Position numbers and translations under genes: made by a program | DNA from: Nitrosopumilaceae archaeon | Lineage (GTDB): Archaea; Thermoproteota; Nitrososphaeria; Nitrososphaerales; Nitrosopumilaceae | Reading direction: 5' to 3' | Length of the DNA stretch: 64,000 nucleotides | NCBI GenBank assembly: GCA_965200155.1 | Contig: CBDATR010000024.1 | Location: 320,001-384,000 of the forward strand | The notes under the pieces: generated by a model | What the model was told of the DNA's origin: nothing | Databases searched by the model: none | What the model saw: the letters and a program-made list of their open reading frames with translations, nothing else | In this document: in pieces, positions 1 through 64,000 of the stretch | Layout of the letters: each line of letters opens with the position of its first letter | Numbering within the stretch: the first letter of the stretch is position 1

Positions 1-1199
1 CCGTCTGTGTCCTGATAATTCTCTATTATGGCGACCATGGTGCGGGTGGTGGCCACCAGTGTACTGTTGAGTGTATGCAAGTACTTGGGCTTGTCGTTAG
101 TATGGTCTCTATACCTTATCATGAGTCTGCGCGCCTGATACTCCGTACAATTGGAACAGGATACTGCCTCGCGATACGCCGACTGGCCTGCCATCCATAC
201 CTCTATGTCGTAGGTTTTGGCTGACACTTTGCCCATGTCGCCGGTTGATAGTAGCATAGTCCGGTAAGATAGCCCTAATCCTTCGTAGAATGACTGAGAT
301 ATCTCCAACATTCTCTGGTGCTCCAGCCATGAATCCTGAGGCCGTGCATATACAAACTGCTCCACTTTGTCAAACTGGTGTACCCGGAATATTCCTTTTT
401 GGTCCCGCCCGTGAGCTCCTGCCTCCTTCCTAAAGCACGGACTCACGCCTGCATATCTTATGGGGAGGCTGTCGCCCTCAATTATCTCGTCCGCATGCAT
501 GGCAGCCATGGCGTGCTCCGAGGTTCCTATCATGTATAGGTCCTCATCCTGTATCTTGTATATTACATCCTCAAAATCCTCCGCTATTACAGCTCCCTCC
601 ATGGCTTGGCGGTTTATCATGTATGGTGGTTGTACTAGTGTGTATCCGGCCGCGGCCAAGTGGTCCAGGGCATAGCGTATGAGTGACTGGTTTAGTATGA
701 CCAGGCCATCCTTGATGTAGTAGAATCGTGATCCAGACACCTTGGCCGCCCTCTCCATGTCCAGCAAGCCCGCCTGCTCCACCACATCCACATGACTCTT
801 GGATGGGGGCGTTATCCGGCCCCAGCATCTTACCTGAGTGTTGGCCGTATCATCGGGACCGACGGGTACCGAGTCGTGTACCATGTTTGGGATGGCGCGG
901 ATCATTCTGTGATATGTCTCCTCATTGGCCTTCTGGTCCGCTTCCTGCTCGTCTAGCTCACGTGAGATATCTCCCATCTCAGATATTGCATTTGACGCAT
1001 CACCGCCGGTTTTTTTCAGGGTGGCTATAGTTCTACCATACTGGTTACGTTTCTGGCGTAACACGTCAATTTTGGATATGTGAGTCCTGCGCATCTCTTC
1101 ATACTTTGCCAACTTGTCTAAATCATAATCAGTACCGCGATTTTGTAGCATGACTCTTACAGACTGGAGATTATCTCGTATGATGTGGGGGTCTATCAT
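1..1199 (-). CDS. serS: Seryl-tRNA synthetase (runs off the left edge)
   Basis: Manual translation: MIDPHIIRDN...GTSEH...CFRKEAGAHGRDQKGIFRVHQFDKVEQF...YREAVSCSNCTEYQARR...HTLNST (class II SerRS motifs). ATG at 1199 overlaps the pcc1 stop. Absent from the ORF track because its stop lies outside the window. Confidence 0.95.
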   Translation of the reverse strand, partial: MIDPHIIRDNLQSVRVMLQNRGTDYDLDKLAKYEEMRRTHISKIDVLRQKRNQYGRTIATLKKTGGDASNAISEMGDISRELDEQEADQKANEETYHRMIRAIPNMVHDSVPVGPDDTANTQVRCWGRITPPSKSHVDVVEQAGLLDMERAAKVSGSRFYYIKDGLVILNQSLIRYALDHLAAAGYTLVQPPYMINRQAMEGAVIAEDFEDVIYKIQDEDLYMIGTSEHAMAAMHADEIIEGDSLPIRYAGVSPCFRKEAGAHGRDQKGIFRVHQFDKVEQFVYARPQDSWLEHQRMLEISQSFYEGLGLSYRTMLLSTGDMGKVSAKTYDIEVWMAGQSAYREAVSCSNCTEYQARRLMIRYRDHTNDKPKYLHTLNSTLVATTRTMVAIIENYQDTD

Positions 1200-1432
1200 T
1201 GCTGGACTACCTCCAGCATTACTTGAGCGTGTGATAATATTTCATCTACAGTACCTATGACCTGAGATATCTCCCCGGATATGGATACTGTGCCTATGTC
1301 GCCACTTGTGTGGGTGGTGATCTCCATTCCTGGCGGTATGTCTACATTATCCGGTTCCAGAGACTTTTGTATTGCATCAAGCCTCTTGTGGTCTATCTCT
1401 AGACTAATCTGAACTTTACACGCTATTGACAT
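1196..1432 (-). CDS. pcc1: KEOPS complex subunit Pcc1-like
   Basis: 78 aa with SLEPDN motif, in the conserved archaeal rps15-DHH-pcc1-serS order. Confidence 0.8.
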   Translation of the reverse strand: MSIACKVQISLEIDHKRLDAIQKSLEPDNVDIPPGMEITTHTSGDIGTVSISGEISQVIGTVDEILSHAQVMLEVVQQ

Positions 1433-2810
1433 CCGCTTCCAAAAAGTCCAGAAATTCGTCTAATTTGTCTTTGCCTATGCGGGCACCGGCTGCCATGTCG
1501 TGGCCGCCACTGACGCCCCCGAGCCTCTCGGTCCCCTTGCCCATCAGCGCACTGAGACTGGTCGGTTCGTTACAATCCCGGGCTTTGCGGGCAGAGAATT
1601 TTACAGTATTCATGTCTCCGTGAGTGTATAGTATGATAACCTTGCCTGTATGTTTGGGCGAGCTAGCTATCATGGATGCTATGGTGCCTGTCATGGTCTC
1701 CGGCAATATATCCTCGGCATTTACTATGACTGCGTTCCCCCTGGTGACAGTGCGCCATCTATCATTGGATATTATGCTCATGTACTTTCGTATGTTGCCT
1801 CTATACTTCTTTAGTATGCTCTCTGCATCCACTAATGCTTGTCCCCTGTCTCCCATGCATATGGCCATTCCGATGCTGGCTCTTCCTATACGGCCGCACG
1901 AGTTTAGCATGGTGCCAAATTCGCGGCAGTCTCGAAGGAAACTGCCTTCTTCCTCCCCTGTTATGGTGTATGTGTGCCCTATCATCTCGGCCACTGCATC
2001 ACTTACGCCCTGGCCTGGTGCATACTTGGCTATGGCCTCTATAATGGAAGTCTTCTCGTCCTGGGATAATTCCGCAGGCACGCGCCACCGACCCTTCTCT
2101 TTTAGACTTATTCCAGCCTGAGCCAGCAGGGTTGCGCAGCTTCCTCGTTCCCAGGTTATGCCCTTTATGTAAGGCTGTGATGTGTATGCTAGGGCATCCG
2201 CTATCGGTCTTGTCTCTCTTCCATAGAGCAATAAATCAAGTTCTACGGAGAGTAGGTCCAGATCTTTGGCGGCATTGACTATCTCCTTATTTTTACCGGT
2301 TAGGGCTCTACCATCTCCCTGGTCTTGCCTATCGCCTAACGCGGCTACTACTGCTATGGGTGCAAGATCCTCGTTCTGTCTGTCCAGTGCGGTAGCGGCA
2401 AGGTACGTCATGCCACCCGCGGATATTGCTGTACCTCCGTCTATTCCATACTTCCATGCATTTATTACGCGTTCATTGTCTTTCTCTGATTCTGATATGT
2501 GGTGGTGGTCCAAAACAAGCCATCTATCATCCAGATTACGATCTAGGTCTTCTGCAAATCCTGAACCAAGGTCTGTCACTATGTTGAATGTGTGTTTGTC
2601 TTTACCCAAATCCTCTGCCACTTTGGTGCTGAACTCCGCGGATGATCTCAGCGTGCATACACATCCCGCTCTGATCAGGGCCTTAGCGATAATGGCCCCC
2701 GATGCCAAACCATCACAGTCCATATGCGTGATTACTAATACGGGCTTATTGCCCTTGATACACTCGGTTATGTTATCAACAAATAATGATAGCGAATTTT
2801 CTAGGTTCAT
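1416..2810 (-). CDS. DHH/DHHA1 phosphoesterase, archaeal RecJ-like
   Basis: HMDCDG, TDLG, LDHH and GGHDMAAG motifs. Confidence 0.9.
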   Translation of the reverse strand: MNLENSLSLFVDNITECIKGNKPVLVITHMDCDGLASGAIIAKALIRAGCVCTLRSSAEFSTKVAEDLGKDKHTFNIVTDLGSGFAEDLDRNLDDRWLVLDHHHISESEKDNERVINAWKYGIDGGTAISAGGMTYLAATALDRQNEDLAPIAVVAALGDRQDQGDGRALTGKNKEIVNAAKDLDLLSVELDLLLYGRETRPIADALAYTSQPYIKGITWERGSCATLLAQAGISLKEKGRWRVPAELSQDEKTSIIEAIAKYAPGQGVSDAVAEMIGHTYTITGEEEGSFLRDCREFGTMLNSCGRIGRASIGMAICMGDRGQALVDAESILKKYRGNIRKYMSIISNDRWRTVTRGNAVIVNAEDILPETMTGTIASMIASSPKHTGKVIILYTHGDMNTVKFSARKARDCNEPTSLSALMGKGTERLGGVSGGHDMAAGARIGKDKLDEFLDFLEADVNSV

Positions 2811-3256
2811 TCCAGCTGTGCAACAACAGATTTGTACTTCCAGTTCTGAGGTATGCGACCTGTTCTTTTATAGTACACAGACAGACGGTGTACCTTGGCC
2901 TCTATCAGCTCCAAGGATCTAACGTTGCGTCTATCGCCCCTGTTGTCCTTTAGGTGCCTTTGGAGACCTACGGCCTTTCTGACAATATTATTCAGATCTT
3001 CTGGCATATCTGGACGCATATCGTTCTGATCCAATATGTCACCTACAGTCTTACCTGTTATGGGCTTGACTAGGGGTATGGCGTGCTGATCACGAAGTTT
3101 TATCCCTATCTGGCTAGGTGTGAGACCCTCTTTTGCATACCTGATTACTAGCTCTTCTACCTGTTTTGGGGTGTGGGCTAGCCATTGCGGTATTATTACC
3201 TCCACGGGTCGGCTGGAGTGTGACTTGCCGTGCCTGTGTGTATGCATCCTTCCCAT
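2807..3256 (-). CDS. rps15: 30S ribosomal protein uS15 (S15p/S13e)
   Basis: MGRMHTHRHGKSHSSRP...LELIEAKVHRLSVYYK. True start at 3256 (149 aa), not 3400. Confidence 0.97.
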   Translation of the reverse strand: MGRMHTHRHGKSHSSRPVEVIIPQWLAHTPKQVEELVIRYAKEGLTPSQIGIKLRDQHAIPLVKPITGKTVGDILDQNDMRPDMPEDLNNIVRKAVGLQRHLKDNRGDRRNVRSLELIEAKVHRLSVYYKRTGRIPQNWKYKSVVAQLE

Positions 3257-3520
3257 AATGTAAAGAATTGATACTGTAAAATTAAACGTTTGTGCCTGTG
3301 TGCGGGTATCTGTTTTTGTCCAAACAACGCTTTCTTCAGTGGTATCTGTCGCCAGCCCGCTCCTGGCAATGACTGATGTCATGTAAATGATGGGCGACAT
3401 AACATGCGTTGCCGTTGTGGGTACTCTTCTGGATGTGACTGGCCATTGCCCACATACTGGCGGGAAATTAATGCATGTACGCAGCTAACCGAGCATGCTT
3501 ATAAAATTAAAGAAAAGGGA

Positions 3521-4171
3521 TTAATCCCACTTGGACCAAGCTGCCATCCATCTGTACGTCCATGTATTCAGTTTACAGCCCAGCGCAGCCATGGTTACAG
3601 ATAATACTGCACCAGCTCCTGCACCAAGCGCTACCGGACTATTGTAGAACTTTCCTACCTGCGGTTCAATGGGCGTCATATATGGAGGTAATGTAGGTCT
3701 CGGATACTTGAATGCTGTTTCAAGCGGGTCCGCCACTGTAATCAAGTTCACCATGTTGAACAAAGGCAGGGACATTCCTACCAAAACACCGCCGAATAGT
3801 ATCAAGCTATGTTTGTTCTTTTTGGTGGCCCAGTATACCAAGTCGAGTAACATACCCGACGGTAGCCAGACTGGCGTCACTATGAAGTCGTATGGATACC
3901 CCAGTGCAAACCATGCACCTTTTGCTACCCACGTATAGACTGTCAGGATGAGACAATAATACGTAGCAGTTCCCGGTACCCCAGTAAACGTCAAGTAATA
4001 CGTTGCACCTACTACAAGCATTAGTGTTTGAGATATTGAGAAGATTACGTAAGATGTCCATGCCCAATCTGTGTAGAAGATATAGTCACCAGCATTGATT
4101 GTCAAAAGTGTAGAGTTTACAGCAACAACCACTATGAACAAGTAATGGGTACATCGTCTAAGCCATACCAT
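3521..4171 (-). CDS. amoA: Archaeal ammonia monooxygenase subunit A
   Basis: MVWLRRCTHYLFIVVVAVNSTLLTINAGDYIFYTDWAWTS...KLNTWTYRWMAAWSKWD, 216 aa. Confidence 0.99.
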   Translation of the reverse strand: MVWLRRCTHYLFIVVVAVNSTLLTINAGDYIFYTDWAWTSYVIFSISQTLMLVVGATYYLTFTGVPGTATYYCLILTVYTWVAKGAWFALGYPYDFIVTPVWLPSGMLLDLVYWATKKNKHSLILFGGVLVGMSLPLFNMVNLITVADPLETAFKYPRPTLPPYMTPIEPQVGKFYNSPVALGAGAGAVLSVTMAALGCKLNTWTYRWMAAWSKWD

Positions 4172-4189
4172 TGTTCTAAATTGCAATTC

Positions 4190-4210
4190 AACATATATAA
4201 AAATTTTTTA
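4190..4210 (-). promoter_or_regulatory. Putative BRE/TATA box of amoA
   Basis: Minus strand reads TAAAAAATTTTTATATATG about 25 nt upstream of the ATG. Confidence 0.6.
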
Positions 4211-4303
4211 TCGGTGTTGGTACCAGATCGCATATTGCCTGACTCCGTACACTATCTTATGGCATTAAACAAATGTCTTTTCATGGCGCCTTGCAAGTGA
4301 GAC

Positions 4304-4395
4304 GTATGAGTTCACCTATGTCTAAATTTACACATAACTGATCGCGACAGTTAATGTGATTTGTGCATAAGATTCCGGAAGACGTGAACTCATAC
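4304..4395. mobile_element. 92-bp MITE family A (IS66-type ends)
   Basis: TIR GTATGAGTTCAC...GTGAACTCATAC, with 8-bp flanks AGTGAGAC/AGTGATAC. Confidence 0.9.
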
Positions 4396-4556
4396 AGTGA
4401 TACAGTATCCACGCGGACATCAAAGCCGCGTAGTGACCGATTCTCTGTATGGTACAGCTGATCTAACAGAACGCGTAGTGACAAGTCATCCTTACAGGAC
4501 CCGGTATGGAGGGACCATGAAATACCATATCAAGACTTGTGGCTACCCTCATCTAA

Positions 4557-5490
4557 TGTAATGTATGAAAAGTCGGTCCGCTAGTCATTGGTATCTCGCT
4601 CCATCCATTTTGTATCATTTGCTCTAATTGTCTGGGTCGCCTTTTTATTCCTGGAGTGGTGTTTCACCGTTATCTATATCCAGTGAGAAGTGCAATCTTC
4701 TCTCATTGTAGTAGTCGATATAATCCCGGAGACTGTCATAATGCCATATCACATCCTCAATCATTCCATGGAAGCGCTCCAGTTTGCCATTTGTCTGCGG
4801 GTGGTATGGCCTGGAATTGATTAGTATGATGTCTTGATCCAGCAGTTCTTCCTAGAATAGCGTGTGTTTCCAGTTCTTTTTGCCCTTTTATTGTCCTGCG
4901 AGACACGCGCCGTTATCCAAGATGCAGGGGCGCCGAATCGTTTCATTGCCAGTCTCAGTAATAGAACGGTGTTCTCTGAGGTTGCATGCTAGAATAGTGC
5001 CGCTCCGACGATGCACCTAGATGCATCATCTATGAGATTCAGTCCCCTGAAGCGCTCATCTTTCATTACATGCCAGTGCCACATTGCATTGGAATATTTA
5101 CGCTCATAGCGTACCCACTCTGACTTTGCAGGTGATGATCCTGCCGTACCGTTCTTTTTCATTATGCGATATACTGCGCGATATATTGTAATTCTGTCTA
5201 AGCCTCTTTGCAATACGTACTACTCCGGCGGGATCCTTGCCGTATGTTTCAGTTACCATTCGTATCTGGGTGGCGGTGATTGGTATCATGGGCCTGCCCA
5301 TCTTTACTCGAGTCGTTCCCGTCCTCTGGTTCACAATCTTTGTACGTGTCTTGTCTCAGGTCTTGAGCTATTTTGGTGACAGCAACACCTCTTTTGTCTT
5401 GATTCCTCTGTTATTCTCTTTACCATATGGCTTGTGCAATCTGAACTACTGTACGCCGGATCTAAGCGGACTTACTTTTCGTACTATTGA
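4557..5490 (-). mobile_element. IS481-family element with frameshifted transposase
   Basis: WVRYERKYSNAMWH, IDDASR, HPQTNGKLERFH and YYNE motifs; ~27-bp imperfect TIRs; 15-bp direct repeat GCTACCCTCATCTAA at 4542-4556 and 5491-5505. Confidence 0.9.
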
Positions 5491-5539
5491 GCTACCCTCA
5501 TCTAACACAAGCTATATTCTAGTGCATATTTGCTATTGT

Positions 5540-6391
5540 ATGATTATGTGCAGTAGTAGGCCGCGAATATCACCCATAGTCAAATGGGCCGGTGGCAAGG
5601 CAAGACTGGCAGATACGTTGCTTGGAATGCTGCCAGACCGTTTTGATACATATCATGAACCGTTCGTAGGCGGCGGCTCTATGCTGTTTAGGCTTATTCA
5701 GAAACAAACTAGCCTATTGTGTTACGCTTCTGACATGAATCAAGAATTGATCATAACCTACGAATGCGTCAGAGATGATCTGGAACAATTACTGGAACTA
5801 TTGCAGGCCCATAAACGCGCATTCATGGACAATCGGGAAGAGTACTATTATGATGTCCGTGCCCAGAATCCCTCCAATCGTGTGGAGATAGCTGCTAGAC
5901 TCCTATTTCTGAACAAAACCTGCTTTAATGGACTGTATAGGGTGAATGGTAGGGGTCAGTTTAACGTACCAATGGGCAGTTACCAGAATCCGGATATAGT
6001 GCGCGAGAAGAATCTTCGCAAGATGAGCCATTTTCTGAATAGTTGCAACTGCTCCTTTCAGGCTGCGGATTTTGAGACTGCGTTGGATTATGTAGAACCT
6101 GGCAGCTTTGTATATCTTGATCCACCATACCAGCCCATATCCAAGAACAGCTTTACTACGTACACTTACCCAGATTTTCCTTACGATGATCTGTGTAGAC
6201 TTGCTCGCGTATGCTGGAACTTGGATGCCAGTGGTTGCTATGTGATGCTCTCAAACTCTTGCTCGGAGAAAGTAAAACAACTATTCTCCGAAAATCCTTG
6301 GCATACTACATCATTGAAGGTTCATCGTATGATAAATTCTGATGGTTCCAACCGCACTGGGCACTGTGATTTGCTAATACGAAATTATTAG
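5540..6391 (+). CDS. Dam-family (D12 class) DNA N6-adenine methyltransferase, orphan
   Basis: KWAGGK, EPFVGGGS, FNGLYRVN..FNVP and YLDPPY motifs. The upstream part of the tracked ORF (from 5237) is IS sequence. Confidence 0.93.
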   Translation: MIMCSSRPRISPIVKWAGGKARLADTLLGMLPDRFDTYHEPFVGGGSMLFRLIQKQTSLLCYASDMNQELIITYECVRDDLEQLLELLQAHKRAFMDNREEYYYDVRAQNPSNRVEIAARLLFLNKTCFNGLYRVNGRGQFNVPMGSYQNPDIVREKNLRKMSHFLNSCNCSFQAADFETALDYVEPGSFVYLDPPYQPISKNSFTTYTYPDFPYDDLCRLARVCWNLDASGCYVMLSNSCSEKVKQLFSENPWHTTSLKVHRMINSDGSNRTGHCDLLIRNY

Positions 6392-6589
6392 GAATGCTTG
6401 TGTCTTTGCATAAAGCGCCTAGCTGCCATGTTGTGGAAGTATTACTCGCTCACTGGTCTGCAACCATGAAGCATTGTGTACAGAGACAAACTCATACACT
6501 GCGCAACCAGTGTTGACCAAATGAGCGTGTCACCTCTGTGAATCCATTTTTCAGTTCCAATTATATATCACAGACGATAAATCAGCAAT

Positions 6590-6688
6590 GCAGGGATATC
6601 GAAGCTCGGTCAACCGAGAAGGACTCAAGATCAATCATAAGAGATCCTTTCCCTCAGGGGTTCGTGGGTTCGAATCCCACTCCCTGCA
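6590..6688 (+). tRNA. tRNA-Leu(CAA) with ~14-nt canonical intron
   Basis: GCAGGGA...AAGGA CT CAA G[ATCAATCATAAGAG]A TCCTT, long variable arm, GTGGGTTCGAATCCCAC TCCCTGCA. Confidence 0.93.
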
Positions 6689-6706
6689 TTTGTATAGTAC
6701 AAGAGA

Positions 6707-6815
6707 GGTGTATAACAGTCACGCAACGGCGGTGTTCTTTACTGGCCACCAAGTCACTGGATGCCATAAGGGAGATGCGGTGTATAACAGTCACGCAACG
6801 GCGGTGTTCTTTACT
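6707..6815. repeat. Exact 37-bp direct repeat x2 separated by a 35-bp unique insert (CRISPR-like mini-array)
   Basis: GGTGTATAACAGTCACGCAACGGCGGTGTTCTTTACT at 6707-6743 and 6779-6815. Confidence 0.9.
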
Positions 6816-6970
6816 CTGGTTACCGGATGATTTGTAATGCTGTCGTGCATTTGGGCGGTTTCTTTGTCATTAAAGTACAGACTACACCTGAAGCATACCC
6901 ATCTGTTGGCCATACTATATGTATGCTGTAATCATTATTAAGACTGGTGTATGATTAGTCGTCGCACTAT

Positions 6971-7297
6971 CTATCTTATCCTGCTACCCATCGGTACTTC
7001 CGAGGACACATCCAGCCAAAAGGGCTTCTCGTCGGCGTCTGCAGCTAGCAACATTGCCTGCGATTCTATCCCCGCAACTTTGCGATGCTCTAGGTTTGCA
7101 AGCACAATCACGGTGCGTCCTGTCATCTCTTCTGGAGTGTAATACTGGGCCCCACCTATTACAACGGTGCGGGTCTCACCGCCCAGGTCTATCACACCCT
7201 GCATTATACGCGTCCGCCCCGGTATATTCTGCGCAGAGACTACTTTGGCTACTCGAATGTCCAATTTAGTAAAATCCTCGTATGAAATTTCTTCCAC
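6971..7297 (-). CDS. tRNA-binding OB-fold protein (Trbp111/CsaA/MetG C-terminal-like)
   Basis: ISYEDFTKLDIRVAKV...VLANLEHRKVAGIESQAMLL. Confidence 0.9.
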   Translation of the reverse strand: MEEISYEDFTKLDIRVAKVVSAQNIPGRTRIMQGVIDLGGETRTVVIGGAQYYTPEEMTGRTVIVLANLEHRKVAGIESQAMLLAADADEKPFWLDVSSEVPMGSRIR

Positions 7298-7696
7298 AAT
7301 GCCAACCGTATAGTGCTTGTATTATATTTTTAGTGCCGCGATGGAAGAATGGTACCGGCCATTGGAACTGGAGTTACGGTTCCGGATTTTAGGCAGGATA
7401 CCCACCACGGCATATTTGTATGAACATACATGCAATATATACTAGTGTGGGATTTGTTGGCAAACAGTTTTCACTTGTACCGGAGCTTAATCCTCATTTT
7501 ATATGGACATTCGTGTCATGTGTGCGCCGTGTTTGGCAGCACGAGCTGACGCTTTGACTGGATTCATGTTCCCACTTGCCTTATCTTACTACGATCCTGT
7601 TGAATGGCCCATTCTTGTTACGGGCATACTGTAGCGTGTTACAGAGGGCGTGACTGCCATCTATGATTAAAAACGCATAAACGGCCAAACTACAAT

Positions 7697-7898
7697 GTAA
7701 CCGATAGGTCGCCCAAGTAATTTTCCCTAATACTGACAAGGTAGAGACTAATCCTGTTATTTTACTACACAGCATTTGTATAAAAGGCAGTCAACATACG
7801 TTAGTGGCAGTGAGGCTTATTCCCTACCAGTTTGTTTGCACTTACCGGATTTTATGTCATGAAAACACGCCTCAATTTGGAGCGACCTAATCAGTCAC
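7697..7898. mobile_element. ~200-bp MITE family B (IS66-type ends)
   Basis: Ends GTAACCGATAGGTCGCCCAA / TTGGAGCGACCTAATCAGTCAC; internally similar to copies at 11375 and 22524. Confidence 0.8.
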
Positions 7899-7951
7899 AA
7901 CTATGATCGGGTTTTGATTTATATTTATGATTACGTCTCAAGCCGCCATAT

Positions 7952-9985
7952 ATGATAGCTGAAATGCTTCCAATCGGTGCCGGAATTGCATCAATATTGG
8001 TCGCAGTAGGCTTGGTTGCGTGGATATCAAAGCAGAACCCCGGAACACCTAAAATGCTGGAAATCTCCGAGGCTGTACGGGTAGGGGCTGCGGCATTTTT
8101 GCGCCGAGAGATGAAGATTATAATCCCTGTGGCCATAGGCTTGTCTGTAATAATAGGTGCCTTTCTGAACTACACCAATGGCATAGCATTTGCGGTGGGG
8201 GCCGCCCTGTCTGCTGTAGCCGGATTAATATCGCTAAAGATAACGGTAAAGGCCGCTGTACGGGCAGCCAACATGAGTGGCGAGGGACTTGGTAAAACTT
8301 TTGCCATGGCTTTTAGGGGTGGCGCCACTGTGGGTCTCATAATACCAGCCATGGCGTTACTGGCCATAACTGGACTGTACATAGCATTCCCGGATCCTAT
8401 TACAATAGCTGGGGTAGGCATAGGCGCAAGCTTGATCGCCTTGTTCATACGCATTGGTGGGGGCATATTCACAAAGGCTGCCGATATGGGGGCAGACTTG
8501 GTGGGAAAGGTGGAGGCAAACATACCTGAGGATGATCCGCGTAACCCCGCTACCATAGCTGATAATGTGGGCGATAATGTGGGCGATGCCGCAGGCATGG
8601 GTTCGGACGTTTATGAGTCGTATATAGTCACTATATTGGCATCCTTGCTGATAGCTGCACTTATCGGGGCACCGGATATTTTCCTGTACCCTATAATGGT
8701 AGGTGCCGCAGGCATGATAGCATCCATAGTGGGTGTGGTTATGGTCAGGGGCAACAATATTACAGACGTCATGTCGCCGCTAAATCGTGCATTCTATGTA
8801 TCGGCGGCCATAGCCATAGCACTTAACTTTGTCTTTATTACACAATTTGTCGGTGGTGATGCCACATACGCGCTGTTTGGTGCCACTGTGATCGGTGTGA
8901 TTTTGGTGCCTGTGATTCAAAAGATTACGGACAGGTACACCAGCTACAAATTTGGACCGGTTAACGAGATAGCAGAATCGGCCAAGTGGGGTTATGCGTC
9001 ACTAACACTGATGGGAATAATCAAGGGGTTGCAGTCCACCGGTCCATTCATGATAGCCTTGGTATCTGCCATCATTATCTCATTTGCTATATCTGCCACC
9101 GCAGCCCCTGAAGGAGCAGACCCGCTACTGTACGGGATATTTGGCACATCACTCACCGCCATGGCCATGCTGAGTCTGGCAGGAATAGTACTTAGTATAG
9201 ATGCCTTCGGCCCCATAGCGGACAACGCGGGAGGGATAGTGGAGATGACCGGCATGGGAGAATCAAATCGTAAGGTCACCGATGAGATTGATGCTGTGGG
9301 CAATACAACCAAGGCTGTTACAAAGGGCTTTGCTATCGCCAGTGCAGCCTTGGCAGCCTTGGCAATGATACAAGCCTTCCAGTTTGAAGCAGCTCATGTA
9401 TTTGAGGGGATGTTGAGTCTGGATTACTCGCTAACAAATCCGGCCGTAGTCATAGGTCTTATAGTTGGGGGGCTGATACCGTTCATTATAACCGGCCAGC
9501 TCATAAACGGTGTCTCGCGCGCGGCAGGCAAGATGGTTGATGAGGTGCGCAGGCAGTTCAAGGAGAATCCTGGCATACTTACAGGCAAAACCAAGCCTGA
9601 TTATGCCAAATGCGTGGACATTGCAACTGTTGCATCAATACGGGAGCTGTGGAAGTCTGCAATTATAGCCATCATATCGCCCATAATATTGGGCATATTG
9701 ATGGGCCCTACCGCGGTGGCCGGACTGCTGATGGGCTCCGTTGTCACTGGAATATTCTTGGCATATCATTTGGCGAATACTGGTGGAGCTTGGGATAATG
9801 CAAAAAAGCTAGTTGAGATGCGTGGCGAGAAAGGCAGTGAACAACACAAGGTAGCAGTAGTGGGAGACATAATCGGAGATCCCTACAAGGATACCGCGGG
9901 ACCGGCGCTTAACACGGTGATTAAGCTCCTGAATACCGTCGCCATTGTATTTGTGCCTGCATTTGTGGCAATCATAATGTTGTAG
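7952..9985 (+). CDS. hppA: Membrane-bound H+-translocating pyrophosphatase (K+-independent type)
   Basis: GGIFTKAADMGADLVGKVE, EDDPRNPA, DNVGDNVGD; GNTTKA lysine signature. Confidence 0.97.
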   Translation: MIAEMLPIGAGIASILVAVGLVAWISKQNPGTPKMLEISEAVRVGAAAFLRREMKIIIPVAIGLSVIIGAFLNYTNGIAFAVGAALSAVAGLISLKITVKAAVRAANMSGEGLGKTFAMAFRGGATVGLIIPAMALLAITGLYIAFPDPITIAGVGIGASLIALFIRIGGGIFTKAADMGADLVGKVEANIPEDDPRNPATIADNVGDNVGDAAGMGSDVYESYIVTILASLLIAALIGAPDIFLYPIMVGAAGMIASIVGVVMVRGNNITDVMSPLNRAFYVSAAIAIALNFVFITQFVGGDATYALFGATVIGVILVPVIQKITDRYTSYKFGPVNEIAESAKWGYASLTLMGIIKGLQSTGPFMIALVSAIIISFAISATAAPEGADPLLYGIFGTSLTAMAMLSLAGIVLSIDAFGPIADNAGGIVEMTGMGESNRKVTDEIDAVGNTTKAVTKGFAIASAALAALAMIQAFQFEAAHVFEGMLSLDYSLTNPAVVIGLIVGGLIPFIITGQLINGVSRAAGKMVDEVRRQFKENPGILTGKTKPDYAKCVDIATVASIRELWKSAIIAIISPIILGILMGPTAVAGLLMGSVVTGIFLAYHLANTGGAWDNAKKLVEMRGEKGSEQHKVAVVGDIIGDPYKDTAGPALNTVIKLLNTVAIVFVPAFVAIIML

Positions 9986-10023
9986 ATTAGTGAGGCAGTG
10001 TCAACATAATGCTGATTGAAGTA

Positions 10024-10428
10024 TCATTGCAGAATCAGACGTATCTCTACTATATGACCATTATGCAGCCATACTCTACATGTATCATTTATGCCAGAGT
10101 ATATTATCCAGGCCACCGGATTTAGGCGCATATACTTCCTGTCGGTTTCAGAAGGTACTGCATCGGAAGTGGGGTGGGAATGAAATATGCCTACCACATC
10201 AAGATCATGTTGTGCGGCGTATATGTACACAGACACTAAATCTTCATCCGATATGGAAAACCTGACGGGCGAGTGAGCGCTGTTAGGCACAATCAGAACT
10301 TTTCTTGTTATCCATACGCTGTCCTTTGTGTCTCCTAGCAGTACTGCGCATGTCTCCATGGGTGCATATGATAGGGCATGTCTTCTGAGCTCATCCAGAC
10401 TACTCTTGTCTATGTATATACCGTTCAT
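10024..10428 (-). CDS. JAMM/MPN+ metalloprotease
   Basis: PMETC...FHSHP...PSETD motif. Confidence 0.9.
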   Translation of the reverse strand: MNGIYIDKSSLDELRRHALSYAPMETCAVLLGDTKDSVWITRKVLIVPNSAHSPVRFSISDEDLVSVYIYAAQHDLDVVGIFHSHPTSDAVPSETDRKYMRLNPVAWIIYSGINDTCRVWLHNGHIVEIRLILQ

Positions 10429-10458
10429 GCCACCGATATCTGTACGTCAGATGTATTC

Positions 10459-11322
10459 TTACTCTACCATTGTGGCATTTGATGGTTCCGCGTCACCAAA
10501 GAGATCCGACTCTTCGGCAGGAGCGGGCTCTTCTATTACGAATACAGATGTCATCCATGGGTGAACAAGACAGAAGTACTCGTATTCTCCTACATCCAGA
10601 TCCGATGTGTCCAATTCGTAGGTTGCATCAAACGCCATTAGGCCCGAGTCAAAAGTCTCTCCAACATCTGGCATGCTTGTCACAGTGTGGGCTACCAGAT
10701 CTTCGTTATACCATTGTATACGATCCCCCTGTTGTACTGTAAAGCTATCCGGACTGTAATCTGGATTGGTCTGATCCTCAGAACCCTCCAGTACAATGAC
10801 CTCGAAGGTATTGCCCGTGAACGGCTCGGGCTCTACGGGTTCCTGTACAACGGGTTCCGGTGCCTCAACTAGGTATGCTGTGGGTCCCAATAACCCAAAG
10901 GCCACATATGTGACTATGCCTGCAGCCGCAGCCATGGCAAATATTCCGCCCAACGGCTTTGTATACTGTGGCATCTTTGCAGCTATATACGCCATAATAA
11001 TTGAAGGGAATGTTATGGCCAACAGTATGCCTGCAAAGACTCCAGTGGTACTCACTGTATTAAACAGGAATCCCGCAGTTCCAAAGGCAAGCGATATAGA
11101 TACAACGACTAGAGCAGTAGCCTTGGCGCGATTGCTTGTAGATACGCCCCCATCCAATATGCCGGTAGCTAGGAATATCAGGCCTAGTATCAGTGTTAGT
11201 CCAGTCAGGGCGTGCATGCCGTCTATAAACGTGTGAGCTATGCCAGCATAGGATATTGTAACCCCCGCCAAGCCTATGGCAGTCAGTCCCATTCCGGGCA
11301 TCATAAGATCCCAGTTACTCAT
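10459..11322 (-). CDS. Multi-TM membrane protein with C-terminal type-1 blue copper (cupredoxin) domain
   Basis: About five hydrophobic segments followed by AHTVTS...FDSGL...YFCLVHPWM. Confidence 0.9.
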   Translation of the reverse strand: MSNWDLMMPGMGLTAIGLAGVTISYAGIAHTFIDGMHALTGLTLILGLIFLATGILDGGVSTSNRAKATALVVVSISLAFGTAGFLFNTVSTTGVFAGILLAITFPSIIMAYIAAKMPQYTKPLGGIFAMAAAAGIVTYVAFGLLGPTAYLVEAPEPVVQEPVEPEPFTGNTFEVIVLEGSEDQTNPDYSPDSFTVQQGDRIQWYNEDLVAHTVTSMPDVGETFDSGLMAFDATYELDTSDLDVGEYEYFCLVHPWMTSVFVIEEPAPAEESDLFGDAEPSNATMVE

Positions 11323-11374
11323 TCAAGGGCGTGTCTTTATCATTCGTAATTAATCCTTTTGGATAACTGGAGCT

Positions 11375-11656
11375 GCAATAGTTTGGACCACCCAAGTAAT
11401 TTTGCATATGCCTCCAAGTCATAGACTAAATCTAGCTATTCCACGCGATGTTTGCATGACAATGCAGCACGGTATACGTTATGGCGCGTTACATAAGTCT
11501 GTGGCATACAAAACTGAGATTACGTAACAAATGTATGACCAGAGACTTACAATTGCGGCTATGAGGCTGCCACAGTTCATTTCTTACAGGTTTGCATATG
11601 CTTACCCTATTGTGCCATGAAAACACACCTCAATTTGGGGCGACCTAAACGGTTAC
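11375..11656. mobile_element. MITE family B copy
   Basis: Right end CCTCAATTTGGGGCGACCTAAACGGTTAC; degenerate left end. Confidence 0.7.
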
Positions 11657-11705
11657 ATTGATTACCAGCGAAATTTATATAACATACCGATTTCAATTCC
11701 ATAAC

Positions 11706-11975
11706 ATGATACCCATCATAGGAACACTGCTAAACATACTACCATCAATCGCGGGACAACTCGGCCCTAACTACGATCCGTTGTTTTACGATGTAATGAT
11801 TTACATATTTGGTACAATTATGTTTACGGTATTCCTTCTAGGAATTATTGCGTTCTGGTTACGTGTACACGGATGGGCCTACAAAGACAACCGTGAGAGA
11901 TGGATTGATGAGTTGGATAAACACTTCGAGAGAGAAGGTATTGGTCTTATCCCAGATAACGGTAAGTATTGGTAG
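11706..11975 (+). CDS. Small single-TM protein; candidate AMO accessory subunit (AmoY/AmoZ type)
   Basis: 89 aa, one TM helix then WLRVHGWAYKDNRERW; TATA-like TTTATATAA upstream, T-rich terminator downstream; lies near the amoB block. Confidence 0.55.
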   Translation: MIPIIGTLLNILPSIAGQLGPNYDPLFYDVMIYIFGTIMFTVFLLGIIAFWLRVHGWAYKDNRERWIDELDKHFEREGIGLIPDNGKYW

Positions 11976-12199
11976 GACCATTTTTTCATCTTTTTGAATG
12001 ATTAGGGGCACCTTGCTCCCTTAATTTGTATAAGTTATTGCATCATTGGCGGTATGGCGAACGCCATAATTCTTTGACATGCAAGACGGGGATTGTATGT
12101 GACATGTAGGATTTGTTGCCCAGAGACTTATCGTAGCCACCATGTGTCTCATTTGGTGTACAATGCTCAATATAGCTGTCACCATAAGTCTTTTACTAT

Positions 12200-12487
12200 G
12201 ATTTTCGTGGCACCTCGTTCCTGGGCACCACATGGCTTTGGCTTGTCACCATTATTACCGCCCCGGACGACACGCTCTGCCACCCCATACAGGGAAACCG
12301 GTTACTAAACGTCGCGTTGATATCGGCGTGAAACTCCTGGTTACATATTGAATGTGTCCCTAGTTGATCGTAATTTGTTGTCAACGTGTCCACACACGTG
12401 ATAGGTCTAGCTCGTTGGGCGGGTAAACCGCCCCTCGTGTATTTCGCTGGCACAGTCACCAATTCAATCCCTAGTGCCTCGCACTTT
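12200..12487 (-). pseudogene. TnpB (IS200/IS605) C-terminal relic
   Basis: Fragments KCEALGIELVTVPAKYT / VCGHVDNKLRSTRDTF / EFHADINA (Zn finger and RuvC-III). Confidence 0.75.
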
Positions 12488-12881
12488 GTATGAGTTCACG
12501 TGTTTTGATCATTCACTAAGATATAGATTGGTATGATAATATTTTGCTTAAATACAAAATTTGCAATAAGAATCTAATGAGAAGACGCCGGTCCTATAAG
12601 GAATTGGAACTGGAAAAACAGATTCTTCAGGATACCCTTGCGTCTACCAAGAAAGATCTTGCACATTACAAAGAACGTCTGAGAATATTGGAAGCACATA
12701 TATCACACGCACCATAGAAGAAATACGAAATCACATGCAAGATTTCCAAATTATTAGGAATTATGTAAATGAATTGGAAGAGAAATTAGAAGAAAAACAG
12801 GGGAAAATTGCGGTAATCACAACGCGACTTAAATATTATGAGAATGCTCACTCGCCGTATGAGTTCACGTGTTTTGATCAT
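12488..12881 (+). mobile_element. IS66 5' relic with a family-A end, plus a second end at 12857
   Basis: GTATGAGTTCACGTGTTTTGATCAT at 12488 and 12857; intervening coiled-coil fragments end in RLKYYENAHSP (compare RLRYYENPHTP of the IS66 at 50.5 kb). Confidence 0.75.
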
Positions 12882-13036
12882 ATAATAAGATAGAATGTGT
12901 CACAGTTTTTTAATTATAATTACATTCTGGCAACAACCTCGTTCATTACAGAAAGGCCCTGAGCCCTACATGTCTGAACACATATGGACATGCGGCGCAT
13001 GGCCCTTTCACCACCCTTTATCTGACTACTAATCTT

Positions 13037-13128
13037 GTATGAGTTCACCTGTGTCTAAATTTACGCATAACTGATCGCGGCAGTTAATGTGATTTGTGCA
13101 TAAGATTCCGGAAGACGTGAACTCATAC
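13037..13128. mobile_element. 92-bp MITE family A
   Basis: Same TIRs and body as the 4304 copy. Confidence 0.9.
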
Positions 13129-13277
13129 TATTCTACAAGTCTGTTGGGAGATGGGGGATTCTATGTGACCGGTGGAAAAATTCCTGCCCAGAGACTTGTG
13201 GCAGTCGCGGTGTTCCTGCTACGACATCCTGTATACTGCCAAATCTTGGCGGAAACACACCACAGTCAGTTAGTTCA

Positions 13278-13832
13278 CTATTCGTCTCTGCTGGGCGGCA
13301 TAAAGTCTTGATCTTCACTCTGATCACGATCTTTGGATACAAATTCTGCACGATAACGGGATCCGTCTTCCAGTAGTGTGTTAATGAAGTGTGGTGATCT
13401 CTCATTGTTTACATATATGACAGACCTTGATATCTCCATATCTCGTAACGGAAAGTCCCACATCCACAAAAAGTGCCCTATCTCAAAGGGATATTCGTTT
13501 TCCCATTCTGCATAGATGATGCCATCGTCACTCAGTGTGTACATGGACCTCTGGCATTCACCAAGCTCACCCTCCCCAAAACCTATGTTAGCAGGTATGT
13601 CTGCTCGTGCCCCGTCGACGTAGAGCTCCAGTGTTGCAGATATCCTATATGGGGTATTTCTGTCGTTTATGCACACTACGAGTGGATTGTCTGCATTTAG
13701 TACAAGCTGAACTGCAGCACTAATACCAGCTACAGAGAATCCTATTATGGCAGTCATAATGAGAAAGCGGATTGTCTTTTTGCGTTTGTAGGGATCGCTG
13801 GTTCCAGGCCAGTTCATGTGCATATTATGCAA
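13278..13832 (-). CDS. Conserved thaumarchaeal membrane-anchored hypothetical protein
   Basis: One TM helix then a domain containing IPANIG; amoB-proximal. Confidence 0.75.
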   Translation of the reverse strand: MHNMHMNWPGTSDPYKRKKTIRFLIMTAIIGFSVAGISAAVQLVLNADNPLVVCINDRNTPYRISATLELYVDGARADIPANIGFGEGELGECQRSMYTLSDDGIIYAEWENEYPFEIGHFLWMWDFPLRDMEISRSVIYVNNERSPHFINTLLEDGSRYRAEFVSKDRDQSEDQDFMPPSRDE

Positions 13833-14058
13833 TTATGTATGTTAAAGTCCTTTCGACAGTGGCGTAAGTGGAATGGTGTGATTTCTTGCATCGCTCATAT
13901 CCTGCACAAGTTGACATAATCATTATCGTACATAAATTCGGGCTGAGCGAACTAACATCGTCAATTTCTCCAAGCATCTAAACCATGGGTGTACACGGTA
14001 CAAATGAGCTGCACACAGACTGTTATACAAGTCCTTTTGGATCGGAAACAGCGTTTCA

Positions 14059-14373
14059 TTATTCGTCCATTATCTCGATGGTATCAAGCATGTCTTGATG
14101 ATCTGCCACAAAATATGTGATCTCATCTGAGTCTATCTCTAACCACTCGGACTCACCTTGATAAGGCAGAAAATCTTCTACAAACAGATTATCTTTACCG
14201 CTCAGTCGCACAACCACTTTGTTTCTTTTTGGTAGTATTCCAAATGGAAGCCGAATGACCTTGCCACGTCTTTGGGCTTGTAGGTTGAATTTGTAAGAAT
14301 CTCCCCGGAACACTACATCGCCAAAAAAGTAGCTCTGGAATATGTCTAATCGCTTTATGTGGAAATGTAACAT
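14059..14373 (-). CDS. Conserved thaumarchaeal hypothetical protein downstream of amoB
   Basis: Clean 104-aa ORF, co-directional with amoB. Confidence 0.75.
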   Translation of the reverse strand: MLHFHIKRLDIFQSYFFGDVVFRGDSYKFNLQAQRRGKVIRLPFGILPKRNKVVVRLSGKDNLFVEDFLPYQGESEWLEIDSDEITYFVADHQDMLDTIEIMDE

Positions 14374-14442
14374 GTATGTACTAACAACTGGATAGTTTAA
14401 GAGGATAACTCTCCCCTACGATTAATAAAATTAAAAAATTGC

Positions 14443-15012
14443 TCAGATAACTTGCCACGGTCGGGTTGCAAATGTTATGACATAGCCAACACCGATCAGT
14501 ATGGATTGATACATGATATTGGTATAGGGAATAGGCTTGATTATTGGATCGCCTTCTACTATAACCGTCTGCCCCGGTCCAAGTCCTGGACCCACTGAAG
14601 CCACATTAAGCTGGGTGTGGACATGGTATACGCCCGCTTCCAGCGCAATTGCGGATATAGAATAATCTGTTACGGAATTGCCTGCAATATCAAAGACATT
14701 GCCTGGTGGATCCCTAGCTATTATCTCCCATCTGTTTCCTGCATTGGTTGATTCTGAGAATATGGATATCCACCCTCGAAGATCTCTTTCTACCAAACTG
14801 GTAAGTTGCCCATTGAGCGTTAGTGTCTCACCGGTCTGAAGTGAAGATCTATTGAATGTCTCTCCTTCTATTCTTATGAAACGACTCTGAAGCTGTGCCT
14901 GAACACCATGAGCTTCGGCGGACTGAAAGAGTGAATCGACCCAATCAAATCCTAGCGTGCCCGTTGCTAGCACAAAACTTAGACTCAATACGATTAATTT
15001 TCTGTTTATCAT
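14443..15012 (-). CDS. amoB: Archaeal ammonia monooxygenase subunit B
   Basis: Signal peptide, AEAHGVQAQLQSRF, GVYHVHTQLN, C-terminal FATRPWQVI. Confidence 0.98.
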   Translation of the reverse strand: MINRKLIVLSLSFVLATGTLGFDWVDSLFQSAEAHGVQAQLQSRFIRIEGETFNRSSLQTGETLTLNGQLTSLVERDLRGWISIFSESTNAGNRWEIIARDPPGNVFDIAGNSVTDYSISAIALEAGVYHVHTQLNVASVGPGLGPGQTVIVEGDPIIKPIPYTNIMYQSILIGVGYVITFATRPWQVI

Positions 15013-15797
15013 TGATACCCCTTGTTATGACATAGCAATAGGTGATTGTTATAAGCATTTCTATTATTCTCGCAGAGAATTTCCACCAGTTTTTAAATAG
15101 ACATCTAATTGTGCTTAAAAACTAATGAGTAAACCCCTAATTGACCATAACATAAAACAGCAAATCTTGGCTGTCCCCACCTGTGGTGAGCAGTGTATTG
15201 AAACCAATCGGGAAAAGTCTAATCACAGGCCAAAAATCCGACAAGGTCAGATAATGGTGTAGAGTGGGGGTATCTTATGTCACTAATACGTAGTCGTTTT
15301 TTTGAACATACTCACGCATAAATTCAGGTATGTTAAATTCATGCGAACTTGAAGCCTATTTTTGGCTCCTGCTCCCAAATACTCTTGTTCAACTTGAAGG
15401 ATTCCAGGAACGCCATGTGCGTTGCTCCTGGGGTGGGCAACTTTGTTACGACATTTAACAAAGCACGAGGACATGGCTCTTAACCGTTTAGGCTAACTCC
15501 AATTAAGGACAGTCATACACTCCGTCGTGATACCGTCACCTCTGTGCACCGGATACAGATGCCGTGTGAGTCGTGCTCAGCTGTTACGCGACGCTTGTAT
15601 AACAAGGCGGCTCAATGCATGGCCTTGGATTACCGCCCGACATTATCATGAATGGATTCATGAGATGCGCGCTAAAGATTGTCGCTAAACTTGGTACACA
15701 TACAACTCGAGTACGGTCGCGCGTATCTCAATGAGATAGTTGGTTACACATAGCTCGCTTAAAAGGAATATATTCGAGTCTAAAACTCTCATACCTC

Positions 15798-16094
15798 ATG
15801 GTTAACATAAAGAATGCAAAAAACAGACGTAGTGATATAGAAGTAGAGGGTACTATCGAAGATCTCTCTGAGCCGCGTACTGTTACTACAAAATATGGTC
15901 AGGCCGAAGTCTGCGATGCTTATCTGGTAGATGAGGAGGACAGAATAAAGCTATCCTTGTGGGGGGATGACATAAAAAAAGTCAAGAACGGTGATAGAGT
16001 GTCCATCAAGGGTGCTTATACTAACACATACAAGAACGAAGTACAACTGAGCATACCCCGAAAGAATGGCATACTCGAAGTAATCTCCCGTTGA
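15798..16094 (+). CDS. Single-OB-fold ssDNA-binding protein (SSB/RPA-like)
   Basis: EPRTVTTKYG...IKLSLWGDD...GAYTNTYKNEVQL. Confidence 0.88.
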   Translation: MVNIKNAKNRRSDIEVEGTIEDLSEPRTVTTKYGQAEVCDAYLVDEEDRIKLSLWGDDIKKVKNGDRVSIKGAYTNTYKNEVQLSIPRKNGILEVISR

Positions 16095-16172
16095 ATGGCT
16101 TGTACTTTTTTAGATTACACACTCTTTCTATGGGTGGGATGCCCCTTGACCAAATTATAGTATGGATGTACT

Positions 16173-17258
16173 ATGCCTGAAGTGTGGCTTAACTATGGTC
16201 CGGTGGACGTGGTACTGAATATACGTGCAGAGAACTTGGATCGTATAATAACAAAACCCGGACCTTTGCTTGGTGTTGATTATATTGAGGAGCGCCTACA
16301 AAAAATTGACCTAACTAGTCCACAAACTCTGGTGTTGCTACAGGATACCGTGGCAATACGCAGCCTGATATCCATATTATATAACATGTGCGAAAAGCGT
16401 TCTTTGCCATTTCCAAAGATAGTGGCAAATCGGCAGATAGTCCAAAGTATAAAGTCAAATCTTCCACAAGGTAGTGCCGTCCAAGAGTACGACAAGGCCA
16501 GTCTCGACAGTGGTATGATCTTTGTTTCCGAGATATCTGGTGATGGTTTGTTTGGGTACGAAACTGTGTCAACTATGTTGCTTAGAATGTTCGGCCCTGA
16601 TGCAATGCTTGACGCATATGCGGCCAGGGATGCGGATACTCCCATGCCCTCTCATTTTACAAAGTCCTATCATATTGCCAATGAATTTGTAGAAAAGTTC
16701 GACATACTGTCTATCAACCTGACCAGTAGAGCTGGTGAAATATTGGATGTGCATGTAGGACATCCTTCCGCGTGTAACCCATCAAGGATGACCGGCTCCG
16801 CATATCCGGAGAGCGGTAATGTAAAGACTATAGTGGGCAGCACGGGCGCATCTGTCGCCAACGACACACTGGCACATGCCCTGTCATCTCTGTGGACTAT
16901 GTACAAGGGTCTGCGTTCTGGCGGGCAGGCTGTTCTGTTGGCCGAATGCGCCAGCGGTTTGGGGTCACCTGCAATAAGAGGCAGAATGGAGGGAAAAATG
17001 AGTCCAGAGTATATACATGATCCCCCCGTATATGCAGAGGGAATGGAGGATTTACTATTCTTGGATACGGTGTCTCGCGATATAGATGTAGTGTTGGTAT
17101 CTGCACTCCCGGAGTTTTATGTCTCGAAACTAAACATGAGTCTTGCCTTGCGTGCTCAGGATGCCTTGGACGCTGTATTACAACAAAATCCAAGGCGCAA
17201 GATCTTGGTACTAAGTGATGCCTCTGGCGCCATACTATGGAATAATTCCCGCGGGTAG
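16173..17258 (+). CDS. Lactate racemase (LarA/DUF2088)-like domain protein
   Basis: MPEVWLNYG N-terminus and LLAECASGLG motif. Confidence 0.6.
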   Translation: MPEVWLNYGPVDVVLNIRAENLDRIITKPGPLLGVDYIEERLQKIDLTSPQTLVLLQDTVAIRSLISILYNMCEKRSLPFPKIVANRQIVQSIKSNLPQGSAVQEYDKASLDSGMIFVSEISGDGLFGYETVSTMLLRMFGPDAMLDAYAARDADTPMPSHFTKSYHIANEFVEKFDILSINLTSRAGEILDVHVGHPSACNPSRMTGSAYPESGNVKTIVGSTGASVANDTLAHALSSLWTMYKGLRSGGQAVLLAECASGLGSPAIRGRMEGKMSPEYIHDPPVYAEGMEDLLFLDTVSRDIDVVLVSALPEFYVSKLNMSLALRAQDALDAVLQQNPRRKILVLSDASGAILWNNSRG

Positions 17259-18323
17259 GGGGGCGCAAAGAACTGCCAAGACGATTATGGCCAAATATGC
17301 CTTCTTTCTACTACTGGGCAGTGGAGTCACTTCATCCAGCGTTGACGCAGATGGATTTCTCATACTAAGTATAAGTATGAGCAACGCCATAAACCAGTAA
17401 TTTAAGAGTACCAGCACCCCCATACTCCCAAAAGTTGCATACCTGTGGACGCGTTCGCTCATTAGCGTCCTTGCCATATGGCCACCGTCTAGTTGCCATG
17501 CAGGTAACAGGTTCAGGAAGGTGACCAGAAATCCTATCCAGGATGCCCATAGTATGGGGGTAAGGATCACTACATTGGGTTCTCCCTTCCCGAATAGTTC
17601 CAATGCACCGTACATGAAAAGTGACTCACCAAACTGAAATTCAGTCAGCATATTGGTACTCATAAGATACTGGGCTGTCTGCTCATCAATAAGTGGGGCA
17701 TTCCACGCACCTACCAAAGCCACAATAATGGCTATCACAACTCCTGCCACCGGACCCGCTATTGCAATATCAAAGAGTATCTTTCGGTTTACGGTGGGTC
17801 CGCCGGACCGTATAAACGCACCAAAGGTGGGTATTCCGATTATTGGTAAACCGGGAATGAAGAATGGCCAAGTCGTCTTGAGTTTATGCGCCTTCATGGC
17901 TATCAGATGGCCTGCCTCATGCACCCCCAATATGCCCAGCAGGCATAGCGTGTAAATGACGGCCATCTGAAATGGCTCGCCTACGTATACGATATTGTTT
18001 ATCTGCATCGTACGGTAATAGCCATCTACCATGACGAATACACAAACTATACCAAATAGTATGCGCGGTGTCCACACATTGCCAAGGAAACGACCGGGTT
18101 TTTGTAGGGTATACTGCTGGACTATTATGTACAGGCTCTGGTCTTGGTTAACCAGTCTGCAAATGTATCTACTATTTTCTAAAATACGGGCCAATTCCTT
18201 GAACTTCTCGGAATAGTTTGTATCACCAATGCGAAACTCCAAGGAATATGTACCGTGATTTGTGTCTATAACGTCAAACTTGGAATGGATAACGGTGATT
18301 ACATCATCCTTGGTTATGTCCAT
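17235..18323 (-). CDS. Site-2 protease (peptidase M50)
   Basis: HEAGH and NLLPAWQLDGG motifs. Confidence 0.93.
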   Translation of the reverse strand: MDITKDDVITVIHSKFDVIDTNHGTYSLEFRIGDTNYSEKFKELARILENSRYICRLVNQDQSLYIIVQQYTLQKPGRFLGNVWTPRILFGIVCVFVMVDGYYRTMQINNIVYVGEPFQMAVIYTLCLLGILGVHEAGHLIAMKAHKLKTTWPFFIPGLPIIGIPTFGAFIRSGGPTVNRKILFDIAIAGPVAGVVIAIIVALVGAWNAPLIDEQTAQYLMSTNMLTEFQFGESLFMYGALELFGKGEPNVVILTPILWASWIGFLVTFLNLLPAWQLDGGHMARTLMSERVHRYATFGSMGVLVLLNYWFMALLILILSMRNPSASTLDEVTPLPSSRKKAYLAIIVLAVLCAPLPAGIIP

Positions 18324-18425
18324 ATTCTATCTGTAACAGTCGATATTATGTCTTTTTTGGCATATGTGAGCAATACAGACTTTATCAGATTTGATTTATA
18401 AGCGCCAGTCCAATGATTAGGAGCA

Positions 18426-18839
18426 ATGAGTCTCACACCGCAGCAGCTGTATCAGGAACAAAAAATGCTAGAGGATCTTGATATAAAATTAGCCACAGAA
18501 GCACAGAAAATTAGAGACTACATAACAGAGGCCGGAAATGCCATTACTGCCATCAGGTCCATAAAAGGTGGAAAAACACTACAAACACTTCTCCCAATCG
18601 GGCCTGGCGTCATGGTGAAAGCAGTACTCTCTGCTGATGATTCACTTCCCGTTCATGTGGGTGCCGGTGTAGTACTGGAAAAGAGTGCCGATTCGGCAAT
18701 TCTGTTCTTGGAATCCAGAATAAAGGAGTACAACTTGTCTCTGAACGAGTCTGCTTCTGCACGACAGCAAGTAGCTGCAAAGATGAGCAAAAATGTCAAA
18801 TTACTAGAACAAATGCATGAGGCAAATTCTGCGAACTGA
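18426..18839 (+). CDS. pfdA: Prefoldin alpha subunit
   Basis: LLPIGPG and VHVGAGVVLEK hairpins between coiled coils; precedes ftsY. Confidence 0.9.
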   Translation: MSLTPQQLYQEQKMLEDLDIKLATEAQKIRDYITEAGNAITAIRSIKGGKTLQTLLPIGPGVMVKAVLSADDSLPVHVGAGVVLEKSADSAILFLESRIKEYNLSLNESASARQQVAAKMSKNVKLLEQMHEANSAN

Positions 18840-18840
18840 C

Positions 18841-20655
18841 ATGTTTGACAGCCTCCGCAAAGCGCTATCGGGAGTTTCAAAGGCATTTGTCGAGAAGGAG
18901 CTTGACGAGGGGACAATCGAGGATGCGCTCTCGGATCTGGAGATGTCATTACTGCAATCTGATGTGGCTTTGGAGGTTGTAGATGAGATCAGCCAAGATC
19001 TCAAGAACCGGTTGAGTGGCACTACGGTACCCAAAAAGAAGATACAAGAATTTGTGCGAGGGGCATTACTGGAATCTGTATCGTCACTGCTGGGGAATGC
19101 CGGGACTCTGGATGTGTTAGAGCGTATACGAATGAAGAATGAGTCAGGTGATCCATATGTCATCCTATTCCTGGGAATAAACGGGACTGGCAAGACTACT
19201 ACATTGGCCAAGATGGTATATTTACTAAAACAGCAAAATTTGACCGCAGTGGTTGCCGCCGCAGATACGTTTAGAGCCGGAGCCATTGAGCAGCTAAAAG
19301 AGCATACGGACAGATTACAGGTAAAGATAATATCACAAAATTACAACTCTGATCCCGCGGCAGTGGCGCGGGATGCTGTTCTTTATGCTAAATCCCATCG
19401 TGTCAACTGTGTCCTGATAGATACAGCAGGCCGCATCCAGACAAACACAAACCTGATGCAACAGATAGAAAAAATAATCAAGGTAGTGGGACCTGATCTT
19501 AGAATATTTGTCGGGGACTCCTTAGCAGGAAACGACGCGTTAAGCCAAGCCATACAGTTTCGTGACTACACTAACTTTGATTGCGTAATCATGACCAAGA
19601 GCGATGCCGATGCCAAAGGTGGAGCGGCTCTGTCTATAGTAAAGATGACATCAAAGCCGATTGTCTTTCTTGGCGTAGGTCAGGAGTATGGAGATCTAGC
19701 CCCATTCAAAAAAGAGGTGTTTTTGGATACACTGTTTGGCGAGGCAGAGGTGGATCCCTCCCTGTTATCTAGAATGCCCGATATGGCTGCCCCACCACCG
19801 GTCATTGAGGAACCAAAAGATGAACCTGCCATTCCGTCCCTATCACAGGAATTATCTCAGGATACCCATGCCCCACCACCGCTCATTGAGGAACCCAAGG
19901 ACATCCCTGATGCAGAATACGAAGAACCCCCGCAGCGAGATCCATTTGAGGGCATTTCTGATGATGACATAAAATCATATTCCGAGATAAACAAGGCTCC
20001 GCCTCCGGAGAGCGACGATGAGGCTCTGGAACTAGCCACGCAAATTAAAAAATGGATAAGTGACGGAAGGCCTTCTGGCAAGCCAGAACCCAAAGACGAA
20101 CCCCCACAGCGAGATCCATTTGAGGGCATTTCTGATGATGACATAAAATCATATTCCGAGATAAACAAGGCTCCGCCTCCGGAGAGCGACGATGAGGCTC
20201 TGGAACTAGCCACGCAAATTAAAAAATGGATAAGTGACGGAAGGCCTTCTGGCAAGCCAGAACCCAAAGACGAACCCCCGCAGCGAGATCCATTTGAGGG
20301 CATTTCTGATGATGACATAAAATCATATTCCGAGATAAACAGGGCTCCGCCTCCGGAGAGCGACGATGAGGCTCTGGAACTAGCCACGCAAATTAAAAAA
20401 TGGATAAGTGACGGAAGGCCTTCTGGCAAGCCAGAACCCAAAGACGAACCCCCGCAGCGAGATCCATTTGAGGGCATTTCTGATGATGACATAAAATCAT
20501 ATTCCGAGATAAACAGGGCTCCGCCTCCGGAGAGCGACGATGAGGCTCTGGAACTAGCCACGCAAATTAAAAAATGGATAAGTGACGGAAGGCCTTCTGG
20601 CAAGCCAGAACACAAGAAGAAAAAACGCGGATTGTTTGGGTTCTTCAGAAAATGA
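18841..20655 (+). CDS. ftsY: SRP receptor FtsY with repeat-expanded C-terminus
   Basis: GINGTGKTTT, DTFRAGA, DTAGR and TKSD motifs. Confidence 0.96.
   Translation: MFDSLRKALSGVSKAFVEKELDEGTIEDALSDLEMSLLQSDVALEVVDEISQDLKNRLSGTTVPKKKIQEFVRGALLESVSSLLGNAGTLDVLERIRMKNESGDPYVILFLGINGTGKTTTLAKMVYLLKQQNLTAVVAAADTFRAGAIEQLKEHTDRLQVKIISQNYNSDPAAVARDAVLYAKSHRVNCVLIDTAGRIQTNTNLMQQIEKIIKVVGPDLRIFVGDSLAGNDALSQAIQFRDYTNFDCVIMTKSDADAKGGAALSIVKMTSKPIVFLGVGQEYGDLAPFKKEVFLDTLFGEAEVDPSLLSRMPDMAAPPPVIEEPKDEPAIPSLSQELSQDTHAPPPLIEEPKDIPDAEYEEPPQRDPFEGISDDDIKSYSEINKAPPPESDDEALELATQIKKWISDGRPSGKPEPKDEPPQRDPFEGISDDDIKSYSEINKAPPPESDDEALELATQIKKWISDGRPSGKPEPKDEPPQRDPFEGISDDDIKSYSEINRAPPPESDDEALELATQIKKWISDGRPSGKPEPKDEPPQRDPFEGISDDDIKSYSEINRAPPPESDDEALELATQIKKWISDGRPSGKPEHKKKKRGLFGFFRK
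19924..20610 (+). repeat. Four near-identical 174-bp (58-aa) tandem repeats inside ftsY
   Basis: Units start at 19924, 20098, 20272 and 20446. Confidence 0.97.
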
Positions 20656-21563
20656 CTCTATCCACCAAAGACCTACTAACATTGGAGGAGTTGAGTGCCT
20701 CTGAGTTCCGGGATATATTGGACCTTGCTATGAGGCTGAAGGCAGATTTGGTCTCAGGGAACAACCAAAGTTCACTAAAAAACAAAGTTTTGGTGATGTT
20801 CTTTCAAAAACCGTCCACTCGCACTCGTATCAGCTTTGAGGTAGGCATGTCTCAACTTGGTGGCCATGTGGTTAGCCTGTCATCTGATGAGATGCAGCTG
20901 TCTAGGGGCGAATCGTTGGCGGATACTGCACGCACTATATCCGGATATGCTGACTGTATAATGGGACGTGTATACGATCACAAGCAAATAGAGGAACTGG
21001 CTAGACATGCTAGCATTCCGGTGATAAATGGTCTGTCTGATGACTTTCACCCCTGTCAGACTCTCGCAGACTTTGCCGCTATACTGGAACAAAAAGGTAG
21101 ACTAAATGATATTCGAATCGCCTGGGTTGGTGACGGCAATAATGTCTGCAATTCCATGATATATGGGGCAGCTTTGTCTGAGGCAACAATGAGTATAGCC
21201 ACACCCAAAAGTCTGCGTCCACTAGATAGTATAGTGCAAAAGGCCCGTATGCATACTACCATAGATCTTGTAGAGGATCCTTATGCGGCGGTCAAAGACG
21301 CGGATGTGGTGGTAACTGACACGTTCAAGTCAATACATGATGCCACAGGTATACACCAAACAGAACTCTTTCCCAAATACCAGGTGAATGACAAACTAAT
21401 GTCACTTGCCAAACCTGATGCAATATTCATGCATTGCCTTCCTGCAACCCGCGGCAACGAGGTTACCGCATCGGTGATAGACGGACCACACTCTGTAGTG
21501 TGGGCTGAGGCAGAGTACCGCCTGTATACACAAAAGGCACTATTGTCTTTACTCTTGGCCTAG
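20652..21563 (+). CDS. argF: Ornithine carbamoyltransferase
   Basis: STRTR, HPCQ and HCLP motifs. Confidence 0.97.
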   Translation: MTLSTKDLLTLEELSASEFRDILDLAMRLKADLVSGNNQSSLKNKVLVMFFQKPSTRTRISFEVGMSQLGGHVVSLSSDEMQLSRGESLADTARTISGYADCIMGRVYDHKQIEELARHASIPVINGLSDDFHPCQTLADFAAILEQKGRLNDIRIAWVGDGNNVCNSMIYGAALSEATMSIATPKSLRPLDSIVQKARMHTTIDLVEDPYAAVKDADVVVTDTFKSIHDATGIHQTELFPKYQVNDKLMSLAKPDAIFMHCLPATRGNEVTASVIDGPHSVVWAEAEYRLYTQKALLSLLLA

Positions 21564-21667
21564 GACGTGTAGTCATGTGTGAGCAGACTTTGTCTTTCAA
21601 GTTCTGAGTTGGGAGATGCGTCACTCGTAAAAATGGTAGCCAAGTCTTGCTGCTTGCGTAACCGTTT

Positions 21668-22030
21668 GTAGCCGTTTAGGTCGCGTTAAAGATCACACAT
21701 CTAGACGGTGAATTCATGGGTATACAGCGAACACCATAATTCTGACATGTAAGACAGGGATTGTATGTGACAAATGTGGATTTGTTACACAAGGACTTAT
21801 GGTGGCTGCCACATGTGAGGTATCATGACTGAAAAGGCAGGAATGGGCATGTTAGCGGTATATTTTAAGCGGTTGCACAGGGGTGACCTAAACGGTTACG
21901 ATCCTCAAAGTATGTATCCACCTTGTGCAGGCTGCGATAGAATTACGGTACATCAAGGAACATGAAGAAAAATACGAACCAAATACGCCAAGCGTCGACT
22001 GTGCTTGGAGCGACATGAATGGTTACTATT
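21668..22030. mobile_element. Two abutting IS66-end MITE-like elements
   Basis: GTAGCCGTTTAGGTCGC...GTGACCTAAACGGTTAC (ends 21899), then a segment ending GACATGAATGGTTAC. Both are paralogous to 62599-62940. Confidence 0.7.
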
Positions 22031-22055
22031 CCCTTCCATTCTCAGTTTACATTGA

Positions 22056-22515
22056 ATGAGCGACAATCATAACACGATGACACAAGAAAGAGCCACAATT
22101 CTAGTCTCCGGAAAGGTTCAGGGGGTGGGACTCCGCAATAGTGTTAAAAATGTGGTGAAAGAAATTGGGCTGAAAGGTAGTGTGGAGAACCTTGAGGACG
22201 AATCCGTATTAATAATATGCGAGGGTGACAGTACATAGAGTCACTCATTGCTGCCATCAACAAATTGGAAGAACCTGTACAATAGATGATATGCAAGTGA
22301 AATATACTGCTGCCACTGGAGAATTCACCATATTCAAGATAATCTCGGGAGACATGCAATTAGAAATACTCAATGCAATGAATACCGGCGCTTCTCGGCT
22401 AAATATGCTAATTGACTACGCAAAGCATCACTCAAAGCAGAACGACACAATAATTGGGCAGAACATCCTTGCTCAAAAAGATCGGGATCGACTCCAAGAT
22501 CAACCACCGGTTTAA
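22056..22515 (+). pseudogene. Acylphosphatase-domain gene, frameshifted
   Basis: VSGKVQGVGLR...GSVENLED; frame switch near 22235. Confidence 0.75.
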
Positions 22516-22523
22516 TCATACTG

Positions 22524-22823
22524 GTAATCGTTTAGGTCACCTAAGTGTTTTTCCTAATATGCAACCAAGGCAGGGACTAAATCCTGTTATCTCACTGCGC
22601 TACATTTGCGAACACAACATACGTTAGGGCTGGCGGTGTCTATCACCCACCGCTTCGGGCTTGTGGTTACCGGATTTTGTGTCATGAAAGCAATTCGGGT
22701 ATGAGTTCACCTATGTCTAAATTTACGCATAACTGATAGAACCGGTTACCAGTTAATGTGATTTGTGCATAAGATTCCGGAAGACGTGAACTCATACCAA
22801 TTCGGAGTGACCTAAACGGTTAC
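22524..22823. mobile_element. MITE family B with a nested family-A MITE (22699-22797)
   Basis: B ends GTAATCGTTTAGGTCAC / GTGACCTAAACGGTTAC; nested A copy has perfect TSD CAATTCGG. Confidence 0.88.
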
Positions 22824-22874
22824 CGCTACTTTGGCGCTTACGTATATAAGTAAACACAGGCGTCATGTCAACAC

Positions 22875-23360
22875 ATGGCTTATTCAAGAATAATGCGGCG
22901 TCTACGGGAAGAAAAGACCAACTACAAAAAGCGGAAGACTATGCTTATGGGAAAGCGAAATTTTGTCACCGTAGTTATCTCCAATGAGAATACCCATGTG
23001 CAGGTTATACATCCAAGCATGAACGGGGATCGCGTTGTGGCGTCTGCCCATTCAGGACGGCTACTCCAAATTGGATGGAAGGGTTCTCGCAAGAGTATAC
23101 CGGCGGCGTACTTGACTGGCTACATGGCAGGTAAGAGGGCTATTCGTAGTGGCGCGATCAATGCCATACTATATACGGGTACTAGGAGGTACACCCAGCG
23201 TATGGCTGCCGCACTAAAAGGTATGATTGATGCAGGTCTCCAAATACCCGCGGATCCGGATACATTCCCACCTCAGGAACGTATACTAGGTGAGCATCTT
23301 ACAGTAAAGAATGATGTAACTGTATTCAAAACACAAATTGAGGGTGAGGCGTCCAAATAA
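22875..23360 (+). CDS. rpl18: 50S ribosomal protein uL18
   Basis: RRLREEKTNYKKR...SIPAAYLTG. Confidence 0.96.
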   Translation: MAYSRIMRRLREEKTNYKKRKTMLMGKRNFVTVVISNENTHVQVIHPSMNGDRVVASAHSGRLLQIGWKGSRKSIPAAYLTGYMAGKRAIRSGAINAILYTGTRRYTQRMAAALKGMIDAGLQIPADPDTFPPQERILGEHLTVKNDVTVFKTQIEGEASK

Positions 23361-23980
23361 TGAACCGACAAGGCAATCGTAAGGATGCAGATGAGGTATG
23401 GATTCCCAAGACCAAGCTTGGCAGGCAGGTTAACTCCGGTGGTATAACAAAACTTGAGGCTATAATAGAGCAGGGGCTACGGGTGCAGGAGGCTGGCATA
23501 ATCAAGAAGTTACTACCCGATCTAAAGGCTGAGGTCATAGATGTGGGTATAATACAAAAAATGACATCCAACGGACAGTCTACCCGTTTCAAGGCTATAG
23601 TGGCCGCCGGAAACGGAAACGGCTATCTGGGCGTTGGCCAGGGTAAGTCCAAACAGATGCGCATAGCCATAGAGAAAGCCACCAATCAGGCTTACCTTAA
23701 TGTTAGTCCAGTCAAGTTGGGTTGTGGCAGCTGGGAATGCAGGTGTGATCAGAAACACTCTGTTCCCTTCAAGATACGAGGTAAGGGTGGCAGCGTTACA
23801 ATAGAGATACTTCCTGCTCCGCGTGGGTTGGGCCTTGTGGCCGGGGGAAAGATAAAACAGCTACTGGAGATGGCCGGATTAAAGGATGCATGGACAAAGG
23901 CCACCGGTTCTACAGCAACCATGAATTCCACATCCAAAGCTATTCTGAATTGTCTGAGGCAGACCTTCAGTCAAGGGTGA
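23360..23980 (+). CDS. rps5: 30S ribosomal protein uS5
   Basis: WIPKTKLG, GCGSWEC and PAPRGLGLVAG motifs. Confidence 0.97.
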   Translation: MNRQGNRKDADEVWIPKTKLGRQVNSGGITKLEAIIEQGLRVQEAGIIKKLLPDLKAEVIDVGIIQKMTSNGQSTRFKAIVAAGNGNGYLGVGQGKSKQMRIAIEKATNQAYLNVSPVKLGCGSWECRCDQKHSVPFKIRGKGGSVTIEILPAPRGLGLVAGGKIKQLLEMAGLKDAWTKATGSTATMNSTSKAILNCLRQTFSQG

Positions 23981-23989
23981 GATGACGCA

Positions 23990-24457
23990 ATGACTGGGGC
24001 ATATTTGGTAGTACGTGTAAAAGGCCAGGCCGATGTGCCGCATTGGGCACAAACCACTATGCGACTACTAAAGCTGGAGAAGAAGCATCGCGCTACCATA
24101 ATCCCTGCAACCGATACTGCCGCAGGAATGCTCAAGAAGATACAGACCTTTGTATCTTGGACTGATGCACAACCCGCTATAGTGCAGGAGCTTTTGCAAA
24201 AGAAGGCTCGCAAGTCAGGATACAAGAAGGTAGATGCATCGGATCTGCCGGAGATGGGGTATGATAGCATGGAATCCTTGGCTGCCTCACTATCTGATGG
24301 CAAGATATCGCTCTCTAAAGTACCTCTGCTTAAGCCATGGTTTGCACTCTCGCCACCCCGCTCAGGATACAAGAGGAGTACAAAGAGGCTGGCTGGACAG
24401 AGGGGTGTTCTTGGTAAATATGACGGGCTATCTGACATGGTACGGAGGATGGTATAG
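23990..24457 (+). CDS. rpl30: 50S ribosomal protein uL30
   Basis: YLVVRVKG...FALSPPRSG; operon order. Confidence 0.95.
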   Translation: MTGAYLVVRVKGQADVPHWAQTTMRLLKLEKKHRATIIPATDTAAGMLKKIQTFVSWTDAQPAIVQELLQKKARKSGYKKVDASDLPEMGYDSMESLAASLSDGKISLSKVPLLKPWFALSPPRSGYKRSTKRLAGQRGVLGKYDGLSDMVRRMV

Positions 24458-24882
24458 TGGCCACCCGACTGCGTAAGACACGAAAGTACAGAGGATCTAG
24501 GAACCATGGATGGGGACAGGTGGGCCAACACCGTGCCAGCGGTCACAAGGGCGGACTGGGCGTATCCGGCCAGTTAAAACACCATTATTCCTCCATGCTC
24601 ATGAACGAGCCGGACCACTTTGGGCATTCCTCTACCAGGCCACCAGTGCCAAACGTAACCAAGAAGTGGGCTAGTGTGCGCGATTTAGCTGATCTATATG
24701 CGAAGTATGGTTCTCGGGACGGAGAGAAGAATGTAATCAACCTCTTCGCGTTAGGATACCAAAAACTGCTGGGTGGAGGTACCGTCTCCATGCCATATAC
24801 GGTGATAATACCCGCCAGTACAAAGTCCGCGACTGAAAAAGTGCGCGGCGCCGGTGGCGAGGTGCAGTCCAGCAATGGTTAA
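24457..24882 (+). CDS. rpl15: 50S ribosomal protein uL15
   Basis: RKYRGSRNHGWGQVGQHR. Confidence 0.96.
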   Translation: MATRLRKTRKYRGSRNHGWGQVGQHRASGHKGGLGVSGQLKHHYSSMLMNEPDHFGHSSTRPPVPNVTKKWASVRDLADLYAKYGSRDGEKNVINLFALGYQKLLGGGTVSMPYTVIIPASTKSATEKVRGAGGEVQSSNG

Positions 24883-26305
24883 GGGAAGCGCTACCGATCT
24901 AATACGCAGGATCGTCTTCCGCGCAGAACCCTATCTACCTCAGGTACCAAAACCCAAGAAGAAGCTCACGTTACAGAAACGTCTCCTGTGGAGCGGCGTT
25001 GCCTTACTCATATACATGGTAATGGGTCAGACTCCGCTCTTTGGCACATTCACTCCAGAATTGGACTTCTTTGCATTTGCCCGAGTCATATTTGCCTCGC
25101 AGCAGGGTACACTGGTGGAGCTGGGCATAGCCCCCATAGTAACTGCCGGTCTGCTTATGCAACTCTTGCGTGGCTCTGAAATACTCAAATTTGATTTTAA
25201 GAATCCCAAAGAACGCGGAGTCTTCCAGACTGCTACCAAGCTGGTTACCTATATTATCATCGTCGCCGAGTCAACCATATACAGTATCGCGGTGTATGGT
25301 GACGGGGTAGCAGATCCATCCCACCTATACGTGATGATGGGCCAGCTTATGGCCGCCTCTATACTGATCATGTTCCTGGATGAGATGATACAGAAAGGCT
25401 GGGGATTGGGTAGCGGTATAAGCTTGTTCATCATGGCTGGTGTTACCCAACAAATACTGTGGAGTATATTTAGTCCGCTTCCTGCCAATGATGGTGGCTC
25501 CATCGGCATAATCCCATTCCTGTTCCAGTCTGCCATGGCAGGGGATCTCTCTAATGTATTCTTCAGGGCAAACCAGCTGCCCAGCATATTTGGGTTGCTT
25601 TTAACAGCGGGCATATTACTTATACTTGTCTTCACGCAGGGCATGAAGATAGAGATACCCATAGTCTCTACGCGGTACCGTGGTTTCTCTGCTGTATATC
25701 CCATAAAGATGATGTATGTGTCCAATATACCAGTAATACTGGCCTCGGCACTGACTGCCAACGTGGTATTCATAGGTCAGCTGCTTTGGTCGAATGTAAA
25801 TCCGCGCAATACAGATGTCTTTTGGAACGTCTTGGCGCAGTTTGATCCAACAAATCCATCATCCCCTGTGGGTGGCATAATCTATTACGTGACTCCGCCC
25901 CGTGGCCTGGATGTCGCGGCGCAGGATCCTACCCGGGCCGTAGGGTATGTTCTATTCATGATAGGTATTGTAGTCCTCTTTGGCCGCCTGTGGGTAGAGC
26001 TGGGTGGACTCTCGCCCAAGAGCGCAGCGCAGAACCTGCTGGACGCGGACGTGCAGGTGCCTGGATTTAGACGATCCAATAAGCCTGTGGAATCGCTCCT
26101 GAACAAGTACATCCCGTCGGTCACAATAATCGGCTCCATGATATTGGGTCTGTTAGCTGGCGTGTCTGATGTACTAGGCGTGTTTGGTACGGGTATAGGA
26201 GTTTTGCTTATGGTAGACATACTGATCAATTACTACACTCAGCTTGTACGAGAGCAGGTCGAGGTAGTGATGCCGCGGTTGGGTGCGTTGCTTGGCAGGC
26301 GCTAA
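24875..26305 (+). CDS. secY: Preprotein translocase SecY
   Basis: LVELGIAPIVTAG, GLGSGISLFI, QVPGFR. Confidence 0.98.
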   Translation: MVKGSATDLIRRIVFRAEPYLPQVPKPKKKLTLQKRLLWSGVALLIYMVMGQTPLFGTFTPELDFFAFARVIFASQQGTLVELGIAPIVTAGLLMQLLRGSEILKFDFKNPKERGVFQTATKLVTYIIIVAESTIYSIAVYGDGVADPSHLYVMMGQLMAASILIMFLDEMIQKGWGLGSGISLFIMAGVTQQILWSIFSPLPANDGGSIGIIPFLFQSAMAGDLSNVFFRANQLPSIFGLLLTAGILLILVFTQGMKIEIPIVSTRYRGFSAVYPIKMMYVSNIPVILASALTANVVFIGQLLWSNVNPRNTDVFWNVLAQFDPTNPSSPVGGIIYYVTPPRGLDVAAQDPTRAVGYVLFMIGIVVLFGRLWVELGGLSPKSAAQNLLDADVQVPGFRRSNKPVESLLNKYIPSVTIIGSMILGLLAGVSDVLGVFGTGIGVLLMVDILINYYTQLVREQVEVVMPRLGALLGRR

Positions 26306-26879
26306 GCGTGTTATTGTAGTGGGCATACCTGGTGTGGGCAAGACTACACTTCTTAGATCCGTGGTGGATAGGATGCGCACCAGTGGTCAAAATGTATCCG
26401 CGTGTAGTTTTGGCACCGTAATGCTAGATGAGGCCAAGAAGAGTGGTATAACTGATAGGGATATGCTCCGGAACTTGCCTACTCCAGAACAGATACGACT
26501 GCAAAAGAGTGCTGCCCAGTACATAACCCGCCAACAGGGGGATGTGATTATAATCGATACACACGCGTTTGTAAGCACGCGCTCCGGTTACTATCCGGGA
26601 TTGCCTGAGCGCGTAATACGTATACTGGAACCGGCCGGATATGTATTATTATCGGCCAAACCCGAGGAGATATACAACAGGCGTATGAACGATCCTACAC
26701 GGCAGCGTGATCACATCCACATATTAGATATAAAGCAAGAACTATCTCTACAAGTAGCCATGGTTGCCGCGTGCTCAGTAGTGTCTGGTGCCCCTCTCAA
26801 GGCGGTAATGAACCGTCAGGACAAGATGGAAGATGCAGTAGATGAGATGATATCTGTGATAGGAGCGATGGATAAATGA
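26283..26879 (+). CDS. adkA: Archaeal adenylate kinase
   Basis: GIPGVGKTT, IDTH and GYYPGLP motifs. Confidence 0.93.
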   Translation: MRCLAGAKRVIVVGIPGVGKTTLLRSVVDRMRTSGQNVSACSFGTVMLDEAKKSGITDRDMLRNLPTPEQIRLQKSAAQYITRQQGDVIIIDTHAFVSTRSGYYPGLPERVIRILEPAGYVLLSAKPEEIYNRRMNDPTRQRDHIHILDIKQELSLQVAMVAACSVVSGAPLKAVMNRQDKMEDAVDEMISVIGAMDK

Positions 26880-27508
26880 ATGCCATACTACTGTACCTAG
26901 AGGCAATATTCTTGCAGGAAGATGGTGGCTTTATGGATTTCTTGGGCGGAGATCGTGGCGCGCTGGGTAGCGATGATCCCGTCATAGCCGGTGTTATAGC
27001 GGCTGCCTTTGCGGTATCCGGTTTTGGTATACTGTTGAATCTAATGAATGCTGCCATACGCAAAAAGATGGTAGACCAGGTAAAGTGGCGCCGCATAATG
27101 AAGGAGACAAGAGCATTCCAGAAGGAGCGAATGTCTGCCTATCGTTCCAAGGATCAGGCCAAGATAGATAGCCTTAACAAAAAATCCGCATACATGAACA
27201 AGCTCTCCATGGAGCTGATGCAAATGAACCTGCGTCCCATGATGATCACATTTGTCCCCCTGATACTGATATTCTACTTTGTACTGCCGTACCTCTTCTC
27301 GTATACGGTGGCAATATCTCCCATACCCCTTAATGTCATACCCGGCGACATCTTTGCGCTTACATGTACCGCAGAGCAAGCGGCAGATCCGGATCATGTA
27401 TGTGAAACGGAGAATACAATCTTTCTTTGGGCGTGGTACTTTTTGTCTTCCATAGCGTTTAGCGGAATGATAATGAAACTCACCAAGACAAGTATGGATC
27501 TCACTTGA
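26876..27508 (+). CDS. DUF106/EMC3-TMCO1 (Oxa1 superfamily) membrane protein
   Basis: RPMMITFVP and WYFLSS motifs; canonical position after adk. Confidence 0.88.
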   Translation: MNAILLYLEAIFLQEDGGFMDFLGGDRGALGSDDPVIAGVIAAAFAVSGFGILLNLMNAAIRKKMVDQVKWRRIMKETRAFQKERMSAYRSKDQAKIDSLNKKSAYMNKLSMELMQMNLRPMMITFVPLILIFYFVLPYLFSYTVAISPIPLNVIPGDIFALTCTAEQAADPDHVCETENTIFLWAWYFLSSIAFSGMIMKLTKTSMDLT

Positions 27509-28065
27509 CTCAATCAATAGTGTTATCCGGGCCCCCTGCCGTGGGTAAATCCACTGTGGCGCAACATCTGGCCTCACACTATAACATGGAGTGGATAAGC
27601 GGTGGTGATGTACTAAAGGATATGGCCAGGGAGCGCGGCTTTGATCCCTCTGGTAAAGATTGGTGGGACACGCCCAAGGGCATGGAATTTCTGGCAATGC
27701 GCGAAGAAAACTTTGAGTTTGACAGAAGCATGGATAAGCGTCTCTTGGAGATATGTGAGCGCGGTGGTGTCATAATCACCAGTTACACCTTGCCTTGGCT
27801 TACCGAAAAAGTGGTACGAGTGTGGCTGGAATGCTCCCTGGCTGTCAGCGCCCGTCGTATGCAGAGGCGAGACGGCGTCGATTCCAAAAGTGCATATGTT
27901 ATCACCGAGAATAGGTATAGGCGCAACATTCAGTTATACAGACGACATTATGGGTTTGATTTTGGTAGGGATGACTTGGTATTTGATGTGGTGGTGAATA
28001 CCGATGACAAGGATATTGGGCAGGTGCTAGATGCAGTTATTCAGAACCTAGATGTGTTGCTATGA
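27505..28065 (+). CDS. cmk: Cytidylate kinase
   Basis: SGPPAVGKST P-loop; operon position. Confidence 0.9.
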   Translation: MTQSIVLSGPPAVGKSTVAQHLASHYNMEWISGGDVLKDMARERGFDPSGKDWWDTPKGMEFLAMREENFEFDRSMDKRLLEICERGGVIITSYTLPWLTEKVVRVWLECSLAVSARRMQRRDGVDSKSAYVITENRYRRNIQLYRRHYGFDFGRDDLVFDVVVNTDDKDIGQVLDAVIQNLDVLL

Positions 28066-29057
28066 CACTACCCCAGCTGGAGAACCTCGTGCTGATTGAC
28101 CGGGACGAGACGGATCCTCAGTATGGTGTCGCGTATGATGCGCGCAGTATGGAGCAGCTGTTGAACTATGGCCTTATTATCCTAGATAAACCGCCCGGTC
28201 CCACTAGCCACGAGACTGTTGCCTGGGCCAAGCGTATACTTGGCCTGGGCAAGATAGGTCACAGCGGTACACTGGATCCCCAAGTCTCCGGCGTTCTCCC
28301 ACTGGGGCTGGGTGAGGCCACAAAAGCTCTGGGTGTCTTACTGGAGGGTCCCAAAGAGTATCATGCCATATGCAGGTTTCATGCAATGCCAAAACCACAA
28401 CAGTTGCGCTCACTACTGGATGAGTTTCATGGACCCATATACCAGCGTCCTCCCCAGCGTTCCAGCGTCAAGCGTCGCACAAGAACCAGAACCATACACA
28501 AGATTGAGCTTTTGGAGCAGAAGGCAGAGCTGGCCCTTATGAGGGTGGTCTGCGAGTCCGGGACATATATCCGCAAGCTGCTGTATGATATGGGGGAGAT
28601 ACTGGGTCCGGGCGCTACCATGATAGAGCTGCGCCGCACCAGGGTACACCAGTTCGCCGAGGCTGGTGGACTTGTGACACTGCACCATCTTGTTGACGCA
28701 TATGCCACATGGAAAGAGTCCGGCGATACCACCCTTCTGTCTTCCATGGTATTACCCGTGGAGGCAGCCATGAGTCAGGTAAAATCGGTGGTAATACGAG
28801 ATTCCGCGGTAGATGCCATATGTCATGGTGCTCAACTTGCAGTTCCCGGTGTACTACAGATATCGCCAGATATGGCTACTGGTGATACTGTTGCAGTATA
28901 TACGCAGAAGGGGGAGGTTGTGTCCCTTGCCAGCTGTGTGATGGATGAGGCCCAGATTAAAGAGTCCAAGAAGGGTTGTGCCTTTGAGACCAAGCGTATC
29001 ATAATGGCGCCCGGCACCTATCCGCGACGTTGGCGCACTCGGGGCAGGCATGAATAG
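28062..29057 (+). CDS. cbf5: H/ACA pseudouridine synthase Cbf5
   Basis: DKPPGPTSH, GHSGTLDP and PUA domain. Confidence 0.96.
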   Translation: MTLPQLENLVLIDRDETDPQYGVAYDARSMEQLLNYGLIILDKPPGPTSHETVAWAKRILGLGKIGHSGTLDPQVSGVLPLGLGEATKALGVLLEGPKEYHAICRFHAMPKPQQLRSLLDEFHGPIYQRPPQRSSVKRRTRTRTIHKIELLEQKAELALMRVVCESGTYIRKLLYDMGEILGPGATMIELRRTRVHQFAEAGGLVTLHHLVDAYATWKESGDTTLLSSMVLPVEAAMSQVKSVVIRDSAVDAICHGAQLAVPGVLQISPDMATGDTVAVYTQKGEVVSLASCVMDEAQIKESKKGCAFETKRIIMAPGTYPRRWRTRGRHE

Positions 29058-29489
29058 TTGTCGCGACAGTTATTGGTAGTATTCATGGCGGTCGGGGCTA
29101 CATCCGGCCTGGCTGTGGGGTTATTGCTGCTGAGCACTGATGATGGGGACCTAGACTACAAGAGTGGTCTCTCGGTAGGCGTGATTACGGACAAAAAAGA
29201 GTATGTCCGAGGCGAGACTGTGCATGTCAGTATAGTGAATACTGGTACCGTGACACTACCCGGTGGTCCTTGGGATTTGGAGGTAACCGGCTTGTCTGGT
29301 ATGCGCATGTATCACACCACTCATGAGGGCATCTCTGATGTATTGGTTACCGGCGATTCAGTTAGCGTGGTCTGGAATCAGACCAAGACTGACGGACAAA
29401 CTATTCTGGATGGCTTGTATCGCATATCCGTACAAGGTCCGTCCGAAGCCCATATACGCGACTCTACCATAATTACAATACAGAAATGA
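29058..29489 (+). CDS. Membrane-anchored Ig-like hypothetical protein
   Basis: N-terminal TM helix; TDKKEY..GE, WNQ and GLY beta-sandwich motifs. Confidence 0.7.
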   Translation: MSRQLLVVFMAVGATSGLAVGLLLLSTDDGDLDYKSGLSVGVITDKKEYVRGETVHVSIVNTGTVTLPGGPWDLEVTGLSGMRMYHTTHEGISDVLVTGDSVSVVWNQTKTDGQTILDGLYRISVQGPSEAHIRDSTIITIQK

Positions 29490-29492
29490 TAG

Positions 29493-29593
29493 TGGCGCCG
29501 GGAGGGAGATTTGAACTCCCGTTCCCTTGCGAGAACGCGCTTTATGGTCCTTGATTTCCAGGCGCGCGCCCTACCAGGCTAGGCGACCCCGGC
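29493..29593 (-). tRNA. tRNA-Ser(GGA) with ~14-nt canonical intron and encoded CCA
   Basis: GCCGGGG...CGCGC CT GGA A[intron]A GCGCG, long variable arm, GGGAGTTCAAATCTCCC. Confidence 0.93.
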
Positions 29594-29827
29594 ACACTGT
29601 TGAATATCAGTGCTGACTAATTAACTGATTCGCTAGATTTTTGGGAATTATATATGAGTTACATTATTCATGGGAACCGGTTACTGGAATGAGGTGCATA
29701 GAATCATCACTCCCAATAATGACACTGATATACAACAAGTTTGGTGTGCAGACTTGTGTGTTCTTTAGCCGTTCTCACACACAAAGTGATTCTGTGCATA
29801 AGATCTAATATACTGCCCAAGAATATT

Positions 29828-30709
29828 ATGATGTTGAAATCTTTGTTATTCAATAAAAGGCCACAGGTATTCGAGGTCTCCAACGGCAGGAATCCTTATC
29901 ATCTTATACCATACATAGGCAACAAGTCTGGTTTTTGCCATATCTTTGATGTACTGATACCAGATTCTATTAGAAACCACCGGATATATGATATCTTTGG
30001 TGGTGGTGGCTCATTCTCCATATACTGCTCATATCGCTTTGGTTCAAAAAATGTCACATACAACGATAACAATCCAGTCATAGCCAATTTCATACGATGT
30101 GTAAGGGATGACCCTTCCGGGTTGCACCGGCAGTATCTCATGCATAAACAAAAATCAGGCAATGAATACTATCTTGATACACGAGACAAATCTCTAGACG
30201 TCGGTCTTGTGGGCGCTGGCCGGTTCCTGTATCTGGCCAAGAATGCATTCTCAGGTAAGATAAGGTTCAACCGTTCCAACAAGTTCAACACACCCATGAG
30301 AAAGGACAGTCGGTGCCCGGATATGGATCTTGAGCACCTACGACGAACCAGCGATATAATAAAGGACATGACAATTACGAACGAATCCTACGAGTTCTAT
30401 GATGATACACGGGAATCATTTGTGTACCTTGATCCACCATACATGAATAATACAAACAACCATTACAACGGGGTGCCGGAGACGGACAAGTTTATAGAAT
30501 TTGTGAAGAAGATAGAATGGGATAATTATATTATGATTTCAGAGCAGAATGATCCGTCTGCCTTGAAACTGTCTGATGATTTCAGAGTCTATCCCATACT
30601 GCTGAAACGATCACTACAATATAATACACAAAATAGCAGCCAAGAGATCATAGCGATAAACTACATTTCGACACTGTTGGAATCTACTGATGGCAAGCAT
30701 AGCCATTAG
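29828..30709 (+). CDS. D12-class DNA N6-adenine methyltransferase
   Basis: PYIGNK, DIFGGGGS, FNTP and YLDPPY motifs. Confidence 0.9.
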   Translation: MMLKSLLFNKRPQVFEVSNGRNPYHLIPYIGNKSGFCHIFDVLIPDSIRNHRIYDIFGGGGSFSIYCSYRFGSKNVTYNDNNPVIANFIRCVRDDPSGLHRQYLMHKQKSGNEYYLDTRDKSLDVGLVGAGRFLYLAKNAFSGKIRFNRSNKFNTPMRKDSRCPDMDLEHLRRTSDIIKDMTITNESYEFYDDTRESFVYLDPPYMNNTNNHYNGVPETDKFIEFVKKIEWDNYIMISEQNDPSALKLSDDFRVYPILLKRSLQYNTQNSSQEIIAINYISTLLESTDGKHSH

Positions 30710-31452
30710 TGGATTTCAAAACGAGGACTGGGTAGTGTCAGAATTCAACAACTACCTTTGTAGCTATTGGGCAAAGCGTTGGCTAAAAACCATGGGATAC
30801 AATAAGATCGAACATCTATGCTCACAAACAACCAGAAAAATGGGTTATTTCAACAAGGCAGATGTCTTGGTTCTAGGTAGAATGGATCTCGGTTAAAAAA
30901 TTCTCGATTAGTTTCAACCAGATTGATAAGAAGTGGGTTGATGCATATGCGAAACAGTGGAACATGTCACAAGAAGTTAAAAATATTTTCAAAAGATATT
31001 GTGGGGAAGTAGGGCATAGGCCAAGAGACTTGCTTAATGAACGTCAGTTGAGAGAAATCTCTGACAAGAGGCGTTTTAAAATGAATGAATTGTCTGAGGC
31101 ATATCAGGAACAAATGTTAAATTTTTTAAACAAGAACCGGAAGAAGATTGTTAAGGATGTTATAAGTGGAAGCGGAAAGGCATCGGCCAAATGGATGCTT
31201 TTGGTAGAGGAAAAAGATGGTAGTCCGCAAAGATCTGTACTTTTACCGATTAAGATGGTTATAGAGCATTGCAACGGTAGAGCATCGATCACGGAACGAG
31301 GAAATTTAAAACTAGGTGAGATTACCATACAGAGGAAGGGTGGAGATGCAGGTAAGGATACATCTCAGATGCTGCAATTTAAATTCTCACCTAGAAGACT
31401 TTTCGATATTCAGGGTATAGATGTTATTGAGCGATGTAAGAAAATTCCGTGA
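30690..31452 (+). pseudogene. HinP1I-like type II restriction endonuclease, frameshifted near 30885
   Basis: GFQNE, KADV, then in a shifted frame ISVKK..FNQIDKKW...ITIQRKGGDAGKDTSQMLQFKFSP. Confidence 0.75.
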
Positions 31453-31731
31453 GATAAGCGCGGCATTACGGAGAATATATGCTAAAGTCACAGAATACGA
31501 GCGCGAGTAGAGAATCGCATGATTTTTTGGTGGTTTTTCAATAGAACCGGTTATAGGAAAGATTACTAGACCTTATGCGCATGATTGACATCAGGTCGCT
31601 CCAAATTGGGATTATGGCACATGAGGGACTATTGGAATGATAGTCCTAACAAGTAACTTAACTACATAATTCCCAGATTTTTTCCCGGTATTTCAGGTAA
31701 TACTCTTGCCCATAGCATCATTAACCATAGG

Positions 31732-31807
31732 TGCTCCCGCCGGGATTTGAACCCGGGATCACTGCCTTGAGAGGGCAGTATGCTTAACCGGACTACACCA
31801 CAGGAGC
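31732..31807 (-). tRNA. tRNA-Glu(CTC)
   Basis: GCTCCTG...CTGCC CT CTC AA GGCAG...CCGGGTTCAAATCCCGG CGGGAGCA. Confidence 0.95.
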
Positions 31808-32097
31808 CCCGTATAGCTCTCAAACAGTCTTAATTTAAAGGAAATGCAGGGTATGTTCTCCCGTTATTATGCAAACCGTGGTGTTAGTTTAAGCTGATCC
31901 AGATTGATGTACGCGGCCACGCCATTAAAATGATGCTAGGTTAGGCGACAAATCTGAGTGTGTAACCTTGAATATTCTCTGATGCCGGAGCGACTCCTTA
32001 CTAACGATTTAAAGTGTACACTGCTCCGTTTTTGCATCACTCTATTCCATATCCGGTTATGCAGTAACCCATACCCTACTAGGCGCGGACTGCTTCT

Positions 32098-32298
32098 CTT
32101 GGGCGGACCTACACTACTAATGCATCAGGCATTATCCAGACCCACAACATAGCTGCCACGCACCTTGACTTGGGCGGACCTACACTACTAATGCATCAGG
32201 CATTACTGTTAAGCCCATACGGCCAAGAAATGACCACACTTGAAATGATATCACGTATGGGAATGCATCAGGCATTACTGTTAAGCCCATACGGCCAA
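32098..32298. repeat. Two overlapping exact 37-bp duplications, each enclosing a unique 34- or 35-bp insert
   Basis: Repeat X at 32098-32134 and 32169-32205; repeat Y at 32190-32226 and 32262-32298. Confidence 0.92.
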
Positions 32299-32341
32299 TA
32301 TGCGAGAAGCATTATACGCTAAAGGTACATCATTTCATGCC

Positions 32342-33217
32342 ATGGATCTGCCGCAACTATTGGAGGAACATGTGCCAGGATTGTCTCCGGCCGGTCTTGT
32401 CGGTTGTAGGTCTATGGGCAACTTCTCAACATCTTGCATACATGATATTGTGGTATTCGATGATCTGAAGCACCTGCCTCAAATTATCACACACAATGAC
32501 GGGAAAGTAATGTTGTGTCACGGTTCCCTGTCTGATGGGCGTCCACTGGTATTGGCAGGTTATCTTGGCATGTCTATAATCCGAGACGATACAATGATCT
32601 TGGCGTCATTTCTTCGAAACATAAAGACAAACCATGAAAAGCTATTCCGGGATTGCGCCCGGATATATCTTGCCAATGCAATGTTATGTACACACAAGTC
32701 ATCGATTGCAGTTGGTGACGCGGTATCCTGCTGGCAAAAATGCGCCACCTTATACTTGGGCGATGCGGTCTTGGCACTCCATTCGTTTGCCCCTTCATCA
32801 CATGCACTGAGCATGTTGAGGAGCATAACTGGCGGTACAGAATATTCGGCTATACCACTGGTGGTGGAAACATTGGAGGCGAAACGGGCGTCTCCTACAC
32901 TATTGCACAGGATGATGCTTTCAACCCAACGACTGGCTGAGGTGGCTGGTACAATATCTCCTTATGTAATAAGGCACAAGGCGCAGGCATTGATAGATGA
33001 CTCTCGCCTCGCGGATTGCTATTGGTATTTGTGTCATACCAGTCGTGATTGCTGGATACAAGTGGGAGGTACTGCCATTACAGAACGCGCGATAAGTATT
33101 GCAATTGATATCAACCGTGACATTACAAATGTCCGGAACAACGCCGCGCGTATACAGGAAGCGACCGATAAGTTGCTGGTACAAATTGCCGAAGATGCGC
33201 TTGAAATGAACAATTAA
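32342..33217 (+). CDS. Conserved thaumarchaeal hypothetical protein (degenerate nucleotidyltransferase-like N-terminus)
   Basis: GLVGCRS...HDIVVFD followed by a helical domain. Confidence 0.6.
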   Translation: MDLPQLLEEHVPGLSPAGLVGCRSMGNFSTSCIHDIVVFDDLKHLPQIITHNDGKVMLCHGSLSDGRPLVLAGYLGMSIIRDDTMILASFLRNIKTNHEKLFRDCARIYLANAMLCTHKSSIAVGDAVSCWQKCATLYLGDAVLALHSFAPSSHALSMLRSITGGTEYSAIPLVVETLEAKRASPTLLHRMMLSTQRLAEVAGTISPYVIRHKAQALIDDSRLADCYWYLCHTSRDCWIQVGGTAITERAISIAIDINRDITNVRNNAARIQEATDKLLVQIAEDALEMNN

Positions 33218-33429
33218 ATTTTCTATACATATGTAAAAGGTATTAACTTATCCGATATATAATCTCGGTCATCCATGCACTCTGGTTTATACCGGAAGGG
33301 AGTCTGCATCACGCTCACTCCCAAACCTCACTGGTAATGGAGATCCGTAGTTTATAAATTCAGATGTACGTGAACTCATGCGCATACACACACGGAACGC
33401 TTAAAACTATAATAAAACCATAGAATTGC

Positions 33430-33558
33430 ATGGCTGATGAGACCTGTGGATGTACAGCATCCAAAGAAAATAATGTAGACTGTGATTGCGTAATGCAGAG
33501 CGCGTGTATTTGTGACGAAACGTGCGGTTGCGCATCTACCACGTGTGCTAGTGTATAG
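33430..33558 (+). CDS. Metallothionein-like Cys-rich peptide (42 aa, 9 Cys); not in the ORF track
   Basis: MADETCGCTASKENNVDCDCVMQSACICDETCGCASTTCASV*; TATA-like CTTAAAACTATAATAA just upstream. Confidence 0.75.
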   Translation: MADETCGCTASKENNVDCDCVMQSACICDETCGCASTTCASV

Positions 33559-33585
33559 TGAAGGTAAATCATTGTTTATTTTTAA

Positions 33586-33768
33586 TTACTCTGACTCCTC
33601 GAGTCCCCATGATCTTACCAACTCTTCCCTAAACTTGTCTGCCTGTTTTTCGTTCAAGGAAAAGCCGCAGTTCTTATGTGTAGGTACAACAACCATGTTG
33701 TCTAACTTAAACTCGATCTCAAACATGTGTATTTTTGCACACTCACACAAGGTATTCCCCATACACAC
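33586..33768 (-). CDS. Small conserved thaumarchaeal protein (CxC...HxxC)
   Basis: CECAKIH...THKNCG. Confidence 0.65.
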   Translation of the reverse strand: MCMGNTLCECAKIHMFEIEFKLDNMVVVPTHKNCGFSLNEKQADKFREELVRSWGLEESE

Positions 33769-33957
33769 TCTTCACTATATTTATCTATGCGGGTGATATT
33801 TGGTAACCGCTTGTTACTCTCAATATCCTGTTCTAGGTGGCCAGAACCTGGACTAGCGTATTTTGAAACTGAACAGTATAATGACCTCTGCAAACTCGTA
33901 CCATGACGTATATTTTGTGACCTGAACGGCTACGCGCCAACTGTAACCATTAAAATA

Positions 33958-35406
33958 TTGGGAACAGTGTTTTTAATTGTGTACATTGCATATACTGTGG
34001 CAGCTGTATTGCTATTGGTCGCGGTAACACCCTCTGCCATGGCACAGTTCCAACAAGGTGGCGTAGACCACCCCGGTGAATGGTATGTGGGCGAGGGCCT
34101 ACAGGCGGGCGACTTTTTCTCGTACTCCATGTGTCATGTTGACTATAGGGAGTGTGCCAACTTTCAGATGGATATCTGGATAAAGGGTGACATAGTAGTG
34201 GGCACAGAGACAAAGTGGCTGGCCCATGTAGTAGTGTATGACGGTAACAAAATCATCAAGGGCGAGATGGAGCTAGGCAGAGTTGCGCCAGAGCCTAGTG
34301 GCGGTAGTGAAGATCTTACCTCATACAGGGGTGCCTTCAAGTCTTCTGTAGTATGGCTATCTGCCTTTGCCAACTCCAATGAGCCCAAAGCATTCTCGCT
34401 TCCATCCTGGGGCAAGATAGCTAACATAGGCGGTGAGCAGATACTGCCCAGGGAGCTGATAGATGGTGGTTTCAGTACTGCAGCTGGCCACTTTGATGAT
34501 GTGGTGCAGGTAGGTTGGAGGACTGGTGGTTATACCAGCAAGGTCTGGGTAGCTGACGGGTTTCCTTTTCCAGTACAGGCATTAACCTGGACTCATGTAT
34601 CCGAGGGCATTCCGCCCAGGGAATATGAGTTTGAACTGCTCCGTTACTACAATACAGATGTTGATCCCCTGGCAGATGTGGTGCCTACGTCACAGGATCC
34701 GGCCATAGTGGGATGCCCGAACTTGGGCGGCCTTGAGCAATCCATCAAAAAGTCTACAATACTCTTCAATTATCAGGTACATGCATTCTACACGCCGGAT
34801 CCACCCGTAGAGAACTGTCCCATGAAGTGGCTTGTAAAATTCATCTCCAAGTATGATGATACAGAATTTCTGAACCAGGTTCAATATGACATACAGGTGG
34901 TGGAACTGAATGAGGAGGGTCAACTGGTCACTACGCGATCAATAGCCGATGAGATTGGCAGGCGTATTCTCTACTCTCCCTCCGGACAGTCGGAGATAGA
35001 GTTCATGGTAAAAGAATCTGGTACCGTCAACTATATGATATTCATACATGGTCTGGCGCCGGAGAACGTAGTACCGTCACAGGATCAGATAGACTATCTG
35101 CTTCTGCCTCTTGATATATCATCGGCAGAGGATGCGTCCATTCCTCCATGGGTAAAGAATACCGCCTTGTGGTGGGCTCAGGGCGATATCGACGACGACT
35201 CCTTCATAAACGGATTACAGTTTCTTATAGGTCAGGGCATCCTGAATGTACCGCCGCCGGATTCTGTCGTGGATGGCGCCCCCGGCCCCATTCCCAGCTG
35301 GGTAAAGAATAATGCTCTCTGGTGGGCTCAGGGCGATATCGACGACGACTCCTTCATAAACGGATTACAGTTTCTTATAGGTCAGGGCATACTACAGGTA
35401 TCCTGA
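33958..35406 (+). CDS. Secreted/surface protein with two C-terminal thaumarchaeal IPxWVKNxAxWW domains
   Basis: Signal peptide; duplicated IPxWVKN..WWAQGDIDDDSFINGLQFLIGQGIL. Confidence 0.85.
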   Translation: MGTVFLIVYIAYTVAAVLLLVAVTPSAMAQFQQGGVDHPGEWYVGEGLQAGDFFSYSMCHVDYRECANFQMDIWIKGDIVVGTETKWLAHVVVYDGNKIIKGEMELGRVAPEPSGGSEDLTSYRGAFKSSVVWLSAFANSNEPKAFSLPSWGKIANIGGEQILPRELIDGGFSTAAGHFDDVVQVGWRTGGYTSKVWVADGFPFPVQALTWTHVSEGIPPREYEFELLRYYNTDVDPLADVVPTSQDPAIVGCPNLGGLEQSIKKSTILFNYQVHAFYTPDPPVENCPMKWLVKFISKYDDTEFLNQVQYDIQVVELNEEGQLVTTRSIADEIGRRILYSPSGQSEIEFMVKESGTVNYMIFIHGLAPENVVPSQDQIDYLLLPLDISSAEDASIPPWVKNTALWWAQGDIDDDSFINGLQFLIGQGILNVPPPDSVVDGAPGPIPSWVKNNALWWAQGDIDDDSFINGLQFLIGQGILQVS

Positions 35407-35762
35407 TGCCGCGTACCCTATACCCGAAGCGTCGTCTGCGTAAGATGATGCAGGCAGGGGAGTATAGAGAGGCCTTGGAATTTGGACGTTCCCTTGGAGA
35501 GAAGTATGGAGAGGATCATGATTTCCTTTTCATAATGGGAAGCATACATTACGTACTGGAGAACCACAAGGAAGCCATAGAATATTTTGACTCTGCTGTA
35601 TCAATACAATATGATGACATCGAAGCCCTAATGCTAAAGACCAATTCACATCTTGCGTTGGGCCAGTCCCAGGAGGCGATGACATGCTGCATGCACATTC
35701 TAAAAGTGAACCCGGATCACGATAACGCAGCTTCTCTTTTGGAGAATTTACGTAATCTGTAA
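35406..35762 (+). CDS. TPR protein
   Basis: GEYREALE and EAIEYFD..ALMLK TPR patterns. Confidence 0.8.
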   Translation: MPRTLYPKRRLRKMMQAGEYREALEFGRSLGEKYGEDHDFLFIMGSIHYVLENHKEAIEYFDSAVSIQYDDIEALMLKTNSHLALGQSQEAMTCCMHILKVNPDHDNAASLLENLRNL

Positions 35763-35781
35763 CGTGGAAATGCGGGAACGG

Positions 35782-36282
35782 TTACATCGATTCGGTCGCG
35801 GGCCAGTAGACATTCTCTGCCAGCCAGTCACAATATGCTGTCACTGAGTCATCAAACTCTGTCCATACATGTAATGAGTGTGGCAGTATGTCTATCTTGC
35901 CTCCTGCTGTCCAGATACGAGCGCCCTCCTTTCCCTCATACATGTATGCATCTTCAACCTTTACGTCCCCAAATATCTCCCGTGCCTTGGACTTTATTAC
36001 ATCCCGAGATATTGTAAAGTTACGGCGCTGCCTGTCTATTATTATGCTGAGATCCCTCTTGCCATACATGTGGAATTGCTCTATCTTGCCCTCGTGGGGA
36101 AAATTTACGATAAGTTGTACATTATACCTTGAGCCCACATGCCGTCCTATCTCCACTATTGCCGCGTATGCCATGGCGGGATTTTTGTGCACCAAATATC
36201 GTATGCGGGCCATATCCTGAGCCATAGCATCTTGGAGTTCCTGTATTATGAGACTAAACTTCATTTTATCTGCCATAGGCAT
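35782..36282 (-). CDS. Conserved hypothetical protein
   Basis: Clean 166-aa ORF (DAYMYEGKEG, IDILPHSLH). Confidence 0.7.
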   Translation of the reverse strand: MPMADKMKFSLIIQELQDAMAQDMARIRYLVHKNPAMAYAAIVEIGRHVGSRYNVQLIVNFPHEGKIEQFHMYGKRDLSIIIDRQRRNFTISRDVIKSKAREIFGDVKVEDAYMYEGKEGARIWTAGGKIDILPHSLHVWTEFDDSVTAYCDWLAENVYWPATESM

Positions 36283-36308
36283 GTTCTGGTAATATTCATT
36301 GAGGTATG

Positions 36309-37394
36309 CTATACAACTCTTGGATGAGGGTGCTCTACTATACGATGAATGTTCTTGTCAATGACTATCTCTGCGATGTCCGCGGCATACTCGACTATAC
36401 GTCTCATACTCTCTAGGATTAGTTTGACGATGGCAGAGTTAGGTGATGTATCCCGTATCTCTATCATCATACCCTCCTGCCTTCTGGATATGCGGGAGAC
36501 TGACTCAAATATGTCCTCAGCCATGGCAAAGTCAGACCGTAGCAGGGAATCGATGGAATTCTCGAATACGTCCATAACTACGTCACTGAGCTCTGTTATC
36601 TTTGATAGCATGTCATCGTTCAGCGGCCTGCTCAAATACTTTACCCGTTTGGCAGTAAGCGTTGCATGATCCGCTATTCTTTCTATGCGCGATACTACGG
36701 TTCGATAATACATGCAGTTTGCCGGACTACCCAGTGACATATCGTGCAATGTGCTGGCATTATCAACTGCCATGGTAAGGTTACGAAGAGTATAAAACGT
36801 GAACCGGTCGACCTCGTCATCTAGCCGTACCACCTCTTCTGCATACTTGATATCTCCTGCCTTTAGGGCCACAATTGACTCGCGTAATATGTCCACGGTC
36901 ATTATGCGCATCCGGCGTAATGCAACATCAAACGTGAGATCCGGCAGACGGGTCAGTATCTGGACGGTAATGTGCTCAGGACCTGACTCTACAATCTCCG
37001 CGCCGATTAGTGAGGAGCGAACGAATCGTCTAATCATGTTGACCTGATTGGGCCTTATGTGTATGCCTTTGGTAGCTATCCTGATGAACTTGTAGCCTGT
37101 CAAGTACATGGCTACTATTTTGCGGCATATTGACTCGTCCTGGTCCCTAGGACTGATGGTTACCGTTACGACATGTTCTTCGTTAACGTCGCCGCCATTG
37201 GGGTGTATGGTAAGTGATCTGTTCTCGTTCTTTGTCATGGTCACACTGTATCCTACCTGCAGGCGCATCTCGTCTATCCATGTCTTGGGCAATGACACGA
37301 TGTATGTGGAATTGCCGCTTCGCTGTAGTTTGCGGCTATGAACTGATTTGGTCAATGTTATAATGTAGTTGCGCCTGTTTATACTGTTTTTCAT
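36309..37394 (-). CDS. AbrB-PhoU phosphate-uptake regulator
   Basis: RKLQRSGNSTYIVSLPKTW plus two PhoU domains (DDEVD, IERIADH). Confidence 0.9.
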   Translation of the reverse strand: MKNSINRRNYIITLTKSVHSRKLQRSGNSTYIVSLPKTWIDEMRLQVGYSVTMTKNENRSLTIHPNGGDVNEEHVVTVTISPRDQDESICRKIVAMYLTGYKFIRIATKGIHIRPNQVNMIRRFVRSSLIGAEIVESGPEHITVQILTRLPDLTFDVALRRMRIMTVDILRESIVALKAGDIKYAEEVVRLDDEVDRFTFYTLRNLTMAVDNASTLHDMSLGSPANCMYYRTVVSRIERIADHATLTAKRVKYLSRPLNDDMLSKITELSDVVMDVFENSIDSLLRSDFAMAEDIFESVSRISRRQEGMMIEIRDTSPNSAIVKLILESMRRIVEYAADIAEIVIDKNIHRIVEHPHPRVV

Positions 37395-37457
37395 GGCATT
37401 CTATATAGTACTATGTCATGCATGTTGGCGCAGTAATCTATTGGCGCACTTTGCATA

Positions 37458-38459
37458 TTGCCTGTAAATCACCTTAGCATAATGGTGAAGCGGTGGGCGT
37501 ACCCCAAAGGTAAACCTAAGCGGCATCTTTTATCCGAGAAGCTTTTCAAGTATGCCGCGGCCGCGGCAGGCGCATACGTCCTTGCCATAATCTTGGTCAT
37601 GGTGTGGCAGTTAGGGTTGGGCTCAATTCCCATATGGGAGGAAGAGGGAGCGGAATTCATCTATGGCACTGATTGGAACTCTGTCTACGGGCGGGAGTCC
37701 TTTGGTGCACTGCCTTATATCCTGGGCACGTTAATTACCAGCGCCATAGCATTGGCTATAGGATTTCCTCTAAGTGTGGGGATAGCCATGCTTGTGATGA
37801 TACTGCCTTCCAGGGTGGGCCAACCCTTGGGCTATGTGGTTGAATTCATAGAGGCCGTTCCCAGTGTGGTATTTGGTTTGTGGGGTTTGTTCACATTCCG
37901 TATATTCTTTGTAGATTATGTGGAAAAACCGTTACACGAAGCCTTTGGCGATAGTATATACGTGTTTGGTGGAACCCCATTTGGTCTTGACATACTTACC
38001 GCCAGTGTAGTGCTTGCAATAATGATAATTCCCACAATATCGGCCATATCCAGGGAGGTGATGATGGCAGTTCCCCAGCAACAGAAGGAGGCTGCCTATA
38101 TGCTTGGCTCTACCACATTTGAGATGTTCCGCCTTGCCATATTCCCGTACTCCAAGGGTGGGCTCTTTGGGGCCGCGATGCTGGGACTTGGGCGTGCTGT
38201 GGGCGAGACCATGGCGGTCACCATGCTTATAGGAAATGCCATAGGCGCCGCGGCCATCCCCCAATCACTATTCCATCCCGGCCAGACCATGTCCAGCTTG
38301 ATGGCCAACAACTTCTTTGAGGCCTCCTGGGTAAGTTTACAGCTGCCCGCGCTTATAGGCGTGGGGCTCATACTATTGGCGGTGGGGCTGGTCATTAGCT
38401 TGGCAGCCCACTTTCTGGTGGGTCGCATGGTAAAGATAAATGGCGGAGGGATAGATTGA
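37458..38459 (+). CDS. pstC: Phosphate ABC permease PstC
   Basis: VPSVVFGLWG and GRAVGETMAV motifs. Confidence 0.95.
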   Translation: MPVNHLSIMVKRWAYPKGKPKRHLLSEKLFKYAAAAAGAYVLAIILVMVWQLGLGSIPIWEEEGAEFIYGTDWNSVYGRESFGALPYILGTLITSAIALAIGFPLSVGIAMLVMILPSRVGQPLGYVVEFIEAVPSVVFGLWGLFTFRIFFVDYVEKPLHEAFGDSIYVFGGTPFGLDILTASVVLAIMIIPTISAISREVMMAVPQQQKEAAYMLGSTTFEMFRLAIFPYSKGGLFGAAMLGLGRAVGETMAVTMLIGNAIGAAAIPQSLFHPGQTMSSLMANNFFEASWVSLQLPALIGVGLILLAVGLVISLAAHFLVGRMVKINGGGID

Positions 38460-39388
38460 GTATAACTACTGAGGAGAGGCGGGCCGCCATACGCTCCATG
38501 TTTCGCTCCAATGTCTCCCGGCGATTGCTGGTAAACAAGATAATGATAGGCGGCGTAATTGCATGTGCCATTATAGCCATAGTGCCCCTGTTCTGGATCC
38601 TTGGAACTGTCGTATATCACGGAATGCCTGCCATGAGCCTGGCATTCTTGACCGAGGAGCCCGGCGCAGTGGGGGCAGGACATATTGCCATCGGACCCGC
38701 CATCCAGGGTACGCTGATTATAATAGGACTAACCATGGCGATGGGCATACCCATTGGTATAATGGGCGGAATATACTTGGCCGAATTCGGGGACAACAGG
38801 TTTGCGCGCCAAATGCGCTTCCTTACGGACGTATTCCTTCATGTGCCCTCCATAGTACTGGGCATATTCGCCTTTCTGATAATTGTGATAGTGCTGGGCC
38901 ACTATTCTGTATGGGCGGGGGCCTTTGCACTATCCCTGATAATGTTTCCCATAGTGGCGCGCTCCACCGAGGAGGCCATACGCATGGTGCCCCGGACCTA
39001 TAGGGAGGCAGGTGCCGCCTTGGGACTAACAAAGATGACCGTAACGCTGCGGGTGGTTCTATCCCAAGCCAAGCGCGGCATACTGGCCGGTGTGCTCCTT
39101 TCTGTCTCTAGGGTGAGCGGCGAGAGCGCCCCACTCATAATGACCATACAGGGAAGTAGCCTGTTCTTCCAGGGTTTTGATTCACCCATGGATGCACTGC
39201 CCCTGCGCATATGGCGATACTCGTTGCAACCATATGATGAGGCGCGCCTGGCCGCGTGGGGTGCCGCATTTACCATACTGTTACTGATATTCGCAATACA
39301 CCTTACCATGCGCTACTTTTTCCTCCGATCCGGTACCGGCAAAGGCTTAATTGATGTGATGGCGAAATGGATAGCATATAAAAAATGA
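38456..39388 (+). CDS. pstA: Phosphate ABC permease PstA
   Basis: VPSIVLG and RVSGESAPL motifs. Confidence 0.95.
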
Positions 39389-40191
39389 GCACGCTTGCCC
39401 AGGAACAGACTCCGTCCAGTGCAGACTTTGATAAAAAATACAAGGTTGTGACAGAGAATATCAACATATACTATGGCAATGTCCATGCAGTAAAGGATGT
39501 AAACCTAAGGTTTCCGGAAAAGTCTGTCACCGCCCTCATAGGCCCGTCCGGTTGTGGAAAGACTACGTACCTGCGATGCCTAAACCGCATGCATGACATG
39601 ACAAAAGGCGCCCGGGTAGAGGGCAGGGTCTTTGTGGACGAGACTGATCTCTATGACAAGAGCATAAACCCGATATACCACCGACGGAAAGTGGGCATGG
39701 TATTTCAAAAACCCAACCCCTTTCCCACCATGTCCATATATGATAACGTGGTGGCCGGAGTAAAACTGAACGGGGTGCGGGACAGGGCAGTACTAGACGA
39801 GATAGTCGAGGACTGCCTAAAAATGGCATACCTGTGGGACGAGGTCAAGGACACCTTGCGAAAACCTGCCGCGGAGCTCTCCGGGGGCCAACAACAGCGA
39901 TTATGTATAGCCCGGGCCTTGGCAATACAGCCTGAGGTATTGCTAATGGATGAGCCTGCCTCTGCCCTGGACCCGGTGGCTACCCAGAAGATAGAGGAAA
40001 CCCTGACGGACCTCAAGAGTGAGTATTGCATAATAATAGTCACGCACAATATGCAACAGGCTACCCGTTGCTCTGACTATACCGCGTTTATGTATTTGGG
40101 CAATCTCATAGAATACGGTGAGACAAAGCAGATATTTGAAAATCCGCAGGATCCACTAACTGCTAAATATGTGCGTGGTCAATTCGGCTAA
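39385..40191 (+). CDS. pstB: Phosphate ABC ATPase PstB
   Basis: [28 protein letters not shown]. Confidence 0.97.
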
Positions 40192-40848
40192 TTGGCACGA
40201 CTCATAGATCCTTCCCTAAAGCGGTTATCATTTGTGATGGGGGAGATGGGAGATCTTGCCATGCGCTCCCTGAATCTTGCCATGGACTCCTTTATAGTGG
40301 GAACCAATACCAGAAACGATACGCTGCATGTATCGGATAGTATAGTAGAGAAGTACTTTGAGGTCGAAGATCTCACATTTGAGATTCTGTTAAAATACCA
40401 GCCACTGGCCCAGGATTTTCGATTCGTCCGCTCCTCTATCGAGATATCCTATGCATTTCAAAGATTTGGCCGGTATGCATATGACATTACCCAGGTGCGG
40501 GACTCCTTTGGCGATATAAGGCACTGCAAGAATGACAAACTGATGGAGTCGTTCATGCTTGTGCAACGCATGATGAAGGAGGCTATCTTCTCTTTTGCCA
40601 CGCTGGATGTACAGAAGGCCTGGCGCATAAGGGAGCGCGAGGACATGGTGGATACAATATACAGGGAGAGGTTACCATATCTAGTACACAGCACCGATAC
40701 ACAGTGCGCATTGGTGGAGGCTCTCTTGCTCCGGTACTTGGAGCGAATCGCGGATCATGCCCTGTTCATGAGCGATGCCATTACGTACATTGTTACAGGG
40801 AAGCACCAGCATCGTGTTATCCATAATGGCGCAAAGGGTAATGCCTGA
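40192..40848 (+). CDS. phoU: Phosphate transport regulator PhoU
   Basis: YQPLAQD and LERIADH motifs; follows pstB. Confidence 0.9.
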   Translation: MARLIDPSLKRLSFVMGEMGDLAMRSLNLAMDSFIVGTNTRNDTLHVSDSIVEKYFEVEDLTFEILLKYQPLAQDFRFVRSSIEISYAFQRFGRYAYDITQVRDSFGDIRHCKNDKLMESFMLVQRMMKEAIFSFATLDVQKAWRIREREDMVDTIYRERLPYLVHSTDTQCALVEALLLRYLERIADHALFMSDAITYIVTGKHQHRVIHNGAKGNA

Positions 40849-40897
40849 TTATCACAGCGAACAAATTAAATGCCATGCATGCACTATTTTGTTCTAG

Positions 40898-41776
40898 TTG
40901 GCGCTTAGAGAGATACTGGAGATTTCAAAACCTCGTATAGTGATATTACTGGTAATTACCGCGGTGGCTTCCCTGTATGGTGCCAGTACGCTGGCGCCGG
41001 GGGATCACCAGGTCGCCTATGTCACATACATCCACATCGCGGTGGCCGGAGCCTTGGCCTCCGCTGGTTCTAGCGCCCTCAACCACTACTATGATAGGGA
41101 TATAGATGCCACCATGTCCAGGACCCGTTCTAGGCCCATACCTTCCAGCCGCATGAGTCCCCGGGCTGTTCTTGTTTATGGCCTAGGCGTATCCTGCGTT
41201 TCTGTGGTGTATGGGTATCTGCTGCTAAATGCAGCTTCGGCCTTCTTTATCGCGCTGGGTATATTCTCGTATGTAGTCATATACACCATTTGGCTGAAGC
41301 GGAAAAATACCAGCAATATAGTAATAGGCGGGATAGCTGGCAGTGCCGCATCTTGGGCAGGGTGGGCCGCGGCCACCGGAACAATGGATTTGCTGGGATT
41401 TTTGGTGGGGTTCTTGGTATTTGTGTGGACGCCGTCGCATTTCTGGTGTCTGGCGATGAAGATACGCGACGAATACCAGCAAGCCAATGTGCCAATGCTG
41501 CCGGTAGTGGTTGGTATGCATAAAACATCTGTCTACATATTGGCCAATACCCTGATACTGGTGCCGTACTCTCTGGCGCTATATGCCTTTGGTATGGGTC
41601 TTGTATATCTGGGAATTGCCGCCGTATCTGGTGGATTGATGCTCGCATACCACTACAAACTTACAAAGAACCCAACTTCCGACTTTGCCTGGAAGGCCTA
41701 CAAAGTCACCGCGCCCTACCTGACTATAATATTTCTGGCAGTAGTGCTGGATGCCGCCCTGCACATACGTCTGTAG
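40898..41776 (+). CDS. cyoE: Protoheme IX farnesyltransferase (heme O synthase)
   Basis: KPRIV, NHYYDRDIDATMSRTRSRP, WTPSHFW. Confidence 0.95.
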   Translation: MALREILEISKPRIVILLVITAVASLYGASTLAPGDHQVAYVTYIHIAVAGALASAGSSALNHYYDRDIDATMSRTRSRPIPSSRMSPRAVLVYGLGVSCVSVVYGYLLLNAASAFFIALGIFSYVVIYTIWLKRKNTSNIVIGGIAGSAASWAGWAAATGTMDLLGFLVGFLVFVWTPSHFWCLAMKIRDEYQQANVPMLPVVVGMHKTSVYILANTLILVPYSLALYAFGMGLVYLGIAAVSGGLMLAYHYKLTKNPTSDFAWKAYKVTAPYLTIIFLAVVLDAALHIRL

Positions 41777-41838
41777 ACGTTTAGGGCGCCATATTGGAAT
41801 GCTACATAAAATGAGATCCAAGTTTGACCGTATGTTTT

Positions 41839-41930
41839 GTATGAGTTCACCTGTGTCTAAATTTACGCATAACTGATCGCTACAGTTAATGTGATTTGTG
41901 CATAAGATTCCGGAAGACGTGAACTCATAC
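41839..41930. mobile_element. 92-bp MITE family A
   Basis: Perfect TIRs and perfect 8-bp TSD TATGTTTT. Confidence 0.95.
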
Positions 41931-42057
41931 TATGTTTTAGCTCTCTCCAAACCTGTTTTTGTTAGCAGGCATGGTTGCACATTGCGTCCTCTTGGCAATG
42001 TGAATGTCGTGTAGTGCCAGTACGAGATTCAAATGACTTGATGCCCCATCTGTTACT

Positions 42058-42348
42058 CTAGATATCTGCCCTGGGGAAGCTGGCTTCGTACTCTTTCTCG
42101 CGCATGCGCATCTGCTCCTCTTCCTGCTTGTTCTCTTTTATGGCTACCACTTCTATTTTGCGCGCATCCTTGGTGAACCATGTAACGGTTATCAGTCCTG
42201 TTATCTCTAGGTCCAGCAGCATCTTGTTGAATCTGTCTGCTGGCATGGTGATTCCGTCTTTGGCCAAGGACTTTGCCAGCTCTTCGTCTGTCAGTGATCC
42301 GGAATTCTTTATCTTTTCGTATGCCATATTGCGAAGGGGAATGGTCAT
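42058..42348 (-). CDS. Small winged-helix-like conserved protein downstream of cdc48
   Basis: LTDEEL...FNKMLLDLEITGLI. Confidence 0.7.
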   Translation of the reverse strand: MTIPLRNMAYEKIKNSGSLTDEELAKSLAKDGITMPADRFNKMLLDLEITGLITVTWFTKDARKIEVVAIKENKQEEEQMRMREKEYEASFPRADI

Positions 42349-42349
42349 T

Positions 42350-44512
42350 TTAGCCGTAGAACACCTTGTCTGTTTCTTTGTTCATTATGTTTGAAATACT
42401 TTCGCTTATGCGGGCGTACCACTGGCTCATGTCAGGGGTTATGGAGGGTTTGGCTCGCGTAAGGGCATAGACAAAGTCGGCGTTTGTTATGTGTGCCTGG
42501 TTATTGCGCATGGCATGTATGGCTGCCTCCCTGCACAAGGCGGCCAAATCCGCGCCGGTATAATTATTTGTGGCCACCGCTATCTCCTGCATATTCACAT
42601 CATCCATAAGGGGCATTTTGCCGGTAAGTATACGAGCTATCTCAATTCTCTCCTGCTCGTTTGGCGCTCCTACATGCAGTAGTATGTCTAGGCGTCCTGT
42701 CCTTATGAGTGACGAATCCAACACATCCGGCCTGTTGGTTATTCCAATGACCGCAACGCCGGGAATCGTACCCTCCTCTATCTCGGTAAGCAGCTGGCTG
42801 AGTACGGTCTCGCTGGCACCGCCCTCCCTGTGCCTGGCCAGCGAGTCTAGCTCGTCAAATATTATGACGCAGGGTGCAGAGGCTTTGGCTTTTCGAAATA
42901 TCTCCCGTATGGCCTTCTCGGACTCTCCCATCCACTTTGAGAGGATCTCAGGACCACGTATCAGAATCATGTTGGCCCCGCTCTCAGTTGCCATGGCCCG
43001 GGATACAAGGGTCTTGCCACATCCCGGCGGACCATACAACAGTGCTCCCTTGGGTGGCCGTATTCCCATCTTGGTGAACTTGGATGGTTCTCGCATGGAT
43101 ACCACAAGATTGTTGGCAAGATCCTCCTTAACCTGGCTTAGTCCTCCAACATCTGTCCAGTGTATCTTGGGCTGCTCAACGTAGAACTCCCTCATTGCAG
43201 TGGGTACCACCTCGTGCATGCCCTGGTGGAAGTCGGACAGTCTTATTTGCATACACTCTAGTACATTGGTGGGTATCTTCTCAGACTCCAAGTCGATATG
43301 TGGCAGATAGCGGCGTATGGCTCGCAGGGCCGCCTCCCGGCACAGTGATTTTATATCAGCGCCAGTATAGCCGTGCAGCTCCGAGGCGAGCTCCTTGATG
43401 TTTACATCCTCTGCCAGAGGCATGCCCCGTGTATGTATATGCAGTATGTCCTGGCGCCCGTCCGTATTTGGTACTGATATCTCAAACTCCCGATCAAAGC
43501 GTCCCGGTCGCCGTAGTGCCGCCTCTACACTGTCGGGGCGATTGGTGGCGCCTAGCACCAGAACGTTGCCCCGCTCATCGAGCCCGTCCATCAGGGCTAA
43601 TAGTTGGGCCACTACGCGCTTTTCCACATCCCCGTAAGAGTCCTCCCGCTTAGGCGCGATGGCATCTATCTCGTCAATGAATATTATGCTGGGTGCATTC
43701 TCCCTTGCCTCCTTGAATATGTCACGAAGACGCGCCTCGGTCTCGCCGTAATACTTGTTTACAATCTCAGGACCATTAATGGAATACATGTTGGCGTCTG
43801 ACTCACTGGCTAATACCTTGGCAATCAGTGTCTTCCCGCATCCTGGTGGTCCGTACAACAGGACCCCGCTGTGAGCCTCCACTCCCAACCTCGCAAAGAG
43901 CTCGGGATGGCGCAGGGGAAGCTCCACAATCTCCCTCATGGCCTTTATCTCGTGATAGAGACCCCCCACTTCCTCGTATGTGATACGCGCCTTGCGATCA
44001 ACAGCCGCCTCTGGCGATATACTGAGGCTGGTGGACTCATCTATCCGTACCACTGCGCCAGGCGTGGCCTTCTCAAGACGCAGGAGTATGGGGCTGCCCA
44101 GTATCATAACGGATATCTCATCGCCCACTATAAGGGGCAGGCCGCTCAGCCGTTTCTTTACAAAATTTGTAAATTCCGTATCTGCCACTACAGTGCCATT
44201 TACCGGAACAAAGATTACCGAGCGTGCTGTCTTGGCAGTCGTTTTCTTGACCTTTACAGTATCATTGAGAGAGACGCCCATGATCTTGCGGGTTTGTCCG
44301 TCTATGCGGATGACGTCGGGCATTTTTTCGTCCTCGTCTGCAGGCCAGGCGATGGCGCAACTTGACCGCATACCTGTTATCTCAATTATGTCTCCTGGTG
44401 CTACATTAAGATAGTCCATGGCATCCGGGCCCATGCGCGCCCGTTTCTTTCCCACATCGCGATGCTTTGCCTCGCCCACATGCATTTGTAGGCTACCATT
44501 ACCATTGTTCAA
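42350..44512 (-). CDS. cdc48: CDC48/VCP-family AAA+ ATPase
   Basis: N-domain plus two GPPGCGKT AAA modules. Confidence 0.96.
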   Translation of the reverse strand: MNNGNGSLQMHVGEAKHRDVGKKRARMGPDAMDYLNVAPGDIIEITGMRSSCAIAWPADEDEKMPDVIRIDGQTRKIMGVSLNDTVKVKKTTAKTARSVIFVPVNGTVVADTEFTNFVKKRLSGLPLIVGDEISVMILGSPILLRLEKATPGAVVRIDESTSLSISPEAAVDRKARITYEEVGGLYHEIKAMREIVELPLRHPELFARLGVEAHSGVLLYGPPGCGKTLIAKVLASESDANMYSINGPEIVNKYYGETEARLRDIFKEARENAPSIIFIDEIDAIAPKREDSYGDVEKRVVAQLLALMDGLDERGNVLVLGATNRPDSVEAALRRPGRFDREFEISVPNTDGRQDILHIHTRGMPLAEDVNIKELASELHGYTGADIKSLCREAALRAIRRYLPHIDLESEKIPTNVLECMQIRLSDFHQGMHEVVPTAMREFYVEQPKIHWTDVGGLSQVKEDLANNLVVSMREPSKFTKMGIRPPKGALLYGPPGCGKTLVSRAMATESGANMILIRGPEILSKWMGESEKAIREIFRKAKASAPCVIIFDELDSLARHREGGASETVLSQLLTEIEEGTIPGVAVIGITNRPDVLDSSLIRTGRLDILLHVGAPNEQERIEIARILTGKMPLMDDVNMQEIAVATNNYTGADLAALCREAAIHAMRNNQAHITNADFVYALTRAKPSITPDMSQWYARISESISNIMNKETDKVFYG

Positions 44513-44513
44513 G

Positions 44514-44795
44514 TTACTTCATGTCCACTGACATGCGGCTCATATTCAGCACCTCAAACTCACTCACTCCGTCTACGGATCGGACGGCGTTCTCCAACGC
44601 ATCACTCTGGCCTTCCATGTCCTGTATTACAAACTCCGCCTTGATACACTCCAAGCCAAAGGCGATGGGCTCTATACTGTGCCTTTTCATACTCATGGAT
44701 TCCGGCAGGGAGTCCTTTATGGAATCTGCCAACTTGTTAAGATCTACTTCTATATCTGTTGGCAGTATCTTGGATATGAACAATAATTGGGTCAT
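44514..44795 (-). CDS. ef1b: Translation elongation factor 1-beta
   Basis: KILP...EPIAFGL; start at 44795. Confidence 0.93.
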
Positions 44796-44797
44796 TG

Positions 44798-44977
44798 TCA
44801 GGGTCCCTCGAATCCGCATTGATTACAAGCGTATGAACGGGCCGACTCTCTGCAACTTTCACAACGCCATATCTTTATGGCATTACAATCCGGACAGTCA
44901 AACTTCACGCACTTGTCGTTGGGCATTATGGGACGAAAGCAACAACTGCATGTGGGTAGTGATATCTGCGATGACAT
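44798..44977 (-). CDS. Zn-ribbon protein (DUF1610/HVO_2753-like); not in the ORF track
   Basis: [13 protein letters not shown]...[14 protein letters not shown]....[11 protein letters not shown]; canonical position upstream of ef1b. Confidence 0.88.
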
Positions 44978-45002
44978 ATGGTACCGGATTTACGAACTTC
45001 AT

Positions 45003-46154
45003 TTATACCTTGTTGGATGTATGTGTCATTCCCAATATGCGCCGTATCTCGCTCGCGGCTAGGGTACCTGCCACCTCTATTGTGCCCTTTATGCCCAAGA
45101 CATTCAGCAGGGTACCTGCATGAAAATCAAAGTCACTGCCAGATAGGGGCAGCTTGCCGGGGCGTATGCTGGATATGATTCGGCTGATGGCGGTATTATC
45201 TAACATCTCAAGTATCTTCCGGCCTTTGGACTGTAGCCGGAACTCCGCGCCAAATTTGGTCCTCCAAGCTTTCCCGTAATCCAGGGACTCTGGTATACCT
45301 GATTCAAGATGCGACGCGATGGCTCTGCCTGCCAGTATCCCACCGGCGCCACAGGAGTATATGCCGCCACCGGTTGTAGGCTTGGTTTGTCCTGCAGCAT
45401 CTCCAACGGTTACCCTATGACCATGTACGAATTGGGGCATCGCGCCGCCCACCCATATGGGCGCTATAATGCTGCGCAGTATCGCGCCGCCCCCCAAGTC
45501 ACTAAGTAGCGACTCCATAGCTTGAGTGGCGTTTATGTTGCGTCCCGCCACTCCCACTTTCCCGTGCCCGTCGCGCCGGGGAATTATCCATGCAAAGAAG
45601 CCGGGGTATTTATCACGGTCCAGCATGACTGATACCCGCCCCTTTCGTATCCAGTCTGCATGAATTTCACATTGTGCAGACTGCACTATGTGGGACTTGT
45701 TTTCTATGGATACGATGCCCCTGGCATCTACCAGGATATTATACATCACATCCCCGTTAGCGGTCTTAGCTGTGTGATCCCGCGTTCCACGAAATGTCGT
45801 GCCAACCTGTATGTCAGCTCCGGCCTTTTGTGCCTGCATTGCTATCTGCTTGTCCAGCTCCCGCCGGTCTATTTCCTGAGTTCCCATGGCTGGCAGCGCT
45901 ATACTTGAGCCGTCCGGCGCGACTATACTGACCGACTCTATGGTGTTTCCCAGCATCACTCCTGACGGGCTAACCCCTAGATACTCCAAGGCCGCCCTGC
46001 TCAGCAGCCCGCCGCAATGCTGCGGTGTTCCTATCTCGTGGCTCTTCTCCAAGACTAGTACCGAGTGACCAGCGGATGCCACCTCTCGGGCACACAGTAA
46101 TCCTGACACGCTACCGCCGGCAATGACAACATCATATTTCACAAGCATAGTCAT
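45003..46154 (-). CDS. Geranylgeranyl reductase-family FAD oxidoreductase
   Basis: DVVIAGGSVSG, PQHCGG, FAWIIP, VGDAAGQTKPTTGGGI. Confidence 0.9.
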   Translation of the reverse strand: MTMLVKYDVVIAGGSVSGLLCAREVASAGHSVLVLEKSHEIGTPQHCGGLLSRAALEYLGVSPSGVMLGNTIESVSIVAPDGSSIALPAMGTQEIDRRELDKQIAMQAQKAGADIQVGTTFRGTRDHTAKTANGDVMYNILVDARGIVSIENKSHIVQSAQCEIHADWIRKGRVSVMLDRDKYPGFFAWIIPRRDGHGKVGVAGRNINATQAMESLLSDLGGGAILRSIIAPIWVGGAMPQFVHGHRVTVGDAAGQTKPTTGGGIYSCGAGGILAGRAIASHLESGIPESLDYGKAWRTKFGAEFRLQSKGRKILEMLDNTAISRIISSIRPGKLPLSGSDFDFHAGTLLNVLGIKGTIEVAGTLAASEIRRILGMTHTSNKV

Positions 46155-46203
46155 TATATGATACACAAAAGTTTTTTTCAGTATGTGATGAGCAAACCTG
46201 GTT

Positions 46204-46557
46204 ATGGGTAACATAAAGCAGGTGATAGCGGTGCGAACTGATCTACGCATGGGCAAGGGCAAGATTGCCGCCCAGGTGGGACACGCCTGTGTCGTGGCCA
46301 CGGAGCGGGCCAGGGTATCTTATCGTGATTGGTATGATATGTGGTGGCACGGCCAGGAGAAGGTGGTTCTGCGCGTGAGTGATGGTGCAAGTCTCGAGCG
46401 CATACGGCAGGAAGCTGCACACACAGGATTGCCTTACCATCTGGTGGTGGATGCGGGCCACACGCAAATCACTCCCGGTACGACCACATGTGTGGCAGTG
46501 GGACCTGCGCCTGAGCATCTGATTGATGGTATAACCGGTGAACTATCCCTGCTGTAG
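46204..46557 (+). CDS. pth2: Peptidyl-tRNA hydrolase Pth2
   Basis: KQVIAVRTDLRMGKGKIAAQVGHA and DAGHTQ motifs. Confidence 0.96.
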   Translation: MGNIKQVIAVRTDLRMGKGKIAAQVGHACVVATERARVSYRDWYDMWWHGQEKVVLRVSDGASLERIRQEAAHTGLPYHLVVDAGHTQITPGTTTCVAVGPAPEHLIDGITGELSLL

Positions 46558-46585
46558 TACTAGGTAGTCAACATAAAGATATAAC

Positions 46586-48193
46586 GTGTGCCCGTCTCCT
46601 ACCTGTGTGAAGCGCCCTACCCGTAGCTCAGGTCGAAAGAAGCTAGGCATAATAGTATGCGCATTCTTTGGGTTCATACTACTCTCGTCCACTATCTTGT
46701 TTGCTGTTCCCAGTCCTACTCCCTCTGGAATGGAGGCTCCGGCACCCGATCAGATTACCATTACCGGAACACCACAGGATAACTATCCGGACGCGCAACG
46801 GGCTCAGTTCTGCGGCGTTGCCCCGCCACAGTCAAATACGTATATCCGGGAGTTTGAGATCCCCACTGAATGCACGCAGCCTCTGGCCATTGTAACTGCC
46901 CCGGATGGCGGGGTATGGTTTGCTCAGTCAAACACCGGTAACTTGGCCCGCTTTGATGCAACAACAGAGACGTTCACGGAGTTTTCCAACCCCTTGTGGG
47001 AGTCCGGTCAGCGTTCCATGATCTGGGGACTGGACTATGCTGACGGCTATCTTTGGTATGGTGATGAGGCCAACGACTCTGTGTGGCGCTTTGATACTGC
47101 CACCGAGACATATAGGCAGTTTCCCCTGCCTGGATCAGGAAGCATATTCCCCCAGGTGTTACAAGTTGTGGATACTGACATAATACTAAATGACCTGACC
47201 GGAAATACCATGGTGGTTCTGGACGCCTCTGATATAGAGAGTGGGCTGGAATACTATTCTGTCCCCTCCAATGTTACTGATGCGGTAACAGCGGGCTTTA
47301 CCCTAGACAGGCAGGGTATAGCGTGGTATACAACATGGATCCCGCAGGGAGGCGGCTTACTGGTGGGCCTGGATCCTGAAATAATCAAGAGGCAAGATGG
47401 TCCTGATCCCGTAATAACCACACTACCCCCTGCCCTGCGTACACCCAACGGTATCGCGGTGGATCACGGAGGGAATGTGTGGCTGGCAGATACCAGCAGC
47501 TCATACTTCTTCATGTATGATGCGGCTACGGGCGACTTTTCGCAGTTTGTTACCAGTACGCCGGATGTATTCTCCTATGGTAATGTTACAGGAATAGTTG
47601 GTAACCCCATATCCCGGCCTTACTGGATGCAGGTGAATGATAATGGTATGATAGTCTTTAACCAGCAGACCGCCAACCGCATCGGGGTGATGGATCCGCG
47701 CACCGAGAGCCTTGTAGAATATTCCATACCATCTAGGAATCCACTATGGAGTGACTGTGGAGGTGATCCACTGTGCGGTATCTCGCAGGCACTAACCTTT
47801 ACGGTTGATGGCTCAGATGTCTGGCTTACCCAGTGGGCTGAGAACAATGTCGCCGTACTGGATACCTCAATCCCCTTGCCCTTTGATATAACACTGGAGA
47901 CGCCCCGGGTACAGTTATCTCCCGGCGAGACTGTAATCACATCATATGTGGTAGAGGCGAATGTGGGCAGAACAATAGCCATAGAGCCAATTCAGACGTA
48001 CACGCATTCATTTCTGTATTCACAGACGCATGATCCCCTTCAATTGTACCGACTTGACGGTACCCAGACCATAACACTGGACATTACGTCTTTGCCCAAT
48101 GCGGTGCCTGGTGAGTACAAGATACTGCTGGGAGCAAAGTCCGGAGATGTGACTATCTCGAAGTTTGTCACAGTGGATATAGTATCCCCGTAG
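46586..48193 (+). CDS. Membrane-anchored Vgb-lyase-like beta-propeller protein
   Basis: TM helix followed by repeated PxxI..DGxVW units. Confidence 0.8.
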   Translation: MCPSPTCVKRPTRSSGRKKLGIIVCAFFGFILLSSTILFAVPSPTPSGMEAPAPDQITITGTPQDNYPDAQRAQFCGVAPPQSNTYIREFEIPTECTQPLAIVTAPDGGVWFAQSNTGNLARFDATTETFTEFSNPLWESGQRSMIWGLDYADGYLWYGDEANDSVWRFDTATETYRQFPLPGSGSIFPQVLQVVDTDIILNDLTGNTMVVLDASDIESGLEYYSVPSNVTDAVTAGFTLDRQGIAWYTTWIPQGGGLLVGLDPEIIKRQDGPDPVITTLPPALRTPNGIAVDHGGNVWLADTSSSYFFMYDAATGDFSQFVTSTPDVFSYGNVTGIVGNPISRPYWMQVNDNGMIVFNQQTANRIGVMDPRTESLVEYSIPSRNPLWSDCGGDPLCGISQALTFTVDGSDVWLTQWAENNVAVLDTSIPLPFDITLETPRVQLSPGETVITSYVVEANVGRTIAIEPIQTYTHSFLYSQTHDPLQLYRLDGTQTITLDITSLPNAVPGEYKILLGAKSGDVTISKFVTVDIVSP

Positions 48194-48195
48194 CA

Positions 48196-49386
48196 TTGTC
48201 AGTACCTGATATAGACAAAACAGTGGGCATTACCGTATATGGTACAGAGACGCCCGGTACCGGCGGCAGCATACGGGGGAGTACAGAGGACTTTGTGGTG
48301 GATGAAATCCTGTCTGACAGGTATTCTTCCCTTATACGGGATAATGGGAGATATGCAGTATATAGACTGGTAAAGAACGGAATTGATACCGGCCACGCAC
48401 TATCTGACATATTTCGTACACGACGTCTGCGACTCAAGGCTCTGGGACTAAAGGATGCATTTGCACGCACGACTCAGTACGTGTGCTCGAATGGGACCGG
48501 TTCCGGCATAGAACACATGAGGACTCCACGATATGAGATAACCCTGCTGGGATACACGGATCGTCCCATAACCAAGAAAGCCATGGTGGGCAACAAATTC
48601 CGCATACGGGTGCGGGGCCATACCGGCACACTGCATGTATCCTGCGATATTATACCCAATCATTTTGGCTATCAGCGCTTTGGATCCCGCCGTCCCGTAA
48701 CGCATCTGGTGGGAAAGGCCGTTCTGCTTGAAAATTTTGATGAGGCCATACGACTAATACTGTATGAGACCTCCCCGCATGATCGGTCAGAGAACACTAT
48801 ACTGAGGCGCAAACTTGCTGAATTATCATATGATGAGGGGTTGGAGATTCTGCCCCGGGGTATGGATACTGAGCGGACAGTGTTACGCTCCCTGCATGAG
48901 TGCGATGATACGCGCGTAGCATTTATGACGATACCGCTTTATCTGAGGCGGCTATATGTACAGGCATATCAGTCCTACCTGTTCAACCTTACTTTGAGCG
49001 GCGTCATGCATGAAAATATTGATAGCACGATGCCTCATGATGGCGACATCTGTTTTGATAAGACTAGCCGTATTGGAAAGTGGGATGGATGGTCTCAGTC
49101 TCGCCTGGCAATTCCGCTGGTGGGCTATTCATACTACAAGAAGACTCGCTTTCATGGTGTTATATCGAATGTGTTGGAACAGGAGGAAGTTACGCCCAGG
49201 ATGTTCTATACCAAGCATGCCCAAGAGCTGAGCTCAGAGGGTGGGTTCCGGCAGGCAATACTGGAATGTACTGATTTCTCATCATCCGAGGATACTGTGG
49301 AGTTTGTATTGTCCCGCGGATCCTATGCCACCATGGTAATGCGGGAGATAATGAAGCCGCGGGATCCTATCACCGCCGGTTTTTGA
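48196..49386 (+). CDS. truD: tRNA pseudouridine-13 synthase
   Basis: EDFVVDE, GLKD, GNKF, PNHFGYQRFG, GSYAT. Confidence 0.95.
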   Translation: MSVPDIDKTVGITVYGTETPGTGGSIRGSTEDFVVDEILSDRYSSLIRDNGRYAVYRLVKNGIDTGHALSDIFRTRRLRLKALGLKDAFARTTQYVCSNGTGSGIEHMRTPRYEITLLGYTDRPITKKAMVGNKFRIRVRGHTGTLHVSCDIIPNHFGYQRFGSRRPVTHLVGKAVLLENFDEAIRLILYETSPHDRSENTILRRKLAELSYDEGLEILPRGMDTERTVLRSLHECDDTRVAFMTIPLYLRRLYVQAYQSYLFNLTLSGVMHENIDSTMPHDGDICFDKTSRIGKWDGWSQSRLAIPLVGYSYYKKTRFHGVISNVLEQEEVTPRMFYTKHAQELSSEGGFRQAILECTDFSSSEDTVEFVLSRGSYATMVMREIMKPRDPITAGF

Positions 49387-49594
49387 TATATGATATAACG
49401 CCCGCTGCAAGCACGACTATCCCTATGATAGCTATGGCAAGACCGTATCCGGTCCACTGCGGGTTTTCGTACATGAACGATTCCTGTGGACCCGCGAGAC
49501 CGTGGCTTTGCATGTAGAATAATATACCAAACAGAAATAGCGCCGTTCCTGATAGCCATGTAACTTTATGTGCGGTTCTGGTGTGGGGCTGCAT
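49370..49594 (-). CDS. Small two-TM conserved protein
   Basis: GPQESFMYENPQW between two TM helices. Confidence 0.65.
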   Translation of the reverse strand: MQPHTRTAHKVTWLSGTALFLFGILFYMQSHGLAGPQESFMYENPQWTGYGLAIAIIGIVVLAAGVISYIKNRR

Positions 49595-50008
49595 CTTACT
49601 GTCTAGCCTGCACTAATCGCCGCGCCCCATCGTTAATGAGTACCCGCATGAATTAACTCATATCGGCGGCGCTAATATGTACCTGTATTTTGTCACTTTA
49701 CAGTAATCGTTTAGGTCACGTCTGGTTCTCTGACTTTTTGTTTCAGATAACCAGTGGCTAGATTGTTATATCCGGCATATCCGTAACACGTGATTAGCTT
49801 GTCCAGTATGTCTGAATAGTACATTTTGATTATCTCCGATGAGCGTGAGGTGGCCAGCTTGTATGCTATGCTGTCATTTCCACTGCACGCCCACGCGTAT
49901 GCAGTCTTGCCGTTCAGCGAGAGGGGGGTCTCGTCCATCAGTATGGTCTCGGATTTGATCAAATCCTCCCGGATTTTTCCCACCTCTTTCTCCATTTTTT
50001 CAGATGCA

Positions 50009-50114
50009 GCTTCCATGGCGTGCTGTATTGTTGTCTTGCAGGAGCCACTCATCCTTGATTTGATCCCGATTGTATCGCTTCCATGGCGTGCTGTATTGTT
50101 ATCTTGCAGGAGCC
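50009..50114. repeat. 38-bp duplication (1 mismatch) enclosing a 30-bp insert, inside the IS66 pseudogene
   Basis: GCTTCCATGGCGTGCTGTATTGTT(G/A)TCTTGCAGGAGCC at 50009 and 50077. Confidence 0.85.
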
Positions 50115-50710
50115 TGCCTCGTACATTTTCATGGTGTCCGCGATACCCTGCAGTGTGGAACCATTGTAATATGCAGTGGTCATTATGGTCAATAAGTTGG
50201 GTCCAAATTGTGTGCCCGGGATACTCCGGGTTCATGTACCATATCCGTAATGTTATGACATTCCCGGCACCGTCACTCCTCTGTTATGTGCGCGGTAACC
50301 TCGGCTTTCGGAATAACGGGTATGTCTGTTGTGGTGTTGCCGGTCTTTTCCAGGTTTTTAGAGCCGCATTTTGAACACTTGTCAGGGGTCTTGTCAGGGG
50401 TCTTGCGGACTATTTTGTCAGGCCTTCTGTTGTGGTATTTTCCCGGGTGCCCGCTCCTCCGGCCTCACTTGAGTGGAGTTTACCTTTTTCTTTGCGGCTT
50501 TTTTTCATCTTCTGAGGAATGGAGTTCTGTGATGGTTGGGGTATGCGGGTTTTCATAGTATCGGAGACGATTCTTTAATGATTTTACTTCCACATCCCTC
50601 GCTGTGAGTATTATCTTCAATTCTGTCTTGTCTGTCTCCAACCTTGTAATCTTGTCTGATTGTATCTCGATGATCATGTCTTTCCCTTTGATTATTCTGA
50701 TCAGTTTACC

Positions 50711-50959
50711 GGGAATTATATATGAAAGTAGCACAGAAGAAGCGTATCGCTCCAACTAGGGACGAAAATGGAATGTAACCCGTTCCAGTCCAAGAATGGC
50801 GCTACGCGTAACTAGAATGATTCACCATTCCATGGAATAGAACCGGTTCCCTGGTTGAACTTGTTACACGACTTATTGTAACTATGCCGCCATTCCTGGA
50901 CTGGAAATCATTATTCTAGTGAAAGCCCTACTGCAGTGCTACTTTCGTATATAATTTCC
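50711..50959. mobile_element. ~250-bp MITE family G (IS1595-type ends); left arm of the composite
   Basis: GGGAATTATATATGAAAGTAGCAC...GTGCTACTTTCGTATATAATTTCC. Confidence 0.85.
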
Positions 50960-51114
50960 TGCTCAAGTGTGGCAACCATCTTATCCAACCAGAATCCAGC
51001 ATGGCGAACAGGTACACCGCGAATCATGTATATTCACCAGTCCTCCACTTCTCACCACCTGTAGTTCCATGATTCTGTATTGACGTTCATCATGAGTGGT
51101 GGCAGTCTTGCGCG

Positions 51115-51244
51115 GTATGAGTTCGCCTATGTCTAAATGGAACGGGTCATTCTATAACTGATCGCGACAGTTAAAGAGTAACCGGTTACTATTTTGTGCA
51201 TAAGATTGGAGTAACCGGTTACGTTCCAAGACGTGAACTCACAC
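51115..51244. mobile_element. MITE family A variant with three palindromic patches
   Basis: Family-A TIRs; 130 bp versus the 92-bp consensus. Confidence 0.85.
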
Positions 51245-51266
51245 ACCCATTCTTTGTAATTGCAAG

Positions 51267-53498
51267 TTACTGGAGTGTCGTGAATGTCTTGATATTTGAG
51301 AACATAGTAGTGTCGCCCTTGAGCCGGACTAGTACCTGGTATGAGGTATCTGAATCCAAGCCTGTTATAGTATACGTGGTACCTGAGACATGATGTGCAG
51401 AGTGACGACTGCCATCATTGTTATTGATACGCACTACATAATCTGTCATGGAATGGTACTGATTCCAAGATAGAGTGGCGCCATTAGTGGTTGGGTTCAC
51501 ATTCAGTACTATGGAGTCTTCGACTCCCGTCAAGCCGCCATTCGCTGAGAGTGTAGTGAATGTCTTGGTATTTGAGAACATAGTAGTGTCGCCCTTGAGC
51601 CGGACTAGTACCTGGTATGAGGTATCTGAATCCAAGCCTGTTATAGTATGAGTGGTTCCGGCAACATGATTCACGAGTACTCTTGCGCCATTGGAATCAT
51701 TCACGCGAATCACATAGTCGTTTGTATCACCATATTTCTGCCAGGAAGCAGTAGCACCATCAGTTTTACTAGTCACTACAAGTCCCCACATATGTGTCGG
51801 GAATGAGGGAGTGAAATGTATCTTGTGTGACTTTGTATTTTCATTACCATTTAGCTGGACCTCAACTCTATACGTGGTACCTGGTATCAAATCATGTATA
51901 GTATGTGAGATTCCATTTGCCACATGTCTGGTCGTATCGCCATCGTTCCCTGTTAGAAACACCACATAGCTATTACCATTCTCATACCGGTCCCAATGTA
52001 TTGTGATACTACTCTCATCTAAATAGCAGTAGCCAACACGTGACACTTTGTCTATACTACGTATTGGTTTAGTATTCCAAGTGGAGAATGTGATTGGGTC
52101 TGAATCCGTGGCCGGACCGGTAACCGGGTGAGATGGGGCCGATACCGTTACAGTATAAGATTGACATGGTTCAAGTCCATATAATCTATATTTAACAATG
52201 GAATCGGCCGGGGCGTGGTGTGTTGTATGACTCGTTACATGACCGGATGAATCCGTTACCTTCACAATATACTCAGACTGCCTGGATATTGCGGTCCACG
52301 TTAAATCTACATGAGTAGAGAATGTCTTGTGTACGGCAAGGTCTGCCAGTGGAAGATTAGTAGTAGAGAATGATTTTGTCGCGGAGCCTACCTCCATATA
52401 AGCACCAGTTCCATTATATAGGGCGCTGACCTTTAAGTTGTAGTTGGTGCCCGGTTGCAGGCTGTCAACGTCTAGATTAATGGTTGTATTGGCCTGATAA
52501 TAACCTGTATGGCCCTGTGTTATAATATCATCGGAGTCAGTCGTCACCCTATACCCAAAGAAACCCGGATGATTCGCCATCCACGAGAAGGATGCGGCAT
52601 GGTGCGATATAGCAGTGGTATCCAGGTCCTCTATCATAATGGAATGGTTCGTGTCCCTGGTTTCAAAGTTGAACGAGCCGACGCTCATTGCTTTGGTATT
52701 ATCAGCGTATACATTTACCATATAGGTTGTGCCTGGTTCTAGTCCGGATATGCGTGTCATGCCCTCACTAGCCATACCAGATGCTACTACCTCATCACTA
52801 GTAGATACCTCATAGTATGATGAGTCTACATTCCACGACATGAATATAGTGTCATGCCCTATTTCTGTAGAGGGGATGAATGGACTGGTGGTCACAATAT
52901 CTAAACTTAGAAGGATAGCATTATCAAGACCAAATACATAGCCGCCAGTATACCTTGTCTCCGGTTTCAGATCCGTAACAGTAATAGTCGATCCTGTCGT
53001 GTAGTATACAGTCTCCGGACCATCAAGAAAAACTCCAGTGGTAGATACTCGGTCCTCTGGCGCTAGTTCTACGGTGAGAGTAGTATCCGTTATTTCTATG
53101 ATACGGGGTACCTCTATGCTACTTTCAGTGACGTTCAGTATAAAGTCATCATTGGCACGATCATTAACATTGGTTTTGTCCCATATGGTAATGCGAAGTT
53201 GGTATAAGCCAAATTGAGTACGGTCGGGTACTGCAAAAAGTTCAAATAAACCATGCCGTGAAGGTTTAGTTCCAATAAAATCGGGCGCTTTGGTACCGTT
53301 CTGATATTTTACCTCATAGTAGGAGTCAGTTGCATTAATTATGTAAGACCCTATCGTGCCCGCTTCTAGTTCGACTTCACCTAGTGGAGCGGTGAACTCT
53401 GGTGCAGCGGCGTATGCGGACGTTGCAAATGTAGTTATGATGATGAGTAATAGGATTGATTGTACCCCCCCCGGGAACCATAATAATACTAACAACAT
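51267..53498 (-). CDS. Secreted multi-fibronectin type III domain protein
   Basis: Signal peptide (..TSAYA/AAPEF) and about 7 FN3 repeats (W..., L.P.T.Y.V.V); last two nearly duplicated. Confidence 0.9.
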   Translation of the reverse strand: MLLVLLWFPGGVQSILLLIIITTFATSAYAAAPEFTAPLGEVELEAGTIGSYIINATDSYYEVKYQNGTKAPDFIGTKPSRHGLFELFAVPDRTQFGLYQLRITIWDKTNVNDRANDDFILNVTESSIEVPRIIEITDTTLTVELAPEDRVSTTGVFLDGPETVYYTTGSTITVTDLKPETRYTGGYVFGLDNAILLSLDIVTTSPFIPSTEIGHDTIFMSWNVDSSYYEVSTSDEVVASGMASEGMTRISGLEPGTTYMVNVYADNTKAMSVGSFNFETRDTNHSIMIEDLDTTAISHHAASFSWMANHPGFFGYRVTTDSDDIITQGHTGYYQANTTINLDVDSLQPGTNYNLKVSALYNGTGAYMEVGSATKSFSTTNLPLADLAVHKTFSTHVDLTWTAISRQSEYIVKVTDSSGHVTSHTTHHAPADSIVKYRLYGLEPCQSYTVTVSAPSHPVTGPATDSDPITFSTWNTKPIRSIDKVSRVGYCYLDESSITIHWDRYENGNSYVVFLTGNDGDTTRHVANGISHTIHDLIPGTTYRVEVQLNGNENTKSHKIHFTPSFPTHMWGLVVTSKTDGATASWQKYGDTNDYVIRVNDSNGARVLVNHVAGTTHTITGLDSDTSYQVLVRLKGDTTMFSNTKTFTTLSANGGLTGVEDSIVLNVNPTTNGATLSWNQYHSMTDYVVRINNNDGSRHSAHHVSGTTYTITGLDSDTSYQVLVRLKGDTTMFSNIKTFTTLQ

Positions 53499-54189
53499 AG
53501 AACAATAAAAGGATTACGTGGTTGTCAGTTATATGTCACCTTTTGGTGATCAGAGCAGGACGCAATTCTCTTTATAGGTATACCATACCCGGATATCGTA
53601 GAAATGGGACCCACACTCCGGGTAAGGACGGGGATAACAGGGTAATCAGTCCATATTCAATCCATGTATTGCACTTGAATCCATGTACCTACTTTACAGC
53701 GCCAATGACAGGTATGTGTTTAATTGGAATCTTTTCCGCACGTAACGCATCCCAAATCTTTGGCACGCCCACAGCTGGTTCTTCGCCGCACATTGAAGGG
53801 TCTCTGATTCTAGCCGGTATTAGTGTGGTTTCCAATTATTGCCGCGCTAGATTGGGATTGTGTGGGCAGGAGACCCCCCTCCTGCGCGCCATGAGTGGAG
53901 AGGCAGGAATCCCATGCGGGACATATGTCAAAGATGAGCAAACTAGGGGACTTTTATCTAAAAGTCCAACTAGAAGGTAGCGAAAGGATGTAACAGGCGA
54001 TGATTAGTGGAGATATTCATGAAACCGTATTCAAGTGAGTGGACGTGACAGTCATAATCATGTATTAACATCAAAGACACCGTTGCAAACCTTGCTCTAT
54101 TCCCATACTGTACCTGCAATGACTAGGCGACTGGTGGGAAAAATCATTCCTGGACGCTCAGGTTGGATTGACCCGCAACAGGAGTCCAA

Positions 54190-54786
54190 ACACTACTTGG
54201 TTATGCTTATCTGTCCGACTAACAGACTTTTAGATTTCAGTGTCCGCCGCAATAACCCATGGCAGGTATGAGTTCACCTGTGTCTAAATGGAACGGGTCA
54301 TTCTATAACTGATCGCGACAGTTAAAGAACCGGTTCTTTTGTGCACAAGATTCCGGAAGACGTGAACTCATACCATGGCAGTGGTCGCGGCTCCAAAGAG
54401 TATGTTTAGGACATTGGCATCCACGCCGGTGGACATCATTGTAAACATCAACATCATTAATCCACCCAGACCGGCAAATATCATCATGGTTAAAGGAAGC
54501 TGCTTTGGCGGAGGCCTTGTCTGCTTGCCAGTGGGCTTTTCCGGAATGACGCCATTCTTTACTGCCTCCAGGCATACGAACAGTACCGACCATGATTGTG
54601 TGATTTCAGGTAATAGTATTCCACGCCGCAGAATGAGCAGGGCTTAGTGGGTATTCCGTGATGATCAAACTCCCGGCCAAGATCCACCATGCAATTCTTG
54701 CAGTAGTGGCCGGGAATTCGCCACATGTTCTGGAACTTGTATTTCTTCCAGCTTAGCGTCTTGCCACAACCACTACAGTTAGTCAT
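54190..54786 (-). pseudogene. Zn-finger/membrane protein gene, frameshifted and MITE-interrupted
   Basis: CxxC-rich N-terminus; shifted-frame PLTMMIFAGLGGLMM...FGAATTAM, cut by MITE A. Confidence 0.6.
54266..54373. mobile_element. MITE family A variant with two patches
   Basis: Perfect TSD CATGGCAG. Confidence 0.92.
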
Positions 54787-54835
54787 GTCTTTCTCTCATC
54801 ATTACCTTCTTAATACCTGCTCTGGCCTCTATTAT

Positions 54836-55088
54836 GGAAATTATATACGAAAGTAGCACGGCAGTAGGACTTTCACTAGAATAATGATTCCAGTCCAGGA
54901 ATGGCGGCATAGTTACAATAAGTCGTATAACAAGTTCAGCCAGGGAACCGGTTCTATTCCATGGAATGATGAATCATTCTAGTTACGCGTAGCGCCATTC
55001 TTGGACTGGAACGGGTTACGTTCCATTCCACTTTCGTCCCTAGTTGGAGCGATACGCTTCTCCTGTCCTACGTTCGTATATAATTCCC
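54836..55088. mobile_element. MITE family G, inverted copy; right arm of the composite
   Basis: Near reverse complement of 50711-50959. Confidence 0.85.
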
Positions 55089-55469
55089 AGTTTACCGTTA
55101 GCGCCTATAGATCCGGCTAGTTTGTCCCGCAGTATTTTGACTTTCGGATGTACCATCCGTCAGTTATTGAGCAAATTAGTATGTGCTTGCGGTTGAGCTG
55201 CTCCCTTAGTTGAGCTAAATATTCCTCACGCAATGCCAATTCTTTACGTTTCCTTGGCATTGGTTGACTCCAGCTCTTCCCCCTCTCAGACAACCGGCAG
55301 ATAATCAAATCTTTCTCTTCATTGATCTTGGTGTTTCTTTCGTATTCAGCCATGACCTTGGCTAACTTGTCCCGTAGAATCTCAACCTCGGGGTCTTCCA
55401 TATGTCGTGTATTGGACTAATCAGAATATATGGTTAAGTCATGGTGCGACCTAAACAGTTACGGACACA

Positions 55470-56050
55470 CCGTTAGTCAGCGCGTTTCCGGGTGGCGGCT
55501 TATCTGTTGGTCCTGCCAGAGATGGCAACTGTTGCAATGGGTCCGGAACTTTCCAATTCCAGGGTGTGCTCCCTGTCCAGTTGTGGCTCTTCTGCATACG
55601 AGCCCAGTACTGCATTGTTTAACATGCACGTATCCCCAACCCACTCGCCGGTAATCGTAAATGCATATGCTCTCCCAGTCCGCGAGCACTGATGAATCCG
55701 CGCCTCTTTTTCCATTTGGCCCTTATCCACTCAGCACGATTCAAGGCCGGTCGAGTCAACAATCATGGTTCTAGTCAGCTTTTTGTCTGTGCCGACAATC
55801 ATGCCATTCCCCTTGTCGATGTCAAGATCTTTTCCGCGTCTGTATAGTGGAGTAGTACGGGGTTTGGTGCCCTTCCAGTAGTCCTGCAAGGAATCCGGAT
55901 ACCTACCTGTATCTCATACCTAATGCCGTTCTCAGTGTCATGTAATATGCCCACGGCATACTGGCAGGGAGCACCTCCTTGTTATGGTTGGCCTTTTCAA
56001 TCCCATGCATGATCAAGCCAAATAGCTTCCCGCTGGACGTACTTGACATT
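55470..56050 (-). pseudogene. IS5-family-like transposase relic
   Basis: MIVDSTG DDE motif, TPLYRRGKDLDI, AFTITGEWVGD. Confidence 0.6.
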
Positions 56051-56109
56051 GTCGGTGAATACCATCAAGTTTGTTTAAAAAATCTCAGATGTTAATGCTT
56101 GGATCCAAG

Positions 56110-57059
56110 TTAGTAATCACTGACAGAATAAACGAAAATACTCAAACCGTTTCCCACATACATTTTTGATCTAACTTGTTTGGAGTTATGCAACAAACTA
56201 TGTCGTAGTCGAGTGATTTGTTTCTCAATCTTTCGCTTTCTGCGCTTGCCCTTTCGCGTTCTAATACTCTGGAGTGCGCTAATCTCCCGCAATATGGAAC
56301 GATGTCTCATGTCATGATCATCGTTCTGCCATTCGTGTCAGCTGTTACAGCTAGATGTTTCCCGCCTACATCCATGCCACGAACAACGCCGGTCGGCAGG
56401 TGGTTTCTCCCGTATATTGATGTGAGTCGCGAATTGACGCTCTCTGCTCTTGTTAACTCGTTCCACTATCTTGAATGAGCGCATATCTTGGGAACGATCT
56501 ATTGGTTTGGTTGTTCTCACCACATCAATGCCCGACAGGCATAGTTCGCGAGAACCGCGCCTTATTGGCGGATTCACACAAGACAGTATTATTCTATTAT
56601 GGTCACGCCGGTGTGGTATATAATTAGAATGATCCTCGTACGCCCGCCTGCACGCGATAGACGCCTGTGGTATGGCACCCCGACCATAGTTGGATGGTAA
56701 CTCGCGCACCCACTCCAGATCACGGCGCCACTTTATCAATTCCAAGAACAAACCATTCTTGTTGGGCAGGTAAACCGTCCCCTGATAACCGTTCTAGAAC
56801 GCGGTAGCTGATTCACGTATAATGAATCACCCTTCTTTAGGCCGTATGGTGACTTGGCTGACTCGTTCTTATTCTTGACCTTGGCCGGATCATGCTTCAA
56901 TTCAAGAGTGGTTCCGGGTATGCAGTAGCCACCAAGACTGATCTCGGATACCGCTCTATTATAGACATAATCGGATGTGTGATCAAATATCTTGGCGCGC
57001 CGGGAGAACTCCTTATCATTCTTCAACGGTATAACGACGGTCCGAATTATGTCATCCAT
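56110..57059 (-). pseudogene. TnpB/Cas12f-like nuclease pseudogene (several frameshifts, 3' truncated)
   Basis: RTVVIPL..YVYNRAV; LELIKWRRDLEW; RuvC-I VRGMDVGGKHLAVT; basic bridge helix RKGKRRKRKIEKQI. Confidence 0.8.
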
Positions 57060-57246
57060 TATCTGGTGATTCTACTCTAGTAGTGGTTCTATAAGAGTAC
57101 GGTCCTATACCCGGCAAAGACTTGTGGTGGGCGCTATACAATTTATGCGCATAGTCAATACCGGAACTCGTACTGTGAGTAGCCCTACAGAATACTGATT
57201 CGTGTGTTTTTAAAATAGTTAAATTCTATTCTGATACCACCGAATC

Positions 57247-57867
57247 ATGGAGAAGATATACCCTCTCGGATACAAACCGGCCAAGTCCGGAAGTGAGCCA
57301 GACACACGCAACAAGTTACTCGATGCCATACTGCAGGTGAAGACTGGCGAGCGTATAGACACAGAAATGTTCGCGGTCATGGCAAAACGCCGATCCACCA
57401 GAAGATTCAGGGACGATGTGGTAGAGCAGTCCAAGATAGACAAGATAATAGCGGCGGCAGATACTGCCCCAACCGCCGGAAACTTTCAGGGTTTTGAGAT
57501 ATATCACATCAAGGATGCAGAAAAGAAGCGGAACCTAATAGGCGCCTGTAATAATCAGGCATATGTGAATGCGCCTGCAGTATTAGCATTCTGCAAGAAC
57601 CCCGCAAGGGTCAAGTTCGATTTTCCAGAGGATATACTGGAAAAATTTGCCATACAGGATGCCACACTAGCCGCGGCATATTCGCAGTTAGCCGCCCATG
57701 CAGTCGGACTGAGTACAATATGGATAGGCATGTTTGATGAGCAGAAAGTAATGGATGTTATTGGTACCACCCTTGTTCCATCATCCATACTGTGCATAGG
57801 ATACGCTCAGAAGCAAAAGTACCCCAAGCGCCGCAGGCACCTGGAAGACGTGACACATATCGTGTGA
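57247..57867 (+). CDS. Nitroreductase family protein
   Basis: RRSTRRF, APTAGNFQ, GLSTIWIG. Confidence 0.93.
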   Translation: MEKIYPLGYKPAKSGSEPDTRNKLLDAILQVKTGERIDTEMFAVMAKRRSTRRFRDDVVEQSKIDKIIAAADTAPTAGNFQGFEIYHIKDAEKKRNLIGACNNQAYVNAPAVLAFCKNPARVKFDFPEDILEKFAIQDATLAAAYSQLAAHAVGLSTIWIGMFDEQKVMDVIGTTLVPSSILCIGYAQKQKYPKRRRHLEDVTHIV

Positions 57868-57868
57868 G

Positions 57869-58972
57869 TCACCGACGAATCATTAACAACATGTCATCGC
57901 TGTCTGCCGGAAAGCCCTTGCCGTCTGTGTTGGAGGTTATCACGTATAGTGCCCCTGCATCATCCTGTGCTACATCCCGGATGCGGCCCACACCACTAAG
58001 TATGTTCTTCTGGGATGACAATCCCGTATCGACATCTATCTCAAGCAGGCTGGAGGTACGCAGTGATGCAATCACCGCATAACCGGGAGTGGCCACATCT
58101 CCGGACGGGAAGAGTATTCCCCCAGGCTCAATGGCTGGATCATAGCATATAACGGCATCAATATAGTCGCCACCTGCACACTCTACATCGGGCCAGCCGT
58201 AGTTGCCGCCAGGCACTATGCGGTTTATCTCATCGCTCTTTTCCGGGCCGGACTCTGCCACATACATCTCTCCCTGATCATTCCATGCAATCCCCCGGGG
58301 ACTGCGATGGCCCAAGGAATAGACCAGCGAGTCCTCAAAGGGGTTATCAACAGGTACGCTTCCGTCGGGCATCATGCGCAACACCTTGCCCGCCAATGAA
58401 CTCACATCCTGTGGCAGATGCGATGAGTCTGAGGGCGTCCCGGTCCCCACATACAGCATGCCATCAGGTCCAAAATGCATTACCCCCCCATTGGTAAACT
58501 GGGATCCTGGTATTCCGTCCAGTATTGTTGTCGCGTCCACAAGTTTGTTGTCCACGATTCTTACCTCCAATATTCGGTTGTACAGCATATCGTTATCGGA
58601 TACGTAAGATATGTAGACGTACACCAAACCGTTACTGTCATGGTCCGGGTGTATAGCCACACCACTAAGTCCCGCATCAAAGGCCTCGGCGGGCCTTAGT
58701 GTGGCAACGGGATCTTGTTGCAGTATGCCACCCTGTACAAGCCGGAGGCGCCCTTCCCGCTCTGTTATGAATATCATGTCCCCATGAACAGCAATGTGAC
58801 GGGGCTTGTCCAGGTTCTGTGCCAATATAGTCACAGAATCATCAGGTCCGCCGGTAGGGGGTGCGGGGACCTGTACCGGATCCGACGGAGATGTCAATAC
58901 CCATACCGAGAATGCCACCGCGGCCCCTATGGCCACAATGCGTATCTTTTTGTCCAAACTCATCGTAGACAT
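57869..58972 (-). CDS. PQQ-dependent glucose/sorbosone dehydrogenase-family protein
   Basis: FGPDGMLYVGTG, LAGKVLR, SLGHR.P, DEIN...GGNYGWP. Confidence 0.92.
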   Translation of the reverse strand: MSTMSLDKKIRIVAIGAAVAFSVWVLTSPSDPVQVPAPPTGGPDDSVTILAQNLDKPRHIAVHGDMIFITEREGRLRLVQGGILQQDPVATLRPAEAFDAGLSGVAIHPDHDSNGLVYVYISYVSDNDMLYNRILEVRIVDNKLVDATTILDGIPGSQFTNGGVMHFGPDGMLYVGTGTPSDSSHLPQDVSSLAGKVLRMMPDGSVPVDNPFEDSLVYSLGHRSPRGIAWNDQGEMYVAESGPEKSDEINRIVPGGNYGWPDVECAGGDYIDAVICYDPAIEPGGILFPSGDVATPGYAVIASLRTSSLLEIDVDTGLSSQKNILSGVGRIRDVAQDDAGALYVITSNTDGKGFPADSDDMLLMIRR

Positions 58973-59393
58973 GTCTTTACATTGGTATAATCTTAGTTAT
59001 CCAAAATCCAGTCCCTGTACTGAAAATAAGCATCCTTGAGATGGAGTTAACCCATACCGGATTCTCCTGCATAATCGCAATGAACCAAAAAAAAAGGCGG
59101 CATGATCAGGCGCGGATAGTTTGAGATTATCTCAGCATTGAAAGTGCGCATGGATACGACAGCTGCGGCAAGCATGAGCGTATCACATGGAATCTGTTTC
59201 CATATCTACCCGGAATGGCCATCATTCTTGCGTGCGTGACGCACAAGCAGGACAGGAATGGTACGGCACTGATTCCTTGTTAGTCGGCATCATAAAAGTG
59301 GGGCTGCATGCACCTACTGTTATTGTGAAGTCGGGAGTTGAATATACGTCCATTTCTGCAACAAACTTCAGACCGCGCATGTACGGCAGCATT

Positions 59394-59843
59394 TCAGCGC
59401 ATGAGCCAAGACCAGTATTTGGTAAAAATTGATCTCTCCTTGTGCAGGCTCACCTGAGCTTTGCAATCTTGATCCTTTAACCTACTCTCGAATATTGCCA
59501 GTGCAGCATCCTCATTATGTACACGACCATTTTTAGACTGCATATGTGTGAGCAACCCGTGTACGAACCACTCTTGAACGTATACGGTGTAGAACCACCA
59601 TCCCATGGCGAATTGAGCCTCGTCACTAAGTTTGTGGCCGGAACCGACAGCTGGTGAACCCTCCATACTAACAGATGCCAACACCGCAAGATCCGCCAGT
59701 ATTTTTCGTACAACAGGGGCATCAGAGTCCAGATTTCTGGAAGCGATTTTAAAAAATGGTATCCATTCATCGGTCAATGACAAGCATAGCGCCATCATGG
59801 ATTTAAGAGACACCCGCTTTTGCAACTCCTCAAGCCATCTCAA
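59394..59843 (-). CDS. Hypothetical protein
   Basis: Clean 149-aa ORF with no recognisable motif. Confidence 0.5.
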   Translation of the reverse strand: MRWLEELQKRVSLKSMMALCLSLTDEWIPFFKIASRNLDSDAPVVRKILADLAVLASVSMEGSPAVGSGHKLSDEAQFAMGWWFYTVYVQEWFVHGLLTHMQSKNGRVHNEDAALAIFESRLKDQDCKAQVSLHKERSIFTKYWSWLMR

Positions 59844-59902
59844 GCAAGGTGTATCATAGCCTCATCAAAAAGGCAAATATAATGCACCCACACAGACATT
59901 TT

Positions 59903-59993
59903 AGCGGGGTGGGGAAGTCAGACCACTTGTGGACTAAGTCATCCCGGCGGGCTCATAACCCGCAAACCAGTAGTTCAAATCTACTCCCCGCTA
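59903..59993 (+). tRNA. Initiator tRNA-Met(CAT) with a 16-nt D-loop intron
   Basis: A1-U72 pair; GGG/CCC anticodon stem (GCGGG CT CAT AA CCCGC); extra ACCACTTGTGGACTAA at 59922-59937. Confidence 0.9.
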
Positions 59994-59995
59994 CA

Positions 59996-61297
59996 TCAAT
60001 ACAATGAGAACCACTGTATACTGTTATCAAATGATATCCGGTTAAAGCGTCCCGCCCTTTGTGCAGGACGGCTGAGATGACGCTGTGCAGATATTTTGGG
60101 AAGGTACTGACACACATGTACGAGGCGCCTCATGGACACAGGTATACGATACGGAAATTGGTTCCCGCACCGGACGCATTCATAACCCTGGCTCCGGCCC
60201 TGCGACTTCATGCTCTTGTTGCATATACCACATCTCGGATTATGATACGATACTGATGCAGCCAGGCGCATTACCTGTAGTATCTCCACGCTTAGTGTAT
60301 CGGGATGATTCCCGTGGCCAGGCCGGACTCCACCTCCCACCATAACCTCATCTCCGGGTGCAAGTTTTGTCGCCACGCCAGATAGTCCCGTCGGCCGGTA
60401 TACCCAACACACTACATCACGATACCCGGCAGATATGCTAAACCACACGTGGCCACCGGCTGTCACTACACCAGGCTGCCGTACAATACCGCGTACCATC
60501 CCGGAAGCATGCGGCCTAAATGTTATCTTGTTCAAGATGTGATTCAGGTGCTCACCGGTCCCCTGATTCGTGCGAAATATCATGTGTCCGTGTAGCGGCT
60601 CATCATATGCAAGCATGCAGGCAGCCTGCCGCACCATGCCTGGACTCTCACCCCGCAGGCCATAGAACACAGGATCCGGGCCCCGGGGCATCATCAGTAC
60701 GCGAGAAGTATCAGTATCATAACTAGCAAAAGTCTGAGGGTATGTATCATCCTGCATGTTCATGACACTTGTAGCATCCATACTACGGGGCGTACCCAAT
60801 GCATCATCACGGCGATAAGTGATCAACTCTGCGGTAGAGTCACCAAACGTGTGCCCCACCGCAGCCATGGCACCCACCACTCCCTGACCATTTCCTATCT
60901 GCACGGTATGAACATGGCTGTTCCGGGCCACCCGCAAGGCATCATTCACATCTACCACATTCCACAGGGCATTGCGTCCCAGCGACACCATATCACGGGG
61001 CACGTCATGCCCCTCAAGAAATACTATGCCAGGATTGGCATCATTCATGGAATGACGCGTCACCATGTCTGTTACATACTGTTGTACAGCTACTGGATCC
61101 TGCGTCTCCACATGCAGTGATACAGCACCATTTCCCCTGGTCTTCCAGGGTATGTTTGGGTTAAGGCGCACAAGTCCAGGATACTGCAGGAATGTGACTC
61201 CGCGCCGCCGTAGTCCGCCAGCTATGAGGTACGCCAAGTATGTAGTGCACATACCATGTACAGAGTCGGTATCATCCATTCCTATGCGCAGCTCCAT
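59996..61297 (-). CDS. tiaS: tRNA(Ile2) agmatinylcytidine synthetase
   Basis: IGMDDTDS..GMCTT, LVRLNPNIPWKTRGNG, TNQGT, C-terminal Zn ribbon. Confidence 0.95.
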   Translation of the reverse strand: MELRIGMDDTDSVHGMCTTYLAYLIAGGLRRRGVTFLQYPGLVRLNPNIPWKTRGNGAVSLHVETQDPVAVQQYVTDMVTRHSMNDANPGIVFLEGHDVPRDMVSLGRNALWNVVDVNDALRVARNSHVHTVQIGNGQGVVGAMAAVGHTFGDSTAELITYRRDDALGTPRSMDATSVMNMQDDTYPQTFASYDTDTSRVLMMPRGPDPVFYGLRGESPGMVRQAACMLAYDEPLHGHMIFRTNQGTGEHLNHILNKITFRPHASGMVRGIVRQPGVVTAGGHVWFSISAGYRDVVCWVYRPTGLSGVATKLAPGDEVMVGGGVRPGHGNHPDTLSVEILQVMRLAASVSYHNPRCGICNKSMKSQGRSQGYECVRCGNQFPYRIPVSMRRLVHVCQYLPKISAQRHLSRPAQRAGRFNRISFDNSIQWFSLY

Positions 61298-61347
61298 TAT
61301 AACACGCCAAAGTTTGGTTTAAATTAAAAATTAGCCTCAACTGCCAT

Positions 61348-62337
61348 GTGATAATTATAGACTACGAACGTATACGCCGAGAGATATTAGTGACACGACC
61401 GGCATCAGTATCACTCAATGGACCGGAAGGGATGCTACCACAGGTGCAACAGGCAGCCGTATCCATAACCAAGGAGTTTGGCATACCCGCATATGTAATA
61501 GCCGACACTACATGGGGAAGCTGTGATCTAAATCACAACGGATCCCGTACGTTGGGGGCAGGCATCCACTTTAACATAGGACACACCATATCTGCCGACA
61601 CCTTGGAGGGTACAGTCATGGTTGATGCGTATGATGACGTACTGTTTGACAAGGTGGCCACAAAGTGCGCCGGAATGATACGGGGTACCGCGGGTATACT
61701 GACAGATAGTCAGCACCTCAAACAGATGGATGTGGTGCGAAGCATACTGGAAAAGCACGGGATCAGTACGGTTATCGGGAACGGTGTAGGACAGCTTAAT
61801 CACGGACAGGTCTTTGGTTGTGAGTTCTATCCGGCCACGTCCATAAAGGATAGTGTGGACTCGTATGTCTTTCTGGGCCAGAGCAACTTTCACGCCGCGG
61901 GTATAGCGCTGGCAACAGGAAAACCCACTTACGTATTGGATCCCTACTTTAACGAGGTCCGGGAAATATCTGAGTTTGCAGCCAAACTGCGGCGCCGGGC
62001 CACATTGGCCATATACAAGGCCGCCGAGGCTCAACGATTTGGTATAATAATAGGGCTCAAGGAGGGCCAGCTCTCCAAGGTAACAGGACTGCGCATAAGA
62101 AGGGAGCTGGACGCCTTGGGAAAGTATACGGAGCTATTCGCGCTAACAGACATAACCAATGAGCGTCTGCGGAACATACGAGACATGGATGTCTTCATAC
62201 AGGTAGCCTGTCCGCGCATATCGACGGACAACAAATTTGACATGCCTGTCCTCTCCACACCCCAGGCTAATGCGCTACTGCAACTGCTAAAGGGCAATGA
62301 CATTGGCAAATACCTGCAGATACCACATTGGTTGTAA
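61348..62337 (+). CDS. dph2: Diphthamide biosynthesis protein Dph2
   Basis: WGSCD, GQVFGC and ACPRI motifs. Confidence 0.94.
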   Translation: MIIIDYERIRREILVTRPASVSLNGPEGMLPQVQQAAVSITKEFGIPAYVIADTTWGSCDLNHNGSRTLGAGIHFNIGHTISADTLEGTVMVDAYDDVLFDKVATKCAGMIRGTAGILTDSQHLKQMDVVRSILEKHGISTVIGNGVGQLNHGQVFGCEFYPATSIKDSVDSYVFLGQSNFHAAGIALATGKPTYVLDPYFNEVREISEFAAKLRRRATLAIYKAAEAQRFGIIIGLKEGQLSKVTGLRIRRELDALGKYTELFALTDITNERLRNIRDMDVFIQVACPRISTDNKFDMPVLSTPQANALLQLLKGNDIGKYLQIPHWL

Positions 62338-62359
62338 AGCGTTACTGGAAACCTGCCAC

Positions 62360-62506
62360 GCCGGAGTGGCATTATCAAGGGGACTCGTTTGTCATACCCA
62401 AATATTAGCCATATACCGGTACAGGGAAACTGATACGAGACCGTTATCAAGAACGGTCTGTTTTTGGAGCTGACCAAGTGGTACCGTGACCATGAGCAGT
62501 TGCGCG
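62360..62506 (+). pseudogene. TnpB N-terminal fragment
   Basis: KNGLFLELTKWYRDHEQLR, paralogous to KNGLFLELIKWRRDLEWVR at 56.7 kb. Confidence 0.65.
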
Positions 62507-62598
62507 GTATGAGTTCACGTCTTCCGGAATCTTGTGCACAAATCACATTAACTGTCGCGATCAGTTGTGCGTAAATTTAGACACAGGTGAACTCATAC
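62507..62598. mobile_element. 92-bp MITE family A (inverted)
   Basis: Same TIRs and body in reverse orientation. Confidence 0.9.
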
Positions 62599-62916
62599 AG
62601 GCAGGAATGGGTATGTTAGCGGTGTATTTTAAGCGGTTGCACAGGGGTGATCTAAACGGTTACATCTAGAATGTAACTACCTGTATGATAGCATGGAGAA
62701 AGCGCGGACTCAACACAGATGCTGCCCATACCGGGGGCAAGGTAGACGGCTATCACAAGAACAATCGAAGCAACGCACTTTTCTTAGCTTGGAGTTCCTA
62801 AACGGTTACGATCCTCAAAGTACGTCTCCATATTGTGCAGACTGCGATAGAATTACGACACATCAAGGGACATGAAGAAAAGTATGAACCAAATACGCCA
62901 AGTGTCTACTGTCTCT

Positions 62917-63164
62917 GCTTGAAGTGGTATGAATGGTTCCTGCTCCCTCTCAATCTCCTCTACGGTATCGTGGCTGCGTATGGTCACCAGCTTGAAGTGA
63001 CATGAATGGTTCCTGCTCCCTCTCAATCTCCTCTACGGTATCGTGGCTGCGTATGGTCACCAGCTTGAAGTGACATGAATGGTTCCTGCTCCCTCTCAAT
63101 CTCCTCTACGGTATCGTGGCTGCGTATGGTCACCAGCTTGAAGTGACATGAATGGTTCCTGCTC
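62917..63164. repeat. 73-bp tandem repeat x3.4, truncated by IS481
   Basis: Units start at 62917, 62990, 63063 and 63136. Confidence 0.93.
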
Positions 63165-64000
63165 TCAATAGTACGAAAAGTAAGTCCGCTTAGGATCCGG
63201 CGTACAGTAGTTCAGATTGCACAAGCCATATGGTAAAGAGAATAACAGAGGAATCACGACAAAAGAGGCGTTGCCGCCACCAAAATAGCTCAAGACCTGA
63301 AACAAGACACGTACGAAGATTGTGAACCAGAGAACGGGAACGACTCGAGTAAAGAGGGGCAGGCCCATGATACCAATCACCGCCACCCAGATACGAATGG
63401 TGACTGAAGCATATCACAAGGATCCCGCCGGAGTAGTACGTATTGCAAAGAGACTTAGACAGAATTACAATATATCGCGCAGTATATCGCATAATTAAAA
63501 AGAACGGTACGGCAGGATCATCACCTGCAAAGTCAGAGTGGGTACGCTATGAGCGTAAATATTCCAATGCAATGTGGCACTGGCATGTCATGAAAGATGA
63601 GCGCTTCAGGGGACTGAATCTCATAGATGATGCATCCAGGTGTATAGTCGGAGCGGCACTATTTTAGCATGCAACCTCAGAGAACGCCACTCTATTACTG
63701 AGATTGGCTATAGAACGATTCGGCGCCCCTGCATCTCGGATAACGGCGCGTGTTTCGTAGGACAATAAAAGGGCAAGAAAAGCTGGAAACCCACTATTCT
63801 AGGAAGAACTGCTGAATCAAGACATCATACTAATCAATTCCAGGTCATACCATCCACAGACAAATGGCAAACTGGAGCGCTTCCATGGAATGATTGAGGA
63901 CGAGATATGGCATTATGACAGTCTCCGGGATTATGTTGACTACTACAATGAGAGAAGGTTGTACTTCTCACTGGATATAGATAACGGCGAAACATCGCTT
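63165..64000 (+). mobile_element. IS481-family element (second copy, decayed, runs off the right edge)
   Basis: Close paralogue of 4557-5490 in the opposite orientation; starts TCAATAGTACGAAAAG. Confidence 0.9.

Follow-up and report, generated by a model that had tools for sequence, protein, structure and literature searches.

Dispersed repeat-spacer-repeat units in a sponge-associated archaeon point to natural off-target integration by its type I-G CRISPR adaptation complex

Spacer integration outside CRISPR arrays has been described for the type I-E Cas1-Cas2 of Escherichia coli, whose non-canonical activity gives rise to 'neo-CRISPR' loci (Nivala, Shipman & Church 2018), and for Cas1-Cas2 of Pyrococcus furiosus, which performs off-target full-site integration in vitro (PMC6698737). 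The available text of a preprint citing Nivala 2018 describes the natural evidence for such events as circumstantial and drawn from two other species, and off-target spacer acquisition is one of the proposed origins of arrays located far from cas genes (Shmakov 2020, as reported in the available part of PMC13142298). The mechanism itself is already known from E. coli overexpression, and demonstrations have so far come mainly from overexpressed E. coli proteins or in vitro reactions; natural off-target spacer integration on the scale described here was not found in print.

The genome of a sponge-associated ammonia-oxidising archaeon was found to contain 63 dispersed repeat-spacer-repeat (R-S-R) units, 59 of them with distinct inserts. 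As in the neo-CRISPR loci of E. coli, for which the available text proposes a route to new arrays, spacer-sized inserts lie outside CRISPR and a repeat-length target is duplicated (Nivala, Shipman & Church 2018). Whereas the E. coli work combined overexpressed Cas1-Cas2 with supplied oligonucleotides, the ~60 events in this one genome are natural and mostly young, and instead of type I-E they accompany an archaeal type I-G system, for which a target motif, empty alleles and self sources of the inserts could be identified. According to the available part of PMC6698737, certain bases are conserved by position between the repeat and the off-target sites of P. furiosus, and the two points of attack are one repeat length apart, a combination of motif and ruler that extends to the present units; those integrations concerned a plasmid in vitro, with 30-bp spacing and another motif, whereas here the spacing is 36 bp and the insertions are chromosomal and fixed in the population. 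Isolated arrays far from cas genes, in the descriptions available, have canonical repeats, whereas nearly all units here hold a single insert, and their 'repeat' is unique and derived from the host; only one locus, in an IS66 element, reached four repeat copies, unlike the other units.

Transposons and casposons generate target duplications of 2-15 bp, with the same element inserted each time. The units would share with them the duplication of the target by staggered double attack and gap repair, and differ from them in the 36-bp length of the duplication and in the 59 different inserts. The resident CRISPR-Cas system corresponds to type I-G in its gene set (Cas4g/Cas1g, Cas2, Cas3g, Csb1 and Csb2) and its 36-bp repeats; in type I-G (formerly I-U), as Almendros et al. 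reportedly found in 2019, the Cas4-Cas1 fusion gives efficient PAM selection, whereas no clear PAM was seen here beside the self protospacers.

The units and neighbouring tRNA genes in the window, i.e. the whole stretch of 64,000 nt that was analysed, are as follows:

6590-6688, plus strand: tRNA gene beside site 1, detected by Rfam and missed by ARAGORN
6707-6743: site 1, target copy 1, 37 bp exact, 18 bp 3' of the intron-bearing tRNA
6744-6778: site 1 insert, 35 bp, exact copy of C10:205388-205422 (minus strand) of the same genome
6779-6815: site 1, target copy 2, 37-bp exact repeat
31730-31807, minus strand: tRNA-Glu near sites 2 and 3
32098-32134: site 2, target copy 1, 37 bp exact
32135-32168: site 2 insert, 34 bp, exact copy of C10:383947-383980 (minus strand)
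32169-32205: site 2, target copy 2, whose last 16 bp are the start of the site 3 target
32190-32226: site 3, target copy 1, 37 bp exact, left end matching the motif as T3 G4 C5 G11 C12
32227-32261: site 3 insert, 35 bp, no match in the assembly
32262-32298: site 3, target copy 2, ending 1 nt before the ATG of a 305-aa ORF (32300-33217)
50009-50114: decayed unit of period 68 within an IS66 transposase remnant, its 30-bp insert lying between 38-bp repeat copies that differ by 1 mismatch
62917-63164: amplified R-S unit, a head-to-tail tandem of 3.4 copies x 73 bp

The exact 37-bp direct repeats enclosing 34-35-bp inserts that the preliminary description had reported at 6707, 32098 and 32190 were confirmed, and the targets of sites 2 and 3 overlap by 16 bp. 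At its two further sites, the periods of 68 and 73 bp proved real, the former site being a decayed and the latter an amplified form of the same R-S-R class; the locus at 62917 is a tandem and not a single R-S-R unit. The insert at 50009 matches C10:393557-393579 over 23 nt, while the 35-nt insert part of the unit at 62917-63164, which adjoins a ~92-bp multi-copy element, matches C10:240995-241029 at 34/35 positions. The tRNA at 6590-6688 is kept in 40/40 relatives searched; alignment with relatives is confined to the tRNA and genes (71-91% identity), for which reason no orthologous empty allele was found for the three window sites, a point that counts against the explanation favoured below. 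In all four runs, the listed pieces of Logan contigs (k=31) end at 32127 and restart at 32269, within the outer repeat copies, a 37-bp repeat being unbridgeable at k=31 and an empty allele having no 31-mer of its own. Of the sampled words of the window region, 0.95-0.98 are present in runs belonging to a study that is not the possible source.

The genome-wide length scan that had been set as a check revealed a sharp peak at R ~36-37 and S ~34-39 bp. The isolated units (n=63) have R of 34-40, S of 32-40 and periods of 71-75 bp, peaking at 72-73. Short non-array matches at periods of 71, 72, 73, 74 and 75 numbered 6, 32, 19, 8 and 7, respectively, against 0-4 and sometimes 5-8 at most other periods between 40 and 160; the signal at 71-75 is far above chance. 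Exact repeats are mainly 36-37 bp long and, because they often extend by 1 nt by chance, the duplication proper measures 36 bp and not the fixed 37 bp originally proposed. Subtracting the full protospacer match from the period most often gives 36 (8/19 usable cases), and the range of these differences from 31 to 43, instead of 36 alone, counts against the explanation favoured below. The duplicated targets comprise 48 unrelated repeat sequences, and the two repeat copies are identical in 46/59 units, which are therefore young.

A single type I-G CRISPR-Cas locus is present in the genome, outside the window. Its sole array, with which the units were to be compared in length, contains 289 repeats and 288 spacers, the repeat being 36 bp and the spacers 35-39 bp long; insert lengths of the isolated units are in line with the array spacer length distribution, and mean periods are 72.75 for the isolated units vs 72.99 for the array (MWU p 0.08). 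The cas1 gene that the preliminary description had asked for was located: the only Cas1 in the genome is fused to Cas4 and adjoins Cas2. With the Cas4g/Cas1g model the fusion reaches 710.7 bits, above the cut-off of 560, and Cas4g/Cas1g, Cas2, Cas3g, Csb1/Cas7g and Csb2/Cas5-6g are all above the NCBIfam cut-offs. The large subunit Csx17/Cas8g (TIGR04113) had no match in G000, G005, G006 and G023, matching only in G075; a 'Cas3-extension' protein is present instead, and Csx17 was rejected as an indicator of intact interference.

Comparison of the inserts with the genome itself, likewise foreseen, recovered exact copies of DNA located elsewhere. Matches were obtained for 37/67 inserts, 25 of these at one genomic locus each and mostly at 100% identity, and the matches to distant loci stop at the insert borders. 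The inserts share no sequence among themselves, and they are therefore not a transposon. Among the array spacers, 2/288 match outside the array, one match being an isolated insert and the other a 17-nt chance match; array spacer 58 and the isolated insert at C25:4760 have 26-28 nt in common. What was acquired (37/67 inserts self) can thus be compared directly with what survives in the array, where essentially no spacer is self. A Cas4-bearing module is expected to select a PAM, and the lack of a consistent PAM beside the 18 usable self protospacers counts against the favoured explanation; the only hint, AGA at -4..-2, occurs in 6/18 of them vs 0.57 expected, among 576 tests, and no array spacer yielded a target from which the PAM could be read. 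One exact scan of viral contigs returned 0 matches for a foreign source of one non-self insert.

The duplicated sequences had been described as lacking a consensus, a view that has to be revised, as a weak end motif is common to the targets. Read inward, T3 T4 C5 S11 S12 is common to both ends of the CRISPR repeat and is enriched at both target ends. Positions 3, 4, 5, 11 and 12 from each target end are non-random (chi-square p 5e-7 to 5.5e-4), two of the five exceeding the maximum of 300 random sets. With the repeat-end motif defined a priori, scores were 3.33 vs 2.28 at the better target end (p 1e-12) and 1.98 vs 1.15 at the weaker one (p 5e-10). Whole-target identity to the repeat barely exceeds random (13.8 vs 13.2 of 36), which again counts against the favoured explanation; no leader likeness was seen in the targets, and no C/G anti-correlation at position 11 between target ends, by which sites might be oriented, was found. 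The targets have no CRISPR-like hairpin, as initially stated, their mean fold energy (-4.7) being near that of random DNA (-4.9), vs -14.3 for the CRISPR repeat.

Empty alleles, whose search had also been suggested, exist among both paralogues and orthologues. The 36-bp target in IS66 is single-copy at 39 loci and spacer-bearing at 15, with 6 distinct spacers and up to four repeat copies; the oldest spacer always occupies the distal position, and the subfamily that bears spacers has spread to ~14 loci. The mini-array is located at:

C24:500845-501097: IS66 mini-array

Insertion sites include the cas1/cas2 junction itself, where two inserts lie exactly between the cas1 stop and the cas2 start; this junction is uninterrupted in G005 and G006. 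The 39 single-copy IS66 loci are paralogous empty alleles, and the junctions of G005 and G006 are orthologous ones.

Related genomes with large type I-G arrays show stray insertions too: the single-contig genomes G006 and G075 contain 2 units and ~13-18 units per 400 kb, respectively, with periods equal to those of their own arrays. No units were detected in 400 kb of G005 and G023, which have related systems, a result that counts against the favoured explanation. In five genomes with ~37, 127, 197, 289 and 530 repeats, 0, 0, 2, 10.6 and ~13-18 units per 400 kb were counted; the series is monotonic, and larger arrays appear to go with more stray insertions. If this trend holds, it would represent a measurable genomic cost of CRISPR adaptation.

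The units are best read, with a probability of about 0.9, as full-site spacer integrations into non-CRISPR DNA by the archaeon's own type I-G complex, i.e. the Cas4-Cas1 fusion with Cas2. The earlier suggestion of a Cas1-type integrase scattering short fragments thus gains support from the scan peak, the array lengths, the single Cas1 with Cas2, the self copies and the empty alleles. Unit anatomy, lengths, insert source, motif and empty sites are read directly from the DNA; the catalytic role of Cas4-Cas1/Cas2 and the sequence of chemical steps are proposed from established Cas1-Cas2 biochemistry. The complex would pick up a fragment of ~35-38 bp, often host chromosomal, and would attack one phosphodiester on each strand, with 36 bp between the two, in a target with a short motif at each end, after which gap repair would produce the 36-bp duplication. 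The inserts are most likely collateral damage. They persist mainly outside long ORFs; sites fall within ORFs of at least 200 aa in 17% of cases vs 59% of random positions. Since hairpin-less repeats probably yield no crRNA, the units would escape purging by autoimmunity. Taken as products of this complex, the units show, with no experiment needed, by which rule a type I-G integrase selects its targets.

With an assembly 87.6% complete and no clear PAM, a different integrase might be invoked, namely a second CRISPR adaptation module or a casposase, encoded in the unassembled part or since lost. This is very unlikely, as only one Cas1 was found and the ruler, insert lengths and end motif all fit the resident array; casposons, moreover, carry their own genes and leave duplications of ~14-15 bp, whereas every insert here is a different fragment of ~36 bp. 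Local duplication by slippage or unequal crossing-over, or an assembly artefact, would imply that the insert is either sequence native to the neighbourhood or the result of a mis-join. The 73-bp tandem at 62917 does show recombination taking place between repeat copies, and the assembly check rested on k=31 contigs only; however, secondary amplification is seen only at 62917-63164, slippage would yield whole-unit tandems instead of a fixed 36-bp duplication flanking unrelated DNA, and the inserts are exact copies of distant loci with matches ending at their borders. The same structures in the single-contig genomes G006 and G075, and the recovery of the region's sampled words (0.95-0.98) in runs of another study, argue against an artefact, and the whole explanation is extremely improbable.

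Orphan and isolated arrays are common in prokaryotes (available part of PMC13142298), and the units could in principle be many decayed or horizontally acquired mini-arrays, or mobile-element footprints; this is barely conceivable with 48 unrelated repeat sequences that are host sequence, single-copy at paralogous loci, and with the 46/59 units whose identical copies mark them as young. A used function in place of collateral damage, with the units seeding new arrays, serving as regulatory RNAs or keeping a deliberate log in the genome, would draw on the IS66 mini-array, grown to 4 repeats with the oldest spacer distal and present as a subfamily at ~14 loci. It is nevertheless highly improbable, given targets with no more hairpin than random DNA, sites depleted from long ORFs, as damage predicts, and inserts of which more than half are self; the recording process envisaged in the preliminary description, if taken as purposeful, is unsupported.

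Off-target integration by the type I-G complex admits a tentative extension, to which we give slightly less than even odds: the relaxed two-ended motif and 36-bp ruler may let the integrase of this archaeal lineage start and extend arrays in ordinary DNA. The IS66 array would have been born in a recently active element, grown with leader-like polarity to four repeats and been carried to ~14 loci, while the inserts, over half of them self, would form an uncensored log of naive acquisition, in which the contig carrying the sole orc1/cdc6 gene is favoured as a source. If true, a CRISPR array would here have been born de novo and mobilised in nature, making IS66 a case study of array formation within a transposon, and the insert log would show the extent of self-DNA uptake ahead of any editing of the genuine array by autoimmunity.

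Periods divisible by 3 are mildly enriched among the units (31/59 vs 102/288, p 0.02), which counts against off-target integration as the explanation; selection for in-frame inserts was considered and rejected, the multiples-of-3 excess being equal inside and outside ORFs. In a 599-aa ORF on C22, an in-frame insert lies in the variable C-terminal tail, the protein-level empty-site alignment being only suggestive. Homologues of Cas4-Cas1 show 38-51% identity in distant bacterial and archaeal MAGs, in a search that left out near relatives, and 58-66% in relatives by genome search.

The dispersed units, in which a duplicated target (R) lies on both sides of a short insert (S), are best read as off-target integration by the adaptation module of the resident type I-G CRISPR system, a reading that we hold at a probability of about 0.9. 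The exact 37-bp repeats around inserts of 34-35 bp reported in the preliminary description were recovered at all three of its principal sites, and its two further sites do show periods of 68 and 73 bp, although neither is a clean R-S-R:

6707-6743 and 6779-6815: site 1, identical 37-mers, 35-bp insert
32098-32134 and 32169-32205: site 2, identical 37-mers, 34-bp insert
32190-32226 and 32262-32298: site 3, identical 37-mers, 35-bp insert
50009: 68-bp unit, 38-bp repeat with one mismatch, insert of only 30 bp
62917-63164: continuous 73-bp tandem, 3.4 copies

Site 1 begins 18 bp downstream of a tRNA gene (6590-6688), and sites 2 and 3 fall in the gap that separates tRNA-Glu from the start codon (ATG) of a 305-aa ORF, where their targets overlap by 16 bp, indicating two insertions at staggered positions of one stretch. 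The inserts of sites 1 and 2 are copies of C10:205388-205422 and C10:383947-383980, on another contig (C10) of the assembly. The 68-bp unit sits inside an IS66 transposase remnant, with 23 of its 30 insert bases matching C10:393557-393579; a shortened spacer is plausible here, since the IS66 spacers include one of 36 nt that is also found at 30 nt. Within the 73-bp tandem, the insert portion agrees with C10:240995-241029 at 34 of 35 positions, so that an R-S unit was amplified afterwards, presumably via recombination between repeat copies; at C31:2974, too, one and the same spacer is present twice.

The assembly (2.38 Mb, 51 contigs, 87.6% complete), of which the window is C24:320001-384000, was scanned for periods of 40-160, stretches of 30 nt being counted when 28 or more bases matched. 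Beyond the CRISPR array, short matches at periods 71, 72, 73, 74 and 75 numbered 6, 32, 19, 8 and 7, and other periods mostly yielded 0-4, occasionally 5-8. Refinement at periods 69-77 gave 75 candidates, with R of 36 bp in 21 and 37 bp in 30 and inserts mostly of 34-37 bp, so the scattered spacers postulated earlier form a sharp genome-wide length peak. Exclusion of 12 candidates (R outside 34-40 bp, insert outside 32-40 bp, or location on one of the small low-GC contigs C29, C33, C38 and C40) left 63 units, 59 with distinct inserts; the repeat copies are identical in 46 of these 59, thus most units are young. Density is even, each of the six largest contigs carrying 26-42 units per Mb. With the insert removed, 17% of sites fall in open frames of at least 200 aa, against 59% of random positions, a deficit consistent with the purging of insertions that did harm. 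Multiples of 3 are somewhat overrepresented among the periods (31/59 units vs 102/288 in the array, p 0.02), equally inside and outside ORFs, which leaves this excess unexplained.

The promiscuous Cas1-type integrase proposed for this genome has one candidate, encoded outside the window. The only Cas1 gene of the assembly specifies a 549-aa Cas4-Cas1 fusion (C9:68770-70419) that reaches 710.7 bits on the NCBIfam model for Cas4g/Cas1g, whose cut-off is 560. Next come a 91-aa Cas2, the array and, beyond it, Cas3g, a Cas3-extension protein, Csb2 and Csb1/Cas7g; the system is type I-G. The array (C9:71011-92087) comprises 289 copies of a 36-bp repeat, ATTTCCGCAGCCTAACGGTTGCGGCCTCATTGAAGG, and 288 spacers, of which 16, 85, 101, 63 and 15 are 35, 36, 37, 38 and 39 bp long; degenerate repeats at the far end place the leader on the cas2 side. 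The dispersed units share the array's period (mean 72.75 vs 72.99, MWU p 0.08). A lone CRISPR repeat with 3 mismatches and no spacer also occurs at C43:128228 (L033 ~2225-2290, minus strand), preceded by a shortened leader-end copy and adjoined by a copy of an abundant short element.

The duplication had been put at 37 bp; its true length is 36 bp, that of the repeat. Subtracting the protospacer match (the match of the insert to its source locus), extended to full length, from the period gave 36 in 8 of 19 usable cases and 35-38 in 15, with a range of 31-43 (two rows representing whole-unit copies were excluded). The surplus of exact 37-bp repeats arises from insert ends that by chance agree with the adjoining flank.

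The 63 targets represent 48 unrelated sequences, whose likeness to the repeat over the whole target (13.8 of 36) is barely higher than that of random DNA (13.2). As previously stated, they lack a CRISPR-like hairpin, the mean fold energy being -4.7 for targets, -4.9 for random 36-mers and -14.3 for the repeat. The claim that they share no consensus does not hold, since a weak repeat-end motif is enriched at both target ends. When ends were read inward and pooled (n = 96), positions 3, 4, 5, 11 and 12 were non-random:

Non-random positions counted inward from target ends (position: base, ends)
3: T, 46/96
4: G or T, 68/96
5: C, 39/96
11: C or G, 73/96
12: C, 41/96

Chi-square p-values for these positions (5e-7 to 5.5e-4) remain significant after correction for 30 positions, and two of the five exceed the maximum of 300 random sets. 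The genuine repeat has xxTTC.....SS at either end (ATTTCCGCAGCC and, on the opposite strand, CCTTCAATGAGG). Scored against this a-priori motif, the better end per site averages 3.33 vs 2.28 in random DNA (p 1e-12) and the weaker end 1.98 vs 1.15 (p 5e-10); targets thus bear the signature of the resident array's repeat at both attack sites.

Empty single-copy alleles were found among paralogues and in relatives. A 36-bp target whose ends fit the motif almost perfectly lies within an IS66-family element (transposase domain) at 66 loci: 39 hold a single copy with constant flanks, 12 an unrelated 21-bp internal variant, and 15 carry the target two to four times, with spacers of 30-37 bp in between. 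The six distinct spacers overall imply that the same 36 bp were duplicated in several independent events, and one spacer common to ~14 loci indicates that a spacer-bearing IS subfamily kept transposing. In multi-spacer loci, which include a four-repeat array at C24:500845-501097 on the contig of the window, the shared, oldest spacer is always farthest from one flank, suggesting, from about three independent additions only, that the mini-array grows with leader-like polarity. The second case is the cas operon itself, where a 37-40-bp stretch that includes the stop codon of cas1 (TAG) and the start codon of cas2 (TTG, one nucleotide further on) occurs three times with two inserts (C9:70400-70588). 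This junction is single and uninterrupted in two relatives (G005 and G006). The two inserts derive from the genome itself (C10:291117-291150 at 100%, C24:421310-421346 at 97%), and both ORFs are intact, cas2 now starting 148 bp from the cas1 stop.

The source was sought for 67 inserts (those of the 63 units, the two odd window sites and the two at the cas operon). Of these, 37 match elsewhere in the genome, mostly at 100% identity and with borders at the insert ends: 26 at one other locus and 11 at several loci, these being repeat-derived or duplicated together with a mobile element; for the other 30 the assembly has no match. One single-locus match is not to a genomic source: the insert shares 26-28 nt with array spacer 58, so that insert and spacer derive from one and the same foreign DNA. 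Only 2 of 288 array spacers match anything outside the array, one being this isolated insert and the other a 17-nt chance match. The contrast would follow, we infer, if the machinery often takes up self DNA, autoimmunity purges self spacers from the real array, and self inserts flanked by non-repeat sequence do no harm.

Contig C10, 23% of the assembly, holds 15 of the 26 single-locus sources (binomial p 1.2e-4), and none of these 15 inserts is placed on C10. The protospacers span 28-479 kb of this contig, which carries the only Orc1/Cdc6 gene found (C10:298701-298961). Self acquisition may be biased toward origin-proximal DNA; GC skew gave no information on this bias. The one sign of a PAM is AGA at -4 to -2, seen on a single side of 6/18 self protospacers (0.57 expected), and given 576 tests it is not a secure one.

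A Cas1 match was found in 39 of 121 genomes searched, 13 of the 39 with 550-675-aa frames representing Cas4-Cas1 fusions, which are common in the family (the tally takes in two unpublished genomes, on which no result rests). In four relatives, units were counted in 400 kb around the cas locus:

Array size and isolated units per 400 kb
G023: ~37 repeats; 0
G005: ~127 repeats; 0
G006 (Cas4-Cas1 66% identical): ~197 repeats; 2 clean units (R 37, S 35)
G000 (studied genome): 289 repeats; 10.6 (63 in 2.38 Mb)
G075: ~530 repeats; ~13-18, periods 70-72 (own arrays 70-73)

Density rises monotonically with array size across these five genomes, the relatives being partial samples, and the presence of units in relatives shows that the structures are no artefact of the studied assembly. 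G075 (70% GC), with the densest stray insertions of the genomes sampled, has three adjacent arrays totalling ~530 repeats and two Csx17 genes (C1:2932914-2935271 and C1:1148211-1150376). Beyond the far end of the G006 array lies a second short match to the Cas1 C-terminal part (G006:C1:991190-991327; residues 492-538, 57% identity).

This kind of event is already known. Off-target integration was described in E. coli with overproduced Cas1-Cas2 (Nivala et al., 2018), a study that, per citing passages, also offers evidence from two other species that is circumstantial; off-target integration by P. furiosus proteins in vitro follows a motif-plus-spacing rule (PMC6698737), and off-target acquisition is named as one origin of isolated arrays, credited to Shmakov et al. 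(2020) (PMC13142298). Literature searches turned up no account of a single genome with numerous natural off-target integrations. New here are the scale on which the events occur in nature, the tracing of inserts to self sources, the target motif, a mini-array growing within an IS element and the insertion at the cas operon.

That the organism oxidises ammonia is indicated by an amoA gene of archaeal type (ammonia monooxygenase subunit A; window 3578-4126, minus strand, 383.6 bits). With k=31, contigs of the sequencing runs are unable to bridge a 37-bp repeat or to reveal an empty allele. Seven runs from two studies contained 0.95-0.98 of sampled words of window 30500-36500; four were flagged as possible source, so one study is independent, and the possible-source runs are labelled sponge metagenome.

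Some ~30 small contigs of 1.6-20.7 kb (C2-C4, C6, C8, C11, C14-C18, C21, C26-C29, C32, C33, C38-C42, C44, C45, C47-C49, C51) have a GC content of 35-43%, vs 45-52% in the rest of the assembly, and many may derive from another organism or element; at least C42 and C51 carry host IS66 target copies, so not all are foreign. Two window tRNA genes of ~98-99 nt (6590-6688 and 29496-29593) were detected by Rfam and missed by ARAGORN, and are therefore probably intron-bearing. A ~92-bp MITE-like element (63165-63260) has many dozens of near-identical copies on large contigs, with several stray insertions in or beside them. At 41835-41930 lies a 96-bp element bounded by 12-bp terminal inverted repeats, at which many contigs end or branch; its summed contig depth is 16,000-50,000 in all four runs, vs ~50-90 around it. 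Finally, a 174-bp unit is repeated four times head-to-tail at 98-99% identity (19921-20616), with a related 81-bp-spaced repeat immediately upstream (19788-19901).

Follow-up and report, generated by a model that had tools for sequence, protein, structure and literature searches.

Off-target spacer integrations, probably by a type I-G CRISPR adaptation module, in the genome of a sponge-associated archaeon

Just upstream of an open reading frame in an archaeal genome, two different 37-nt sequences are each present twice, around inserts of 34 and 35 nt, and the two duplications overlap. What kind of machinery duplicates a fixed length of DNA around a short insert, does so twice in shifted registers at one place, and where do the inserts come from? 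The window that was analysed is a stretch of 64,000 nucleotides (C24:320001-384000) of a 2.38-Mb, 51-contig assembly (46.6% G+C; 87.6% complete). It encodes the A subunit of an archaeal ammonia monooxygenase (AmoA), and the public sequencing runs that contain this stretch carry the label sponge metagenome; the genome is therefore taken to be that of a sponge-associated ammonia-oxidising archaeon.

The anatomy of the site is listed in the table together with the other features whose coordinates matter here. The original prediction, made from the DNA letters, described a repeat X on both sides of a 34-bp insert and a repeat Y on both sides of a 35-bp insert, and its coordinates and letters agree with the sequence. 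X and Y are two different sequences with two copies each, and all four copies are exact; a chance origin of two exact 37-mers is impossible. The last 16 nt of the second X are the start of the first Y, as had been noted, and the proposed single 58-bp ancestral sequence still stands, contiguous and undisturbed, at 32169-32226. Two independent insertion events, each duplicating a fixed length of target, were proposed on these grounds, and both duplications are indeed 37 nt long. X and Y resemble the 36-nt CRISPR repeat of this genome at a few end positions at most, and they lack what marks a canonical array, that is, several copies of a cas-associated repeat together with a leader. The neighbours, a tRNA gene on the left and an open reading frame (ORF) without a Pfam family on the right, serve as context only.

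Table. Coordinates of the double-insertion site, its neighbours and related features (window positions, unless a contig is named)
Feature	Position	Strand	Remarks
X copy 1	32098..32134	.	37-nt target duplication of event 1; same letters as 32169-32205
Insert 1	32135..32168	.	34 nt; self-derived spacer
X copy 2	32169..32205	.	identical to X copy 1; spacing 71
Y copy 1	32190..32226	.	37-nt target duplication of event 2; same letters as 32262-32298
Insert 2	32227..32261	.	35 nt; source not found
Y copy 2	32262..32298	.	identical to Y copy 1; spacing 72
tRNA-Glu(CTC)	31730..31807	-	left neighbour of the site; context only
305-codon ORF	32300..33217	+	start 2 nt after Y copy 2; context only
Stray event	6707..6815	.	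37-nt duplication (6707-6743, 6779-6815) around 35-nt insert; = C24:326707
Tandem unit	62917..63164	.	73-nt unit x3.4; period 73, 98% matches
AmoA	3521-4186	-	archaeal ammonia monooxygenase subunit A; PF12942, E=1.7e-115
IS66-borne units	C24:500844-501097, C10:210130-210310, C13:25588-25762, C31:2830-3010 and others		2-4 repeats
Candidate events in congener G006	C1 of G006: 867871, 983328, 1037483, 1129534		36-38 nt duplications, period 72

Short pieces of other loci spliced between repeated k-mers by an assembler or a sequencer might look like this, and the assembly, in 51 contigs and 87.6% complete, does hold a second copy of insert 1. The original prediction had itself named misassembly as one outcome that would undo it. 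Assembled pieces from two runs of two studies run through every junction at flank-like depth (55-57 and 97-100 through insert 1, 65 and 91 at the junction of X copy 2 with Y copy 1, 76 and 91 through insert 2, compared with 72-74 and 87-90 in the flanks), with the qualification that one of these runs may be the genome's own assembly sample and that the support is accordingly not fully independent. The X and Y repeat pieces are about twice as deep, at 119-151 and 181-197. No alternative letters or joints appear at the site in the pieces of the two runs, and the low-depth raw reads of a third study show neither joints nor other letters over the region. Misassembly of this site is unlikely. An artefact would, moreover, not yield the period distribution of a CRISPR array 65 times over, nor a target motif (both described below), and as an explanation of these structures it has next to no chance of being right.

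The empty 58-bp site and single-insert intermediates, whose search had been suggested, did not turn up in relatives, metagenome contigs or reads. In 40 relatives and in the genome itself, a 1,201-nt query aligned only in its tRNA part and in parts of the downstream gene; among members of the same genus, nothing around the site aligns well but the tRNA-Glu(CTC) gene, the 305-codon ORF aligning in parts. Divergence from the relatives (one congener has 61% G+C) is too great in the intergenic DNA for an empty site to be recovered there. In metagenome_contigs, a word of 33 nt that covers the X/Y overlap had 0 hits, and four read sets over the site contain neither joints nor left-out letters, nor do they hold an empty allele; at the raw-read depth of 0-7 a rare empty allele could escape, and contig sets gain no new words from one. 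The order of the two events is not readable from the sequence.

A scan for regularly spaced repeats finds one large CRISPR array in this genome, on contig C9. It has 289 repeats of 36 nt, of which 287 are identical and the last is degenerate, and 288 spacers, mostly of 37 nt (101), 36 nt (85) and 38 nt (63), with fewer of 35 nt (16) and 39 nt (15). On the upstream side of the array lie the genes for a Cas4-Cas1 fusion (549 aa; PF01930 and PF01867) and, after it, Cas2, both with open reading frames; on the far side lie genes for Cas3 and for members of the GSU0054 and GSU0053 families. This set of genes we take to be that of a type I-G system (formerly I-U), judging by the Pfam families and by the usual classification. 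The Cas4-Cas1 fusion is the sole Cas1 of the genome. The first 20 kb of the array locus (C9:70901-90900) have no match among GenBank phages that would yield the adjacent motif of the true spacers.

How many structures like X and Y are there? All counts of stray events given here refer to the genome without its main C9 array. Exact direct repeats of 35-40 nt number 2, 19, 14, 7 and 5 at spacings of 71, 72, 73, 74 and 75 (47 in total), compared with 0-1 at nearly each of the other spacings from 60 to 90; the exception, 8 exact repeats at a spacing of 82, is another repeat family. When up to 3 mismatches per 36 nt are allowed, 72 hits fall at spacings 71-75, against 0-10 at every other spacing from 45 to 129. 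From 74 rows at spacings 70-76, seven tandem or low-complexity rows were dropped (on C2, at C10:347832, on C29, two on C32 and two on C40); the remaining 67 rows were used for comparing inserts, and two more, copies of the same element event, were dropped, which leaves 65 events.

Each stray event consists of a 36-37 bp duplication around a unique insert of 33-40 bp. The duplicated length, with boundaries that are ambiguous by 1-2 nt where the ends of an insert match the flanks, is 36 nt in 22 and 37 nt in 29 of the 65 events. Duplications of 37 nt are thus commoner than those of the repeat length, 36 nt, and chance extension accounts for only part of the excess. That a molecular ruler sets the length, as was proposed from X and Y alone, holds across the genome. 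Periods of 71, 72, 73, 74 and 75 are found in 4, 28, 18, 9 and 6 stray events and 16, 85, 101, 63 and 15 times in the array, two distributions that do not differ (chi-square 6.89, 4 df, p=0.14). The two copies of the duplication are identical in 48 of the 65 events, and there are 24 mismatches in 2,389 compared nucleotides overall; most stray events are therefore young.

Two of these structures lie elsewhere in the window. The insert of the event at 6707..6815 is identical in 35 of 35 positions to C10:205388-205422. The tandem repeat at 62917..63164 is more complicated: of its 73-nt unit, approximately 33 nt are native flank (with a paralogue at C34:62123-62155) and approximately 40 nt match C10:240994-241033 at 97.5%, so that, from its sequence, it reads as a single stray repeat-plus-spacer unit that was later amplified in tandem. 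It abuts a repeat element with more than 100 copies in the genome. This element, of about 236 nt or more, occupies 63165-63400 of the window and more than 100 other places at 82-99% identity, and three stray integrations lie inside other copies of it (C24:104887, C24:207551 and C5:82614). Three further observations concern the window itself. A D12-class adenine methyltransferase gene and a gene for an R.HinP1I-like endonuclease (29741-31452) lie just left of the tRNA gene, a second D12 methyltransferase gene (5237-6391) lies left of the stray event at 6707, and 19924-20615 holds a tandem repeat of 4.0 copies, 99% identical, whose unit of 174 nt corresponds to 58 codons.

The inserts speak to the question of which enzyme is involved. 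This genome is rich in mobile DNA (a family of IS66 transposons with dozens of copies, besides the element with more than 100), and one might suppose that duplications of 36-37 bp around a footprint of about 35 bp are left by some unrelated integrase or mobile element, be it a transposase or a casposase-like enzyme. What stands between the duplications is, however, not a conserved element with defined ends. The inserts are mutually unrelated (the 7 pairs that are alike among the 67 are all copies of the same elements), and no base is conserved over their first and last 8 positions, that is, they have neither common termini nor similarity to one another. They include copies of ordinary genes from elsewhere in the genome, the length of insert plus duplication tracks the period distribution of the array, the genome holds a single Cas1 homologue, and the target motif, as set out below, is that of the CRISPR repeat ends. 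An unrelated mobile element is, accordingly, a very improbable source of these structures.

Of the 67 inserts, 36 match another place in the genome. Once 6 element copies and one match to an array spacer are set aside, 29 distant protospacers remain; at least 29 of the 65 stray inserts thus have a distant genomic source, and 18 match it perfectly over their full length. Insert 1 of the double site is an example. It is identical in 34 of 34 positions to C10:383947-383980, on the opposite strand, with the identity continuing for 2 nt on one side, and the ORF that contains its source (L023:726-1661) has aspartate/ornithine carbamoyltransferase domains; reads from that locus appear at the double site as loose ends at 32133 and 32168. 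Insert 2 is different: it has no match elsewhere in the 87.6%-complete genome, none was reported in 40 relatives, and viral_contigs contain no exact copy of its 26-nt core. The suggestion that the two inserts be traced to host or viral sequences thus bore fruit for the first, which matches a host gene, and not for the second, which matched neither.

The true array presents another picture. Only 1 of its 288 spacers matches the genome outside the array, and the target of that one is not a host gene: it is the stray insert at C25:4760. This spacer, number 58 (C9:~75221-75257), and the stray insert (C25:4797-4831) overlap by 26-28 nt on opposite strands, and both therefore come from the same DNA source, which was presumably foreign. 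Fragments of the cell's own DNA would, then, be captured often and be lethal, or be purged, when they enter the true array, and would be harmless at stray sites, which are presumably not processed into guides.

A protospacer-adjacent signal in the stray inserts is faint. TTN, the motif to be expected of this subtype, stands beside protospacers in 9 of 58 flanks, compared with 4.2 expected (p=0.02), and on neither side in 20 of 29; a search for an adjacent motif likewise gives a weak enrichment of TTN or of T at position -2. The orientation of the inserts, judged by the side on which TTN stands, bears no relation to the stronger half-site of the target (4 concordant, 5 opposite). With regard to the genomic sources, contig C10 supplies 15 of the 29 traceable self-derived inserts while making up 23% of the genome (p=6e-4), from positions spread over 28-479 kb. 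This excess could reflect replication, copy number or a separate replicon.

Length is not the only thing that is recognised. The original prediction had read the constant length and shifting register as a ruler at work "rather than sequence recognition", and this part of it does not stand. When the targets are collapsed to 50 families, their 100 half-sites carry a weak but highly significant motif (chi-square p-values of 6.5e-4 to 4e-7 at its positions), with T at position 3 in 48, G or T at 4 in 70, C at 5 in 39, G or C at 11 in 75 and G or C at 12 in 67 of the 100. The true repeat has T3, T4, C5 and G/C at 11-12 at both of its ends; apart from these few end positions the stray repeats are unrelated to it in sequence. 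A weight matrix was made from 49 families, with the X/Y site left out and the true repeat not used, and was compared with approximately 478,000 background positions. With this matrix of stray sites, the true leader-repeat junction reaches 5.78 bits and ranks in the top 0.01% of the background. The left half-site of Y, at 6.22 bits, surpasses both that junction and every background position sampled; that of X scores 1.63 bits (top 7.4%). The right half-sites are unremarkable, at 25% (Y) and 96% (X) of the background, that of X being poor. Across all events the median better half-site is in the top 2.8% and the median worse one at 23.5%, figures that are optimistic in that the events were themselves in the matrix.

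It seems, then, that the enzyme needs one good mimic of a repeat end and measures 36-37 bp from there. Two such mimics lie 21 bp apart at the X/Y site, and this accounts for the register shift of 21 bp between X and Y, which is not that of a free-running ruler but that of two separate half-sites. Because the motif is symmetric, its two orientations were not told apart by an EM search.

Putting these observations together, the X and Y events are very probably off-target (ectopic) spacer integrations by the cell's own type I-G Cas4-Cas1 fusion and Cas2. The features expected of such neo-CRISPR units are present: duplications of repeat length, a period that matches that of the array, an intact Cas1-Cas2 pair encoded in the genome, inserts that are mutually unrelated and copied from elsewhere, and targets that resemble repeat borders. 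It is by this signature that the events are linked to Cas4/1-Cas2, whose catalysis of them is putative. The integrase, loaded with spacer-sized DNA, would bind a mimic of one end of a CRISPR repeat and join one 3' end of the spacer there; the other 3' end would be joined on the opposite strand 36-37 bp away, the geometry of the enzyme serving as the ruler, and repair of the gaps would duplicate the 36-37 bp between the joints. This link between the ruler and the resident CRISPR adaptation enzyme is one that the original prediction had not drawn. At the X/Y site two half-site mimics, 21 bp apart, would have allowed two separate integrations with overlapping targets, and insert 1 would have been captured from the cell's own carbamoyltransferase gene.

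Where do the stray events lie? Five are found within 10 kb upstream of the array, compared with 0.27 expected (p=1e-5). Two of the five form a unit of three repeats and two inserts (C9:70400-70590) that sits exactly where cas4/1 ends in its stop codon and cas2 begins; the two genes, still open, now lie 148 nt further apart owing to this unit, whose inserts match C10:291117-291150 and C24:421310-421346. Two other stray integrations on contig C9, at 64791 and 65224 (L001:12791-13330), lie in or beside a short ORF that adjoins a fragment of a D12 methyltransferase gene and matches the profile of the HaeIII restriction endonuclease family in part, over positions 39-127 of 298; they may have broken a restriction gene. 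The double site had been called a local hotspot upstream of a gene. Events do cluster locally; that a position upstream of a gene matters finds no evidence here.

A second place of concentration is a transposon. A 37-mer in the IS66-family transposase gene has been the target of at least 7 events. It occurs 75 times in the genome, 36 of the occurrences (by hand count) being single copies with constant flanks, that is, empty sites; other copies have 2-4 repeats with different inserts, some of them common to several copies of the transposon. One older insert is common to many IS66 copies, and one copy holds the same insert twice. The IS66-borne unit appears to have spread by transposition. The shared older insert is always on one side, with too few independent cases for a test of polar growth. 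Sites in the genome that have grown to 3-4 repeats include C9:70400-70590, C24:237593-237780 and C24:500844-501097.

Reading frames are not spared. When each event is removed in silico, open frames of at least 120 codons are found at 26 of the 65 sites; 12 of these frames run on through the event, and among the frames broken by stray events are several long ones (326-523 codons). Selection for in-frame insertion is not discernible: periods are divisible by 3 in 14 of 26 coding and in 7 of 12 non-coding events. The duplicated stretch of one ORF that carries an in-frame event is absent from two of its orthologues, in a region that is too diverged to show a clean gap of 24 residues.

Might the stray units be working neo-CRISPR arrays, transcribed and processed, whose inserts guide defence or regulate the cell's own genes? 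It has been proposed in the literature that off-target events can seed new arrays, and some sites do have 3-4 repeats. X and Y hold just two copies each, however, perfectly self-matching inserts would be self-targeting, and stray repeats, being unlike the true repeat, would hardly be recognised by a repeat-specific processing enzyme. We regard working arrays as an improbable reading of these units. Their products are most likely inert scars of off-target integration. The cell would tolerate them because a stray "repeat" is no true repeat, so that a self-matching insert presumably never becomes a guide RNA.

A wider scenario is also conceivable, and we think it rather unlikely: that the repeat-like unit seeded in IS66 spread with the transposon and kept gaining spacers (up to 4 repeats), that the type I-G effector uses transcripts of some such neo-arrays, and that the adaptation enzyme is a major insertional mutagen in the erosion of a symbiont genome.

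The machinery, at least, is not confined to this organism. Among 60 relatives searched, homologous Cas4-Cas1 fusions with 58-66% identity are found in four members of the same genus (G001, G005, G006 and G008), and the fusion is also present in G023 and G041, which belong to other genera of the family; G009, of the same genus, has broken Cas4-Cas1 pieces. G006, with a related type I-G array and a related repeat, has 4 candidate stray events (see the table) in 800 kb of its 2.74 Mb, one of which adjoins its cas4/1 gene. The density of candidates is about 5 per Mb in G006, compared with 27 per Mb in the genome studied here.

Off-target integration has precedents. In Escherichia coli, overproduced type I-E Cas1-Cas2 is reported to yield rare off-target events, for which the term "neo-CRISPR" was introduced (Nivala, Shipman & Church 2018, Nat Microbiol); according to a citing preprint, that work offers circumstantial evidence only in two other species. 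The likeness to our events is close: a spacer outside the array, a target duplication of repeat length, and the possibility of repetition at one site. The events described here differ in being natural and fixed, in numbering about 65 in one archaeal genome, in going with a type I-G Cas4-Cas1 fusion, in having inserts that are largely self-derived and, at the X/Y site, in a second event shifted by 21 bp. Cas1-Cas2 of Pyrococcus furiosus integrates in vitro at repeat-like non-CRISPR sites of plasmids with a 30-bp ruler (PMC6698737). There, too, paired joints lie one repeat length apart and the off-target sites have some bases, conserved by position, in common with the repeat borders, whereas here the record is genomic, the ruler is 36-37 bp, and there is typically one good and one poor half-site.

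For isolated or orphan arrays, off-target acquisition is a proposed origin (Shmakov et al. 2020, CRISPR J), the same as is proposed here for repeat-spacer units away from cas genes. CRISPR finders detect those arrays, whereas most of our units, with two copies each, would not count as arrays. TTN-flanked spacers, mainly from non-chromosomal DNA, are selected by a type I-U Cas4-Cas1 fusion (Almendros et al. 2019, PMC6547450). The adaptation module there is built like the one here, of Cas2 and a fusion of Cas4 and Cas1; in contrast, the stray inserts of this genome are largely chromosomal and weakly enriched for TTN. What is called ectopic spacer acquisition in Streptococcus thermophilus, the addition of a spacer away from the leader-proximal repeat (PMC7999890), is another matter: the new spacer enters a true repeat inside the array, whereas the targets here are non-CRISPR DNA. 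In the literature, as judged by titles and the openings of abstracts, no account turned up of stray integrations that occur naturally in large numbers within a single genome, or in archaea of sponges. The mechanism is thus known from experiments, and its natural scale appears to be unreported.

Off-target integration was so far known from overproduced enzymes and from work in vitro, and the evidence from nature is described in a citing preprint as circumstantial. The approximately 65 fixed natural events of this genome, from one type I-G system, constitute a rare archive, made by nature, of CRISPR memory formation that missed its target. While at least 29 of the 65 stray inserts are self-derived, a single one of the 288 array spacers matches the genome outside the array, and what it matches is an ectopic insert. 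We see in this direct evidence that self spacers are often taken up and later lost from real arrays, presumably by selection. The events also provide a natural logo of the integrase target, one good half-site and a ruler of 36-37 bp, and they show a cost to the genome in the several long reading frames that have been interrupted. The arrays that grow inside a transposon are, finally, candidates for the origin of new CRISPR arrays.

Follow-up and report, generated by a model that had tools for sequence, protein, structure and literature searches.

Mobile elements in the genome of a Nitrosopumilaceae archaeon carry very short palindromic patches, each of which overwrites a few bases at a defined site. 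The patches are real and repeated and are not an artefact, and no single ancestral event explains them. At somewhat less than even confidence, our preferred reading is that they are 12-20 nt, CCGG-centred palindromic replacement modules, present only inside mobile elements, with a templated origin and a spread by transposition and gene conversion. The window analysed here, the whole 64,000-nt stretch at C24:320001-384000, belongs to a draft genome that totals 2.38 Mb in 51 contigs with 46.6% G+C; the draft is 88% complete, a figure that bears on every absence from the genome given below.

The IS66-derived carrier and its patch alleles

The principal carrier is a small element, here MITE A, of which the whole 2.38-Mb genome contains 627 units bounded by the terminal repeat GTATGAGTTCAC...GTGAACTCATAC; 409 of these units are 92 bp long, 59 are 99 bp and 70 are 101 bp. 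Its 24-nt left end has seven matches in the window and none in shuffled sequence. An autonomous IS66 element of 1740 bp at C43:69966-71705 (terminal inverted repeat GTATGAGTTCACGTG..., 8-bp duplication AAATTAGG) encodes a single ORF of 529 aa with the PF03050 transposase domain. The terminal 12 nt of MITE A and of this element, whose repeat is longer, are identical, and MITE A likewise makes an 8-bp target duplication. Together with PF03050 in the autonomous partner, these shared features identify the 92-bp element as an IS66-derived MITE. Among the multi-copy gene families of the genome, IS66 is also the largest (45 ORFs of at least 150 aa), ahead of the DDE_Tnp_4 transposase (34) and the Type ISP restriction enzymes (21). 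The last are restriction-modification enzymes of Mrr_cat_2, ResIII and Type_ISP_C domains, their 21 ORFs again being of at least 150 aa (for example C24:240827-245077 and C9:110449-114774). Within the window, a fragment of an IS66-family transposase, the family that supplies the MITE A ends, lies at 49711-50235 on the minus strand. MITE A was not found in any of the 30 relatives searched, nine of them of the same genus, and exact-pattern scans of metagenome contigs and genome contigs returned no orthologous MITE loci.

Fixed anchors split 564 of the 627 units into comparable parts, leaving out 63 that are compound, nested or diverged. At least one patch is present in 147 of the parsed copies, and 417 have none. 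Eight discrete alleles occupy four sites, each swapping 4-6 nt for 12-20 nt with the core RGAACCGGTTCY or GTAACCGGTTAC. Site 1 has a single allele, GGAACGGGTCATTCT in place of TTACGC (16 copies). At site 2, CGCGAC is replaced either by GGAACAGGTTGTTCT (68 copies plus 2 with one substitution, hence 70) or by AGAACCGGTTACC (18 copies). Site 3, originally TGTGA, is patched in 58 copies in three length forms, namely AGAACCGGTTCT (45 copies and 4 point variants), AGAGTAACCGGTTCT (5) and AGAGTAACCGGTTACTAT (4), and site 4, originally CCGG, in 10 copies in two forms, GGAACCGGTTCC (8) and GGAGTAACCGGTTACGTTCC (2). Sequences at the unpatched target sites include TCGCGA, TTCCGGAA and AATGTGATT, and each site has its own private variant of the palindrome.

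Three patched copies lie in the window, and every replacement reported in them by the initial annotation is present. The most heavily patched, a 130-nt copy at 51115-51244 (plus strand) that is duplicated on contig C5, combines the site-1 patch GGAACGGGTCATTCT at 51139-51153 (16/564 parsed copies) with the long site-3 form AGAGTAACCGGTTACTAT at 51175-51192 (4/564) and the long site-4 form GGAGTAACCGGTTACGTTCC at 51208-51227 (2/564, which are one duplicated pair). In its predicted fold these patches base-pair with each other, giving -27.5 versus -16 kcal/mol for an unpatched copy. A 108-nt copy at 54266-54373 (plus strand) has the same site-1 patch at 54290-54304 and the short site-3 form AGAACCGGTTCT at 54326-54337 (45 exact plus 4 point variants of 564), and a 99-nt copy at 22699-22797 (plus strand) has AGAACCGGTTACC at site 2, replacing CGCGAC at 22738-22750 (18/564). 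Unpatched copies are found at 4304-4395 (92 bp, plus strand) and at 13037-13128, 41839-41930 and 62507-62598 (minus strand). The consensus TTACGC proposed earlier for site 1 holds in 515 of the 564 parsed copies genome-wide, but the copy at 4304 reads TTACAC.

Every patch consists of two head-to-head arms meeting at a joint of CCGG or GG. Most arms are RGAACC or GTAACC. The earlier description of arms that meet at CCGG and derive from one longer template was thus right about the head-to-head arrangement and the CCGG joint, but the full 11-nt arm GGAACGTAACC is rare (GAACGTAACC has 4 matches in the genome), with complete examples confined to the ~250-bp MITE nearby and the right arm of 51208-51227; some joints are GG, and two alleles, GGAACG/GGTCATTCT and GGAACA/GGTTGTTCT, are centred on GGT rather than CCGG.

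The same alleles recur in 2-70 copies over many contigs. Metagenome runs were compared as Logan contigs at 90% likeness or more, and the stretch around the patched copies is represented in sponge-metagenome runs of three studies. These contigs break 28-29 nt inside the MITE, so that independent sponge-metagenome contigs cross its start into the first 5 nt only of the site-1 patch (to 51143 and 54294). One such record of run X1 (record 7, 53581-54294) has no differing letters, and records 21 and 23 of run X6 have 4 and 7 along their length. A further Logan contig joins 51114 to 51244, a joint that does not give the content between its two sides. Recurrence on many contigs and, for the first 5 nt of the site-1 patch, in independent sponge-metagenome contigs led us to reject an adapter or assembly quirk as the source, and the patch sequences are not adapters.

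No direct repeat or target duplication surrounds the patches at any site in MITE A, TnpB or IS66, as the initial annotation had observed for MITE A, whereas MITE A itself makes an 8-bp duplication; no remnants of such a duplication flank the patches. Across all modules, 4-8 nt are lost at the target. This loss and the missing direct repeats do not fit a nested MITE or an ordinary transposon insertion.

The missing duplications also weigh on the proposal that the patches are excision footprints of an IS or MITE with ends GTAACCG or GGAAC. GTAACC plus GGTTAC would be the first and last 6 nt of an element ending GTAACCG...CGGTTAC, and such a motif does occur in this genome's repeats. However, neither an 8-bp nor a 3-bp duplication surrounds the patches, and the commonest arms are GAACC, not GTAACC. 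The IS66 ends, which the initial annotation had given as beginning GTAACCG, are GTATGAGTTCAC and begin GTATGAG, unlike the arms. The candidate motif GTAACCGTTTAG lies in a longer conserved repeat adjoining the 3' end of a DDE_Tnp_4 gene, and is no element terminus, since copies remain similar for 60 nt or more beyond it. No element with RGAACC... or GTAACC... termini was found at the patched sites. A footprint, whether of IS66 or of another element, is accordingly the explanation that we consider most improbable.

The same motif in other mobile elements

In the window, AACCGGTT occurs 10 times versus 0.81 expected from shuffles (maximum 4), and in the genome GAACCGGTTC occurs 113 times, compared with 8 occurrences of the reversed control and, in any one of the 30 relatives, 0-10. 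Genome-wide there are 233 AACCGGTT sites, 83 of them inside masked MITE A copies; the remaining 150 are mostly in IS66, TnpB, a MITE family termed F and other repeat families. Singletons number about 30-34 against about 30 expected when the window shuffles (0.81 per 64 kb) are scaled up, so unique DNA has no excess of the motif, and two apparent singletons (C24:482702 and C24:482736) sit in a diverged MITE with an IS66-type end. The motif is thus confined to mobile elements and, relative to the 30 relatives, to this genome. Thirteen tandem copies of a 39-bp unit containing AGAACCGGTTG, at C10:386960-387440, add 13 to the raw AACCGGTT counts and are probably a coding repeat unrelated to the patches. 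In an unbiased survey of indels in repeats, 18 of the 429 distinct insertions that were at least 8 nt long contained the motif, an undercount not usable as a rate, since BLAST scatters gaps over replacement patches.

Additional patch sites emerged when the flanks of every AACCGGTT were compared with and without the insert. In the 3' part of the IS66 transposase ORF, GCTTTGC becomes TGGAACCGGTTCT in 38 of 69 copies, which turns ...TNNPAEQALRYAVVFRK... into ...TNNPAEQWNRF-stop (AEQALR to AEQWNRF-stop). Two other genomes of the family have distant IS66 homologues with AERALR at the patch position, which makes the unpatched AE[Q/R]ALR the ancestral state in IS66. A second case is a TnpB pseudogene family, a member of which matches the Cas12f1-like TNB domain of Pfam above cut-off and OrfB_IS605 at 26.6 bits, under the cut-off of 30.5. 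Among the 16 copies located with exact 12-nt anchors, 15 are patched after the ADINAA codons with CGTTTAGTAACCGGTTTCCCTGTA or a point variant, and the sole unpatched copy has CATGGAACATCCTGTA, reading AAWNILYG. The patch adds 8 nt and hence shifts the frame, with patched copies reading ADINAA-FSNRFPCMG versus AYINAAWNILYG in the single unpatched copy. By BLAST, about 38 copies span the site, with one unpatched form among the variants listed. The window holds one patched copy, with TTTAGTAACCGGTTTC at 12294-12309 on the minus strand. A second GTAACC of the TnpB family (TGTAACCAGG) was dropped as a candidate patch, being ordinary coding sequence (C-N-Q).

Family F is a MITE of about 250 bp, inverted copies of which stand on either side of the patched MITE A pair. 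The copy at 50711-50959 (minus strand) carries AGAACCGGTTCC at 50839-50850 and GGAATGTAACCCGTTCC at 50770-50786, and the inverted second copy at 54836-55088 (plus strand) carries AGAACCGGTTCC/GGAACCGGTTCT at 54944-54955 and GGAACGGGTTACGTTCC at 55008-55024. A second palindrome of the family, GGAA[T/C]G...TAACCCGTTCC, contains the long arm. Elsewhere, one repeat pair differs as GGTATCG versus AGAACCGGTTAC. The two family F copies enclose a 4.4-kb segment (50711-55088) that contains an fn3-repeat gene (51267-53498, minus strand) and both of the neighbouring patched MITE A copies. A duplicate of the entire segment lies on contig C5, at about 38145-44466, and in metagenome runs X1 and X5 one contig each bridges 50701 to 55088 without the segment, which looks like a composite-transposon-like insertion polymorphism. 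The window also includes a TruD gene and two tRNA matches (6590-6688 and 29496-29593) of 98-99 nt, well over the 71-position model; both are probably intron-bearing, and with TruD they indicate an archaeal host.

Two other families yielded no additional sites. For family D (17 exact seed matches, about 27 BLAST-spanning copies), a patch between E and K of a YREK-type transposase motif was considered, and we make no claim for it; Pfam gave no transposase match to either ORF piece. Family E (6 copies) was left uncounted, a 345-bp block being conserved in all six with no unpatched form found. Another MITE family (for example C9:167730-167790) has a 27-nt palindromic insert, GAGGGGACTCTTATTTAAGAGTCCAAY, with a 3-bp GAG repeat on either side, in 49 copies that all share one context, one of them with two tandem inserts. 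This has the look of a clean insertion, which the CCGG patches do not. Such other palindromic indels in repeats suggest that the mobile DNA of this genome generally contains small palindromic modules.

Patches thus occur both in 147 of 564 parsed MITE A copies and in other mobile elements. The confinement to mobile elements bears directly on the route favoured by the initial annotation, in which the 3' ends of a double-strand break are extended with a quasi-fixed sequence by a reverse transcriptase, a PrimPol or a terminal-transferase-like activity, and the CCGG-ended tails then anneal. Such a scar would suit the loss of few bases without duplication and the arms of variable length around a constant CCGG, and a GGAACCGG tail on both ends would reproduce GGAACCGGTTCC. 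General scars, however, would be expected anywhere, and in unique DNA the motif is only at chance level. The GGT-centred alleles have no self-complementary CCGG joint, and copying is the better explanation of alleles that recur unchanged in as many as 70 copies. Nor does the gene content point to a tailing machinery: domain searches of the 88% complete genome gave no match for Ku and none for Prim-Pol, and the sole RVT_1 match (C50:22300-22781) is split by a TAA stop, with neighbouring ORFs that match no NCBIfam family, so reverse transcriptase involvement was set aside. Contig C50 also has bacterial-looking SDR oxidoreductase and AzlC genes. We consider the end-joining route very unlikely.

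A functional module under selection is a less remote prospect, although still an improbable one. Here the IS66 transposase or a host protein would use the palindrome as a binding site or hairpin, making the carrying element more mobile or more persistent, and rare acquisitions would have been amplified, hence their stereotyped look. This would suit the confinement of the motif to mobile elements of several families, the size of the patched subfamilies (70, 58 and 18 copies) and the higher predicted foldback stability of patched copies. Against it, the patch destroys the IS66 and TnpB reading frames, which is no gain for an element's own enzyme, and selection leaves the entry of the sequence unexplained.

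Sublineages, changes in place and mosaic copies

Patches at sites 1 and 4 behave as one sublineage of MITE A. Of the 16 site-1 patches, 15 are on site-3-patched copies, as are all 10 site-4 patches, and position 32 is T wherever either occurs. The observed combinations can be ordered from the short site-3 patch alone, through the addition of site 1 and then of the short site-4 patch, to the longer site-3 forms and the long site-4 form; in the same lineage, the GTAACCGGTTAC core is present at site 3 before it turns up at site 4.

Sites 2 and 3 have a different distribution. Their patches are found on all four haplotypes of the C/T positions 32 and 65, and on the A3G variant as well, in the same proportions as in unpatched copies. 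With these C/T sites, 8-23 nt away, D' is about 0, while positions 32 and 65 are tightly linked to each other (r2 0.38, p 3e-50). Both positions (for example window 4335 and 4368) lie in GCAYAA, and unpatched copies divide into CC 126, TT 211, CT 31 and TC 41. One of the two differs inside a recent duplication of more than 1.2 kb (C7:4570 versus C10:399477); such discordance may reflect hypermutable sites or conversion. Double patches at sites 2 and 3 are missing from all 564 copies, versus about 7 expected (p 5e-4).

Five pairs of loci have common flanks and the same target duplication, yet are unlike in patch state. Identical flanks and duplication alone do not prove a single insertion, because MITE A has repeatedly hit the 8-mer AAACGGTT/AAATGGTT, in both orientations, in a repeat adjoining a DDE_Tnp_4 transposase gene (for example C5:80867 and C24:104009). 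Three of the five pairs (C9:123546/C34:161532, C23:4267/C35:33034 and C24:186487/C43:110707), which differ in their site-2 patch, also have a rare private substitution in common, which makes independent insertion at one site very unlikely for them. The pair C9:51228/C9:120140 differs at site 1, and in a cluster of seven members with identical flanks, six have AGAACCGGTTACC at site 2 and one has AGAACCGGTTCT at site 3 instead.

IS66 behaves similarly. Almost every copy is its own haplotype, with the patch only partly linked to neighbouring variants, and three patched/unpatched pairs are identical over 72 variable columns, from about 70 nt upstream to 215 nt downstream. At least 460 open codons remain upstream in 4 of 38 patched and 10 of 32 unpatched copies, and a deletion derivative with 55 open codons exists in both patch states. 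Patch state therefore changes in place between paralogues, by gain or by loss at any single locus. Since paralogues differ in state and haplotypes are mosaic, the patches have probably spread by transposition and short-tract ectopic conversion and not as one sublineage. The single sublineage that the initial annotation had named as a counter-explanation accounts for part of the pattern; there are at least five independent origins in MITE A, and others in other elements.

Judging from the general mosaicism of MITE and IS66 haplotypes, repeats in this genome often undergo short-tract ectopic conversion, a process sufficient to carry patches from one copy to another. The fit is imperfect, given the lack of association with a marker 8 nt away and the missing site-2 and site-3 doubles; to accommodate both, conversion tracts would have to be about 17-32 nt long with the site in the middle. 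Such short tracts might result if conversion started at the palindrome or at the small dyad that it replaces. The data would also suit recurrent patching at specific sites, if neighbouring sites interfere with one another.

One version of such recurrence is a micro-element mobilised in trans, in which the palindrome is a tiny mobile unit, as has been claimed for the small dispersed repeats (SDRs) of cyanobacteria, put de novo at the same preferred sites by a trans-acting enzyme. It would account for the linkage equilibrium of patches with markers 8-23 nt away, for otherwise identical paralogues that differ in patch state and for the many target contexts, and the 27-nt palindromic insert of the other MITE family, with its 3-bp GAG repeat and one tandem copy, is a seemingly genuine insertion. 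But the same 15-nt product would have to arise at the same position dozens of times, and yet every site has a private variant. Moreover, a Y1/HUH transposase was not found in the genome, the motif is at chance level in unique DNA, and site-2 and site-3 doubles do not occur. A mobile micro-element is on balance unlikely, if less so than a module under selection. A free hairpin or template with GGAACGTAACCGG, if one exists, would revive this model or the tailing model.

A process specific to mobile elements might instead repeatedly overwrite dyad-symmetric sites with a stereotyped palindrome, independently in many copies, disabling transposase genes, either as a by-product of transposition chemistry or as a transposon-directed genome defence in an archaeal symbiont. 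We rate this joint claim as quite doubtful, below the selected module and above the end-joining scar. If it were true, the process would have introduced a stop into IS66 at the conserved AE[Q/R]ALR region and shifted the reading frame of TnpB immediately past its DINAA motif. CRISPR self-targeting finds no backing as a driver: 0 of 287 spacers of the C9 array match MITE A or IS66 or carry the patch motif. That array, at C9:71009-91902, is very large, with 289 repeats (ATTTCCGCAGCCTAACGGTTGCGGCCTCATTGAAG) and spacers of about 36 nt, one of which matches C25:4806-4833 over 28/28 nt.

Origin of the alleles and relation to known small repeats

Our preferred reading, of templated entry followed by spread, has to account for at least five site/allele origins in MITE A and more in the IS66 ORF, the TnpB family, the second MITE and other repeats. 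At least a dozen times, a similar palindrome has separately entered a site without homology to the others. Each allele would begin as a rare, non-homologous but templated replacement, in which a strand switch or short-patch copy from a palindromic hairpin in the same or another mobile element enters a small dyad-symmetric site. Slippage across the hairpin could produce the variably skipped arms. The long arm GGAACGTAACC contains the direct repeat AAC...AAC, slippage across which would give GGAACC, and hairpin-associated slippage may thus yield the skipped forms. Once present, a patch could spread as its element transposes and by short-tract ectopic gene conversion among several hundred near-identical copies, and palindromes within one element might convert one another.

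Two flanking bases per side are complementary at three of the four MITE A sites, and the final palindromes reach into old sequence (AAAGAACCGGTTCTTT, TTGGAACCGGTTCCAA). Over seven origin sites (four in MITE A, IS66, TnpB and one repeat pair), 2 bp of dyad symmetry in the flanks is seen at 3, judged by eye with boundaries chosen after the fact. These features hint weakly that small dyads may be the targets. The GGT-centred alleles of sites 1 and 2 have no exact donor outside MITE A, all 67 matches to GAACAGGTTGTTC being in the MITE. Because such site-specific variants are without an exact donor elsewhere in the genome, each entry was imprecise or its donor has since been lost. Zero association at 8 nt beside strong linkage over 33 nt counts against the preferred reading, being a poor fit to neutral conversion and a better fit to recurrent site-specific patching.

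The closest parallels are the small dispersed repeats SDR1-8 of Nostoc punctiforme and its relatives, reportedly described by Elhai and colleagues in 2008 as sequences of about 21-27 nt, many of them inverted repeats. They are said to lie inside MITEs and at palindromic target sites and to vary in presence between related sequences, and to our knowledge they encode no enzyme. A published passage places the insertion of SDR5 precisely within the HIP1 palindrome. The patches are likewise very small dispersed inverted-repeat modules, inside MITEs and at palindromic targets, and are present or absent at otherwise matching sites in paralogues and IS66 pairs, although conversion could give the same result. 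In contrast to SDRs, with their reported 21-27 nt, the patches are 12-20 nt long and have an archaeal host; they replace 4-8 nt where SDRs reportedly insert cleanly, are confined to mobile elements without excess in unique DNA, and belong to a single sequence family whose arms vary.

Ectopic (interlocus) gene conversion has the same hallmarks of mosaic haplotypes, lost linkage between neighbours and paralogues of one insertion that differ; it covers the spread of the patches but not the first entry of similar palindromes into non-homologous sites. Quasipalindrome template-switch mutations and the snap-back insertions of alternative end joining are templated by adjacent sequence and so are different at every site. 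As in such events, a few bases give way to a longer stretch that makes or perfects an inverted repeat without duplication, but the patches have nearly the same sequence at unrelated sites. REP and REPIN sequences with their RAYT transposases are short palindromic repeats that spread within one genome (PMC3116915), as the patches do. The patches are without the GTAG/CGTC tag and lie inside mobile elements rather than as extragenic singletons or doublets, and the 88% complete genome has no match to PF01797, the Y1/RAYT family. Word searches of open-access full text returned no description of such patches in archaea, which leaves room for an earlier one.

Overall, the patches are more like the tiny dispersed cyanobacterial repeats than like a scar of general DNA repair, and our best guess, by analogy with SDRs, is that they may originate in templated replacement between hairpin-forming palindromes. 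Since very small palindromic repeats were described in cyanobacteria, their origin and movement have been an open question. This genome offers an unusually clean natural experiment: about 600 near-identical carriers share eight alleles at four sites, two transposase gene families have undergone matching events, and several sponge metagenomes contain the host population. For this genome it also means that MITE subfamilies defined by such indels are unreliable lineage markers.
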